Below are positions 1-64,000 of a stretch of 64,000 nucleotides of DNA, piece after piece; within the stretch, counting starts at the first letter, position 1, and the number at the start of each line of letters is the position of its first letter. The position numbers were made by a program, and so were the translations under genes. Below the pieces are notes generated by a model, which saw only the letters and a list, made by a program, of their open reading frames with translations, was not told the DNA's origin and did not search any database. This DNA is from Vermamoeba vermiformis (taxonomy: Eukaryota): positions 124,001 through 188,000 of the forward strand of contig JBEWZL010000064.1 in the NCBI GenBank assembly GCA_045837725.1, written 5' to 3'.

Positions 1-3000
1 AACGTACTCCGAGTCACTGTCTAGCGGGTCCAAGATCTCTGGGCCCATTTCAGCACGCTGTTTCTCCTCTTCTTCTTGCTTTCTTTGCATTTCCAATGCT
101 TCTTTCAAGAATTCCTGAAGCAAATGGTGAGTACTTGTGCGCGGAGAAGTTACGATAGCCAACTTACTCCTGAAACAGACCAGCGCACTGTTCTGTTGCC
201 CGATGTGTCTTGTTGAATTTTGAGCGCACCAATCGATTGCAAGCGCTTGATATCAGCTGTAGTGCTGATCTTGGGCGTATGTTCTGCTGAGCTGGCTGGT
301 TTGGGCGCTGTTTCAGTGACTTGAATAGGCGGCAAGGGACCAATACCAGGTGCAGATGCGTTAATGACCTCCGCTTGACCTCGGCGTTCGATGTTGGCCC
401 AGAGCTCATTTTGACGCTGGCGACACAATTTCACTGCAAGAGGTAAGTACACTATTAAAATACCCATATTGTTACTCACATGTCTCGAGCTGTTCTTTTC
501 GATGAGCTTTTTCACGTTGCAAATGCTCCAGTTCTTTGTCCTTTCGATTCTTGTACTCGTGGTAGCGTTGTTCAGCTAACTTGACTGCCTTGGCTTCGTT
601 AATGGCCATCAATTGCACAACCAGATCAAATTCAGGACGTGAAAAGAACTGCAGTAATAAGTTAGCATCAATTCGATTACTGTACCACTGTCACATACCC
701 ATTTCTGAATGTGAAGCAGCAAGAAAATGATGTAGTCGAACACCACCAAATCAGTGGCTTCATTCTTCTTGCGCAGACCAACCACATTCTGCCATGCTTC
801 AGGCAGAGCACTGCCCTTAATGAATGGTATTTGATAAGCCAATTGGATGAGCAAGATGGCGTAGTTGTAGTATCGAGCCCAGCGCCAAAGTCGGTCGCGC
901 TTGTGGTACATTTCGTGCCCAGCATAGAGGAAGATGAGAGCGAAGCACACGTAGCCGAGCGAGAGCAAATCGGGTTGTACAGTAGCAGCAATGAACACGA
1001 AGACCAACACCCAGTACTGCGAATAGCGGTAGGTGTAGAATTTGAATGCATCGCGCCAATACCGCGAGTGTCGCATAAAGTCCTCCAGAGACGAATTAGA
1101 TTCCACAATGGCGTGCCAGTACTTGGAGCTTCGTAATGCGGGCAGTGTTGGCTGCAGCTTGTAGATGTGCACAAAGACAAAGTACAACAAGTAGTCTGCA
1201 ATCAGATAATAGGCATTGGGCATGGCAATACCGAGCCATTGTTGCAATTTGACGGGCAATGCAGTCCATGGAGCACTGGGTAGAGTTGGCACCCCTAAGG
1301 GCAAGCCTAGATTGAATGCGTATTGCAAGATGATGACGAAGATGAGCAGCAGCGAAATGACTGCTTGGAACACTCTTCGCTCAAAGACACGACGCGGCAT
1401 CGAGGAACAAATGCCGAGGAGCAACAGATAGAACAACGCGACCATGTTGTAGCGCACGAGAACTGCGATGACGAGTGTGACCAGGACGAACTGGTAGAAG
1501 GTGATCTTGAAGAGGTTAGACAAGAACCACTTGGTGCCCTCTAAAAGCTCGTGGCGGTGGAATTTGCCAACACCCGCGGACCTTGAAGTCATTGGAGTAC
1601 TCGAACAAGGTGATCTCGCGCTTCTTGGGCATCAACAGGCGCACAATCTCTTCGGACTTGTACTCTCGTGAGCCTGAGGGTGAGGCCTGGTTGATTGGCT
1701 GTGCCTAAAGAGGTGAATAAATGCGGGGATTGAACACGGCGTCTCTGCTTACAGCTTTCATTTGAGCCTTGAAATCATGCTTCCAACGTCGTGCAACGCG
1801 AGACAAGATAACGAAGAAGATAATTGCCGCGTAGTCCTGCAAACATTAATACAGTCTATCTACTGGACTTAGGATACTTACAGCGACGAGGTAGAAAGTC
1901 GAAGGATGCAAGAAAAGACCAATCCATTCCATGAGCTGTGTATTTGCAATGTACACTCGAGCAGGGAACTGATAGATCATTTGAGCCAACAACAAAATCT
2001 GCGAGTATTAGTATTACTGATGAAGGCGAGGTGATAATGTGCGTACCATCGAGTAGGTCATCAAGAAGAAGCCAGCAGTGTCCATTCCATTGGTGAAGGG
2101 CAGCAATGCGAGTACGAGCAACAAGTACACAAAGTTGATCGCTGAGATCGGAGACAGTGCCACTACAAATATGGTGATCGCTGTGAACTTTTGAGAATGT
2201 AGCACGAGGAATCGCTTGCAGAAATTGATGGCAGTCTGCAGCCGAGCAGATTTGTTGATGATGTTGAGGTAGTCATCGAGCTCTCCCTCCGTCTTGGTGA
2301 AGAATGATCTGAACTGAATGACGCTGAATAAGAATACCGCACTGTTGCCGAGCAGTCGCAAGAACAAAGGATTTTGGAAGGTGTCGAGACCAATGTCCTT
2401 CAGTGAGATATCTGTTGGTCTTGGTTAGTTGCTGTTAGTGTTATGGTCAATCGTACGTACACTTGTTGTTCGGGAACACTGATTGCAACCAAGTTGAGAA
2501 GGCCTCAAATTGATAGACATAGCGAGCCAGCAGTACAAGGCCCGAATAAATTACGATGATGATCCAAAATCGAGCGATGTATTGTGACGCTCTTCTGGTC
2601 TTCAAATGGAACAGGAGGCAGATGAACGTGAATGTCAAATACCTGAGGAAGGGTCAACACAAATACGCGAATTGAGACGTGTGACATACGCAATGTTAAT
2701 GAGACTGAGTTGAGTGACGACTGCGACGATGTACAGCACCAAATAGCACAGCAACAGTCCATAGACGTGCCAAATATATTTCACCGACATGATGATGAAT
2801 ATGAGCCACTTGGGTATCTCCAATTGATCGTTCTTTGTTTCTGTATGAACAAGTTAGCGAGTCGCAGCATTGAAGTGATTAATGAACGTACTCTTCTTCT
2901 TGTCCACAAAAGCAATCAATTGCCACTGAATGATTGAGAATAGGAAGATAATCAGGTGATATAACAGGCCTTGAAACACGAGGTCGCTGTGGTTGTAATG

Positions 3001-5359
3001 ATTGAGACCAATCAACTGAGTGACGGGGCCTTCAATGTCTTTGGTCCACGAGAAGTTCCACACGTAGACCAGCGTTATCATGCTGAAGCAGTAGAGCACT
3101 AGCATCAGCCATGCACGTGTAGCGAGTCGTGGGAAAATGACGAAGAAGATGAAGATGAGCACTGACAGGCATTAGAATCAGTTAGAATTACTGTTGGAGA
3201 CTTACAGTAGCCTGCATTCATCAAGTTGACGGTGACTAAACAAGCGATGTATAGACCAGCCAGAGACAGCTTGTACGAGTTCTCGAGGATCCATTGCACA
3301 AATGCTTTGAGAATTTTCTTCACTTTGTCAATGCGCTCCTCAGCGAGCATGCGCGTTAAAATATTGTCAGTGTTTCTGATCACAATAGTGGCACGTCTAG
3401 CTGCTCTCGACACTTTCTCTTCCTTCTCTTCGTCCGAGCCATCTTCTTCGATAAACTTTTTGTCTTCATTTTTGGCTATTAATTGGTTAAATATTTGACA
3501 ATCAAAACCTAATTGTTTCTACGCTAGGATATATGCACGGCCCCGAATATTGTTTAACATCAATGTACGTAAAATACTGTCTTGTAAATGAATCACGGCC
3601 AGTTAGGTTGACTAGCAAGCATAATGGTCGTGATATCAACGTGCTAAGGGGCATACAAACACTTACATAAAAATTGCATTTGATACCAACCTCGTGGTGA
3701 CTTGCCACCGCGGTCTTTCTTCGAGACTCTGAGCGACACGCTGCGATGATACCACGTCAACGAGAGAATGTAAATCACCCAACACTGCACGCCAATCCAC
3801 ACCCACACGGCATCGAATTTGACGAGACCAATGTCTTGAACGGAATCGCGCTGAGGCAGGCATTAATAAGACACATCGCGTGTGCAATGCGAGCACTTAC
3901 CGATCCATAGTCCACGGGCAAGTTGAACAAATACTGCGCAATGAGCCACAATGTGAAGTAACACAACAGTGCCGGAATAAATTTCACGCGCTCGAGTCGT
4001 TCGTGTGGCACCACAGCCCCGACGAACACAGCGAGCAACAAGATCATGCCGAGTATTGAGGGCACGAGCAGTGTCACCAGCAACAGCGCTAGCAAACAAA
4101 ACTTCCAGCCGTATTTGCCCAAGAACTTCTGTGCAGTGCGTTCTTTCTTCTGCAAGCCGGTGCGCAAGTGAGAGCTGTACGAGGCAGGGTTCTTCGCTTG
4201 GAATGGCGCAGGATAGGTCTTGATGATCATGCGCTCGCGCAGTCGGTAGGCGAATAAGACGAACAACAAGACAGTGGCAGCCCAGCCCACCAGTAGTCCG
4301 ATGAAATTGAACGAGACTTGCATTTCAGAGTAGTGATAGAGTCCGAACAATTGCCGTGCTTGAAGGGACACCGCTGATTTGAGCCACGGGATTTGAAAGG
4401 TGTAAATGGCAATCATGTTCAGCGTGTTGTAGATCATCAGCGGGATCCAAAACCTGTTTGTGGGCTCGGTGAGTAATCAGCTACACGTATTTATCTTATT
4501 ATCATACTTCTCTATTATACGGTAGAACGAGAGCGATGAGAGTGATTTGTGCAGCACTACAATTAAGAACACTAAGAAGTAGATGAACTGGGTCAGCGAG
4601 GCATAGCTGATGCCAATCAAGAACACAGTGCACACTATAGCCACGTTATTCAGGGCCGGGGCCTTGTGGTACATTGGTCGATCAAAATCTGCAATGAGAT
4701 TGTTTAGTCCCGTCTGATCCAGATCCGCATAAAAACCGTGGACATACTCTTCCTTGAAAATACACGGTTCTTTTGAAACAAAATGAATAATATCATGCTG
4801 ATAATGAACACGGTAAAGTCCGGGAGCAGAACAATAAGCCCATCTGAAATGGTTTGGATCCTGCAGATCTGGTTAACGGCAGTTGAGATTGAGATTTTTG
4901 CTTACATAGGGAATCCGAAGTAATTAATGAGCTCTTGTTGCACGGGATCGATTAATAATCCAACCACATGATACAAAATTTGAATAACAACGTGACCAAC
5001 GCAGATGGCAGCGCTGACGAGGAAGGTGAATATCGTCAGCGTACGACTCACCATTTCTAGGCATTAATGATTAATATGAATATCTTCTATTCCCAAAATT
5101 ACGCGTAGAATTTCAATTAACCATTCAATCGATTTAATCTTGATTTGCTTACTTCGACCGCTCAATAGCGGGTGAGGGGTCCATATGACATTGCATAAGA
5201 AGCATATTAAATATATATATGATACAGCGCTAACTCTAACCACAGATGCTGTTGAGCAGGAACACGTGTCAATACAGGACAAACAGGAGTGAAATCAGAC
5301 TTACCTCCCAATAATATGATGGGGAACACCCATTGATATATAAACAACGACGCTCCCAT
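1..5359 (-). CDS. PIEZO: Piezo-type mechanosensitive ion channel, 5' portion (multi-exon; continues off the left edge)
   Basis: Spliced N-terminus MGASLFIYQWVFPIILLG|ASVVRVSAVSYIYLICFL resembles the Piezo N-terminus. Repeated 4-TM units follow. EDFMRHSRYWRDAFKFYTYRYSQYWVLVFVFIAATVQPDLLSLGYVCFAL...LWRWARYYN matches the conserved Piezo segment before the beam. GT-AG introns traced. Confidence 0.9.
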
Positions 5360-5715
5360 CACAGCATTGTTGTTGCTTGGTGCGATCGAAAATTAACAAG
5401 TGGAACAAATAAAAGATACGTATTTAAGGGTAGGCCTCGTAAGAAGGTGAGAAAGTCATATAGTAATAGCTTGGTGGCTTGCGTGACATTACAAAATGAA
5501 GTTTTCGTAACAAAAGCACGAGGCGTAGTTTTACAGTTTCCTCAGAACATTCTCCAGCGCGATCCAATTTTTTTCTTTTGTTTTTTCGCGGCGAATCAAA
5601 GGCCAAAGGCGATCCAAAAGTGTTGAATGTACTATTAAATATCAAACGAGCCCCGGACTGTTTGAAGAGTGGCGATCAACAATTGGATGGTTTATTCTAG
5701 ATTTACTGAGAAAAA

Positions 5716-8700
5716 ATGCAGACGATAGAGAATAGGCCCGTTGCACAGCTGCCTAATATTAGAGTATGTTTTATATAACAGTAGAGGCCCAGCAATGGAT
5801 ACTATATTCTCGGGAATATGACCCAGAATTCTTGAAAATAACATAGCGCTTAGTAGAGAAGGCTACAATATAAAGCACAGTGCATTATGAATATTTGGGA
5901 TAATAATCTGTTTTATTTAGATTTTTAAAAGACCCGCAGCGGATGACACTATTGCAGTGCCGCAATGGGAAGACAAGACTTGGGGCGAATTAAAGGATCA
6001 ACCCGATATATATCAAGTACTTAAGACCAATATCAAATTGACGGTGCAGCTACAAGACGATATTTTAGAGGAGGTAAGAACCCGAAAAAAAAAACCGAAA
6101 CGGATCTGACCTGCTTTAAATCAGCTGCAAGCTGGACATACAATTTCAACTGCACTAGTATGCGAGACATTGGACGGTCGAGATTATGTATTTCAAAACG
6201 GCATTGAGATGCAGAAGATCCAGCTACGGAAAAACATGGTTTTTATCAAAGTTCTCATTAATCCTATTAGTAAGCTGAAAAAAGAAGCTGATTCGTTTTG
6301 TCAATTACCACTATATCCCCAAGATCGCAAAGCAAAAGCAAGGTACGAGTGGACCGCATTATTTGTTAGGATTAGGATCTGATCGTTTTTTCGTTCTTGC
6401 AGATTTTGGCTGCGGTTTTATTGTGGCAGATACAGACCTCTTGATACCAACAAATTCTTTTTGTTTATTCGTCGCGATGAATTGCGCAGTTACAAAATCG
6501 AAGAAGGATTGCCAGATGACACACCCGAAACACCCGCACGTCGCGAACTCAAAAAGTCAACGGACTCACTTGCGCGAGAGCACTAATTCCGTGCAGCTCT
6601 CACAGCCCACTGCTGCCGAGGACGACAAGTCTCAGACGAGTGAGCCCAAGAGTCCCTCGAGCACTCCGCAGTCCAATCCACTGCGCCGCTCGATGGGAGC
6701 CAAGAACAAGAGTCTGACCAAGTCGCGCACACCTCAGACCCCGCAGACACCTCAAGCACGCACCACCATGTGGACTCCGCGCACCGTGCTCGTGCCCCCC
6801 AACACCACAATTGACCCCGCAACCTCGGGCTCAGCTACACCCAAACTGATGCCGCGACCCAACTTCGCCTCAGCACACCTCGGCGGCGCATTCAAACCAC
6901 TCACGGCCTCTGCTCCTGGCACGCTGTTTCCTGGTCACTCAGAACACAGTGTCTCGCTCGATGAGCACGCAGTCTACTCGTCGCACGTGATCACTGTGAC
7001 GCACAGCGAGGTGAACAACAACAACAGCCAGAGCACCTCACCAGTGCCCCCCACGAGCAACACAAACATTTCACCCAGACCTCATTCAGTCTCCCCTACA
7101 GCCACTGACACTGCTCCAGCAGCACGCATGTATCCTGTTTCATTGCGCGCCTCGTCGCCTGGACTGCGTGCCCCTACAGCCACGACAGCCAGTCCTCTTG
7201 TGGGACGACGAGCATTGACGTCGAGTGGCACCATGATTGAAATGCCACCAGTGTTCACGAACAGCAATGATCGCCGCAACTCGTCACCGATTGTATTCAC
7301 GCCCATTCAAACCATTTCACAGCCCACGTCAATTGACAACACCAACCCGCAGCACACCACCGCTACTTACTCGCTCATGGTGCAGCAACAGATTGCAGAG
7401 ATTGAACAACAGCTCATCTCGCACCAACAACAGCTGCGCGAGTGTCAAGAGGCTGTGGACAAGATTGCTTCGGGCGAACTCCTTGTAAATACTCCCAACA
7501 CGAATACCACCATCACTATTACCCCTCCTCAAACCACAACCGAACCCAACAATAATAACAATAATAATACCAATGTAGCCAGCGATGCGACCACAGACAA
7601 CGAGCCCATGATTGAATGCACTGACATGGATGACGTGGAGATGACAGATGTCACTGACCAATCGCAGGCCAGTGATGCCGCAAACACTGCAGCCAATGAC
7701 ACTGAGGCCTCACTGCCGTTCCCGACAGTAGCCGTGTGCAAGTACAACATTTACACCGACTATTCTTTCCTCAGCGAGGAGTTGTCCAATTTTAACGAAC
7801 GATTTTTGTTGTTTGTCGATGAAGAGGTCTATGCTAGGTACGTAACTTGATGTCTTTCAGCGCTCAGCATTAACGATTGTTATTAGCCTCCCTATCTCGG
7901 ATATTTGGGGCAGTCAGCGCGTATTGTCTGGCAATCCCATGTCCCTCGAAGCCTTGAAAAACAATCAAGAGCGATTGATGGCCAAACATGACATGCCACT
8001 CATTTGCTTCGTTTGGCTGCAAGGCAAGCGCACAGATGGTTCGCTGTTCAAAGTCGAGCGGTGTGCCAAGTGCCAACAGAGTGAAGTGGGCAAAGATTTT
8101 CCAACCAATCCTCTGCGCGTCTACGGCACTGATTTGATCCGCGTGCATGAAGGCAAGTTGAATCTGCGCTGCAAAGTGATCGAGTCCTCGCACCACCTCG
8201 AGGGCAGCATGTTCCGCGTGTGCATTCAACTGTTTGATCGCGTCGACCAGAACGGTGTCAGCACATTGGTGCAAGTGACGCCACAGCCGCTGACCAGTGA
8301 ATGGCAACGATGTATATTCAGTCGCACACCGAGACCTGTCAAAGAAAAAGACCCGCCCAAGCCTGCACAGCCACCACCAGCACAGATCAGCGAAGAGAAC
8401 TTATTGCTGTTCTCGTTAATGCAGAAAAAGGCCCAACAGATTCAAGAGATTACAAGTCTTAACGCGACACTGGGACAACTCAAACGACAGCGCGAGTCAA
8501 TGCAGTCAAATCTGTTGGTCTTGCATCAGCGACCAGACGCAGTACAAATCTGTACACAAGTGCTCAAGCCTCATCTGTCGGTGCGCATGAACAAAGAGTT
8601 CTTGCCTGCTCTGACTAGTGGCACGGGCACCTTGGACATTGAACTAATTTGGAGCTTTCAAACGGAAAAGTTCAATTATTGGAAGACGATTGTGATTCCC

Positions 8701-9051
8701 AACGGTCTATTCTACGAGACTACAAAGCCTTTCTTCGCTGAATCAGATGTGATCAAATTCAAGCACGTACATCTGTCAAACTGGACGAGCATTAAGAACT
8801 ACATTCGCGATTATCTGCCCAAGGTGTATTGGAAAGACAAGTACCTCAAAGCGAACTATGGCATTCGATTCAATGCGCGCGTGAACAATCAGATAACTGC
8901 CTATTTAGAGGCACCTTGTCTATTCAGCATTGACATTCGACGAGAAAATGATCCCAATTACAAGAGCAAAAAAGGCCCGCTGAACAAGTCGATGGATCTC
9001 AACTCGTCCGCTGCGGGTGAAGATCAAGAATCTGACCCTTTGTCACAATAA
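5716..9051 (+). CDS. Putative transcription factor with 2-3 STAT/CudA/Spt23-like Ig-fold DNA-binding modules and low-complexity S/T/P/N/Q linkers
   Basis: Exons joined by eye (introns ~5764-5920, ~6074-6124, ~6343-6402, GC-AG 6536-6596, ~7839-7887). N- and C-terminal domains are similar (QPDIYQVLKTNIKLTVQL vs QRPDAVQICTQVLKPHLSVRM; both end IRR[D/E]). The middle domain has CAKC...SSHH. Confidence 0.6.
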
Positions 9052-9118
9052 TACCCTCGTAACTTGTAATAAATACTTTTATTACTTAACTAATCTACAA
9101 TGCAACTTAACTACTACT

Positions 9119-11020
9119 TTAAATCTTCAAATTGAAGTTGGCAACTGAAGATCCAGGGTGGCTCTTGGCGAAGGAAGCCATGATAGAAATGACCAAAGCA
9201 CCAGCAAAGCCAGCACCACCAACAGCGAGGAAAGCAACACCCCAGTAAGGCACCAAAGTCTCAATGTTGAGCAGACCCTTTTGAGATCTATTGGTGAAGG
9301 CGTTGTTACGAGTAGACATGTAGGCGAAAGCACCCGTGTTCTTCAATTGAATGAGACCGCCATCGAAGTAGTATCTGGCCAAGTTCAAGCGGGCACAGTT
9401 TTGACGATCCTGTGCGATGTTACCAGCGTTGTTGTCGTGCTTAATTTGAAGTTGTTGCAAAGTCAAGCAGCAAGCTTGGTCCTCAAGAGCAGTGATGGCA
9501 GCAACGGATGAAATGACCGCTGGATCGCAGTATGAAGCAGGTTGGTCGGTGTAAGCCAAGCTGACAAGAGTCTCGGTATCAAAACCAGTAGTTTGCTCGG
9601 CTTGTTCGATGCTCATAGGGTAGTTGCGACGGCTTTCGAGGTTGCGCATAAACACGACGTTGCTGTTGTCAGTCTTGTCGCGTCCTTGACCAGCTCTGTT
9701 GGCATTGTGAGTGTCGCAGCCAGTCCATTGGAAGTGCACGTAGTCACCCACGGCAGCATTCAACACATTGGGCACAAAGTCGTACTCAACAGCAGGATAA
9801 GTCTGGACAATGTTGCCTCTGCGACCACGCACGTTAACGTTGAAGATACGAGAGCTGAGGGGCACGCCAATAGGACGGTTGTTCTTGATGTAGAAGATGT
9901 GGGATCTGTCCTGGAAAGTACGAGCGAATTGAGTGGTGTCGACAGCCAAAGTCAAGTTGCGAGCCAAGTCAGGGTACTGAGTGTCATTGCTGTAGCGAAT
10001 GTTGGGGTTTTGTCTGACGGGAGACAAGTTGTCGTTGTTGGACGAGTCAACCATCTCGCGGCCATAGATCTCAGCAAAACCGTCGTAGTCGAAGGAGCTG
10101 ATGTTGTAGCGCAAGCGGAAGATGCAAGTAGCACCGAGTTCAGGGCGAGCAGGATCATCAGGCTCTACACTAGGAATGACCCAAATGTATCTGTTGCTGA
10201 TACCGAGACGGGTGTTGCCCAAGTGATTGTCACGAGCCCATTCACCACCAAGGCATTGAGGAGGAGGAATACCCCAAGCAGGAATTTCGAACCAGCGACC
10301 ACCACCAGTAACGCACTCAACTTGAGTAGCGAAACGAGGATCATCGCACTCCCAGCGAGACTTGACGTTTTGAGACTCAGTCTGGTAGTAAGTGCAGCGA
10401 GTAGTGTCGGAAGTGAGAATGGCAATGTCCTTCCATGGACTGGTGTGCCAGTAGGGGTAGTAGTCACGCTCCTCAGGGCACTCATATCCGTGACGATCTC
10501 CGTTGTTGTTTTGACGAGTGCGAGTAGCGGGGCCGTTAGGATCCAAGGCACCACGAAGAATTCGATCGGCAGCGAAAAGACCATTGTTTCTTCTGCGAGA
10601 CTTGCAAGCTTGGTAATAATCGTAGCTCTCGTGCATGGCATAAATATATTCACCGTTGCCGTTCTTGGCATCACGAACGGCTGGATCAGGGTCGTCGGGG
10701 ATTGGGTCGACCTCAGTACCGTCGCGGATGGTAGAGTTGCACATGTATTGGATGACGATGTTGCAATCAACATTAGGGTGACCAACACCGCAGCCGTGTT
10801 GTTGAGTCCACTCGACTTGCAAGAAGGAGCCAGAGTAGAAGTACATGCTTTCACCCCAGCAGTAGCCTCCCGCAGCATTGTTTTGCGAGTCAAATAAACG
10901 ATCTTGATTATTCGCATCACCGCGATATCTGTTGTTAGAACCACGAGGGTTGTGCACGTAAACGTCCGCCAAGGCACCGAGGCACAGGGCGACGAAAACA
11001 ATGCAGTGAAGAGCACGCAT
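9119..11020 (-). CDS. DD3-3 family protein (signal peptide, C-terminal TM helix), intronless CDS
   Basis: DVYVHNPRGSNNR...RLFDSQNNAAGGY, GYECPEERDYYPYWHTSPWKDIA, NVRGRRGNIVQTYPAVEYDFVP and YMSTRNNAFTNRSQKG are DD3-3 hallmarks. A probable 5'UTR intron lies at ~11022-11078. Confidence 0.9.
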   Translation of the reverse strand: MRALHCIVFVALCLGALADVYVHNPRGSNNRYRGDANNQDRLFDSQNNAAGGYCWGESMYFYSGSFLQVEWTQQHGCGVGHPNVDCNIVIQYMCNSTIRDGTEVDPIPDDPDPAVRDAKNGNGEYIYAMHESYDYYQACKSRRRNNGLFAADRILRGALDPNGPATRTRQNNNGDRHGYECPEERDYYPYWHTSPWKDIAILTSDTTRCTYYQTESQNVKSRWECDDPRFATQVECVTGGGRWFEIPAWGIPPPQCLGGEWARDNHLGNTRLGISNRYIWVIPSVEPDDPARPELGATCIFRLRYNISSFDYDGFAEIYGREMVDSSNNDNLSPVRQNPNIRYSNDTQYPDLARNLTLAVDTTQFARTFQDRSHIFYIKNNRPIGVPLSSRIFNVNVRGRRGNIVQTYPAVEYDFVPNVLNAAVGDYVHFQWTGCDTHNANRAGQGRDKTDNSNVVFMRNLESRRNYPMSIEQAEQTTGFDTETLVSLAYTDQPASYCDPAVISSVAAITALEDQACCLTLQQLQIKHDNNAGNIAQDRQNCARLNLARYYFDGGLIQLKNTGAFAYMSTRNNAFTNRSQKGLLNIETLVPYWGVAFLAVGGAGFAGALVISIMASFAKSHPGSSVANFNLKI

Positions 11021-11401
11021 CCTGCGAGAATAAATTAGGATGCAATGTTAAATCTCTTTGGTAATTAAGGAACGAACCTGTTGTGTTGTCGCGTAAGTAA
11101 ATTTGTTAAAACTGCGTAAAACGGCAAAAAAATTTGTACCGAAAAACAGAATCTTGCTAATATTTTAATGCGGACTGTTCCACCAATCAGAGCGGACCTT
11201 GATAAATTTGTACCAAAAAATTTACTTGACCAATCGGAATGCAGGCCTTAATGGAATTTCATATTCTTTATGCCAGACTTGGGAAGTCGAAATACTGTAG
11301 TTACGTAAAGAAGAGTCTGCTAAATTTATTTGTATTCATGTCTTACCGCTAGAGCCTAAGCGCGGTTACTGTGACGGAGAAATCGGTTCTCCGCACTCAA
11401 A

Positions 11402-12096
11402 TTATAGTTGGATGTAGCCACCTTTTTTGTGGTGGTGACCAGTCCAAGGCAAAATGAACTGAGAGGCACCAAAGACAATTGCTCCGACGAACATGAGCAC
11501 GATTGGTCGGCCATACTCGCCACAATTGTCACAGGGCACACCGACAAGACCAGTCAAATAAGCTACAATATTGTAAGAAAACTCGCCAGTACATATCAGG
11601 GTGAGCTATATTATAGGATTTCGTAACAACTTCTGAAACAAAATTTCGTGTTCGGATGTGAAAGATAAGATTTTACTGTACTCTAGTTAAGTGACTTACC
11701 AACTGAGGATGCCATTCCAACATTAATTAAGCATAAGACAAAGTTTACCGCGAAGATTCCGCGCTTTTTAGTCATCCAGTAAACTAAAACAAAGTTAAAT
11801 CTCGAAAATAGAGAAATAATTGCAATGGGGTCTGATAGTAACGTACTGAAATAGAGAAGTGTTTGGACGCCACCGAGAATAGCGAGAATATAGAAGGGAG
11901 TCCAGGCAGACTGTGAGAAGATCAGGCTGAGAAGTGAACCGAGCTTGTCCTTTCCTTGCACGAACCCAACGATGTAGATTATCAGCCCAGCTGCATATAG
12001 TGTGTCAATATATTACTAAGAGGCAACGGAGGTCCCAATGCGTCACTTACCAATAGCTAAGGCCAAACAAAAGCCGCGAGAAACGTGATTAGCCAT
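11402..12096 (-). CDS. Small 4-TM membrane protein with C-terminal GYxxL motif
   Basis: Three exons: MANHVSRGFCLALAI|AAGLIIYIVGF...ASSV|AYLTGLVGVPCDNCGEYGRPIVLMFVGAIVFGASQFILPWTGHHHKKGGYIQL*. Splice sites are canonical. Confidence 0.7.
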
Positions 12097-12358
12097 GACG
12101 ATAGATGATCAAATACCTATAAGCACTAGATTACTATAAATGTGAACTGGTGTGTTCGTGTTTGGTTGCTCTATTGAGTCAATTAAATATTGCTGGTGAT
12201 GATTTGACACTTGCAAAAATAGCAGACATTTTGTCGTGGATTCGGAAAATTCGACGCTCACTATTTCGCCAATCACTTGAGTTCTTTAGCCACGCACTAC
12301 GCTGCAACACCATTGTTGAGTTTATTTATCAAGCACTCAGAACAAGCACAGTTAACAG

Positions 12359-12911
12359 ATGGCGACTCGTCTTGTTCAACCAGGCGTCCAGAGTACGTAG
12401 CTCGCAACAATTATTTAATAATTAACACCCTATTTTAATAGCTCGTAAAATATTGGAACTTTTGAAGACTCGTCCAATGACAAGAGAGGAGCTTTGGAAC
12501 GAAACAAAAGATGTAATTAAAAGCAAAACTCATTGCAAGAAAATATTGCGTGGATTGGCTGTAAATAATAGAGTTATTGTAAGTTATTATTTTTTATTGG
12601 GCTGTACGTCTGTCCAATTTTTTTGAAATATTTAATTAATTCTCGATCCGCATCCAGCCCTTCCTCCCGCTTGGCAAGGTGTACAACAAGGATAATTTTT
12701 CTTTTAAATTAAACCCACATTTATTCGAGAAGAATTTCCCACGAGAATACGCAGAACTGTAAGTGATCTTCATTCTGCATCTGGTGACCTGACCACGCTC
12801 TATTACGACAGAAAAAAGCAGAAGAAATTAGCACGTGAGGCCTGCAAGCCCAAGTCACAAAGAACCAATGATAGCGTGGTCAATGAACTGCTGAAGAGCG
12901 AGAGCAAATAA
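12359..12911 (+). CDS. Small basic winged-helix-like protein, possibly mitoribosomal mL80-like
   Basis: Four exons give MATRLVQPGVQTRKILELLKTRPMTREELWNETKDVIKSKTHCKKILRGLAVNNRVI..., resembling the plant mL80 pattern (TR.I..V.K..GP.T..E.W...SK.HMK..LR). Confidence 0.55.
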
Positions 12912-13022
12912 TGCAGATCAAACGCGAATAAATATTTGTTATATATTATGTACATTAGCAGCGCCACTACGACTGCATTACAACCAATACATTGCAGGCC
13001 AGAGGTCACATCGAAGAGTCAA

Positions 13023-14255
13023 TCAGTGACGAGCACCGGGGATGACTTCAGTTTCAATGAGATAGTTGTAAATCACCTCCAACACCTCGCGTGTCTCGTT
13101 GTCGTCCCCAGCCTCGCGCAGCAGTGCGACGAGTGTGACGTCCTTGTTGTGATTCTGCTTCAGCTGTTGAAACGCTTTGTACATGCCGTAGTGGTCCATG
13201 CGCGCCATCTCTACTGACTTCTTGATCTCATTCATGTCTTGAATTATCTGTCATCGCTTATTAGTCAATAATAACTCGGCACTAGGTACTCACGCTCAGC
13301 TTGCGTTGTTCGATTAGTGCGCGGATCTTGAACGGATCTGCGACCTCGCGCGAAATTTCTCGCAAGTTCTCGGCCCATTCACGGCAGAATTCATTCGTCT
13401 CTGCAGTCAGTGTTAATACAAAGTAACATATAGTGCTGCACAAGTACCTCGTGTTGACAGATGCACCTTGCTGGCCAGATCTACAGTCACGCGCTCGAGG
13501 TCCGAGTCGTATGTTTGATTGTCATCTTCAATAAATTCCAAGGAGCCAGTAAGACTCAAGCTCTCCAATAGACGCGTCACGTGCTCATTATCAGGGTGAG
13601 ATTTGAGTACAAACGACTTGCCAATCAGTGCTGCGTGGATGGCGGTGTCAAGTTCGTTGAGCAGTATTTTGAGTCCTTCACGCGGATATTCAATCTGATA
13701 GTAGTAATTTAGTAATGAACATCACCTAATACGACGTCGAAGCATGTCTCTTACACAAACAGAGTACCAGTTGTTGAGGTAGGCCTGGATCTCAGATTTA
13801 CTCGTTCGTTTAGCCACCAAATCGCGCACTTTACGCGAGAACTTCATCAAATCCATTCTGAAGCTATTGAGGGGAGGTAAGTGTCAGTGGTTGGAGTGAG
13901 TGGAGGTCAGATCGGGTCGGACTTACATGTGCAGGGCATCTGTGTCAATAGCGCTCAACAAACACAATATATAGCGCTGCACGGACTTGTCAGCAAACAC
14001 TGCTTCAACCTCTGAATAATAACAGGTCGTAGTTTTGGATATTTTGTTGTTGGCCACATAGGTCGGCACTATGCCCAGATTGCCGTTCTCATGTATGAGA
14101 TTGGTATTAATTTTGTGCGTAATAAATTTGCGCAGTGTTAATTTAGCTTCGTCTTCTGCAGATAGATTCGTCAGTTCAATTGCGAGCTGCTCTTCGTCTG
14201 TTCTCGTTGTGTCCCATACATATAAGCAGTAGAATACAGAATTAGAATTGTCCAT
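13023..14255 (-). CDS. C17orf75: Njmu-R1 / C17orf75 homolog (WDR11-FAM91A1 complex subunit)
   Basis: FYCLY...TNLSAE...LRKFI...GNL...TCYY, YLNNWYSVC, IHAAL, EFCREW, DPFKIR...IQDMNEIKKSVEMARMDHYGMYKAF follow the Njmu-R1 motif order. Confidence 0.8.
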
Positions 14256-14390
14256 ATTGATCAGCGCTATTGTGCTCGTACAATGCAGCGGAAAGTTCTG
14301 AATGACGCTTGGTAAGCACGTGGTGAAATTTGTCAGTAGGTATCACACAGCTGCTCTGGTATTACTGATCGCTCCTACATAAAGAACACA

Positions 14391-17300
14391 ATGAGTGCAC
14401 GCGAGGTAAGTGCACTTTGATTCTACCGGTTGCTGCTTGTTCTAACTGGTGTCAATCTAGGCCCCGCGCCTGACAGGCATGCTGCGTGCCTTTCAAGTAG
14501 GCCAAAAATATGATTATCAAACAGAATATTTGAACAGAATAGAAATATTAAAGAAGCGAAAGAAACTGTGAGTAGTCAATTTAAAAATAATTTTAAAAAA
14601 TAAGAATAATTGCGTTAACACTCATATTGCAGAACAAAGTCATCGAAAGAGCTTCGAAGTGACGGATTTAATTGGGAGTTTTTTTCGAGTTTATTAGACG
14701 GTAAGATCCGTTCAGAGTTTTTTCGCACAATTTGTCGTTGACACACTTGTGCACAGACTACGAAACAGCCGAACTAAAGAAGATACGGACTATATTCAAC
14801 AAATACATGAATCTTATCCGCAACATCATCAACGACGATCAAACCACCACCGAAGAGCTGCACAGTTCCGCGCTCTTCTTTTACAACACTGTGCTCGATG
14901 CACATCTCAAAATCGATGAAAAGCGGTACGTGAGGGGTGCATCTATAAGCGCGCACAGTGCAGTGCTAACACCGCTCTCAGCACGACACTGCGACAGAAC
15001 TTGCCGCTCATCAACACCAAGCAGCTCGAAGAGGGCTTTGCAGTGGTCAAAGAGCTCGATGACTGGCGACGTGCGCACCTTGATCGACACTCGCGCCGCG
15101 CTGGCTACGACGTGCACGCACACGGCTATGCAGACACGGTGTTCGGCAAGGACATTGCACTCAAACTGGAGCCGAACTTCTTGTTCGACGAGACAGATCT
15201 GAGCGACGACGAGGAACTGACAGCTGAGCCTCATGCCTCGGAGACAAGCGACGCAATTAAAGTGGACTGGGTGACAGGTGACGAGGTGATCGACATTGAC
15301 TGGCTGAAGAACATGTGCGAGAACTACACCGCGGCAGTGCTGAGCTCGGGGGGCGCGGCACTGATGACACCTGTAGACCTGGCCAAGACCCTGCACGCCA
15401 ATCTGCAGAGCAAGAAGTCAGATCTCGAGCTGCAGGACTCGCTGTTTGATCTCTTGGGTCCCACCAGCATCGACTTCATTCAGCTCTTGTTGAAGAATCG
15501 CATGCGACTCATGAAGCTCAACTTTGGTGCAGCCTCTGTCCTGCCTCAATCTGCACCGGTAAGTCGTCGTGTAGCGTGTGTGTGTGTGACTCATCATATG
15601 TGCAGCAATCGCGTCCACAATTCGGACCAGGCGTGACCATTCAGACCAAGCAAGAACAAATCTATCAGAAATTACTCGAAAAAGAGCGTAAAAAACAACA
15701 GCGCAACACACAGGCCAGCGATGACGCGGACATGTACGACGATGCCAACACACTGCGCATGAAACGGTAGGTCCTGGCGATGGGTGGGTGTGACATGACT
15801 GACACCTGTCGTTCAGTGAACAACAGCTCGCCAATGCCCGCACCGCCATGCCCACAGACATCTACATTCGCGATGAATATGCCACCACCGGTCTCGGGGA
15901 CAAGATTGTGTTGCCCGAGGGCACTATTCGCAAGAAAACTAATGTACGTCGTGTTGTTGCCACTCACGCACTGCTAACTCGCGAGTAGGACATTGAAGAG
16001 GTTAAAATTCCGCCGGCCAAAACTCCGCCGTTCACTGAAACGGAAAAACTAGTGCCAATCACGGAGTTCTCAGAATTTGCTCAAATTGCCTTCAGAGTGA
16101 GTCCATAGGCCATGTATTTGAGCAGTCCATACTCACCGCTCTACCAGGGCATCAAAACACTGAATCGCATTCAATCGCGCGTGTTTGAAGCAGCATACAA
16201 GAGCAATGAAAACATGCTGATCTGCGCTCCAACAGGTGCGGGTAAGACCAATGTGGCCATGATGACCATGCTGCACGAGATTGGACTGCACTTCCGCGGA
16301 GGATACTTGCACAAGGACGAGTTCAAGCTCATATACGTGGCCCCCATGAAGGCCCTCGCTGCTGAGATGACGGAGAGCTTCGGCAAGCGCTTAGAGCCGC
16401 TCGGCATTGTGGTGCGCGAACTGACCGGTGACATGCAACTGAGCAAGAAGGAGCTGGTGGAGACACAGGTGATTGTGACCACACCCGAGAAGTGGGATGT
16501 GATCACGCGCAAGAGCACTGATGTTGCCCTCACTCAGCTCGTCAAGCTGTTGATCATCGACGAAGTGCATCTGTTGCACGAGGACAGAGGGCCTGTCATT
16601 GAGAGCATTGTCGCGCGTACACTGCGTCAAGTCGAACAGACGCAGAACATGATTCGCATAGTCGGACTCAGTGCCACCCTGCCCAACTACGCAGATGTAG
16701 CGCAGTTCTTGCGCGTCAATCTCCGCACTGGCCTGTTCTACTTTGACGAGCGCTACAGACCCGTGCCCCTCAGTCAGGAGTACATTGGTGTGCGCGGCAA
16801 TGCACTGCAGGGCAAGCAGCGCATGAATCAGGTGTGCTTCGATCGTGTCAAGCAGAGTGTGATCGCGGGCAATCAGGTCATGGTCTTCGTGCACAGTCGC
16901 AAAGACACGTACAACACTGCCAAGGCCCTGCTCGAACTCGCACGCGCCTCGGGCACGACGGATGTGTTCCGCGCCAACGACAAAGACCCCAACTACATTG
17001 CTGCCGTGAAGGAGGTATCGCGCTCACGCAACAAGGAGCTCAAAGAACTCTTCCCACTCGGCTTCTCGATGCACCACGCAGGCATGTTGCGGCCTGATCG
17101 CAGCTTGGTGGAGCGATTGTTCCGCGACGGACTCATTCAAGTGCTGGTCTGCACGGCCACACTGGCGTGGGGTGTCAACTTGCCAGCACACACAGTGGTG
17201 ATCAAGGGCACGCAGCTGTACGATCCGAGCAAGGGTAACTTTGTGGACCTGGGCATGCTGGATGTGATGCAGATCTTTGGTCGCGCTGGTCGTCCGCAGT

Positions 17301-20300
17301 ACGACACGAGTGGCGAGGGCATCATCATCACCTCGCACGACAAACTGACGCACTATCTGCGCCTGATGACGCATCAACTGCCCATTGAGAGTCAGTTCAT
17401 CAAACGACTCGCCGATCACTTGAATGCGGAGATTGTGCTCGGCACGGTCACCAACATACAAGAGGCGGTCACCTGGCTGTCGTACACCTACCTCTTCATT
17501 CGCATGGCCAAGAACCCCTGGTACTACGGCATTGCCTACAATCAGAAGCAGATGGACCCGCGTCTCGTGTCCGTGCGGCGCGACTTCATCATCGTGGCTG
17601 CCAAGCTGTTGGACAAGTGTCAAATGATTCGCTACGATGCAGTCACGGGCAGCTTCTATCCGACTGACCTGGGCCGCGTGGCGAGTCACTACTACATTCA
17701 ATACGAGACCATCAGCATGTTCAACGAGCAGGTCAAGAACACCATCAGCGACGCCGACATCTTCAGTGCCGTGGCGCATGCGAGTGAGTTCGAGAACATC
17801 ACGCAGCGCGACGAGGAGATGGAAGAGCTCGGTCGCTTGGAAGAGGACTCGTGCTTCTTGGAGGTGAAGGGTGGCGTGGAGAATCAGTACGGCAAGGTGA
17901 ACATCTTGCTGCAGTCCTACATCTCGCAGGCACGCGTCGACTCCTTCTCCCTCGTCTCGGACATGTCGTACATTGCGCAGAATGCCTCGCGGTAAGTACT
18001 CGCACCCCCTGCTTGTAGACCTGGCACTGATGGTGTCCCCATGCAGTATATTCCGCGCACTGTTCGAGATTGTGCTCAAAAAGAATTGGATCTCACTGGC
18101 CACGCGACTGCTGAGTATCTGCAAGATGGTGGACAAGCGTCTGTGGAGCTTCTATCACCCACTGCGGCAGTTCCCACACCTCGGTGCGGCACTGCTCACC
18201 AAGCTCGAGGAGCGCAAGGCCTCGCTGGATCAAGTCGAGAACATGACCCTCGATGAGATTGCCAATCTCACGCGCACCAACAAGCTGGTGGCACGCACGG
18301 TCAAACAGGCTGTGGATCAGTTCCCACGCTTAGCCATTGACGTGCAAGTGCAGCCCATCACACGCACGGTGCTCAAGATACAGCTCACGGTGCTGGCAGA
18401 CTTTGAGTGGAATGATCGCGCGCACGGAGCAGTGGAGCCCTGGTGGATCTGGGTGGAGGACGCACAGAACGAGCACATCTATCACTCGGAGTACTTCCTG
18501 CTGCACAAGTACGTCACTCGGAGTGCAGCTGTGCATAATATCATGCGATAGCGCGACTGACACAGCATTGACAGGAAACAAAAGGACGAGGCGCAGAAGC
18601 TGACCTTCATCATCCCCATCTTCGAAGACACCTCGCTGTCGCAGTACTACATTCACGCCATCTCTGATCGCTGGTTGGCAGCTGAGACTGTGGTGCCCAT
18701 GCCCCTCTCCGACATTGTCATGCCCTCCAATTACACGCCCAACACGGAGCTCTTGGACTTGCAGCCCATGCCCGTGAGTGCCCTCGCCAACAAGGGCTTT
18801 GAATCGCTCTATCCCTTCACGCACTTCAACCCCGTGCAGACGCAGGCCTTTCACGCCATGTACCACAGCGAGGTCAATGCGCTGGTCGGTGCCCCCACTG
18901 GCTCGGGCAAGACCATCATTGCCGAGCTCGCCATGCTCAAGTTGTTCCGCGACGCACCCAAGCTCAAAGTGGTCTACATTGGTCCTCTCAAAGCCCTCGT
19001 GCGTGAGCGCATGAAGGACTGGAAGAAGAAGTTTGTGGACAAATTAGGCAAGAGCTTGATTGAATTGACTGGCGACTACACGCCCGATGTGCTGTCGCTG
19101 CAGAAAGCGGACATTGTGACCACCACGCCAGAGAAGTGGGACGGCATCAGTCGTAACTGGAAGAACCGCAAGTACGTCAAAGAGGTGGGTCTGATGATCA
19201 TCGACGAGATCCACTTGCTCGGTGAGGAGCGCGGTCCTATTCTCGAAGTGATCGTGTCGCGCATGCGCTACATCAGCAGTCAGACCGACACTCCGATTCG
19301 CATCATTGGTCTCAGCACTGCACTCGCCAATGCAGAGGACCTTTCTGATTGGCTGGGCACCGATCCTAATATGGTAAGTATCGCACGTGCTGGCACACGA
19401 TCGCAGCACATTGCAAGTCGATTGCTGACACGTGTCACGCACTAGGGCCTCTACAACTTCAGACCGTCAGTGCGGCCAGTACCACTCGAAGCACACATTC
19501 AGGGCTATCAGGGCCGCCACTACTGTCCGCGCATGGTAAGTGTCACACATGTCACAGTCACGTGATGTTGACCTGTCACCCAGGCCACCATGAACAAGCC
19601 CGCCTTTGCAGCGATCAAGACGCACTCGCTCACCAAGCCAGTGCTCATCTTCGTGTCGTCGCGTCGTCAAACTCGTCTGACCGCAATGGATCTGATCAAT
19701 TACTGTGCCTCGGATGAGAACCCGCGTCAGTTCATGAAAATGAGCGAGTCAGAGCTCGAACAAGTGCTCGAACAAGTGCGCGATCCTCACTTGAAGCACA
19801 CCATCACCTTTGGCATTGGCATGCATCACGCAGGTCTCACGGACTCTGATCGCGCACTCTGCGAAGAATTGTTTGCGCGTGAAAAAATTCAAATTCTCAT
19901 CTCCACCGCGACACTGGCGTGGGGTGTCAACTTGCCAGCACACTTAGTCGTGATCAAGGGCACCGAGTTCTTTGACCCCAAGACCAAGCGCTACGTGGAC
20001 TATCCCATCACCGATGTGCTGCAAATGATGGGTCGTGCTGGTCGTCCGCAGTACGACACGAGTGCAGTGGCGGTGATCATGGTGGAAGAGAGCAAGAAGA
20101 GCTTTTACAAGAAGTTCTTGTACGAGCCCTTCCCCGTGGAGAGCAGTCTGAAGGACTACCTGCACGATCACATCAATGCCGAGATCACCTCGGGCACCAT
20201 CACGAGCAAGCAGGACGCCGTGGACTATTTGACGTGGACGTACTTCTTCCGTCGTCTGCTCAAGAACCCCTCGTTCTATCAGCTGGAAGATACGACCGTG

Positions 20301-21620
20301 GAGAGTTTGAATCAGTACCTCTCCGATCTCATTGACCGCACGCTGCGTGATCTCGAGCTCGCGCAGTGCATCAAAGTCGAGGACGATGCCATTGAGACAC
20401 TCACGCTCGGTCGCATTGCCTCGTACTATTATCTGCACTACACCACCGTGCAGCTGTTCCACAACGACATGCACGAGCAGAGTACCATTCAAGAGCTGCT
20501 CACCACGCTGTGCAACACGCGCGAATACGAGGACTTGCCCGTGCGTCACAACGAAGACAAGCTGAATGCTGAGCTCGCGGAGCACGTGCCCTGGGCTGTG
20601 GACACGCGCTTTGTGGAGAGTCCGCACGTGAAGACACATCTGCTGCTGCAGACACACTTTGCGAATGGAGCGATTGAACTGCCGATCAGCGACTACGAGA
20701 CCGATCTCAAGTCCGTGCTCGATCAAGCTGTGCGCATCTTGCAGGCCATGGTCGATGTGACTGCTGACCGCGGCTGGCTGTTCACCACGCTGCGTGTTGT
20801 GCACTTGATGCAGATGATCTTGCAGGTATGTAGCATCGCCTTTATATATATATGACGCATGAGCATTAACACGAGCTCTGACAGGGTCTGTGGTACCCCA
20901 ATCTCAACATGGATCCGCGCTACGGCGACAGCAGCACTTTGTATCAACTGCCGCACATCACGCCCGAGATCGTCGATGTCCTCTACGCAGCAGGCATTGA
21001 GAGCATCGCTGAGCTCGCTGTGTTGAGTGCGCCCAATGTGCGTCACGCTCTGCGCGGTCAATTGAACCGCCGCGAGGTGGAAGAGGTCTGTAGCTGTGCC
21101 TATCACATGCAATACGATGCTTTATTGACAGATACAACTAGGTGATTGAGGTGTTGCATCAGCTGCCAGTGATTCAAGTCAAGACGGTGCTCGGTCAAGT
21201 CACCGCCGGTCAAGAGTGCGAGATCCGACTCACTTTTCAACGACTTACCAAGGCAAGTGGCACTGCTCATTAAACAGCTGATACATGGCTAATCGTTGTT
21301 ATTACTAGGAGCCTAAAGAAGGTATCTACGCACCCAAGTTCCCTAAGCGCAAAGAAGAGAGTTGGTGGCTGATCTTAGGTGATCCGAACACTGGTGAATT
21401 GCTTGCATTGCGGCGCATGAGTCTGGGTGCGCGCATGACCACTAGTCTTACCTTCAATGCCCCGACCCTGGCCGGTGACTACACGTACTATGTGTATCTC
21501 ATGTCTGATTCGTACATGGGTCTCGATCAGCAGTACAAGATCTGCTTCACGCTCGACAAGTCCGTCGCGCACGATGACGAGACCGTGCTCGGCGATGAAG
21601 AGGAGTTTGAGGATGTGTAA
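14391..21620 (+). CDS. ASCC3: ASCC3 / Slh1 tandem Ski2-like helicase with Sec63 domains (multi-exon)
   Basis: N-terminal [11 protein letters not shown]. Two helicase cassettes ([24 protein letters not shown]), [13 protein letters not shown] twice, GRAGRPQYD twice. C-terminal [15 protein letters not shown] and [12 protein letters not shown]. Confidence 0.95.
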
Positions 21621-21902
21621 CTGCGTCCAGTGTAACATAATACTGCGACCGTTGCAAATAAATACTGACGACTCATATCAAGTGTAATGATCGTGCACAA
21701 TAGGACTAGTCCCTATTCATAACGAGCAGTGTGGTGAATCATCGTCGTCAAGTGTCGCATCCGTTACTCGCGTCACATCAGAAGTGGCACTATTGTCAGT
21801 GACTACTGTGCACTGCCCTTAGAAGTATGCCTCGCTCATCACATGTGACATCAACAATAGAGCACAATATAAATATACACACTACAAGTAGCACGCTTTT
21901 AC

Positions 21903-24821
21903 TCACAGCTTCTCAAACACCACTTCGAGTCCACACGCGCACACTTTGAGCCACTTGTCCTCCTCTTGCACGTAGCGGTACTTGTCTTCTGGGAAGTGGT
22001 GCACGTGTTCTTTTTCAGCTGCGTCGTCGTTAGTCACGTGCCACGAGACACGCTACACAGCAGTTACCTTGTTTCTTCGGCGTCTTGTTCTTCAGTCCCT
22101 GCGCAGGCACGCTGTGTGTCTCGCCGTGCTGGTTGTTCAAGCGGTGTTTGATCACCAGGGCACGTGTCAGTTTGGCCCAGCGCTTCAGCACAGCTTCAAC
22201 GCGCTTCTTTTCGCGCGCTTTCTCGCGTCGTTCAGTGTCTTGTGCCCAGGCCTCGCGCAGCACTGCCTCGTGTTCAGCACACACGATGACACCTTCCAGA
22301 ATGGGCTTGGGATGGCCGCTCTTGTCCCATCCTGTTCTTGAACGTCAGTCACGTGCTGCTGACACCTGTCAAACAACGTACCAATCATTGCGGGTGCAAA
22401 GTCTATGCTCAACATCTTGCACACGCGTTTCAAGCCCGGCACTGACAAGTGACAGGTGAGTGCCAGCACTATATTTAGCATCAGTCGTTACGTACAGTTC
22501 AGATGCACCGTGTTGCGTGGCAACATCTCGGGAGTGAATAGATAGACATTGCCATATTTGTTCTTCGGCACCACTCCCTGATGCCAACGAATCAGCAACG
22601 CTTCCAAATAAGGCTATTACGTACATCAACTGCCTCCACGGGCTCGAAGGGTTCAGTTTGCCACAGTCCAAAATAGTCGCTCTCTTCGTCCTTGCCCCAA
22701 TCGCGCCACACTTTCTTTTTCATTTTTTTCACAGGTTGAGAACCAGCCTGTCACGTGTCACATGTCAATCTTTGACCACCCATCGTGTGACACTTACCTT
22801 GACTTGTTTGCCCTCTTCCAGCCACTTCTCAACGGTGTGCACTGGCTGCACTTTGTCGCGCAAGTAATATGGAGTGCTGAATGACACGTGTCAAAACAAG
22901 TGCGGCACGAGACTCGGTGGTGACGTACCCTTTGAAATGTCCAGCAGCTTCAGTGCCAGGTATCAGTGCCTCGTAGCGGCCAATGTGCGAGGCGAGACAG
23001 TAGCGCGGATGATTGCGAAATCCCGCTTGATTGCTCGGTGCTGGCTCGCTTGCCTGGCACTCTGCCAGTGCCTCAACATCCACACGCTCAGCCTCCAGCA
23101 GCTGTGCGGGAGGGGCAGGGGCAGCAGCATTGAGTCGCGCGAGGGTGTTGTTGAACCAAGTCGGATCTGCAGGCCTTAGCTTGAGTGCCACGGACCAGCG
23201 ATGTGCGTAGCGCGGTGTGACATCAGCGACGCGCTTGTGCGTGAAGGCGAGCACATAGGGCGGTGAGTGCTCGTAGTGCATCTTGTCGACGTCACCTTCA
23301 CGTGGATCAACCGCTGTGCATGAGTGAGTCAAGGCAAATAGAGGAATTAATAGGAGTGACTATTAGGGTGCGTAATAGAGCAGGATACGAATCCACTTGC
23401 GAATGACTGACGAGTAGACTTCCACCCAGCTAGTGGAGCCCTCCACGACATCTGATGAGTGTGAGCGAGTGACAGGTGTCAAACAGTGACTTACACTCCA
23501 CCTTCTTTTTCTTCTTGGGCTCAGCACTCTCATCGCTCACACTCGGCTTGTGACTTGCTGGTCTCAACACTTGAATGACACGTGTCAACAGTGACAGACC
23601 GCGACACAGCGCTGCAAACATCTGTAAAGATGAGTGAGTGACACGTGTCAATGATCAGTACGTACAATGGGCGCATTCTGTTCGTCTAACTTGCGCGTGC
23701 GACAGCTGTCAATCAGCGCTTGCAACTTGTCGTCAGTGACCTTCTTCTTGCCGCGCACTGGTTTGACACTCTGTGACACGTGTCAATGAGTCAGTTGTGA
23801 GCTGTGAAGTACAGTGCACTAGTCCTACCTCCGCTGTGAGATCAATCGCAGCCGCTGTTGAGCCCTGGTTGATGGTGAATGTGGACACGAACCAGTCCGC
23901 GAGGTGTGTCAAGCATTGCAAGAATTCTTTTTCGCTGTCGTGCTCCACACTGATGTCAGAGCTCTCAAACAGCGACAGCACCGAGGCCTGCAAGGTCTGA
24001 TCGTCAGCCAGTGTGCTGCAGTGCAGGGCATGGGCCAGCAGTGTCAACAAGTGCGAGCGATGCAGTTCCAAGGCCTGATGCTTCTCCGCACGACTGGCTC
24101 TGCGCACTTCACGCTTCTTCTTGGTGGGTGCTGCGTCCTCCTCGTCACTCGCCGCGCTGTCTTCGTGCTGCAGGGCAATGTCGCTGCAACGAGGTCAGTA
24201 CATAGCGCTGTGTGGCGGCACTACTTACATCTCGCTCTTAATCTCGCGCTTGATCTCGCTCACAGCGGGCATGGCATCGTCCCACTGCACGTCTTCCCAC
24301 TCTTGTTCGTCGTCTGACGCTGCAAAGTGCTGCAGATCGGACATGGGTTGGTCCTCACTAACAATCATTTTCTCTTGCTTGACGCGCGTCTTGTCTTTGC
24401 TCTGTCTCTTATTCACTGGTACCTCTTCGTGCGCAGTGAAGAGCACTTCATCTCCGTCGTCGGTTGCCTCTCGCGTGACTCGTCTGCGCACTTCAAAATC
24501 GTCGTCACTTGCTAGTTGTTCGTCAAATATTACATTAGTGTTGTTAATATTCTTATTCTTCGATTTGCTAACTTTTGGTTTGGCTGCCACGCGAGACTTT
24601 TTGGCCTTGGGGCGGATCTGTTGTTCTTCGTCATCCGAACCCATCACCTCTGCTATACTTCGTTTCTTAGACTTTGGAGATAACTCCATATCACTCGAAC
24701 TGTCGCTGCTATCAGCGCTGTCATTGACGCGAGCTTTTGCTTTGGTTTTGCGCTTGTTGGGCTGCTTCACAGTCAGCTGCTCCTCGGTGATAGGCTTGGT
24801 GCTGGTGCGTGTGCGACCCAT
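21903..24821 (-). CDS. XPC: XPC/Rad4 nucleotide-excision-repair damage sensor
   Basis: HRSHLLTLLAH, WVEVYS, DVTPRYA, FRNHPRYCL, FGLWQTEPF, GVVPKNKYGNVYLF, LSIDFAPAMIG and a C-terminal CACGLEVVFEKL*. Confidence 0.92.
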
Positions 24822-25050
24822 GAGGCGATAATAGGTGATTTAATACCAAAGTTGATAGTTCGTGTTGTTATCGCATGCAACAACAAGAACAACAAATGCA
24901 ATAATTCGTGGCAACTGTTCGTAATCTCACCGCGAAATTCTCAGAATAATCAGATCTGCGAGCACGGACCCGCTGGCACTCGCAGCGACATGATACACTA
25001 CAACACGGATGATCTGTACATATTTATTGCAGTACCACACAGCGAGCTGT

Positions 25051-25995
25051 TTAAATGTCGTCCATGACAAAGTCGTCAGGCAGCTTGATCTTCTCGCCAG
25101 GTTTGAAGGCAGGCAGACCACGATAGGGACAGCCACCGCATCGAAAGGCATCACCCAAGGCACACTGCGAGGGGTCAGTACTGCAGCAGTGCACACGCGC
25201 GTACTTACATTGCCGCACGAGGAGTTGACAGCAGGGTTCTCAATCATCTCCAAGGTCAGTTTGCTCGTGCTCTCCGTGCTCTCCTCTGCGCGGCCACAAG
25301 TGCAGTTCTTGCAGGCCTTGCGCGTGCCCGAGGTCAGCTCGCAGTCGTCACCTGGGGGCTAACTGTTAGCATCAATACTCTAGATTGCTGTGCGCGACAG
25401 ACACGCTTACTCTTGACAGGTCGCACCAAGTCACTCTCGTCCAACAGCTTGTCCTCGTCCAGCAGTTCTCCATTGTCGTGCGCATCCACGGCCCACGCGC
25501 TCTTGGCTTTCTTCTTCAGTTGAATGCTCGATGCTGCTCCTACTTCCCAGCTCGGCTTGGCACTCGCTATTTGTACTTGATCGGATACATTGCTAATTTG
25601 TGTGTTCACAAAGCCTGACAGTGTCAGATTTGCTGAGAGTTTTTCAGATACATCTGCTGTGCGATTAACTGCAGGCTCGCGCAGAATTAATTTGCCGTTT
25701 GGTTTTAACAATCGCAGGAATTCAAATAATAAGGACAGTTTCTCGGATTGGTGATGCAACGCGGCATTAGGTATTGAAACAATGAGATCCACGGAAGAAT
25801 CTCGAAGATCAGCCAGGTTGTCTGGTCGTAAATAGGTCAATATTAATTAAAATCATATATCTGGAAAATACCTGTGTATTGCTTGACGGCAACATTTTTA
25901 GTTTGTTGCGAAATTGTTTGAACAAGATCGGCTGCTTGAGGATGATCGCTGACAACAAGCACGTAACTATCCGCAGGGACTACAATGCCTGTCAT
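25051..25995 (-). CDS. DRE2: Anamorsin/Dre2 (CIAPIN1), Fe-S assembly factor
   Basis: Methyltransferase-like N-domain, [52 protein letters not shown]. Confidence 0.95.
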
Positions 25996-26366
25996 TGTTA
26001 GTGGTAGTTGTGGTCTTGCTTGGCTAATTGAGACATAATCCGGTTTTCTGAAGTTGTTTTTTCTCTTTCCACGTGTCGTGAAATTTCCGTAATTTCAAAC
26101 AGGCCCGATTCAATCTAAACCATTGAGAGACTTAGTTCAACAACAATAGTACTATTTGCTAAGGTATTTATTTAAAAGCACTAGTGCTAGTGCTAGTGCA
26201 GTGACGTTTCGCTCAATAACCGTAAATCTTTAACTGCTGCACGGTGCAATACAACACAGCTCTGTGCTGCATATTAATATTAATATTAAATTAAATTGAG
26301 CGCGAAGTAAATCAATTGACGTATTGCTGAGTGTATGTCAAATTAGGTGCCGATCCTGTTCCCATC

Positions 26367-27276
26367 ATGTCGCAGCCCATCAAAATATACGGAGATGTTA
26401 TGTCGCAGCCTACACGTGCTGTATGGTGGTTTTGCAAGCTCAACAACTTGCCGCATCAGTTCGTGTCCGTACGAATTGCGAAACTAGAGCAGCGCTCAAA
26501 GGAGTACCTAGCTGTGTAAGTACTGCGTTATATTATTATTGCGCATTAACAATATTGCTAGCAATCCTATTGGACAAGTTCCTGCAATCGACGACAACGG
26601 ATTTGTTGTGCGCGAAAGGTACGGTGGTACATACAAAGGGCTATATTGAACTGATCATCGCCACACTAGCCACACTATTCTGCGCTATTTAAAGGACAAG
26701 TACAAGTGCGCAGATCATTGGTACCCCGCAGATCTGCAACAGCGCGCCAGAGTGGACGAGTACCTGGACTGGCACCACTCGAACACGCGCTACGGAGCAG
26801 CAGGCACCTTCAGACAGAAGTGGCTCTTCCCTGCAGTGGTACGACGCACTAGTCTCTTTGCACATACTCACCTAGCCTGCTAGTTCAACTTGCCCGTGAA
26901 TGACGAGTTGTTGAAGAGCTCGGAGAAGGCAGTAAGTGCAGTATATGATGCCTGGCCTAGTGTCACTCACACCACGCACAGCTGCACCACGCGCTCAAGA
27001 CACTCAACAACCACTTCTTGGCGCGCACAGAGTACATCAACTGCGCGCAGGTCTCGATTGCGGATCTAGCGGCGTACTGCGAGCTGACACAGAACCGCAT
27101 TATTGGTCTAGACCTCACCAAGTACCCCAATGTCGCTGCGTGGATGCAACGTGTGGAACAGGTGCGTCGTGTGTGCGCGGTGCTGGTGACTGACTGACGT
27201 GTTGTAGCTGCCACATCTGAAGGAAGTGAATGAAGTGTTGGACAAAGTTGTTGCTAAGAACAAAGCCAAGCTGTAA
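26367..27276 (+). CDS. GSTT: Theta-class glutathione S-transferase ending in a PTS1-like AKL
   Basis: MSQPTRAV, NPIGQVPAIDD, ESHTILRYL, DHWYPADLQQRARVDEYLDWHHSNTR, SIADL; ends KNKAKL*. Confidence 0.93.
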
Positions 27277-27446
27277 TTATATAGTCCCCGTCACTAGTCG
27301 AGCTCATTGGTTCGAATTACTCGCGCGATTCTGTTCCCTCACTGCTGGTTGTATTAATAAAATTCGCACCTCAGAGCTGGAGTAATTAACACTTTATCAG
27401 TGTCCAATAATGTATACAAATATCAGCAATATTATCCACTAACATA

Positions 27447-27756
27447 TTATTTGTATAATACGCTGCGTGTATTGAGATTAACGTTGGCATAAGTTCGATC
27501 ATCCTGCGCGGCTTCTTGTGTTTTCTTTTCCAAATAGTTATAGCGGAAAAATGCCTTCTCTTTTTGATTCTGTGTGCAAATAATATTACAAATAATATTT
27601 TTAAAAATAAGGGACGCAAAAAATGTCAGATCCACCTACCGAGCCAGTCGTGAGCTTAGAAACAAGGCTGAAACCAACCAAAGTGCCGGCAAAAATGAGA
27701 GTTGTAGTAGCCAAGCTAACGCGAGGGAATCCCTTGAATAAATTCTCGGTTGACAT
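27447..27756 (-). CDS. 79-aa single-TM small protein of unknown function
   Basis: Two exons joined by a GT-AG intron: MSTENLFKGFPRVSLATTTLIFAGTLVGFSLVSKLTTGS|NQKEKAFFRYNYLEKKTQEAAQDDRTYANVNLNTRSVLYK*. Confidence 0.65.
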
Positions 27757-27913
27757 TGTTGTTGTGTCTAATAGATGCAAAATAAAATAAAGTCCCAGTG
27801 TGCGCAGTAACTCGAGAACTCCCAACGTCCGTCGCATAATAAATTCGCAGGGTTTATAGTATGGATTATTTACAGGTGAAATAATGCAAAACTGAGACAC
27901 AAAGAGCCCTTAA

Positions 27914-30251
27914 TTATTCAAGGGGATTCGCATCTCGTTCTTGATGTGTTCTACGGTGGTGATGGCTCTCGTGCGAGTCACTGTGGCGACGAGATCTACC
28001 ATCATGATGACTGTGTGAACGAGGGTATCTATCTCTGCTGCCGTAGCCTCCACTACGCGAAGAACTGCGCGATCTGAACTCAGTACGACGAGGACCGCGC
28101 GGATCTCTAGAGCGAGAGGAGTGCTCGTGTGCAGGAGATGTAAATTGGTGCAACTGTACGGGCACTGGTTGATCGCTCTCTTTGAGCACGTTAGAGAGAC
28201 TCTTCAACAGTCCTCGATCAGCGTCCAAATCCACAAACGACAGTGCATCGCCAGTACGACCAGCGCGACCAGTGCGACCAACGCGATGAATGTACGCTTC
28301 AATCTCGGTCGGGAGGTCGTAGTTAATCACGTGAGAGACGTCTTTGACATCGAGTCCACGACTAGCCACATCCGTTGCGATCAACACGCGCAAGTGTCCT
28401 GATTTGAAGCGCATAACAGTGCTGTCTCTGATGCGCTGCGAGAGATCTCCGTGCACAGGCGCAGCATCGACACTACAGAGACATTAGAATTGCCACAGAG
28501 CTGTGACACGTGTCACTTACCCGACTTCCATGAGCTTGTCAGCGAGCAGTTCAGTCATGCGCTTGGTGGCCACAAATATCAACACCTTGCCTTGCTTGTA
28601 GTCCTCGGTCTGCAGCACTTGTTGCAGTCTGTCTAGCGTGTGAGTCCCAGTCATGCGGCACATGTATTCAGCACTTACTTGGCACTCTTCTCGCGGCCAG
28701 TCAAGAACTCAAACTGTTGACGCACACGCTTGTTGGCACTCAGCTGCAGCGAGCCAATGTTGATGCGCACTGGGTCTGTCATGTACTCGCGCGCTAGTGC
28801 TCGCACATTCATGGGCCAAGTGGCTGAGAACATCACTGTCTGACGATCCGGTCGCAACTGCTCGATGATCTGCAGCAAGTGTTAGTGATATTGTTAGTGA
28901 TATTGTTAGTGATATTGGCAGTGGTAGTGTTATATTCTGTTGGAAAACGACACGCGTCACAGTCTCAGATCCGGTGTCGCTCGTTACAGAAATGATGCAC
29001 GAGGCTACTTACACTCTTGATTTGAGGTTCAAAGCCCATGTCCAGCATGCGATCAGCCTCATCTGCACCAATGTCAATGCTGGAACACGTACGAGAGAAT
29101 CAGTTGCACTTACCCAGCACCAAGAAGCTGACGTTATTCGTGTTAACGAGGCCAAATTCCAAGAAATCAATCAATCGGCCGGGCGTGGCGACAATCAAGT
29201 GCGGCACTGCGAAACAGTCAGCTATGACATTGCATGACATAATAGTAAATCATACCTCGTGTGAGCTGACTGATTTGACTGGCTCTGTTTGAATCTCCTC
29301 CAAACACACACGCAATCTTAGCTCCGAATTCCTAATTAGGCAAGTGCTGGTCAGTACTGGTCACGTGTCACCTTATTACGACGTACCTTGCAGAATGGAG
29401 CAGCTTCAGCAGCAACTTGCTGTGCGAGTTCACGAGTGGGACAGAGCACGAGAGCGAGGGGACCAGAGTTGTTCTTGAACGAGCTCTGTTGCGAGGCGTG
29501 GGTCAGTGCTGGCAAGATGAAGCCGAGTGTCTTGCCCGAGCCAGTCTCAGCACAGGCCACCATATCGCGTCCCGATAGTGCGAGGGGCCATGCTTGCGAT
29601 TGAATGGTGCTCGGTGTCGCGTACTTGCCCTCCAACAGACGAATCACGCCCGCTGTCAAACTGTCAGTCAGCTGTCCTGCCGGCATTGTACGCTCCTCGT
29701 ACTTACGTGTGAATGGTGCGGCGCTGAAGCTCAAAATCGGCTTGGGACATCGTTCACCAAATATAGTAATGTTGTGCTCTTGACGCCACGCCTCCACTTG
29801 CTGATCTTGCAAGTTCTTGGTGCTGTCGTGCTCTTGATTGAAGTCTTTCTTCAACGTAATCAAGTCCTCGGGCTTCCATACCTTCGGTTCCAATGGTGTT
29901 CTGCCTTCTTTAAGCGATTTCCAGTCATGTCTTGGTTCTTGCTCTCGGTCGGAAAACCTTGATCTCTCGCGTGGACGATCGAAACTGGATCTGCTGCCGC
30001 CGCGACGCTTTGGGCGTCCTTCAAAATAAGATGCACTAGCCGAAAATAACAAGGGTGATTTTGCTATTTTAAATAACTGTGGAAATTAAATGTTAGTGAT
30101 CAGATCGCACGATCGAGGTGAACTTGTTATTGATTTATTATTAAAATCGGGCGTAAAATCATATAGTACATACACTAGTAGATGCAGTGGTTCGCTGCAG
30201 CAGTTTTTGAGAAAAAGAACCGACAGATCGCGAGATGAGCCTTGAAAACAT
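27914..30251 (-). CDS. DDX5/DDX17/Dbp2-like DEAD-box RNA helicase with a probable mitochondrial presequence
   Basis: [42 protein letters not shown] (split by an intron), [30 protein letters not shown]-terminus [20 protein letters not shown]. Confidence 0.9.
28881..28916. repeat. 12-bp tandem repeat x3 (GTTAGTGATATT) in a helicase intron
   Basis: Three exact copies. On the minus strand each carries a CACTAAC branch-point motif. Confidence 0.9.
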
Positions 30252-30498
30252 AGCTAGTTGAAAATGTAAGTTGATCTGTGGAACTTAATGTTGGTGATCA
30301 AGGACAAATAAGAAATAATAATAAAACAACCCGAGTTTTTTTTTTCGTTACGGCTGAACTCAAACAGTGACTTAATTGACCCAACAGACCTAGCGTGACT
30401 TAATCGGTCAAATTTCGTTTTCGGTGACGCGTAATATTTTAATTACTCCGTAGAAACAGACTTCAACACAAGTTTGTTTTTATTGTATTATATTAACC

Positions 30499-31437
30499 AT
30501 GTTTATATTCGACTGGTTTTGGAATGTCCTTAGTTCCTTAGGTAAAACTTTTTGTTTTTTTGTTTGGCTTAAATCTGCTTTGCTTGACAGTCTTTATGCT
30601 AATGTCTAATTAATCCTTAGGACTCTACCGAAAAAATGCTAAGATTGTATTCCTTGGTCTGGACAATGCCGGCAAGACAACCCTTCTTCACATGTTAAGA
30701 GATGACCGCTTAGCTGTTCATATCCCAACACAAAAACCAAGTAATATTTATTTATATTTTATATTCATTTTTATTAGCGTAAAGCACGCAAATTGTACAT
30801 TTAGAAATGAAATTATAATTTATTTGAATTATTAATATTTTAGTTTCACCCAACATTACTCACACAAATTACAGCGATGGAAGAATTGACTATGGGCAGT
30901 GTCAAGTTCAGAGCCTATGATTTGGGTGGTCATCAAATTGGTAAGTGAGGTGTTGCAGTCCCCTAGTGAATGTCACTCACCGTCCCCAGCGCGCAAGGTC
31001 TGGTCGCAATACTACGCAGAGGTCGACGCTGTTGTGTTCTTAGTCGACACCACTGATCACGAGCGATTCAAAGAGAGCAAGGCTGAACTCGATGTATGTA
31101 TTGCCGTGGCTGACACGTCGCACTCACTCACCGCGTTGCACAGGCACTGCTCAAGACTGAAGAGCTCGCTGACGTGCCATTTGTCGTGTTGGGCAACAAG
31201 ATAGATCTGCCCACTGCTGTCTCGGAGGACGAGCTGCGTGAGCTGTATGGTCTGCGTCAGACTTACGGCAAGCAAGTCAGTGGCAACAAGAATGCCAAGC
31301 AGCCCATTGAAGTGTTCATGTGCTCTGTGGTGCGACGACAGGGTTACAAAGAGGGTACGTAGCAGATCTGCCTCGCTGCTTGTGTACTGACCAAAGCGTT
31401 CTATTTAGCATTCCAATGGTTGTCTCAATTCCTTTAA
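30499..31437 (+). CDS. SAR1: Sar1 small GTPase (COPII)
   Basis: [47 protein letters not shown]; six exons. Confidence 0.97.
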
Positions 31438-31841
31438 GATAACGCAGAGAGCTCATGATCATATGTGTTATTAATCTTGTAGTTAGTAAGGTGGATGCAT
31501 CCGGTTTTTAAAAATAAAATTGTTTAAAGGTACTTTCTCTCCGCGTGAATTAATTTTATGATATTGTTATTATTCTAATGCGATGTTGATATTTAGAGGA
31601 GCAAGCACGCGCGAATGAAAAATGTGAACTGGACAAACTTGCGGTAATTTTCAAGCGACAAATTTGTCGATTTTCATCGAATCAAACTTTCAGACCCCAA
31701 CCAAACTGCGATTATTCTGAGTTCTGTGCGCATTAGATAACACACGAGGCGTTTGCCGTTATTAATACGCAGAACTAATTCCTCCAATACGTTCATCCAA
31801 AGGCTTCCTTCAACGGACTTCACTTTACCCCAATACTCGCA

Positions 31842-33030
31842 ATGACTGACGCATCAAATCAAGCTGCTTCGCCATTATACCACTTCTGGTTGCGTGCTGA
31901 AGTGAAGCCAAAGGAGTACCGCACTCCCCTGTTGCCCTATCAAGCCAAACAGCTCTTGGATCTTGGTCACTCGATCACGGTTGAGAAGTCTGTGGATAGA
32001 TGTGTTGAAGACAGTGAATATGAAGCAGTTGGTTGCACGATGGTACCGCCTAACAGCTGGAGTTCTGCCCCCGAAGACGCGATCATCTTGGGTTTGAAAG
32101 AACTTCCTGAAAACAACGACCCTATTCCCAAGAAACACGTCTACTTTGCACACTGCTACAAGAACCAAGCAGGTAAATACAAGATTATATGATTTATTTT
32201 TTTGTCGATAAAAAACAACCGATCTGGTTACTAAACAATTCCCTTTAGGCTGGCGCGAACTGCTCAACAGATTTGTGGAGGGTCAAGGCACTTTGTGGGA
32301 CCTCGAGTTCTTAAATGACGCTAACGGTCGTCGAGTTGCAGCTTTTGGTGCCAGCGCGGGATTCGTTGGTATGGCTTTGGGTTTGCTGGCCTGGGCAAAC
32401 AAACAAACTGCCGCATCAGTGGAGTCAACTCAACCACTCTCTGCTTTTGAGAGACCTTACGATCGCGCTGCATTGATCAACGAAGTCAAAACTGCTTTGG
32501 ATCGTGCTGGTCGAGTTCCGCGCGTGATTGTGATTGGTGCATTGGGCCGATGTGGATTCGGCTGCAATCAATTCGCTGAAGCAGTAGGCGTCGAGGTTAC
32601 TAAATGGGATTTGGAAGAGACCAAGCGAGGTGGTCCCTTCGAAGAGATTTTGGATCACGACATTTTCATCAACTGCATCTACTTGATGAAGCCCATTCCA
32701 CCTTTCCTCACCAAGCAAATGATTGAACAAAGTACTACGCGCAAATTGAGCGTGGTGGTTGACGTCAGTTGCGATGCTAGCAATCCACACAACCCAGTGC
32801 CCATCTATCAGGGCTGCACCACATTCCTTGATCCGACTCAACGTATTGTCGGTGGCAATATGCCAGTCGATGTCATTGCCATTGATCACTTGCCCTCATT
32901 GGTACCCTTCGAGAGCAGCAAGGAGTTTGCTGAACAACTTTTCCCCCATCTGCTCAAGTTCAATCAAACTGATGTGTGGAGCCGCGCCCTCGATCTCTTC
33001 CACACTAAAGTGGCATCAGTGCGACTCTAG
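31842..33030 (+). CDS. LYS1: Saccharopine dehydrogenase (NAD+, L-lysine-forming)
   Basis: WLRAEVKPKEYRTPLLP, GLKELPE, FAHCYKNQAGW, DLEFL..GRRVAAFG, IGALGRCG, DVSCD, IDHLPSLVPFESS; one intron. Confidence 0.93.
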
Positions 33031-33194
33031 ACTGTCATTACAAGCACTTTGTATATGAATAGGCAGTTCAGTTTTGCCGAGAGAACTGCCAGCGAATGTG
33101 TGCAGCAAACTAACAATGTAAATTTGCTTCAAATAAACTGTAAATCTCCAATCATCATATATATACTCAACTCTTTTGTCGATCACGCTGCCCC

Positions 33195-33475
33195 TCAACC
33201 AAGTCAGGTAAGTCTTTGCATATTCTATTACGCAACTCAATCAGCCTCTAACACTTTGTTTCTTCTCAGGTGTGGTCGTTCGGTATTCTCATGTTCAAGG
33301 TGCTTGCACAACAAGAACCTCACATGAAGATCCAATCGAAGTTGGCGCAAGATCAAGACGAAGGCTCACACCTCACCTCCCATCGTCATTGGAGTGACTT
33401 CACATCGATCATGAATCAGTGTTGTGTATTTGATACGAATCGTCCGAGTATCGAGCAAGTCCTTCAAAAATCTGC
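33195..33475 (+). pseudogene. Isolated decayed protein-kinase (TK/TKL) C-lobe fragment
   Basis: After a splice acceptor: VWSFGILMFKVLAQQEPH...IMNQCCVFDTNRPSIEQVL, i.e. subdomains IX-XI with E->K and W->C changes. There is no N-lobe or HRD/DFG, and LYS1 ends immediately upstream. Confidence 0.7.
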
Positions 33476-33555
33476 TCGAGCAGGACAACAATTCATTCGC
33501 ACAGCGAATAGCTATTTATTTAAAAAGAAGAAAACTAACAACGTAGTGAACGTAG

Positions 33556-34470
33556 TTATTGCGGCGGGGGTACTGGGACATTTGTGGGAAGAGAAGTAGC
33601 TCCCGTACTCGCAGCGCTGTTAGCAGTGAGTGCATCCACATCGCAAGGGCACTGAGAGTAATAGTTCGTACCCGGGTAGTAGTAAAGGATGAGTTGAATG
33701 TTGGCAGGGAAGATGAATTCTAATTGCGGACCCGAGTTCCACGCCAGTACGCTGCGGAATGGTTGTGAATACATGTAATTGCCACCAGTGTCACCACGAC
33801 TCCTCACAGTGCAACTATTGTTCTTGAAAGTGCGGAAGTCATCGAATTGTCTTTTGTAGAAAGGCTTTCTGTTCGAATAAAAGTCCGCCCTTTCGGTCGT
33901 AAAAGTGAATTCGCTCTCGTAAGTGCCATTGGTGTAGGTGCCTGATACAAAGATTAAGATGAGTGTTGCTCAATATAAGACACATCATTATCCTTCCTTA
34001 CCTAGAATAAAGAGGGGTACCAAAGTAGCATGTTGGACGGCTACCGAGTCAACAAAGATCAACTGGTAGTCTACGTGTTGTCGACCGTAAACACTGTACG
34101 ACGCTCCTCCATTGCAGTCATCGGTCAACGTGCCGGAAAGAATTGCCCATGCATCATTTAAAGTAGCAATGGCTGTGTTTGAAAGTTGGTACTACACGAC
34201 GACCAGCAAACACAACTTACCCCGAATACTTTGATACGAGAGGAGATTCAGCTGAAAGGTGACGCACCCTGATGTGTCAGTGAGGACTAAAGGTTGGTTT
34301 TCCGGGATGTTCAGACGAGCTCCGTGTTCGAGGGCTATTCGCCAAGGAATAGTTTGGTTGAACAGAGGATTCGATGGGCTTGTGCACTGCTCGTTATTAA
34401 CCTCTTGGTTCGCAAAGCACTGTTGACACACAACAATAATGAGGAACAAAAATATTTGCAAGGGAGTCAT
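33556..34470 (-). CDS. Secreted protein of unknown function (~270 aa, three exons)
   Basis: Signal peptide MTPLQIFLFLIIVVCQQCFA. Two GT-AG introns keep the frame open to PVPPPQ*. Several cysteines and N-glycosylation sequons are present. Confidence 0.7.
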
Positions 34471-34903
34471 GGTTGTGGATTCGTCTTGCAACAATAATTG
34501 ACGACTTGCTCAGAGCAGTATCCTTTAAAGGATGCTAAAAATTCACTAAATATCATTGTATTATTTGTTAGTAAGGGTCACGAGCAGATTTCTCGGGTAA
34601 GTTAAGTTGTTAAAACAACCACTGCGTAATATAGCAATAAATATCAAAACAGGTTTTATCGTACCCATTTAGAATAATAAAATTACCTCGGAAAATAGTA
34701 GCATCACCAAAATGAATTTCCAATTCGATCTACCTTGCTTATTAAAAAGCTGGGACTACATAAACGCTGCTCGTTTTGTTAATTTTAATAGTAACCTGTG
34801 CACAACAATTGTTTTGTGTCATTATGAAGCTCGGTATTGTTCAACTAGCAACGCTCGCCAAAATCAAACAACAACAAGCCACGGATCTATCAACAATGCA
34901 CAC

Positions 34904-36291
34904 ATGACCACCCAATACAAACATTTAGCCACCATTGGTTACGATAGTACACCACACAAAAAGGATAGTGGAGCCCTTTACACCACAGCGACGTTCAACG
35001 TGCTCGATCCCAAATATTATTCTCTGCTCGCTGTGGTTGCAGGCAATAGGGTACAAATAACTCACTATAATATGATATGATCTAACATAGCGAAGGTGGG
35101 AATATACGCCGTTGAGGACGATAGTGTCACTCCTTTGGATGTGTTTGTTGACGAGGTGAGCTCATAACACGATGTTTTATCTGTTTAATGTTTCTAAAAT
35201 TAGCCTACTGAAAATTATTACACTTGTTGCTGGGCAGAGAACGAGCGCGGAGAGCCCTTGGTACTTGCAGGTGGTCAGAAGGGTCTGATCCGCGTCATCA
35301 ACTTGAGTACCAAGCAAGTGGAGCGAGTGAGTTCTAGTTCAATCGTGTAGTGCTGCAGTACTGACTCGCTATTGCAGACATTGGTCGGACACGGCGATGC
35401 AATCAACGACCTCGTCTGTCACCCGCGCAAGTAAGTGTCACGTGATTGTATCTCTAGCACGTGATTGTATCTCCAGCACGTGACTAACTATTCACGCAGC
35501 CGAGAGCTCGTCGTATCAGCTTCACGAGACGAGTCAGCGCGACTGTGGGACGTGGTGCGCGGGCGATGTGTGGCCATCTTTGCAGGGGCTGGTGGTCACA
35601 CGGAACAGGTGTTGACAGCTGACATTCACGTATCAGGAGAGCGACTCGTCACGGGGGGCGTGGACAACACACTCAAGATCTGGTCGCTGAACACCCCAGC
35701 CATTCAACAAGCCATCGCTGACGCGCGCACGTACGATGCAGCGAGCAGTGTGCCGTTCAAGAGTGTCATGGCGCACTTCCCGCGCTACTCGAGCAACAAG
35801 GTGCACTCGGACTACGTGGATTGCGTCAAGTGGTGGGGCGACTTGTTGCTGTCCAAGGCCCCGCACGAACTGCAAATGACGTGCTGGACACCGCCTGATC
35901 GCGACATCCTCGCAGCTGAAGATGCCATGGTGCCCCTCGTAGCTCTGGACTATCCAGCAGGGACGGTGTGGTTCATCAAATTCGCTCTCGATGACATGCA
36001 TCAGATGTGCGCGGCAGGCAATGATCGCGGTGAGATACACGTGTGGTGTCTGCACGAGTGGCTGCAGCACAAGCGAGAGGCGCGTGTGACGAGTGAGCGC
36101 GTGGACCATTTGAAGGGCCAGGTGCTGTCCTTGCCCGCGTCCAGTGACAGACGACGCACCGTGCGCACAGTGCACTTCAGTCATCGCGCCCGGTGCGTAG
36201 TGGTGTGCGTGCAGTGATTGTGTATTAACTGTGTGACAGGTATCTCGCAGCGGCAGTTGAGGGTGGCGTCGTGCATCTCTATCGGCGGTGA
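34904..36291 (+). CDS. EED: EED/ESC/FIE WD40 subunit of Polycomb repressive complex 2
   Basis: ENYYTCCW, GLIRVI, LVGHGDAINDL, SASRDESARLW, IFAGAGGHTEQVL, HFP...VHSDYVDCVKWWGDLLLSK, VWFIKF, AGNDRGEIHVW. Confidence 0.9.
35439..35484. repeat. 19-bp tandem duplication in an EED intron carrying three CACGTG
   Basis: cacgtgattgtatctctag-cacgtgattgtatctccag-cacgtgac. Confidence 0.9.
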
Positions 36292-36389
36292 AGGAGTTCT
36301 AGCGGATGTGTTTTTGTAAAATAAAGTTGTATTTCAGAGTGACAACAACAGATCAACCACCAATAATTATCACATACATCAATAACAAC

Positions 36390-36992
36390 ATGCGCTTAGT
36401 GACTCATAATATGTTGATGTGCAACGTCAAGAACTGCAAGACAAACAACTTCCCGTTGAAGATCAAGGCCACGCAAGTTGATCGCGTTGAGAGCGAGTTT
36501 AGACCTGAATTTATTAAGCACATGTTGAATAAGATTGATTGGAGTGCACTTGTCTCTGCGGCTAAAGACGTAAGTTAAACAAAATTGGATGCGATCGAGA
36601 ATAAATTCCCAAACAGTTTGTAGTCAGACCAAACATCGATAATTACAGTAATTTAATAGTAATGTAATTGTTAATTATTATTATTAACTAGGTTGGCATT
36701 ACTATCCCGGATGCACTTCCAGAAAACAGAGACGAAGAATTTCTGAAGAATGTTCATCACGTATTATTAGATGTATGTAACATTCATTTGAAATAATACA
36801 ATTGCAATAGAGTTAAAATACTGATCGCGATCAACAGATCCACGTCAAAGAGGGCGAAATGATTTGTCCGCACTGTAATCGATCATATCCCATCTCTCAA
36901 GGCATTCCTAATATGGTGAGTAAAAATACTATAGCGCGCAAGTGTTCTGACCGTATTTATCATTGCAGCTGTTGAAAGAAGACGAAATGTAG
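36390..36992 (+). CDS. TRM112: Trm112 methyltransferase activator
   Basis: MRLVTHNMLMC...FPLKI...HHVLLD|IHVKEGEMICPHCNRSYPISQGIPNM|LLKEDEM*. Confidence 0.96.
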
Positions 36993-37044
36993 ATGTAGCC
37001 AGCGAAATAAAGACTTGTTTGATAAGATGCATAGAACAGTATTT

Positions 37045-38564
37045 TTATACAACTACAACTTCACCCTCATCCTCAGTAGTGCTAGGCTTGCTCTCGCTCT
37101 CAGGTTTCTTCTCGCTCGATGTGCCCTCGCTCTTGCTCTCAGTGCTCTTCTTGTCCTCGCTGTCTGCAGGGGCTTGATCCTTCGCGCGCTGCATCTCATC
37201 GAACACAGCGGTGCAGTCGTCTAAGGTCTTGAAGCGCGTGCAGAACATGGCTGGCACGGGGGTGGTGGCAATGGCCGAGAAGTAGAGTGCCTTGTCCTTC
37301 TTGTTGAGCGGCATGCTGTGCCACACAAACGAGTTGATCAGCAGACGACCAGTCTTCTGTTGACGCATCACCACGCGTGTGCGGCCCTTGGAGGCCTCGT
37401 CGCTGTTCTCACTCGCGGCCAGGGGCTTCAACACGCGCAACTGACCCACACCGCGCTCACGCCACTGACCCTCCACGAACTCGTAGGCCTTGGCATCGCG
37501 ACTCACAATCACCTGCTCGTCCTCTTCGCCGGATTTGAGGGGCTCGGGCGTGGGTTCTACGGGCTCAGGGGCATCTTCAGCGGTCTCTTGACTGGTGGCC
37601 AGCACGGAGGTCTGTGACAGCTGTCAATCACGCGCTCGAACCACACGACTGCATGCAACTACTTACCATCACGGGCTCGCTGGGTGGAGCGACATTCTCA
37701 CCGAGCACTTTGGTCTGATCTTGCGTGGCCTTGATGATGCCGGCATAGTCGCGCTTCTCACCGAGCTCTTCTTTCTGTTCGAAGGGCGTGGGCTCTTCTT
37801 TCTTGTCGAAGTTGAAATTGAATTCAATGGGCTTGTATTCGAAGGCAAAGGTCGGTGGTTGCAATGCACTGCTAGCATCGCTCTTCTTCTCCTTCTCCTT
37901 GTCAGATGTACCGAACTCAAATTTAAAATCAAACTTTGGAATGGGTGGTAATGGAGTCGGTTCTATAGGTGTGGTTAATGCTTCGAATTTGAAGCCTTCT
38001 TTGCTCTCTTCTTCGCCTTTCTTCTCTGGAGCAGCTGATGCACCTGTGCCGCCAAAATTGAAAGTAGGCCAAGCCCCTGAGGCAGGTGTAGGAACAGGTG
38101 GTGTAACATCACTGCCACTCTTCTTGATACCGCGAGCTTTAACTATTCTGTTTCAAGTGTTAATACAGGTGACGCGGTCGTGATCCACCCGAGGGATTTA
38201 CCTTCTTCCTTTAATTTCTTCTTCGCTTGCCTTTTGCCACGTTCCATTCTATTTGTGTATTAGAAATCAAATATTTAGCACTAAAGTAACACTTACTGCC
38301 TCGTCCGCCACAAGTGCATCCGGATCGTCGTCTTTTGTCAATTGATGCTCTGCGCCTCTCTTCTTGCTCGCTAATTTTAATTAATAAATTAATGTCCGAA
38401 TATTAATAATTCGTCTCGACCAAACTGTAGATCATGATCTGACTTTTGTCAGATTCACCACCGTACCGGCCACTTGTATCTCACATAGTTAAGACTGTGT
38501 TTTACAAACTCGTAGGAATGATTAAAAGAGGAGACGAATGCTGCGTACCTTTCTCGTCGGCCAT
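37045..38564 (-). CDS. NUP50: Nup50/Nup2 nucleoporin with C-terminal Ran-binding domain
   Basis: N-terminal KKRGAEHQLTKD...GTWQKASEEEIKGRRIVKAR, FxF repeats, and a C-terminal RanBD (GEEDE, WRERGVGQLRV, RVVMRQ). Confidence 0.88.
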
Positions 38565-38808
38565 TATGTAATTATAGGGTGAGTACTCTTGAAGCTCTCT
38601 GCAATGTCGATCAGTTGCCCACTAGCGCGCAATGATGAATAAGCACAAATGCTGCACGCACAGCCACTAGCCGAGCAGACACCAGTCACGTGCTGGACCC
38701 TGGGGCAGCGCACTCGCCTCGTCACCGATTTTTATTTGCTCTTTTCAAAAGCACCGACACAACGCATTTGTAGTGTCGAGAACTATTAACAGTACTAATA
38801 ATTTTAAT

Positions 38809-39563
38809 ATGGAGAACGAATCAAGTACGTGGCATTCATCTTTATCGCATCTAGTGCTCGGATCTAACCACTATTGCCCCTACCAACAGAGCCCATTAAA
38901 ATCAACAATTACGACACAGTTGCAGTGAAGCAATTGCTCGATGATCAGCTCGTCAAGGTAGCAGCACCTATCCATATATACCCCTTAATGCAGCACTGAC
39001 TCGTTCACACTGCAGTTGATGAATGACGAAGAAGACTACACGGAAGACACGCGCGTGAGTGACATCAAGCTCGTGCTCGGTGCGATCTCGTGCGTGCTGG
39101 CTGTCGTGTCGCACTTCTATCCCCTGCCCTTCCCCGCCAACCTGCCCCTCCTCATTGCCTGCTCGGTCTCGTACGCACTGCCTCGCTGTCACTTGTCGTG
39201 TTGCTAACCCTCTTTGCAGCTACTTTGTGCTGAGTGCTGTGCTGCAGTACATCGCCAGCTATGTGGAGCGTGACAGCATCTACTCCTCGGCACGGCAGGT
39301 AGGTCCACAGCACACTAGTCGCGCACTCACCCCTCTCTTCGCAGGACGCGCGCAAGCCCAGTCTGCGTGTGCGCACCCAATTAGGCAAGTACGAGCACGA
39401 GTACCGCATCGTAATTGAATCGCGTGTCAAGTCACAGCGCGTCGAATTGAAGCAAAGTATCGCGGCGTGGTTCGATGCTGCGGGTGTGTTCAATCGCTCC
39501 TTGTTCATCAATGCCTACCGCGGTCTGTTGCGCACATTTGAAGCCAATGAAAAGCGCAAATAA
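38809..39563 (+). CDS. SPCS2: Signal peptidase complex subunit 2 (SPC25)
   Basis: KINNYDTVAVKQLLDD, DIKLVLG, PFP...CSVSYFVLSAVLQY, KYEHEY, SIAAWFDAAG; ends KRK*. Confidence 0.88.
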
Positions 39564-39623
39564 GACTGCAAGGCCTGTACATTGACGCAGTGTATTTATG
39601 ATAGCATTATATGATACAGTAAA

Positions 39624-41504
39624 CTATTTACAGCTCACAGCGTCCAATCGGTGTTGGAACTTGGTGACATCTGTCAAGGCAGTGAGCACAGAATAGCACG
39701 TTACCAAATTAGGAAATACTTACACGAGCGGATGAGCGCGCGATCATGATCAGCGAGGGTGATGTAGTCGTGATCGAGCAGCAGTTCCAAGCACGCGAGG
39801 GCCTGTGCGTACTTGTCGGCTGAAGTCACGTGATTGTTGATGGCCTCCTCCGTGGCAGCTTCGCGTCCGAGCAGCAGCACGCGCTGAAAGATGATCTGCT
39901 CCACACTCTCCACCAGCGCACTCGACTCGTGCTTCAAGCGACTCTTCATCGCCTCGTACCGCGTCACGCGACTCTGATACACGCCACGCAACTCTTTGAG
40001 CGCTGTGTGCGGTGAGTCATCGACCAGGGCACTGTCACGTGACTTACCTTGCACCAGGGCAGTGGACGGGGCAGTGCTGTTGACGACATTGGTGAGCAGT
40101 GTTTGACGCGTGGCTTGCAAGAGCTTGATGTAGAGCACGAGTGCATCGACTGGCTTGTCTTCGTGCACCTGTATTGCCTAATTAGGAAAGTGCTGCGAGG
40201 TACAGGCGATCAACTCACGCGATCAGCAAGGTCAAATGCGGACATTAAGCGGTGCATTTTGACACGCAGCACGGAGGTGTCACCCTGCGGAACAAATGTC
40301 AGCTAAATAAGGCTATTTATGTGCGCACGTGCCTCGCGCGAGTAGACGTCATCAGAGTGCTGCTTGACCACGTGAAAGTCACTCAAGTCACTCGAGTCAT
40401 TCGAACTTCGATTGGACTGAGCGCTGTCTCGCTGCGTGACACGTGTCAAAGGCTGATCGTTGAGCAAGACATCCTCGGACAGCGAGGTGTTGGACAGTTG
40501 ACTGCCCTGGTAGAGCGGTGCGTCGTGTTCGAGCCAGTCTGCCCAGTACGGGTGCAGCATGAACTCCTCCCACGTGATGCGTCGTGTGGGATCGTGCACG
40601 AGCAGGCGCGCGAGCAGATCAGCAGCGAGTGGCGTGAGGAGGTGGCGCCACTGCTCGGCTTGAAAGAGCTGTTCGTGCGGCAGTGCGGACTTGAGCTGTT
40701 TGAGCGAGGGCGTGGTCTTGAACAGCGGTCTGCCCGTCAGTGTGCGGAACAATATCACTCCGAACGACCACAAGTCTGGAAGGAGGAGGGGTGGTGAGTG
40801 ACTGGTCCAGCAGTACATCGCGCTGTGCTTACCTGTCTTGTACGTGTACTGTTCGCCGAGCCAGATCTCAGGGGACATGTACAGTTGACTGCCGCACTGT
40901 GTCTGCGCCAATTCGAATGGATTGCTCACTGCGCGCGCGAGACCAAAGTCGCCTATCTTGAGGTGCAGGCTGTTGTCGGCACTGCGTTGTAGCAACAGAT
41001 TTTCAGGCTTGAGATCGCGATGGATCACATCGAGACTGCGCAAATAGTGCAAGCCACGCACTAGCTGCACGAGGAACTGCTTGGCGTCATCTTCTTTCAA
41101 TCTGCCGTGCGGTTGTGCGCGCAAATACGACTCAAAGTCCCCGCCATCGCAGTACTCGAGCACCAGACACAGCGCATTGTTCACTGGATGCTGCCGCAGT
41201 GTGAGCTGATAAGTAGTGGAAAAATCGCACCTAGTATGTGCATAATACTTACTCGTTGCACGGCGTGTAATTTAATGATATTTGGATGCGAAGTCCGTTG
41301 CATAATGCTAATCTCAGCTTGAAGCTGCTTCTTAGCCCGCTGGGATTTTTCTTCGAATTCTTTTTTGATGATTTTAATAGCGACAGATTGGTGCGTGACT
41401 TTGTGTCGGCCCAAACACACGACTGAGAACGAGCCACTGCCCAACACTTTGCCATCTGTTTCGTACTCGCCGACTTCAAACGGCTTGATGACAAACAGCG
41501 ACAT
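39624..41504 (-). CDS. ATG1: ATG1/ULK family Ser/Thr kinase with C-terminal MIT-like region
   Basis: LGSGSFSVV, VAIK, LEYCDGGD, HRDLKPENLLL, KIGDFGLAR. The C-terminal ALVLYIK...EQIIFQRVLLLGREAATEE...YAQALACLELL is typical of Atg1. Confidence 0.85.
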
Positions 41505-41612
41505 GGCGTACTATTGCAACAGGTGACTATTGATTGTAACTGAGACGATGAGGTGTGGTGTTGGTGTTTGAGTTCATTTGAAATTATTAACGCAGATTTG
41601 AACAGCACAGCC

Positions 41613-42124
41613 ATGGCCAAGAACGGCGTATTGCAACTCAAAAAATTAATTATCAGCTTCTGCGATATTTCTGGCAGCAGTCAAGGTGTGAGGTAAGCTC
41701 TTTGTTTCGTGGATCTGACGATCTCAAATGTTTATTTATTAATTAAAAAAATTATTATTTCTAACGCCTTATTTCAGAGAATTGACAGCATCCAAGAAGT
41801 TGCTGGATTTTATTAAGACAAATAAATCTGTTGATATAGAACCAAAAATTATTCGTGGCAAACACCCGCATCTGCGCGCGGTCTATGGTACGTACATTGT
41901 AAAATAACCATTAAGGGGCCATTTATAATTTTGGGGTATTAGAACAAGGACAAAAAACACTATGTGTTCGCAATATGACAGAAGATCAAGTGTTGGACAA
42001 GATGCAGTACTTACGCGACAGTCGCGGCACTGGCACGAGGAATTGGACGCAGCGACACATCTCAACACGACCTTCAATCCAAGGCTTCTGGACACCGCAT
42101 TGGAAACCCCCTACTCATCAATAA
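41613..42124 (+). CDS. MRPL43: Mitochondrial ribosomal protein mL43
   Basis: MAKNGVLQLKKLIISFCDISGSSQGVR...GKHPHLRAVY...CVRN...PSIQGFW. Confidence 0.92.
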
Positions 42125-42752
42125 TACGAAAGAATAATAAATAACGCTATTTACTGTACCTAGATGTCAGTACAAGAGAGGAACTGTCTTTGATAACGTT
42201 TCAAACAAAGCGCAGAGGTGGTTCTTATGCTGAGCAGTTTTGATATCAAGCAGAGTGTCTGTCCACTGACCGGAGTAATGACCAAACCAAATGCACTTTG
42301 TTTCATAGAACATGCATGGGATTTTGCATTCTGGCTGCTGAGGAGTGCTGAGACTTTTAGAGCTGAAGAAAGCTCGCTAATGGAGGGCAGCCTGCACATG
42401 GTAAGCAAGGTGTCCATCCATGGTCATGGTGTCCGTCAATGGACAGGGCATCCACCAACCTTAGTAATTTAAATGCCCTTGTTTCAATGTGTAGAACATA
42501 CAATATCAGTAGTTTAGCTGCAGAGGAGTGTAGAAAGAAGCAGGAGGGGGTGAAGTTGCCATACAATTGCAGCAAGTCATCAAGGCCTGCTTTGAAGGGT
42601 GGAGACGGAATGTCAGTGTTCTAAGTAGAATTCTGGTTTGAGAGTGAGCAGCAAGCAACTGATCCTGGGGCAGCCACCTCTCAGAGAAGAAAGGTTTTTG
42701 CATTTTTCATACATTGCATAGTTACTGTATGAGATTAAATCATTTCCCATGA

Positions 42753-43022
42753 CGGACATCCCTTCTGCAAAAATTGGACATCTGCCACGGACCTCTTGTC
42801 CACCACCATACATAGGTGGACATCCTGTCTGCCAAAAATTGGACATCTGCCATGGACTGCACGTCCGCCGACCATACATCATAGTACAAAGTTTTTAATG
42901 GATTTCTATGTGCCATGGCGGACATCCCATCCAGCAAAAATTGGATGTCCGCCACGGACCACGCGTCCGCCGACCATACATCATATAGTATGAAGATTTT
43001 AACAAGATTTCTATATGCCATG
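42753..43022. repeat. Three degenerate copies of a GGACRTCC..CAAAAATTGGAYRTCYGCCAYGGAC..ACCATACAT unit; inverted partial copy at ~43534-43563
   Basis: Copies start at ~42753, ~42816 and ~42918. Copies 2 and 3 share a ~102-bp unit. The reverse complement of ~43534-43563 reads ggcggacgtcctgtccgccaaaaatt. Confidence 0.9.
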
Positions 43023-43344
43023 TATATGATTAAGCATATCCCTTCATTATACACAGGTTTGCCACCATACTGGACAAAGTTACAACATAAAAAAGTATAG
43101 GTGATTCAAAATTGTTTTCATAGCTAGGTGACAATGCATTGTAGCCAAAGTTCAGGGTTGCATAAAATACGTATAGTTGTGTTGTGCCAAACATGTGCTG
43201 GTGGGTGGGTTCATACTTAATGATGAAAAATTACAAATTGCTGCCACTACAATATCTTTGATGATTACTTACATTTTCTTTTTAGATAGTGATAGATCTA
43301 GGTGTTTCCAAAGTTTCAATGGTATTGCAGCCAATTGAACAAAG

Positions 43345-44312
43345 TTCTAGTACTTAAGTTCTTTGCAGAACATTGCCATTTTCAGCTTCTGGCGTTTAGG
43401 CCAAAGCCTCCTGACGCCAATAGTAGGCTTCTTGGGTCCATTGATGCTAATGGCCAAGTTTGGTATAAGTTGGTCAATTACTAACATCAGCGGACGCAGC
43501 AACCCTGGACGGATGCAATGTCCACGGACGGACGAAAAATTTTTGGCGGACAGGACGTCCGCCCATGTATGTGGTTAAGCATATCCCTTCCATATAAACG
43601 TTTCCCAACAAAGTTACACAGATGCAACAATTTTTGGACAGTTAGGACAATGGGCCAGTCTGGCTCGGCTCGGCTATCCAGAACGTTTCGGCTAGCCGGA
43701 GGCAGGTAGTGGAAACTTGGGTTGGCAACCATGCAGAAGTCCCAGGTTCAAATCCCAGCCGGCAAACCTGATTTTTATTTATTTGTATGGCTCGGTACCT
43801 GCTTAAGGTGGACTGAAACTGTCAACCGCACTGATGTCATGGGTTCAATCCCGTGGGTAGCAATAATTATTATTATTATCCACATAGTTGCATGATCTTT
43901 GTTGCTTTTTCAGCTAGTAGGTTCATAATTGAAGGAACAATGGTTACTTAGTGTACTATGGATCCAACACAAAAGAAGTTCTTTGCACACCCTCCATATA
44001 CTTATCCAGAAGTTTTTACTTGTCTGGGACATGAGACTTGTCCAGGCTGGATAGGCGGGCCGGACATCTCACCCTGGCTGGCTATGTCACCATGCTGGAT
44101 TGGCCATCCTCCAATGAATTGTAGCCAAAGTTCACTTTGTAAATTTCAAATTTCACGTTCTTGTACTTGGTTCTTTGCAGAACAATGCCATTTTCAGCCT
44201 CCAGCGCTTAGCCCAAAGCCCCCTGATCAAATAGTAGTACTTAGGGTGCCCGCTGGTGCTAAGGGCAAAGTTTGGTATAAGTTGGTCAATTACTAACATC
44301 AGCGGATGCAGC
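43345..44312. repeat. ~160-bp diverged direct repeat pair (~43345-43500 and ~44157-44312)
   Basis: Both copies contain gttctttgcagaacaWtgccatttttcagc...aagtttggtataagttggtcaattactaacatcagcggaYgcagc. Confidence 0.9.
43695..43862 (+). other. Two tRNA-like (B-box-containing) degenerate fragments, SINE/pseudo-tRNA-like
   Basis: 43695-43764 has a GCCGG...CCGGCA acceptor-like stem, GGTTCAAATCCC and a downstream TTTTT. A second GGGTTCAATCCC hairpin at ~43838-43855 is followed by an (ATT)n tract. Neither folds as a perfect cloverleaf. Confidence 0.45.
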
Positions 44313-44844
44313 GTCCATCGACAATGCGCAGCAGTAATATGTTATTATGCCTCATATGTACAGATGCACCAGTTGGCGCCTTGTACCATACCTACATAGT
44401 ACATAACCTGGCCAACTTAGCCTGGCCGACCTCCTGTAAATTGTTCTACTGCAAGTTATTAACTAATAAAGGATTGCAAACAAGAACAAAGTTCTGGGGC
44501 GAGAGTGCAGCCAGTAAGATCCAGCCCAGAGCGCACGTCCGAAAGAAGCGGAGAGGTCGAAGATAGAGGGGATAATGAACAGAACCATTATTCCTGCAAT
44601 TATGAACCATTGGATGCACCACCTACAGACAGACACTCTGTCACTTGCACTCAGTGCAAAAATCCGGTGCGATCATCCAGAAAAGCATCCTTCTATTCTC
44701 TAGTAATCTGGATACAAAAATATTTCCTGAAGGACTTGTGTTAGTTCAACCATTCATTACTTGTTTACCACCACATATAGCTGGGAGATAAATCAACACT
44801 CTCACTTTCCTGCCTTTAACTCAACCTTCAATTATTATTATTAT

Positions 44845-47066
44845 TTACAACGATACACAGTGCATGTGTACAATAAAATTGCAGTCAGCAGGTTGCAGCG
44901 GACTCAATTCAACCTCGGGCACGTGCTCAGAAAGGAGTGATTGCAGTGTAGCTTCATGTTCTTTGCCACGGCAATACACCGTGCAATTGAGTATATTGCT
45001 TGCTGTTAGACCTGCACTTGATAACGCCTCACGCACTGCAAGGCTGCTCAACGATGGCACAGTGCCACGCAACACAATTTGGGCGTAACTGCGGTGAATG
45101 GATGTCACGTGTGCTGTCACACCTTCGTAGTGCACTAACAGCGAGTGAGTACAGTCATTCATGAAGGAAAATCTCTACTGACCTGTGCGCACTGCAAGTT
45201 GTTCCGCTGAAGATTGTTCCGCGCTGTCACCGTCACTCTCGTCCTCAGCTGGCAGGGATAAGCTGCATGCTGTCATTTTCAGTTCAACAGCTGCACCACG
45301 TGGCAGTTCAGGTGCCACCACGAACATCACGTGATCAGCGAGGTCGCTCAACACACCCCTGAGATTATTCCGCATGGCAGCCATGAGGTCTGAGGTAGCG
45401 GAGCTTTGTGCGAGATACAAAGTGCCACCAGTCCACAGAGCACGTGACTGTGAAGCGGAACAATGGTCGCGATGTGCAGCTGTCAACACGGCATTCGTAT
45501 GGTGCCAGCACGTGTCAAGTTGATTGACAGGTGTCGCAGGTTCAAGTGTCATAGTGACAGGTGTCAATGCAATTTGTCCCGCGAGCCAAATGAGTGTCAC
45601 GTGCTTGTTGACAGCAGTGACCTGTGCCTGACAGTACGGACCAATGCACGCGGGAGCCCAGTTGCTGATAGATTGCACGTGCAGACCCACGTGACTGCCC
45701 TGCGTGATGCCACTAACCTCGATGATCAGTGCCCTGGTAGATGACCCGTGCTGCACTGTCGCTCGTGCTGGTGGATTAGTGCCAAAAAAGGCACCGTACG
45801 CCCGATTGAATGCCAAAAATAGCTTCATATCGCGGAGATATGCCGAGATATAGACACAAGACTGCATGCTGAGTCCAGCCCTGGCAAGTGTATCTGGCAA
45901 GGAGATTAACGACGCAATCACCACATTGACACGTGTCAAACTCACCGCGCACAGTGCTCAACAGCTGCACAGTCTCCACTTCGACATCTGTCACGTGGGC
46001 AGTGCTCTCCACCGTGAGCCAAAAATAGCGCCCGCAGACCCGAAATGCACTGCGCGGCACTGAGAGTGCAGAGGTGTCGATCGCAGCGAGGTAACTCTGC
46101 TGCTGCGCGCTCCACGAGTGCAACAAGCTGCGAATCAGCGCTGGATCTGCAGTGAGGTGCACGTGTCGCAGCGGTGCGAGGGTGAATTGCGGGGACTTGA
46201 GCTCGAGATGACAGCTGTGCACGCGCAGCAGATAGACCTCTGCGTAGGGTATGTCAGAGTGCACAGCGAGCGAGGTGCGATCGAGTACAATGCGTGCGCG
46301 GTACAGCGGACAGTCAGTCACCAAACTCTCGTACTCACCGCCCTCGCCACACACGTGCACTCCGTACTGCGCGTGCAAGCGATGCAAGTGACTCGACAGC
46401 GCAGTGACTGTTTGGCCGAGATGTGCGCGCGTCAGTCCTATCGCTGCTGTCTTTACGATGCGAGGTTCAAAGTGGCGCATCTGCAACTCTTCCAGTACAC
46501 GCGACTGATCTTGCAGCCAAAGTGTCGCTAGAGACACCAAGTTGAGTCTCGAGCATCTACAAATTGATTAGTTCCGATGATGCAAGGACTACCAACACTT
46601 ACACGTGCTCGAAGCGCAATCGTTGGTAATTTGATTGGATCGCACCACTGCCCACAGCTTGGAGCTCTGGCAGGTCTTGTTTGATGCGCCATAGCAATTG
46701 ATAGAGATACTCGACCTCATCCACTTGTTCTTCGCTCTCTCTGGTCGCTGTAGCATCGTAAATCATTTCTGTATTGAGCGGGGCAGCAGCGCGCGGAGGG
46801 ATGTGCAGTGTGTAGAGTGGATAGTGACCTCCGAGAGCGCGGGCAATAATTGGTACCATCTCGGTGCCTATACTCTGATATACAAAGCTATCGACCTCTT
46901 CAGTCTCGCTAACAGTGTAGTTATACTCGTCGTTCTCGGTTAGTTGCTGGTCGGATTTGGTCGGTGAAATAGTAGCGAGGGCAATCACTTGGTGGCCAAG
47001 ATCGATCAATTTGGCCATATTCAGCAGACTGTCTTTTCCACCGCTCAATAAACAAACGACTTTCAT
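44845..47066 (-). CDS. DPH6: Diphthine--ammonia ligase with C-terminal RidA/YjgF-like domains
   Basis: MKVVCLLSGGKDS, DSFVYQSIG, DEVEYLY, GAIQSNYQRLRFEHV, HVCGEGGEYESLVTDCPLY, LHVQSISNWAPACIGPYCQA, LPRGAAVE. Confidence 0.95.
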
Positions 47067-47108
47067 GTTCTGGATCCGAAGAAAGAGTCAGCAAATTTCA
47101 CAACTCAT

Positions 47109-47532
47109 TTAAATACAATAATGCGTGCCTATTATTCTTGTAAATTTTTCTTTGATGCAACTGTTACACGTTTAAAGCGTAGAATTTTTGTAGTTTTGCC
47201 AAAATAATTTAGGTTCGGACCTGGATCTGCCGAGTAATTAGTAACAATAATAATACTAACACCATATTAACATACTCTGATGTTCGAATAGCAACTCAGT
47301 ACCAACACTCTCTTCGTAAGTACCCTTGAAAATGAGATCGTCAATTTTCAACACAGGTGCTTCCGTGTCAAGGCCCTACAATTGCACGCAGTTAATTCGG
47401 TGTTCGATATATGCAAAGTGCGCTCACAATAAGTGAATAGTGTTTGCAAGTAGCGAGCAGATTAGTGTCTTCGTATTCGTCTAGAGCTAGGACGACGTAG
47501 AATTGCTCGTGCGTGTCTAGAGTGGTGCTCAT
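47109..47532 (-). CDS. GTF3C6: TFIIIC subunit 6 (triple-barrel domain; GTF3C6/Tfc7-like)
   Basis: Three exons: EQFYVVLAL...YSLI|GLDTEAPVLKIDDLIFKGTYEESVGTELLFE...|YFGKTTKILRFKRV. Absent from the ORF track. Confidence 0.8.
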
Positions 47533-47695
47533 ATATTGAGACTAGGAGGTCATTAGAAATACCAAGCGTTTTTTTTTGGTTTATTTTCATTGGCGACCGA
47601 TGATATGAACTTTCGAATAGCGAGTCAGAGGGTGTGGTCAGAGGGTCAGATGGGAGTGGTGATGGTAGGGGGGGTGAGTGTACAAAAAAGGAAAT

Positions 47696-49104
47696 TTACT
47701 GTTGAAGGGAGAGCAACACCTTGCGGTCCTTGAACGGCTCTTCAGAGCGCGCGAGTGCGAGGTTGAGCGAGGTGAGGGAGTGACGCTCGACCCAGAGACG
47801 CAACTTCTCCTCGGCCACCAAGCTGATCAAGTGCTCCAGCGACTGGGCGCGCTTGTCGGGGTTCTGCTCGTTCCACGCGGTGAGCCAGAATCCGCGCAGT
47901 TTGATGTCCTTGAACAGCAAGGCACTGGTCGGCACGGTGACTGGACGTCGTGCCATGCCGCCGTAGGTGACAAGAGTGCCGCCAGGTGCGAGCAAGCGCG
48001 ACATCTCGGTGACTGTCTCGCCACCCGTGCAGTTGAGGGCGAGCTTGGGCTGCGGCAAGTCCTTGATCAAGTCGCGGAACTGAGCAGTGCGCAAGTACTT
48101 GTCGCCGCACACAATGTAGCCGCCGTGTTGCTTCATGCGCTCCACGAGTTGTTCGTAGCCAGGTCGTTCTTCGCGGATAATGTTGATCGTCTTCACGCCC
48201 TTCAACTTGGCAAGCTGCAGCACGCACTGACCGACCATGGAGTTGGCACCGTTCTGAGTGAAGGACGTTAGTATTCAGCTGCAGAGGTGCCTGTTGGGCC
48301 ATACCTGAATGACGACATCGCCCTTGTTGAGCTGTTCAAAGTCCTCCAAGAGGCGCAGTGCTGTCAAGGGATTCACGCTCAATGCAGCGAGGTACTCCGG
48401 CTTGACATTGTTCACTGCGGGGTGATGCACTGCTGACACACTCTTGCTCGACACGACTGCGTAATTGCGCCATGTGCCTGTAAAGGAGGGGTGTCAGTGG
48501 TGGTGATTTCGCAGGAGCAGATCCAAAACATAACAAGCGAGTTGTTTTGCGAAAATTTCAATATGTTAATTGCCTATCAATTAATAGCTGATATAGGTGA
48601 GAGCTGCTCGCGGTTGTAAATTAACAAAGTAATAATGACAATAATTACCAAAGCCAGGCTTAGAGGGCAGAACAAAGTCGTTGGGCTTGACATTCTTCAC
48701 ATTGCCACCTACTGCCACAATTTGACCCACACCTTCATTGCCTGCCACTGCTGGAAGAGACGGCAAGACTGGATATGTGCCCTCGATCATATTGATATCA
48801 GAGGGATTAATTGGCGCATACAACATTTTAACCAGAACCTCGTCGTCCTTCAAACTCGAGGGCAGTTTTTCTTTTTCCAAACTAAATTAAAAATTCAATA
48901 AATAAATTATTTTTCGCTTTAGACGTGGATGTGTGCGCCAAATGGCTAGGAATTAATTCCTTACGTCAATACTGATTTAGGACTACCATGTGTTTTAAAT
49001 CGTGCAACGAGTGCTTCTGCTGGAATGGTAGAATACAAACGAGCAGTGCGTGCACTAGATTTGCGCAAGTGCTTGGCGCTGATCGATACAACTTGTCTGA
49101 GCAT
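47696..49104 (-). CDS. MECR: Mitochondrial trans-2-enoyl-ACP/CoA reductase
   Basis: Presequence, [66 protein letters not shown]. Confidence 0.93.
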
Positions 49105-49308
49105 TGAAAGTTATATTGCAAGTGATATTAGCTACTTGTTGTAGTGTTCTTCAGATCAGCGTTATCAACAAGAACCAACAAATATCCTCCGCGGCAACAA
49201 TGCTCCGGGACTGACAGGAATTTTTACCCCCCGACATTTAATTTCGGGTGAATGCACAACTGCAAAGTTAGTATGTGAATTCGTCGTGTTTATTAAATGT
49301 ACAAGCAC

Positions 49309-50729
49309 TCAACGGAACTGCGAGGGTTGCTGAAACATGGCGGATGTGTTGTTCGCGTACTGGCCAGTCACGTGACTCTGCGCGGGGTACTGCGCGGAGC
49401 TCTGCGCGGGGTAATAGATCTGATTGCCGTACATCATGGGCTGATTGGGATTCATCATCATCTGTCCCTGCGCCATCATCACAGGCTGCTGCATCATCAT
49501 GCCCTGCGGTGTCTGACCAGGCACCATCATCATCATCGTGCCAGCGGTGTGTTGTGGCGTCATCATCGTGCCAGGGGTGAGCATCATGGGCTGACCAGCC
49601 ATCATCATCGGCTGTCCATTCATCATGTGTCCAGACTGACCACCAGGGGTGGCACTGAACGAGCCCGTGCCAGTGGCAGTGTGAGTGTTGGGCGTGGTGT
49701 TGTACAGCTGCATCAGAATGCTCTTCGTGTCTTGCATGGTCTGCGCACTGGTGGGCTTGGACTGCGCGGCTGTGTTCGGCACTGCACTCAGCTGCGGTGT
49801 GGCGCTGGGTCGTGCGGGCGTGGCTGTTTGGAACTGCGAGAATTCAATCGTGTCCAAGAAGTCCTTGCCGCGATTGTTGTTGACAGGTGTGTTGGTGACA
49901 GCAGTGGTCGTGACGGGTGTGGTGACAGGTGTGTTGACAGGTGTCGGGGTACCAAAGTCCAACAAGAGCTCGGAGGACTTGGGCACTTGTTGCTGTGGAC
50001 GGTGTTGTGGCTGTTGATGATGTGGCGCGTGATGACCATTGTGGTGCGTGTTGTGGTGAGTATTATGGTGCGTATTGTGATGGGGTGGGTGTAACTGTGC
50101 TTGATGGGGCTGTGAGTTGTGCGGGGCTGCAGGACGGCCAGTGCTGCTGGCACCGAGATTGTAGACCTGATTGTAGGCCTGCTTGTCCGTGAAGCTCTTG
50201 TGCTCGTACTTGTCGCGTATCCACAGCTCCAGTGTCTCCGTGCCCACGTGTCCTGAAGTCGCTGGTCGACGGTACGAGGCTGGGATCGCGTGTTCAAACA
50301 CTTGCTTGGCCAGACCATTGCCAATGCGCTTCAGTGTCTGGGAGAGTGTGAGCACTACAATGCACGTGCTGCTAGACATACCTCGACATGTTCGGGGGTC
50401 CAGTTGTCAAGATCAATGCTTTTTACTTTTGAGATGTGTGTTCCCAAACTACGATGAATACCTGCACAACGAGTGCATATGAATACACCTAAATTTGTCG
50501 ATGTCCAGCGAGGGCCTTATTAATTAGAATATTTGTGTTAGTTAATTTCCGTTTTTTACATTATTTGAAATTTTTCAAACCGATCGGACGTTAGTTGCTG
50601 TATTTATTTACCTTTAACGCCACAATCAGCACACGTTCTGTTATCAGGAATGTTTTTAACTAGATCTTCCAATGTCTGTCGAAATTCAGCTTGCAACTTT
50701 TCATCAGCGAGGATGCTTCTGTTTGACAT
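49309..50729 (-). CDS. SMAP-type ArfGAP with clathrin-box-like LLLDF and Met-rich tail
   Basis: [56 protein letters not shown]. Confidence 0.9.
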
Positions 50730-50919
50730 TTCAACTCGACTACGTCAATAATTGGTTGATAATAATATACAGTGTTTATTAGTGGTAATAAACTTCTAAA
50801 CGGCTATAATAATGACAAGTCGGTAAATTTCCTCAAGCGCGATACAGTTTCCCGCTTTTTTTATCCTGTATTTTCAAAATTCAAACAGCACACCTCAGCA
50901 CCACTAAGTACCACAAGAG

Positions 50920-52884
50920 ATGGCTACTGAAGTCAAACTGCGAGAAGTATTCAAATCATCGCTCGAGGATGATCCAGCTGTATTCACAAAATGTAAGCGT
51001 TAATTGCTTTCGCGCGATCTGACTTTTTTATTTCAGGCATTGAATTATGTGGTCAATACAATTTAAAAGAAGAAGAACTGCTTTACAAATGGGAGGCCTA
51101 TGCCTCTAATCACCACTTGAGCGCAGATGAGAAGTTATCGCTGAAGCACTTGGACAAGCTATCGCGCATTGTGCAAGAACAAAAGCAGCCCGTGAAGCGT
51201 AATGTGCGCGCACAAGAGTACAATAAGAACACCGTTCATATGTAAGTCACTCTTCTATTGTTTCGGCGCTCATGCACCCTGCAGGCTTGGTAACGATCTG
51301 CTGAGCTTTTACGGTGTTGAAGCACCCGCATCATCAGCTGCACCTACAGCCGTTGCAGACAGCATGGATGTGGATGATACATTCGAGCCTGTTGCTCAAC
51401 CCCTCACGCGCGATCGCAAATCTGGTCAAGTGGAGAGCTACAACGCCACCCTCTCTGAAGTGCACGCGAGTGGTGTGCCGAGTGACGTGCAGGTGCTGCA
51501 ACACGTCGCGCGCTACGACTACATGTACGATCGCTTGGAAGATCAAGTGCAAGGTACGTGCTGTCTGCCCATCCAGCACTCGACTCACACTGAACGGTTG
51601 TGAATAGCGCGAACACGTGCCGAACAGGTCATTGGTGCTCAACTCGCAGCGCGTCACGGCTTGGCGTGGCAGAACGAGAGCGTGGAGGAGGCAGATGTCG
51701 CGCAAGAGCTCACCGTGCTGGGTCGCGTGGTGCACCGCAACAAGGACGGCGTGACACCGAGTGGCGCGATGAGCACGGACACGGTGGGACTGGTGGTGCG
51801 CAACAAGTGCTATCGCTTGGACGTGCTGTCCGTGCCACACACCGTGCTCGTGCCGGGCATGCACGTGGCTGTCAAAGCTGTCAAGGCCCATGCCACCAGA
51901 CTGCGCGTCACTGACTGCTGGTCCGATGCCGCACTCACGCCCGCACCCCTCACCACGCGCAACACACGGCTGTTGATTGCCGCAGGGCCCTACACTGCGC
52001 GCACAGATCTGCGCTACGACGGACTGGAGCTGCTGTTCGCGCGCATCAGAACCACGCTGCCCGATGTCGTCGTGTTGGTACGTACCAGTGACTTGGCACG
52101 CTAGTCGCACTCACACCCCTCAACAGCTCGGTCCATTCGTCGATGTTGAACACCCGCACGTGCAAGGTGCAGCGGAGATGACGCGCAGTGTGGCGGAAGA
52201 ATTCTCCGCGGTGCTGACACGTGTCGATCAACTCGCCGCAGCACTGCACCACACACAGTTCGTGCTCGTGCCGTCACTGCGCGATGCCCATCAGCCCTTC
52301 GTGTATCCGCAGCCCTGCTACTCGGTAAGTGACACGTGTCATCACGACCTCCGTGCTGACTGAGTGGTTCATGAACAGGCTAAGCCACAGTCCGCGAACA
52401 TCAAGCTGGTCTCGAACCCCGCAGTGCTCAGCGTGAATGGAGTGCGCATCGGCATCTCCACGGCGGATGTGTTGCGGCACATGGCAGCGGTAGAGTTGAC
52501 TGCGCGCACTGCTCAGGACTCGGATCGCATTGCACGACTGCTGCGTCACGTGATCGAACAAGAGAGCTTTTATCCGCTCTATCCCGCGCACACTGAAGTG
52601 CCACTCCACGCGAGTAAATATTTGCAATGTATGTTTCATGAACACGCCCCGCACGTGTTGGTGATGCACTCGCAGCTGCAACACTTTGCCAAGGTAATTA
52701 TTCCGCTCCATTCACTGAACAGCGTACTGACCTCGCGCAGAGTGTGCACGGCGTGTTGTGCGTGAATGCAGGACGCGTGGTGAGTGGCAACTCGAGTGGC
52801 ATGTGCGCTGAACTGCACATCCACGCCTCTGACACGTGTCAATCCGTGGCCGATGTGACGCGTGTGAATCACGTGTATTTGTAG
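50920..52884 (+). CDS. POLA2: DNA polymerase alpha subunit B
   Basis: EELLYKWEAY, YDYMYDRL, IAAGPYT, PDVVVLLGPFVD, VLVPSLRDAH..VYPQP, VSNP, QESFYPLYP. Confidence 0.9.
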
Positions 52885-53001
52885 CGCGGTGGTGTCCTCT
52901 GCGTGCCATCAAGTTGCGCGCGCAGAGCTATTTATAGCACATGTGTATAGCGAGTGTTAAATTAACATTACATATCGAGTATTTATATCCTATTGAACAG
53001 T

Positions 53002-53626
53002 TCACTGTTGCGCACTACTACTGCTGCTGGTATTAGTGCTGCTGTGCGCCTTCAAGCGTTCTGAGTACAAGATCGCGCGTCGATCGAATTTAGTGCCGTG
53101 TTTCTGTTGCCATGCTTGCTTCAATACCTCGCGCAACTGCAGTCCTGCTTCGGAGTCAATCTTCTTCGATTTAGTAAACAGCAGGTAGTTGTCGAGACCC
53201 CCTTAGCAAGGCATGAGTTGAGTTCAGATCCAGATCTGCTATGCACTTACCAACTTTTTCAATCGTCTTGAGCGCAGTGGTGGATACTGCAATAGAAAAC
53301 TTTTGATCTAATAAGTCACTTTTGAATGTCTTTTGCCTGATATTGGGCAACCACGAGCGACGAGTTCTGGATGAGTTGAAAATTAATTTAAAAATATTGT
53401 AATAATTAGAATAGTAATATCCAGGCATTATTCAGACATACGCACATATTATTGCAAAAATATATATTAAATAAATTGATTAGCACGCAGTGGGCGGTAC
53501 GTACTTGCGATGAGAGAAGCTGATGGAATTGCCGCTGAGTCGTTGTTTGCCAGCATAGAGACCTCGCTGTGCGCGCAACAATGTGCCACTGCGCGTGATG
53601 AGTGCGTGCAACTGTGCCTGCAACAT
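53002..53626 (-). CDS. MRPL28: Mitochondrial ribosomal protein bL28m
   Basis: RAQRGLYAGKQRLSGNSISFSHRK|TRRSWLPNI...STTALKTIEKVGGLDNYLL. Confidence 0.92.
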
Positions 53627-53746
53627 GTCTGTGTTCAGTGTGCGTGTCTTGCGCAATGATTTTTCACCGCGCACGAACAACTCTTTCACTGACAGGGCCA
53701 GACTGAATAAACAGCTGCAGCGACTAGTGCACCACACAGCATTGCA

Positions 53747-55682
53747 ATGAGTGCACACAAGCGACGTCACGACGATGACTACGATGATGACCGCAGCAGC
53801 AAGCGACATCGCAGTGAGCGCGACAGATCAGATCGAGACAGAGAACGCTCTCGCACGAGTGAGCGGGCCTCAGAGCACTCAGGCTACACAGACAAGAGCA
53901 ATCCGTTCGGTGATGGCAATTTGACGCAGCGATTTGAATGGCGCGCTAAAGAAAAGAAATTGAAAGAGCAAGGCACTGATCCGCGACGAATGAGCAAAGA
54001 ACAGGAACGAGAGCGCGAGGAGGAGATTAAGGTATGTGATATATGCATATTGTTATGGCGGCAAAATTCTGCTGCGCCGTGCAAGTCAGATCTGACACGC
54101 ATAACTAGCGCGACTTGGCCAAATTGAAAGAACGCCGCGAAGAGCGCGAGCGATGGGAGGCAGAGAAAGCACGACTGGAGCGCGAGAAGTGGAATCAAGA
54201 GCAGACTGAAGGCAGTGGTGAGCTGGCGTGGCAGTGGCGTCAAACGCGTCTCAGATGTGAGCAGCGCGTGGCTCAACAGCGCGCTGGACCCGTGGACTGG
54301 ATGTACAAACTGCTCGCCGGGGTGTACATGCACGCGAGCAAGCATCCTGGAGCTACTTCTGAACAAGTCGGACCCTATGTGGAGCGCGACACACGCAATG
54401 CACTGCTCGATCAGGTGGACGAGATGGATCTGATCCAGCCTGCAGTCTTGTTGCGCGAGCTGAGTGCCGAAGAGCTGCGCGCCATGCTCGAAGACATCAG
54501 CAGCGTGGTGGAGTGGGAGCCGAAGAGTCGCATTGACGGCACTGCGTACCACACGCGCGAGTTTTGGCTGAGCGTGGAGCTGCTGGTGCGCGAACAACTG
54601 CAACTGACGCGCGACGAGAGCGGTGCGGTGCATCACAGCATCCAAGAGGACATTGACGCGATATTCGACGGCAAGAACTACGCAGAGCTGTGCGAGCTAG
54701 AGACGCAGATCCAAGGCACGATCGACAGCGGACAAGTGGCCGATGAAGAGTACTGGCACTCGGTGCTCAAGCGACTCGTGGTCTTCAAAGCACACATGCT
54801 GGTGCGTGAAGTGCATCGCGCGATCATCACACGTGATCGACAGGCACGTGTCACAGCCAAGCACGGCGCAGAGCAGTGGCGCACATTGACAGGTGTCATG
54901 CGCGATCAAGAGGAGTATTTGAAGAGTGGAGCACGTGACCAAGAGGCAGTGACACGTGTCAAGAATGTGATTCGCGCGCATCTGAAGCAGTACCGCGAGG
55001 TGCGTGCAGGCAGTGCCGGCGAGGAGGAGTCGAGTGCGAGTGAGGCCGCAGACGACACACCACAGCGCGCAGGGGGCGTGGTGATGAACGAGCAGGAGAT
55101 GTTGGCCATGGAACAGGCGCGCGGTCTCGATGAGAACGAAGAGCTGTTCAATCAGGACTATCCACTCGCACAGCTCAAGCGGAACAACTCAGAGGCACTG
55201 CCCTCCATGGCGAACATTGCCGCCATGATGAGTGGTGCCAGCAGTGCCAGCGCGGACAAATACAAGCCGCGCAAGCCCAAGTACTACAATCGCGTGAAGA
55301 GCGGCTACGAGTGGAACAAGTACAATCAGACGCACTACGATCAGGACAATCCCCCGCCCAAGGTGATTCAGGGCTATCAGTTCAATGTACGTGCCAGTCC
55401 TCGGCGTGTATGTGCAGCGTGTATACTCACCCTTAGTCATTGCAGATATTCTACCCCGATCTGATCGATCCCACCAAGTCCCCGCAGTACTTTATCGAGC
55501 CGACAGAGAGTCACGATCACGTGATTCTGAGATTTCACGGCGGACCTCCCTACGAAGACATTGCATTCAAGATTGTGAACAAGGAGTGGGAGAAGTCGCA
55601 TCGCAAGGGCTTCAAGAGCACGTTCATGAACGGCATCTTGCAGCTGTGGTTCAGCTTCAAGCGCTACAAGTACCGCCGTTGA
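53747..55682 (+). CDS. CACTIN: Cactin spliceosomal factor
   Basis: GYTDKSNPFGDGNL..RFEW, DKYKPRKPKYYNRVKSGYEWNKYNQTHYDQDNPPPKVIQGY.FNIFYPDLID, GPPYEDIAFKIVNKEW, FKRYKYRR*. Confidence 0.96.
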
Positions 55683-55715
55683 AGTCTGTTTAATATTATG
55701 TGCTATATAAATACA

Positions 55716-56614
55716 TCACTGATTGAGTTGCATTTGACCGCGCAGCAGTGCAGTGAAGGTCGTGTTGTTGAGCACGTGATCGACCAGGGCTGGCACGTGC
55801 TCGGGTGTCACGTAGCCGTACCATCGTCCGTCAGGGAAGCACAAGACATTGCCCGCGTATTTGTGACCACCGACGTGCGAGGTCTGGGCACGTGATTAGT
55901 GCGCTATTTTTAGCCGCAGTGGGCACTGAATGCGCGAGTACTCACCTTGGCGACCAACACTTGCTGTGACAGCTGTCGTTTGGCGATCTCTTCGGTGAGC
56001 AGTTGATGCAGTCCTGTCAAAAACAATCACGTGATCAGTCACCGCGCAGACCAGCAAGTGACACGTGTCATACTCGGTCCACAGTACGCGCATCGTTTGT
56101 CGACTTTGACGTGCGCACACACGAAGAGCACGTGACGGTACGAGAGAGCACGTGCCTCGAGTCCGTGCGCGAGTGGAGTGCCGTGCAGCCAATAGCTGAG
56201 CAGGGCGGGCAGTTGTGTCGCGAGGGCCGTGCTGTCCAAGCCAGTCAGCAGCGCGCTGTGTCCGCCCTTGAAGTACAGCGCACTCACGCCACTGCCCCCC
56301 ACTGCTGCACTCGACAGCTCCGTGGCCGAGAGTTTGATCTTGCCCAGGGTGTCGCGGTGTTGTTTGAGCAGACTGCTGAGTGCCACCATCACGGGCGACA
56401 ATTGTTCCACCTTCACGGGCCACTCCTGCTCACTCACGCCCGTGCACACGAACAGATGGCCCTGGTACTCTGCGCGCAATCATTAGCGGGGGTGCTATTA
56501 ATAGGATGTAACATGAATTAGCAGTCCTAATTTACCATCAACGGAGTCAGCCAGCGATTCTGTGCAGGGACGACCAAATCCAACAGTCAAATTCAAGTCT
56601 TCAATGTCAGCCAT
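55716..56614 (-). CDS. Sucrase/ferredoxin-like Aim32/Apd1 family 2Fe-2S protein
   Basis: LFVCAHVKVDKRCAYCGP (C-x8-C) and SHVGGHKYAGNV...WYGYVTPEHV...RG. Confidence 0.9.
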
Positions 56615-56804
56615 TATCTTCGCACGAGTACTATATAAATGTGTGATATAGCCGATAGAGGTCCAAGCAGTGCTGTGTTGCACTCACGAAGCAGTAGAAT
56701 AGTCAAATAAACTTCTGCGCCACTGTCCAGGCTCACACGACGGAAGTTATTTCGCCGAGCAGCACACGAGTCCCTAGTCTAGCACATATATATACACCGC
56801 AGCA

Positions 56805-57154
56805 ATGAGCAAGAAGTCACCCTCAGAGTTCTTAAAGTCCGTGCTTGGCAGACCTGTGATCGTCAAGCTCAACAGCGGCACGACGTATCACGGCATTCTC
56901 GCCTGCTTGGACGGCTATATGAACATTGCCATGGAACAGACGCAAGAGTTTGTGAATGGCCAGTTGAAGAACACTTATGCAGACACATTTATTCGAGGCA
57001 ATAATGGTACGTGCACCGCTCTGATAATTTTTAAAATTTTCAATATGCGCTGCTTCCAATCAGACTTGTTAGAATACATCCTAATTAATATAGTCAACAA
57101 TATAAAATAACACTAATATTATTTTTAGTTCTGTACATTCGCGCGCAAAAATAA
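56805..57154 (+). CDS. LSM6: U6 snRNA-associated Sm-like protein LSm6
   Basis: SPSEFLKSVLGRPVIVKLNSG..YHGILACLDGYMNIAMEQT...FIRGNN|VLYI. Confidence 0.95.
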
Positions 57155-57340
57155 GCTGGATTTGTATTTGTACAAATAAACCTGTAATTTCCTGTACGGT
57201 ACGATTGGTCGTGGCCTTATTGAGCAAGCAAGCATATGGACTATAGTGCATGCGGTGCAATCGATGTGCAGCTATCAGTCCACTGGCAGATATTTTTATC
57301 ATTAATACTCAGATCACAACAACACGACGCGCAAGACCCG

Positions 57341-59851
57341 ATGAATATAGAGCTAGTACACACACTACTCGCAGCACTCGATCACGCACAGAGCGAGCAT
57401 GTTGAGCGCAGTTTGAAGCAGATCAAGAATTTGATTATCGGCAACGTTACAAACAAGAATGTATTTTTGACGCACCATATACTGCGCAAGTAAGTGCGTG
57501 CAAGGACTTTGGTGACTCGGGGGTCAATTTCAATATTATTTTAATTATTAAAATTATGCAATTAATTTCGCATAATTAATCGTCTATTCTCCGCTAGACT
57601 CGAAACACTGCTGTCACGTGATGTGCTGTCACGGGATTGGCGCGTACTCGATGCAGCAGTCGTCGTGCTCGGCAGCATCACTCGTACGCGCACTGATTGG
57701 TCGGCGCACGCTGCTGAGTTATTCCGCTTGTTCGAGCACGTGCAGAGAGTGCTGGCACGTGTTCAGAGTTCAGAACTCGAATTACCAAAAAAGGAAACCC
57801 TTCTACTGTCTTGCTGTCGCACACTGTCGCTGCTGCTCCAATTAGAGCAGTCACGTGATCGAACACCACTGCACAGCCATACCTTGCAGCTGTTGGCGGA
57901 ATTACTGTTGTTCCGCACCACACAGGAGCACGTGACACGCCGTGACAGTCAACTGCTGATCACGGTCACTACACTGCTGTCACGTGTCATGACGGTGCAG
58001 CACGTGACTGACTTGGCACTGGCACCCGAGCACGTGGTGTACTGTCTCGAACAGCTGGCACGTGACTCGATCACTTGGACGGTACGTGCGCGCATCATGC
58101 TGTCACGTGACTGACTATATTTAGACACGCGAGTCGTTGCTGCACTTTTTGGCGCTGAGCAGGCAGTTGAGCGACAGCAATCGCGCGTGGCACGTGGCAT
58201 TCGAGCGCGTGGCAGTTATTCCGATATTGTCCCGCACACTGACCACTGTTGCGGTGCATTCAGTGAACCACGCAGGCCATTACCAAATTAGGCTCGATCT
58301 CTGCCAGTTGACAGCACACATTGCTGGCTTGAATGTGGCTGGTTTATCTAAAAATAGAGATTGGTGCTATTTTTGGACGCAGATCGCGCATCAGGTCCAC
58401 GCACTGTTCACTGAACTGCCTGCTGCTATAAATAGCTCTGAAGACACCGCGAAATACTTGCAACAACTGAGTGACGTCACAGCCACTCTATGCAGCAGAC
58501 TTCCTAATTTGGAAGTGTTGTTGTTGGAGAATTCGCTGCTGATCAAAGTCGCAGAGTGCGTGCAGCACGTGATCAGTGCCAATCACGGTTCACTGAATGG
58601 ATTGATCGAATCTTTGCTGAAATTTATTGATCACATGCTCACCAAGGCCTACACTTCCAAATCAGGCAACGATCCCAAGTGGTCCAATACTTTCATTTCC
58701 AAATTTGTAATTCACCAAGCCGTATACCAGGCAGTGACAGCAGTGCTAAATTTGGCAAGTGACGGCAAGACACAGATAGCGAATGAAATTCCGCTGCACT
58801 GTCTGCTGCAACTTACCCGATTAGGCATCAGACACGTGTTCGCACCGCACAAGACACTGCTAGCCCAACGGACCAATCAGAGCGAAGAGCAGTCACGTGA
58901 TCAATCTCCCGCACAGCTGGTGACGCATCTGATCGATCTGGCTGCCAAAAAGGGAGAGGATCACGAACTAGCGACACGTGCCATCAGCTGCGTGTGCAAT
59001 CTCGTGCTGGAGATACGACCGCTGAGTCACGTGCTGCTGGCACACGAGGCACGGTTGTTGCAGCAGTTGATTCGTGTCGCGCGACTGAGTACTCCACTCA
59101 CTCCGCAACTGCGCCTGGCAGGTACATTGCCATATATAGTAATGTTCAATCAGGACTCAATGTTGCTAATTATAGGACTGTGGACGCTGAAGAATTTGGT
59201 TCATGAATCAGCGCCGAGTGTCAAGCAGCAAGTCATGCAACACGTCACGTGGCCTGTCTTGTGCGCGTAAGTAGTGACTTTTCACTGAACCACCGTTCAC
59301 TGAACTGCCGTGCCAGGCTGCTGAATGACAGCGATGCCCTTGTGCAGCAACACGCGCTGGCATTCACGCGAAATCTCGTGCACAAAGTGAATGCGGAACA
59401 ATTCCAGAACATACTTCCCACCGCCGAGTTCACTGAACAGCTGATGCACTTACTAAAAAAGGCGAAATCTCCCTCCGTGGTCTCTCAAGCCCTGTACGTG
59501 TGTGCCAACATTGCGGAGGCGCATCCACAGCTGCTGTTCGAGCACGAGTTAGTATTGCCTATTATGGACATGATCGATATCAACAGACCCGCTGAAGTAC
59601 TCATGGCCGGTCTGTGGTGCTTGGTGAACCTCACATGGAGTGCTGAAGATGACACTTTGACACGTGTCAAACAGCTCGCTGACACGGCTAGAATTGGATT
59701 CTTCGATCGACTGCGTCAAATTCGCGGCTCTGATTCGCTGGCAGTGGACGTGATTGACAGAGCCAAACAAGGTAAGTGGCACCTGTCGCCTATTATACTA
59801 GACTGACACGTGTCATTGGCAGTTCTCGATCAGATGGTGCTGCGTGACTAA
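57341..59851 (+). CDS. ARMC8: ARMC8/Gid5-like armadillo-repeat protein (CTLH/GID complex), divergent
   Basis: LKQIKNLIIGNVTNK, AVVVLGS, CVCNLVLE, GLWTLKNL, LLNDSD..VQQHALAFTRNL, ALYVCANIA, GLWCLVNLTW. Confidence 0.8.
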
Positions 59852-59957
59852 ATAAAATGCGGAATAAATGCTGTATTGTACAAATTTGGCAATTAGGGTA
59901 TTCTTGGACAGTGTTTATGATTCACTATGTACAAATAAGGCAAGTGACTTGTTGCCA

Positions 59958-61536
59958 CTACAGATTGTGCGACACACTGTCCGCGTACTGCGACCAGAGC
60001 CCTTGCGACACGTGCTTCCACTTGAGATTGAGCTCTTTCAGCTGCTTCACCTCTTCGCGCAGTCGATTGTTCTCTGCCGTCACGTGATCGCTGTTCGCGT
60101 CACTCGGACCACTGGCATGGGCTGGTCTGCGTACCGCACGCACGCGTTCATGAAACACCTCTTCGCTCCACGTGACTGGCTCAGCATCGAGATCGGTCGT
60201 GCCGAGGACCGTGCTGCTGTCTTGGTGCCACAACGTGTCAATCACCTCGTGCTTGGTGTCACTCAGAGCCATGACGCGACGTGTCACTTGCTGACTCGTG
60301 TCATTTGCAGATTCATCATCTTTGCTGATTTTGCCCAGCATCTTCAGACCTGCACGCTTTTTGCTGCGATGTTCCTCTTCGCGCGCATCTAATTTTAGCA
60401 CCACCGCAGCGTGCAGCACAGGGCCCATGTGGCGCGTGAAGGAGTGTGCGATCTGAAAGCTGTTCTCGTACCACACCAGACACGTGTGATCTGCGCTCGT
60501 GGAGATCACGTGACTGCCATCCATGCTCGTGGTCAGTGACGTCACGCGCTGCTTGTGTCCGCGATAGCAGTTGTCGTCACGTGCTGTCTCGATTTGGAAG
60601 TCACGTGCGGGAGGGTCCCAGAGTCCGAGTCTATAAATAACTCCGTCCTCACTTCCCACGTAGGCGCAGTGCCCTGTGGGACTGACAGCGAGTGCGGTGA
60701 GTGGTGTGCTGAATGTGACAGCAAACAGCACGTGACGCGACAGCACATCCCACACACGACACGTGCCATCGGTGCTGATCGACAGCAATTTGCTCTCGCT
60801 CGTCCATGTGACACCTGTCACTGCCAGTCTGTGCGCACTGAGTGTCACGTGACGTGCTGACTCGTTCTGTGAACAGAGAGCACGTGACCAGTCCCACACG
60901 TGCACAGTCGCGTCAGCTCCACCCGTGGCGAGCCATCGCTCTCGCGGACTCATGCGCTAAATACCGCTCGTTAGTTGATTTGCCAGTAGATTGGTTCACT
61001 GAACGTACAATGCACTGAACAGCACGGCGGTGAGCTCCGATCAGTGTCAGGACGAGTGCGCCATCCACCACAGACCAAGCGCGAATAGAGCCGTCGTCAA
61101 ATCCAGCAACAATGTATCTCCCGAGCGGAGATGCGTGCAGTGCTGTCACTTTGAGCGCGTGTTCGGCGCTCATAGTCACCACACTGCGAGTGGCGATCGA
61201 CTCCTGAAGATCAACCATCAGTACCGTTAATAGTATTAAGATCGTGTTATATATGATATTTGGGTATTTTTGGCGATATTTTCACGATTATTTCTCAACT
61301 AATTCGCGGATCCAGATCGCATCGCCTACCGAATCCCAATTCCAAGCGAGTATCTTGTTGTCCACAGCGAGCATGGGATGTGCGTCTAGTCGATCAGTGA
61401 CGGGTTGCATCACACACGCATTGCTGCTGGTCATCACATTCGCACCCAATCCGCGCCAAGTGCGCACGACAGTACCGCCGCGCAGAGTCCAGGCTTGAAT
61501 TGAGCCCTCGGCACCATAGCTCACTATCAACTCCAT
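59958..61536 (-). CDS. WDR18: WDR18/Ipi3 (Rix1 complex) WD40 protein with C-terminal coiled coil
   Basis: WD repeats (IRAWSVVDG.L...AHRRAVQCI, LATGGADATVHVW, AHRLAVT, STDGTCRVW, GHKQRVTSL) and a terminal LREEVKQLKELN coil. Confidence 0.8.
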
Positions 61537-61709
61537 GCTGCTGTTGTGTTGCTGTTGCTGCTTGTTGTGTTGAACTCAAAGCCCCTCATTGATTTATTTC
61601 ACGCAGTCGACTGACACACAGCTAGCAGTAGTCAGCACAGCACTGCCACTAGACATTGCAAATATATATTGGGCTGCAATACCAAGCTGCATTTATCTGC
61701 CGCGCTACG

Positions 61710-62842
61710 ATGAACCAGTTGTTGACTGCACTGCGCACTGGCCTGTTGAGTGCCATCCACGCGCCCCTACCCCAGCGCGGAATATTACACGTTACTGGGA
61801 GCGACTCCACTAAATTTTTGCAAGGATTAGTCACGCACAAAATCGACTCTGAACAGACTTGCATTCACGCTGCATTTCTGAATCCCAAGGGGCGCATGTT
61901 GTTTGACACTCTCATGTACAGACGCGACGACGGCAAGAGCTGGCTGATTGAAGTCGACAAAGCGCAACTGCCCCATCTGACGCAGCACCTCAAGCAGTAC
62001 AAATTGCGTGCTAAAATCACTATAGAGCCCGAGTTAGACAAGGCCTATCGTATATGGTCACTATTATGCTCCAATATAGAACAACGAGACAAAATATTGA
62101 CCTATTTGCTGAATTATAATGCCTCCTCGCTGCAGCTGTCATTTCACCTGGATCCACGACACCCACTGTTCCTGCGAATGGTATTGCCACACGATATGGA
62201 AGGTATTGGAAAATAATATAATATTAACATTTATTAACGCCGTTGCCAGTCAAATTCCCCAAATCTGTCTTTGTTGATCCACTTCAAAGCACAGAAGTGA
62301 CAGCGAGTTCAAGTAACATATACAAGTGGTTTAGAACAGTGCATGGAATACCAGAAGGCGCATTTGAATGTGTATCAGACTCCATTCCTCTCGAAATGAA
62401 CTTGGATGTGACTGACGGAGTACATTTCAACAAAGGTTGTTATTTAGGACAAGAGCTCATCGCACGCTCTCACCATACAGGTGTTATACGCAAGCGATTG
62501 TTGCCATTTATGCTAGGAAATGACAGTCAGCACGTCGTTGTCAAGCCAGATCAGCTCGTGCCTGACGGCGCGGATCTGTTTCGCGAAGTTGATGCCACTG
62601 CAGTGCCAGAGATCAACAGCGATATTATACTCGCCAATGGACAAGAAGGAGGCGATGTCAAAACAGGGCGCGTGTTCACAACGTGCTGGAATGTTGGATT
62701 TGGGATGTGCCGCTTAGAACACCTTAGTGCCACTGCGCAGTTTCAAGCAGGAGCTAGTCGCTTAGGATTCATCAAGCCAGCGTGGTGGAGTCACTATCTC
62801 AAACAACAAGATGAAGTGAATCGTTCTATTAATGCGCTGTGA
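61710..62842 (+). CDS. IBA57: Iba57/YgfZ mitochondrial Fe-S maturation factor
   Basis: RGILHVTGSDSTKFLQGLVT, FLNPKGRMLFD, PLEMNLD..GVHFNKGCYLGQELIARSHHTGVIRKRL. Confidence 0.95.
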
Positions 62843-63008
62843 GACTCGAAATAAAATTAATCGAGTAAAAGCTGCTATTGATCACTACAATTACGAGCAC
62901 TAGTCATAGTCGCACTCGAATCGACCAGTATTCACTCGCAAATTGATAGTCTCGCAGATTATAGGAAGGGCGAGCGAATCCTCGCAGATTGCAGATTAGA
63001 CCTCGAGA

Positions 63009-64000
63009 ATGGAGCAATTAAAGCAAAGAATCGCTCAACTAGAGGCTGATAATAAGGCACGTGTACCATATCAGTTTAAAATTGAATTTCTCATTAACAT
63101 AAATTATTGTACCGCAGACGCTCACATCTGAGCTCGAGACTGAAAAATTAAAAGTGTACCAACGAGAGGTAGGCATCACCCACGATCATACTCCGTTATT
63201 TGCGTAAGCACATTATTGAGTAATATTGTATTATTTAGGATGAAATAACCGGACTCAAACTCGAAAACAAAAAGTTATTAGATCAGTACGACGCACTCAA
63301 ACAACGGTTAACGCCGAATCAAGCCGTCGATCAAGAGAAAATAGAGGCACTATATGATACAATAAAGCAGCACAAAGAGGTAAGATCCGTACATGCGTTG
63401 TACCTACTCGTATTAATTATATTCGCAGACAATTGAAAGACAGCGCCGAGAATTAGATTTGTGGCGCGAATATTCAGAAAAAGACAAAAAGGCACGTAGA
63501 CAAGCGATACTACTGAATAATTGAATGCACGTGCTAACGAGATCTTGCAGCCCAAGTCAGACTGGGTGAAGAAGGTCTCCAATCTGCACAACAAATCAGA
63601 CCCGACGCGCCGTCCTTCATTCGGCAGTGCAGCGAACAGTCCCCTCGCCACGAGCAGCAGCAGCGTGACGAGTGAGGGGGTGGAGGGCGAGTCAGATCTG
63701 GCCAGCAGTCCCGAGCCCTCACCGCACTCGGAGATCAGCAACAGACTCGAACACCTCATCTCACCGCGCAGACAGCCCCTGCCTGGCTTGACTGGGGCAC
63801 TCTCTTCACCCGCACTCGGCAAGAAACCCTTGCCCCTGCCCCCTGCCGCGCAGAAGAGGACACTGGCTAGCTCTGGCTCGCACGGCAACATGAGTCAGAG
63901 TGTGGGTCCGAGTGTTGGTGGTCAGAGTGTTGGTGGTCAGAGTGTGAGTGGTCAGGGCAGTCCGAGCATGAGTCACAGTCCCCTGCCGACCACTCACCCC
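63009..64000 (+). CDS. Coiled-coil plus S/P-rich protein, 5' part (continues off the right edge)
   Basis: Spliced MEQLKQRIAQLEADNK|TLTSELETEKLKVYQRE|DEITGLKLENKK...|PKSDWVKKVSNL..., open to the window end, with SVGGQ repeats at ~63896-63957. Confidence 0.7.

Follow-up and report, generated by a model that had tools for sequence, protein, structure and literature searches.

The hexamer CACGTG and the 12-bp palindrome TGACACGTGTCA are packed, within kilobase-sized islands, into exons as well as introns of certain genes in a 64-kb window of Vermamoeba vermiformis DNA (the whole stretch analysed), an arrangement which is unusual for a eukaryotic genome. Judging from their sequence and conservation, these arrays may be sites for a dimeric DNA-binding protein of the E-box type, selected across the bodies of certain genes, a reading that is advanced tentatively and that falls somewhat short of probable. 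All results are based on this single window and on 3.9 kb from one relative, L001. In the literature that was searched, no description of such intragenic CACGTG islands was found, nor was TGACACGTGTCA found as a named site.

As a whole, the window contains 14 exact matches to TGACACGTGTCA, vs. none in any of 100 dinucleotide shuffles and analytic Markov expectations of 0.004, 0.014, 0.013, 0.027, 0.074 and 0.257 for orders 0 to 5. An exact short palindrome this far above a high-order Markov model (14 vs. 0.26 at order 5) is a HIP1-like trait. CACGTG is the most frequent hexamer of the window, with 108 copies against 69 for the runner-up and 27.8 +/- 5.2 in shuffles (maximum of 39), and the sole G+C-containing hexamer at 3.85 times its dinucleotide expectation; once the CACGTG family is removed, palindromes as a class show no enrichment in the window. 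GTCACGTGAC is present in four copies (40034, 49367, 58102 and 60844), where 0.06-1.0 would be expected. The profile of TGACACGTGTCA is "digital": perfect copies number 14, single-mismatch ones nine and two-mismatch ones 22. Since the 14 copies have flanks that bear no relation to one another, with no extended repeat around them, they do not form a repeat family. The original prediction, made from the letters alone, had listed precisely these 14 starts and, approximately, the four GTCACGTGAC positions, and had announced recurrent central variants, which do occur among the matches to TGACANNTGTCA; its excess of CACGTG also stands, although its figures (about 90 vs. about 16 expected) have to be corrected to 108 vs. 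27.8. The excess survives both the Markov null (0.257 at order 5 for the 12-mer) and the codon-shuffle null (55 vs. 20.0 for CACGTG), and it does not come down to one repeat family.

The distribution of the sites is far from even. Six islands, which together span 12.7 kb (20% of the window), contain 87 of the 108 CACGTG, and over the other 51.3 kb the density is 0.41 per kb, approximately the dinucleotide expectation, a figure that is partly circular because the island borders were drawn around the sites themselves. Independently of these borders, the 1-kb counts have a variance/mean ratio of 4.0, vs. at most 1.68 in 2000 random placements. Five islands have about one site per 105-140 bp and the other about one per 294 bp, with no preferred distance and no helical phasing. 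The density contrasts sharply between the two halves of the kinase, cactin and Rad4 genes, and the AT-rich spacers and 5' regions of the window are devoid of CACGTG. Being confined to islands, CACGTG lacks the uniform hyper-abundance of HIP1, and its sites, found in exons, introns and one 3' flank, do not have the promoter or enhancer location of E-box clusters.

Concerning the islands themselves, whose genes were named from Pfam matches, the first (19384-23790; 15 CACGTG) covers an intron and the late exons of an ASCC3-like helicase gene (+) together with the 3'-terminal half of a Rad4/XPC gene (-), and includes five perfect 12-mers and two CAGGTG/CACCTG-centred ones. The perfect copy at 19426-19437 lies near the 3' end of a putative ASCC3 intron (19374-19445 or 19374-19462, +), which holds a second CACGTG. 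Three others are located in putative introns of Rad4 (-): 22882-22893 is 5 nt upstream of the 3' splice site of a 52-nt intron (22877-22928), 23639-23650 is in the middle of a 44-nt intron (23622-23665) and 23774-23785, in a 58-nt intron (23771-23828), abuts the CAG acceptor on its 5' side. The fifth, 23576-23587, is probably exonic in Rad4 (-), in the frame xTG ACA CGT GTC Axx (T-R-V; frame read by eye). The second island (39827-40581; 6 CACGTG) occupies the 3' portion of a protein-kinase gene (-), whose ORF is free of CACGTG over its initial ~660 nt; its 12-mer (40437-40448) is in an exon, in the T-R-V frame, and a transcript contig runs unbroken across 40332-40775. The third (44920-46612; 14 CACGTG) extends over a whole diphthamide-synthase/L-PSP (Dph6-like) gene (-), with a 12-mer at 45927-45938 in a putative 52-nt intron (45894-45945, -), 7 nt past the donor GT (GTGAGTT directly followed by TGACACGTGTCA).

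The fourth island (51614-52880; 9 CACGTG) consists of a DNA-polymerase subunit-B gene (+) plus its 3' flank. One 12-mer (52330-52341) stands right behind the GTAAG of a putative 54-nt intron (52325-52378, +), which also holds TTCATGAA, and another (52830-52841) lies ~65 nt past the stop codon, in the 3' UTR or spacer. The fifth (54830-56159; 12 CACGTG) comprises the 3' parts of cactin (+) and of a Suc_Fer-like gene (-), tail to tail. Its cactin copy (54950-54961, +) is exonic and in the T-R-V frame; the protein is variable here in a lineage-specific way, and relatives with 83-87% amino-acid identity likewise have V-T-R-V-K; the copy at 56059-56070 is 3 nt past the donor GT of a transcript-proven 60-nt intron (56014-56073, -), again with a second CACGTG inside. 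The sixth (57615-60907; 31 CACGTG, one per 106 bp) covers an ARM-repeat gene (+) and a WD40 gene (-), also tail to tail. There, 59658-59669 is in an ARM-gene exon (+), in the T-R-V frame, and is conserved base for base in L001, while 59804-59815, 6 nt upstream of the AG of the last ARM-gene intron (59772-59821, +), has no counterpart at that position of the alignment with L001; the donor-adjacent CACCTG box is retained in L001. Outside the islands, a 12-mer (28504-28515) is found right behind the GTAAG of a putative 48-nt DEAD-box helicase intron (28473-28520, -). In total, nine of the 14 perfect copies are in short introns, eight of them within 8 nt of a splice site; all four exonic copies use T-R-V, one of the two frames of TGACACGTGTCA that are free of a TGA stop. 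The island gene bodies mostly abut tail-to-tail gene junctions.

The matches to TGACANNTGTCA amount to 22, with the centres CG (14), CC/GG (5), GC (1) and GA/TC (2). The five CC/GG-centred copies, namely TGACACCTGTCA at 22360-22371 and those starting at 23470, 45555, 54887 and 60809, are all inside islands, and a methylation model based on CpG only is weakened, since the CG centre is not obligatory. The CG, CC+GG and GC centres occur at 14:5:1, vs. the p^2:2pq:q^2 proportions of 13.6:5.9:0.6 (calculated by hand) for the half-sites TGACAC/TGACAG, and thus fit independent half-sites, as for a dimer. When read by gene strand, upstream and complemented downstream flanks have the same composition (G at -2 in 52 vs. 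51 of 101; C avoided at -1, 4 vs. 10) and therefore no transcript-strand asymmetry. A CANNTG core and symmetric two-half-site flanks, as in E-box clusters, are both present. Symmetry at position +/-1 exceeds the prediction for independent halves (48 cases vs. 31.2, p = 4e-4). A second palindrome family, TTCA(N0-1)TGAA, occurs 17 times in the window, with 14 of these copies inside islands; two TTCACTGAA (59281-59305, +) share a single 50-nt ARM-gene intron (59267-59316).

The motif leaves an imprint on coding sequence. The 13 ORF pieces of the islands contain 55 CACGTG, whereas 500 amino-acid-preserving codon shuffles averaged 20.0 and never exceeded 29. The 55 sites are distributed over the three frames as 27, 23 and 5, a frame-independence which is HIP1-like. 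His-Val dipeptides number 28 in these pieces against 9.7 expected (~3x), and 27 of the 28 are encoded as CACGTG, vs. 7 of 11 outside the islands; the His content is 4.8% vs. 2.9%. These figures support the conclusion that CACGTG overrides codon choice, and even amino-acid choice, in the island genes.

The comparison with L001 (78% nucleotide identity) supports maintenance of the motif, as judged from the aligned sequences. Of the 31 CACGTG in the sixth island, 22 are retained, vs. 1168 of 3836 (30%) for all hexamers, and third codon positions are identical in 49 of 56 cases within the motif vs. 592 of 924 elsewhere (Fisher p = 0.0002). Neither of the two intronic sites that are comparable (58104 and 59807) is conserved in place. 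Instead, introns exchange one family member for another while the family persists: intron 58082-58124 carries GTCACGTGAC in the window and TGACACCTGTCA, at a different position, in L001, and intron 59267-59316 carries its two TTCACTGAA in the window and TTCATGAA with TTCATTGAA in L001.

Anatomy, statistics, half-site proportions, conservation and turnover are the observed parts of the reading that we tentatively prefer. According to it, CACGTG and TGACACGTGTCA would be double-stranded-DNA recognition sites of a dimeric sequence-specific protein of the E-box (CANNTG) type, with TGACA[C>G] as its half-site, and selection would retain dense arrays of them across the transcribed bodies of particular genes. 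In DNA that varies freely (short introns, 3' flank), the full 12-bp optimum could be accommodated, squeezed against the splice signals; in protein-coding DNA only the core would fit, in any tolerated frame (His-Val, x-Arg-x, Thr-Cys), by which codon choice and amino-acid composition would be drawn to the motif. The presence of TTCA(N0-1)TGAA in the same islands is what composite binding-site arrays might be expected to show. We infer that a protein binds these sites and that its binding sets the chromatin or transcription state across the gene bodies, possibly to curb antisense transcription or read-through, or to regulate the genes jointly. Several aspects sit badly with this reading, among them the excess symmetry at position +/-1, the two intronic sites that are not conserved in place, and the lack of a preferred distance or phasing. 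In addition, E-box factors usually act in promoters and spacers, whereas these sites shun promoters and AT-rich spacers, and the His-Val saturation and the "digital" 12-mer profile resemble an unbounded drive or enzyme recognition more than degenerate transcription-factor sites. The original prediction had placed the copies in exons and introns, in different frames and rarely in promoters, as was observed, and three-frame use and site location agree with its view that this is no ordinary promoter element. It had also assumed a uniform, HIP1-like hyper-abundance, which is replaced here by kilobase islands over some genes and chance level elsewhere. Its two explanations, a mutational or repair bias or else selection for a chromatin-organising protein, are both conceivable and partly supported, namely as to frame-independence, override of codon and amino-acid choice, and maintenance in a relative, and not as to uniform abundance.

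A rival explanation is a HIP1-like drive, in which a motif-directed repair or gene-conversion bias rewrites near-cognate sequence as the palindrome, which it thereafter protects; a site-specific methyltransferase might, for instance, be combined with a mismatch nuclease of the very-short-patch type that works on heteroduplex DNA. Islands would mark where the process acts, e.g. recombination-prone regions, and the motif would need no function. Saturation of the convertible positions, the shifted amino-acid composition, the ratio of perfect to one-mismatch 12-mers (14 to 9) and the indifference to frame and strand all agree with such a drive, which would likewise conserve the motif in a relative; HIP1 is moreover linked to orphan methyltransferases in the abstract of Elhai 2015 (PMC4390886). 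Against it, the CpG centre is dispensable, as the five CC/GG-centred 12-mers in the islands show, and one-step neighbours lack a clean signature (CATGTG/CACATG 0.44, CATG overall 0.54, TACGTG 1.0). Two drives would be needed because a second, unrelated palindrome family occupies the same islands, the sharp contrast between gene halves requires an extra assumption, and we know of no eukaryotic precedent for a motif-directed drive of the HIP1 kind. This explanation is rather unlikely, though conceivable.

An element acting in RNA appears improbable. Self-complementary words in the pre-mRNA could pair with one another, so that short introns are looped out, or could recruit a factor of splicing or RNA processing, and the many 12-mers close to splice sites, the location of all sites in transcribed DNA, the predicted pairing of the two copies within introns 19374-19462, 56014-56073 and 59772-59821, and the fold z of -2.63 for the last of these are in its favour. 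However, z is below -2 in only one of ten motif-bearing introns (-2.63 to +1.37, mean near -0.5), vs. -0.97 to +0.82 in six motif-free control introns, so that folds are not more stable than shuffled sequence across copies. Furthermore, the flanks are symmetric with regard to the transcript, most sites are in long exons (12 in a 996-nt WD40 exon), CACCTG-centred copies are not self-complementary at their centre, and 11 of 14 transcript-proven introns are spliced yet lack CACGTG. A by-product of codon usage, dipeptide content or base composition is very improbable and is contradicted by the Markov expectations (12-mer unexplained up to order 5) and the codon shuffle: CAC, GTG and CGT are indeed common codons, and island bins are somewhat richer in G+C (r = 0.42 with G+C per kb), but copies are also present in introns and in one 3' flank, not a single site falls in the G+C-rich exons at 15-19 kb (0.55-0.57), and His-Val is itself over-represented. 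Hardly any credence can be given to a dispersed repeat, MITE or introner family with the palindrome at its ends: perfect copies are identical across 12 bp and many are at intron ends, but the flanks have neither similarity nor target-site duplications, which contradicts it, and exonic copies are in frame and conserved as coding sequence.

Among known systems, E-box/G-box sites (CANNTG, CACGTG), bound by bHLH/bZIP dimers and forming homotypic clusters, share the CACGTG core, the symmetric flanks, the two-half-site proportions and, between relatives, a family that persists while its individual sites turn over. Known E-box clusters are in promoters and enhancers, whereas the present sites fill exons and introns at ~1 per 100 bp, stay clear of promoters and alter the encoded proteins to a measurable extent. 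Exonic transcription-factor sites (duons) and intragenic regulatory sequences likewise superimpose a DNA-level signal on codons and constrain synonymous positions. Reported duons are isolated, dispersed sites that affect codon choice only slightly; here, a single word is used at nearly every available His-Val (27/28) and the dipeptide itself is 3x over-represented. Bacterial uptake sequences (USS/DUS) are also hyper-abundant exact words within genes that bias peptide content; they are non-palindromic and serve natural transformation. The cyanobacterial HIP1 (GCGATCGC) is described as bacterial, genome-wide and tied to orphan methyltransferases (PMC4390886). HIP1 and the present motif are both short perfect palindromes whose counts greatly exceed Markov expectation; both are found in coding as well as non-coding DNA and in several frames, with unrelated flanks and perfect copies outnumbering near-misses. 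They differ in that the host is here a eukaryote with spliceosomal introns, that the motif is in kilobase islands and at chance level elsewhere, and that its central CpG can be replaced by CC/GG. It is conceivable, if doubtful, that a eukaryotic counterpart of HIP1 and uptake-sequence systems is at work, in which the 12-bp palindrome and its hexamer core are written into exons and introns of the islands by motif-directed conversion or repair, or by a chromatin protein that has to coat gene bodies; if so, the pressure would suffice to re-code nearly every His-Val and to make this dipeptide three times as frequent in the encoded proteins.

CACGTG is the commonest hexamer of the window, with 108 copies vs. 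27.8 ± 5.2 in shuffled sequences, the runner-up having 69. It is also the sole G+C-containing hexamer at about four times its dinucleotide expectation, the remaining top over-represented hexamers being A+T words that originate from AT-rich spacers. The perfect 12-bp palindrome TGACACGTGTCA, which carries this core (hereafter the 12-mer), has 14 copies in total, at exactly the 14 starts listed in the original prediction; 100 dinucleotide shuffles of the window contained none, and the Markov expectation grows from 0.004 at order 0 to no more than 0.26 at order 5. The four copies of GTCACGTGAC were likewise recovered where they had been reported. Besides the 14 perfect copies, nine with one mismatch (CAGGTG/CACCTG-centred in five cases) and 22 with two were counted, vs. 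about 5 matches expected by chance for the 12-mer with up to two mismatches. A repeat family was considered and rejected, as the 14 copies have unrelated flanks and the repeat search returned only the word itself, with no target-site duplications; together with the excess over the nulls, this indicates that the observation is real and does not reflect such a family. No Rfam family matched, site spacing and helical periodicity showed no pattern among the sites, and no general palindrome excess was present in the window once the CACGTG family was set aside. The whole evidence base consists of one window and one relative locus, with exon and intron calls that are partly our own. Concerning scarce words, CCGG is found 43 times in the window vs. 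110 dinucleotide-expected, with CpG overall not depleted (odds 0.98), and AAGCTT (2 vs. 19.9), CCTAGG (0 vs. 4.8), CGGCCG (1 vs. 8.1) and CATG (228 vs. 421) are also rare.

Six islands, i.e. kilobase stretches dense in CACGTG over gene bodies, span 12.7 kb in total and include 87 of the 108 sites: island 1 (19384–23785, 15 sites), island 2 (39827–40576, 6 sites), island 3 (44920–46607, 14 sites), island 4 (51614–52875, 9 sites), island 5 (54830–56154, 12 sites) and island 6 (57615–60902, 31 sites). The other 51.3 kb have 0.41 sites per kb, which is about chance and partly circular, since the islands were drawn around the sites. Independently of this drawing, the variance-to-mean ratio of counts per kb is 4.0, vs. 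no more than 1.68 when the sites were placed at random 2000 times. G+C content was rejected as the cause of the islands, the exons at 15–19 kb (0.55–0.57 G+C) being devoid of any site. Island boundaries can cut through genes: for the kinase, cactin and Rad4 ORFs, the 5' pieces have no sites and the 3' pieces 2.4 to 13 per kb. All islands but one adjoin tail-to-tail gene junctions on an approximate gene map; because another junction of this type, at 9.05–9.12 kb, lacks any site within 2 kb, this association is only suggestive. A second palindrome, TTCA(N0-1)TGAA, has 14 of its 17 window copies in the islands, as are all seven copies of TTCATGAA.

Outside the islands, a 19-bp tandem repeat at 35439–35483 (2.4 copies, unit CACGTGATTGTATCTCCAG) is the source of three CACGTG. 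A tandem array of 12–15 bp units at 49875–49944 includes GTGACAGGTG, i.e. the half of the family centred on CAGGTG, and lies in a well-transcribed gene that is otherwise without the motif. Antisense to the island genes, long stop-free frames were found, e.g. 59868–60392 (+), 55970–56521 (+) and 51334–52110 (−), which are probably a by-product of palindromic composition.

The window is gene-dense eukaryotic DNA, with Pfam matches to Piezo, an ASCC3/Brr2-type helicase, Rad4/XPC, DEAD-box helicase pieces, a RanBP1-domain protein, a kinase, a diphthamide-synthase/L-PSP protein, a zinc-type dehydrogenase, DNA-polymerase subunit B, cactin, and Suc_Fer-like, ARM-repeat, WD40 and CAF17-like proteins; an Sm-like protein, without Pfam match, was read from its ORF translation. 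Its lineage is isolated, cactin having relatives at 83–87% amino-acid identity and then none above 38%, and the WD40 protein only two close relatives. Transcript contigs (run X5) revealed at least 14 spliced introns of 44–171 nt, 13 of them GT-AG and one GC-AG (47070–47128, minus strand, backed by transcript contigs), a count taken from 15 of 35 joints, one of which is a replaced segment and not an intron. The depth of these contigs is a poor measure of expression, and weak expression of the island genes is an impression not counted as evidence. As for the raw RNA reads bearing the same species label (runs X21–X23), 174–238 were placed, nearly all at 95–99% identity and on few conserved genes, and they yielded no gene models and no usable expression values. 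Over 47338–50672 and 48261–48336, their matches are confined to conserved genes and to 95–99% identity, and they show 23 other letters in place of 48262–48335. The reads are therefore those of a diverged strain or species.

A codon-usage gene finder was discarded, being too noisy and missing the ARM gene, and brute-force intron enumeration (1715 candidates) was useful only after filtering. ORF-based exon/intron labelling of the 108 sites is unreliable because open frames read through short introns; two sites in a transcript-proven intron were called exon-like. Two other features were observed. The segment 42700–44650 is A+T-richer, with several internal direct and inverted repeats (e.g. 43358–43510 vs. 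44170–44322, 88%; 42760–42985), and could represent a degenerate mobile element or a block of repeats; no X5 contig depth was found over 42669–44669. The two helicase cassettes of the ASCC3-like gene (17135–17328 and 19887–20080) match at 81–82% of nucleotides over stretches of 92 and 68 nt. For an internal duplication of ancient origin this is a high value, which strong constraint or inter-cassette conversion may explain.

To assess the imprint of the motif on coding sequence, 13 ORF pieces from the islands (2436 codons in total) were examined. They contain 55 CACGTG; over 500 amino-acid-preserving codon shuffles, the count averaged 20.0 and never exceeded 29. The frame independence proposed originally also holds, with 27 sites read as CAC GTG, 23 as xCA CGT Gxx and 5 as xxC ACG TGx. 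His-Val dipeptides number 28 in the island pieces vs. 9.7 expected from composition, 27 of these 28 being spelled CACGTG, and His makes up 4.8% of residues vs. 2.9% in non-island pieces. For the 17 non-island pieces (5465 codons, 4 of 21 having been dropped as they had no open frame), 8 CACGTG vs. 6.8 in shuffles and 11 His-Val dipeptides vs. 10.1 expected were found, 7 of the 11 written CACGTG. Taken together, these figures indicate that the DNA word overrides synonymous choice and shifts amino-acid content, in the islands only; codon usage as the cause is excluded by the codon shuffle and the Markov expectations. The cactin sites fall within a stretch that is variable across eukaryotes and reads identically in close relatives.

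Nine of the 14 copies of the 12-mer are located in short introns, one proven by a transcript joint (56014–56073), seven assigned by splice consensus with open frames of at least 35 codons required on both sides, and one (59772–59821) by alignment with a related metagenome contig (L001). Eight of these nine are at most 8 nt from a splice site, e.g. GTAAG followed directly by TGACACGTGTCA, or TGACACGTGTCA followed directly by CAG. Four copies are exonic (23576 by eye only), all in the frame xTG ACA CGT GTC Axx (T-R-V), one of the three reading frames of the 12-mer being closed by TGA, and one lies 3' of the polymerase-subunit stop codon. When the centre is left variable (TGACANNTGTCA), CG is found 14 times, CC/GG 5 times and GC once, which fits independent half-sites TGACAC and TGACAG (13.6:5.9:0.6 by our arithmetic). 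Oriented by gene strand, the upstream flanks have the composition of the complemented downstream flanks, so nothing indicates that the motif is read on one transcript strand. Complementarity at the ±1 flanks (48 vs. 31.2 from independent halves) could come from site subclasses (A..T, T..A, G..C) or from an intronic/exonic mixture.

L001, of 3922 bp, aligns to 57330–61170 at 78% nucleotide identity, and a further contig, L002, belongs to the same species as L001 (99.3% identity). L001 is just as rich in the motif, with 27 CACGTG, i.e. 6.9 per kb, vs. 0–1.8 per kb in 49 unrelated loci. Identical sites amount to 22 of 31 when counted from the window and 22 of 27 when counted from L001, the baseline for all hexamers being 1168 of 3836 (30%); exonic third codon positions are identical in 49 of 56 cases within the motif vs. 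592 of 924 elsewhere (p = 0.0002). Of the nine TTCA(N)TGAA copies in the aligned stretch, five are likewise conserved. The two intronic CACGTG (58104 and 59807) are absent from the aligned positions of L001, but its introns keep members of the motif family: intron 58082–58124 has GTCACGTGAC in the window and TGACACCTGTCA in L001, and intron 59267–59316 has two TTCACTGAA in the window, and TTCATGAA plus TTCATTGAA in L001. Scans of genome and viral contigs for two 12-mers 105–135 bp apart gave only unrelated matches, namely a bacterial 21-bp tandem repeat, a repeated bacterial element and a viral iteron-like array. In an A+T-rich viral contig (L054:2914–3128) the 12-mer forms iteron-like copies (TGACACGTGTCAC), and in a bacterial MAG (L052:3510–3710) it is part of a 21-bp tandem repeat; neither is related to the window.

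Our tentative reading is that the islands are arrays of putative DNA-binding sites of a dimeric protein, maintained by selection over gene bodies; we infer both the binding and its effect. Such arrays fit an excess that is specific to one word family, the strand-symmetric flanks, the half-site proportions, the maintenance of the motif at synonymous positions, and the turnover with retention of the family and a co-resident second palindrome. A drive of the HIP1 type (HIP1 being the highly iterated palindrome of cyanobacteria), based on motif-directed repair or conversion, would also account for the conservation, as well as for the saturation of His-Val dipeptides and the "digital" 12-mer; we regard it as rather unlikely, and it would have to explain the centres without CpG, the second word common to the same islands and the sharp boundaries within genes. 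For one-step-neighbour depletion as a possible signature of drive, the expectations are inflated by the motif itself. A role at the RNA level appears very improbable, given that the folding z is below −2 in only one of ten motif-bearing introns, that there is no strand asymmetry and that many sites lie in long exons.

In the parts of the literature covered by our searches, the 12-mer and a 10-mer were met only in primers and plant G-box mentions, and no description of the pattern was found under CACGTG in gene bodies, exons or k-mer surveys, or under iterated palindromes in eukaryotes. On either reading, the locus would lend itself well to testing selection at synonymous sites and the extent to which a DNA-level signal can bend a proteome, with TGACACGTGTCA as a ready pull-down bait. 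Protein sites would imply that genes of a compact eukaryotic genome can be organised by dense, conserved arrays of one word on gene bodies, not promoters, at a cost visible in protein sequence. A drive would instead be, as far as we know, the first case of a mutational process that writes a motif to be described for a eukaryote.
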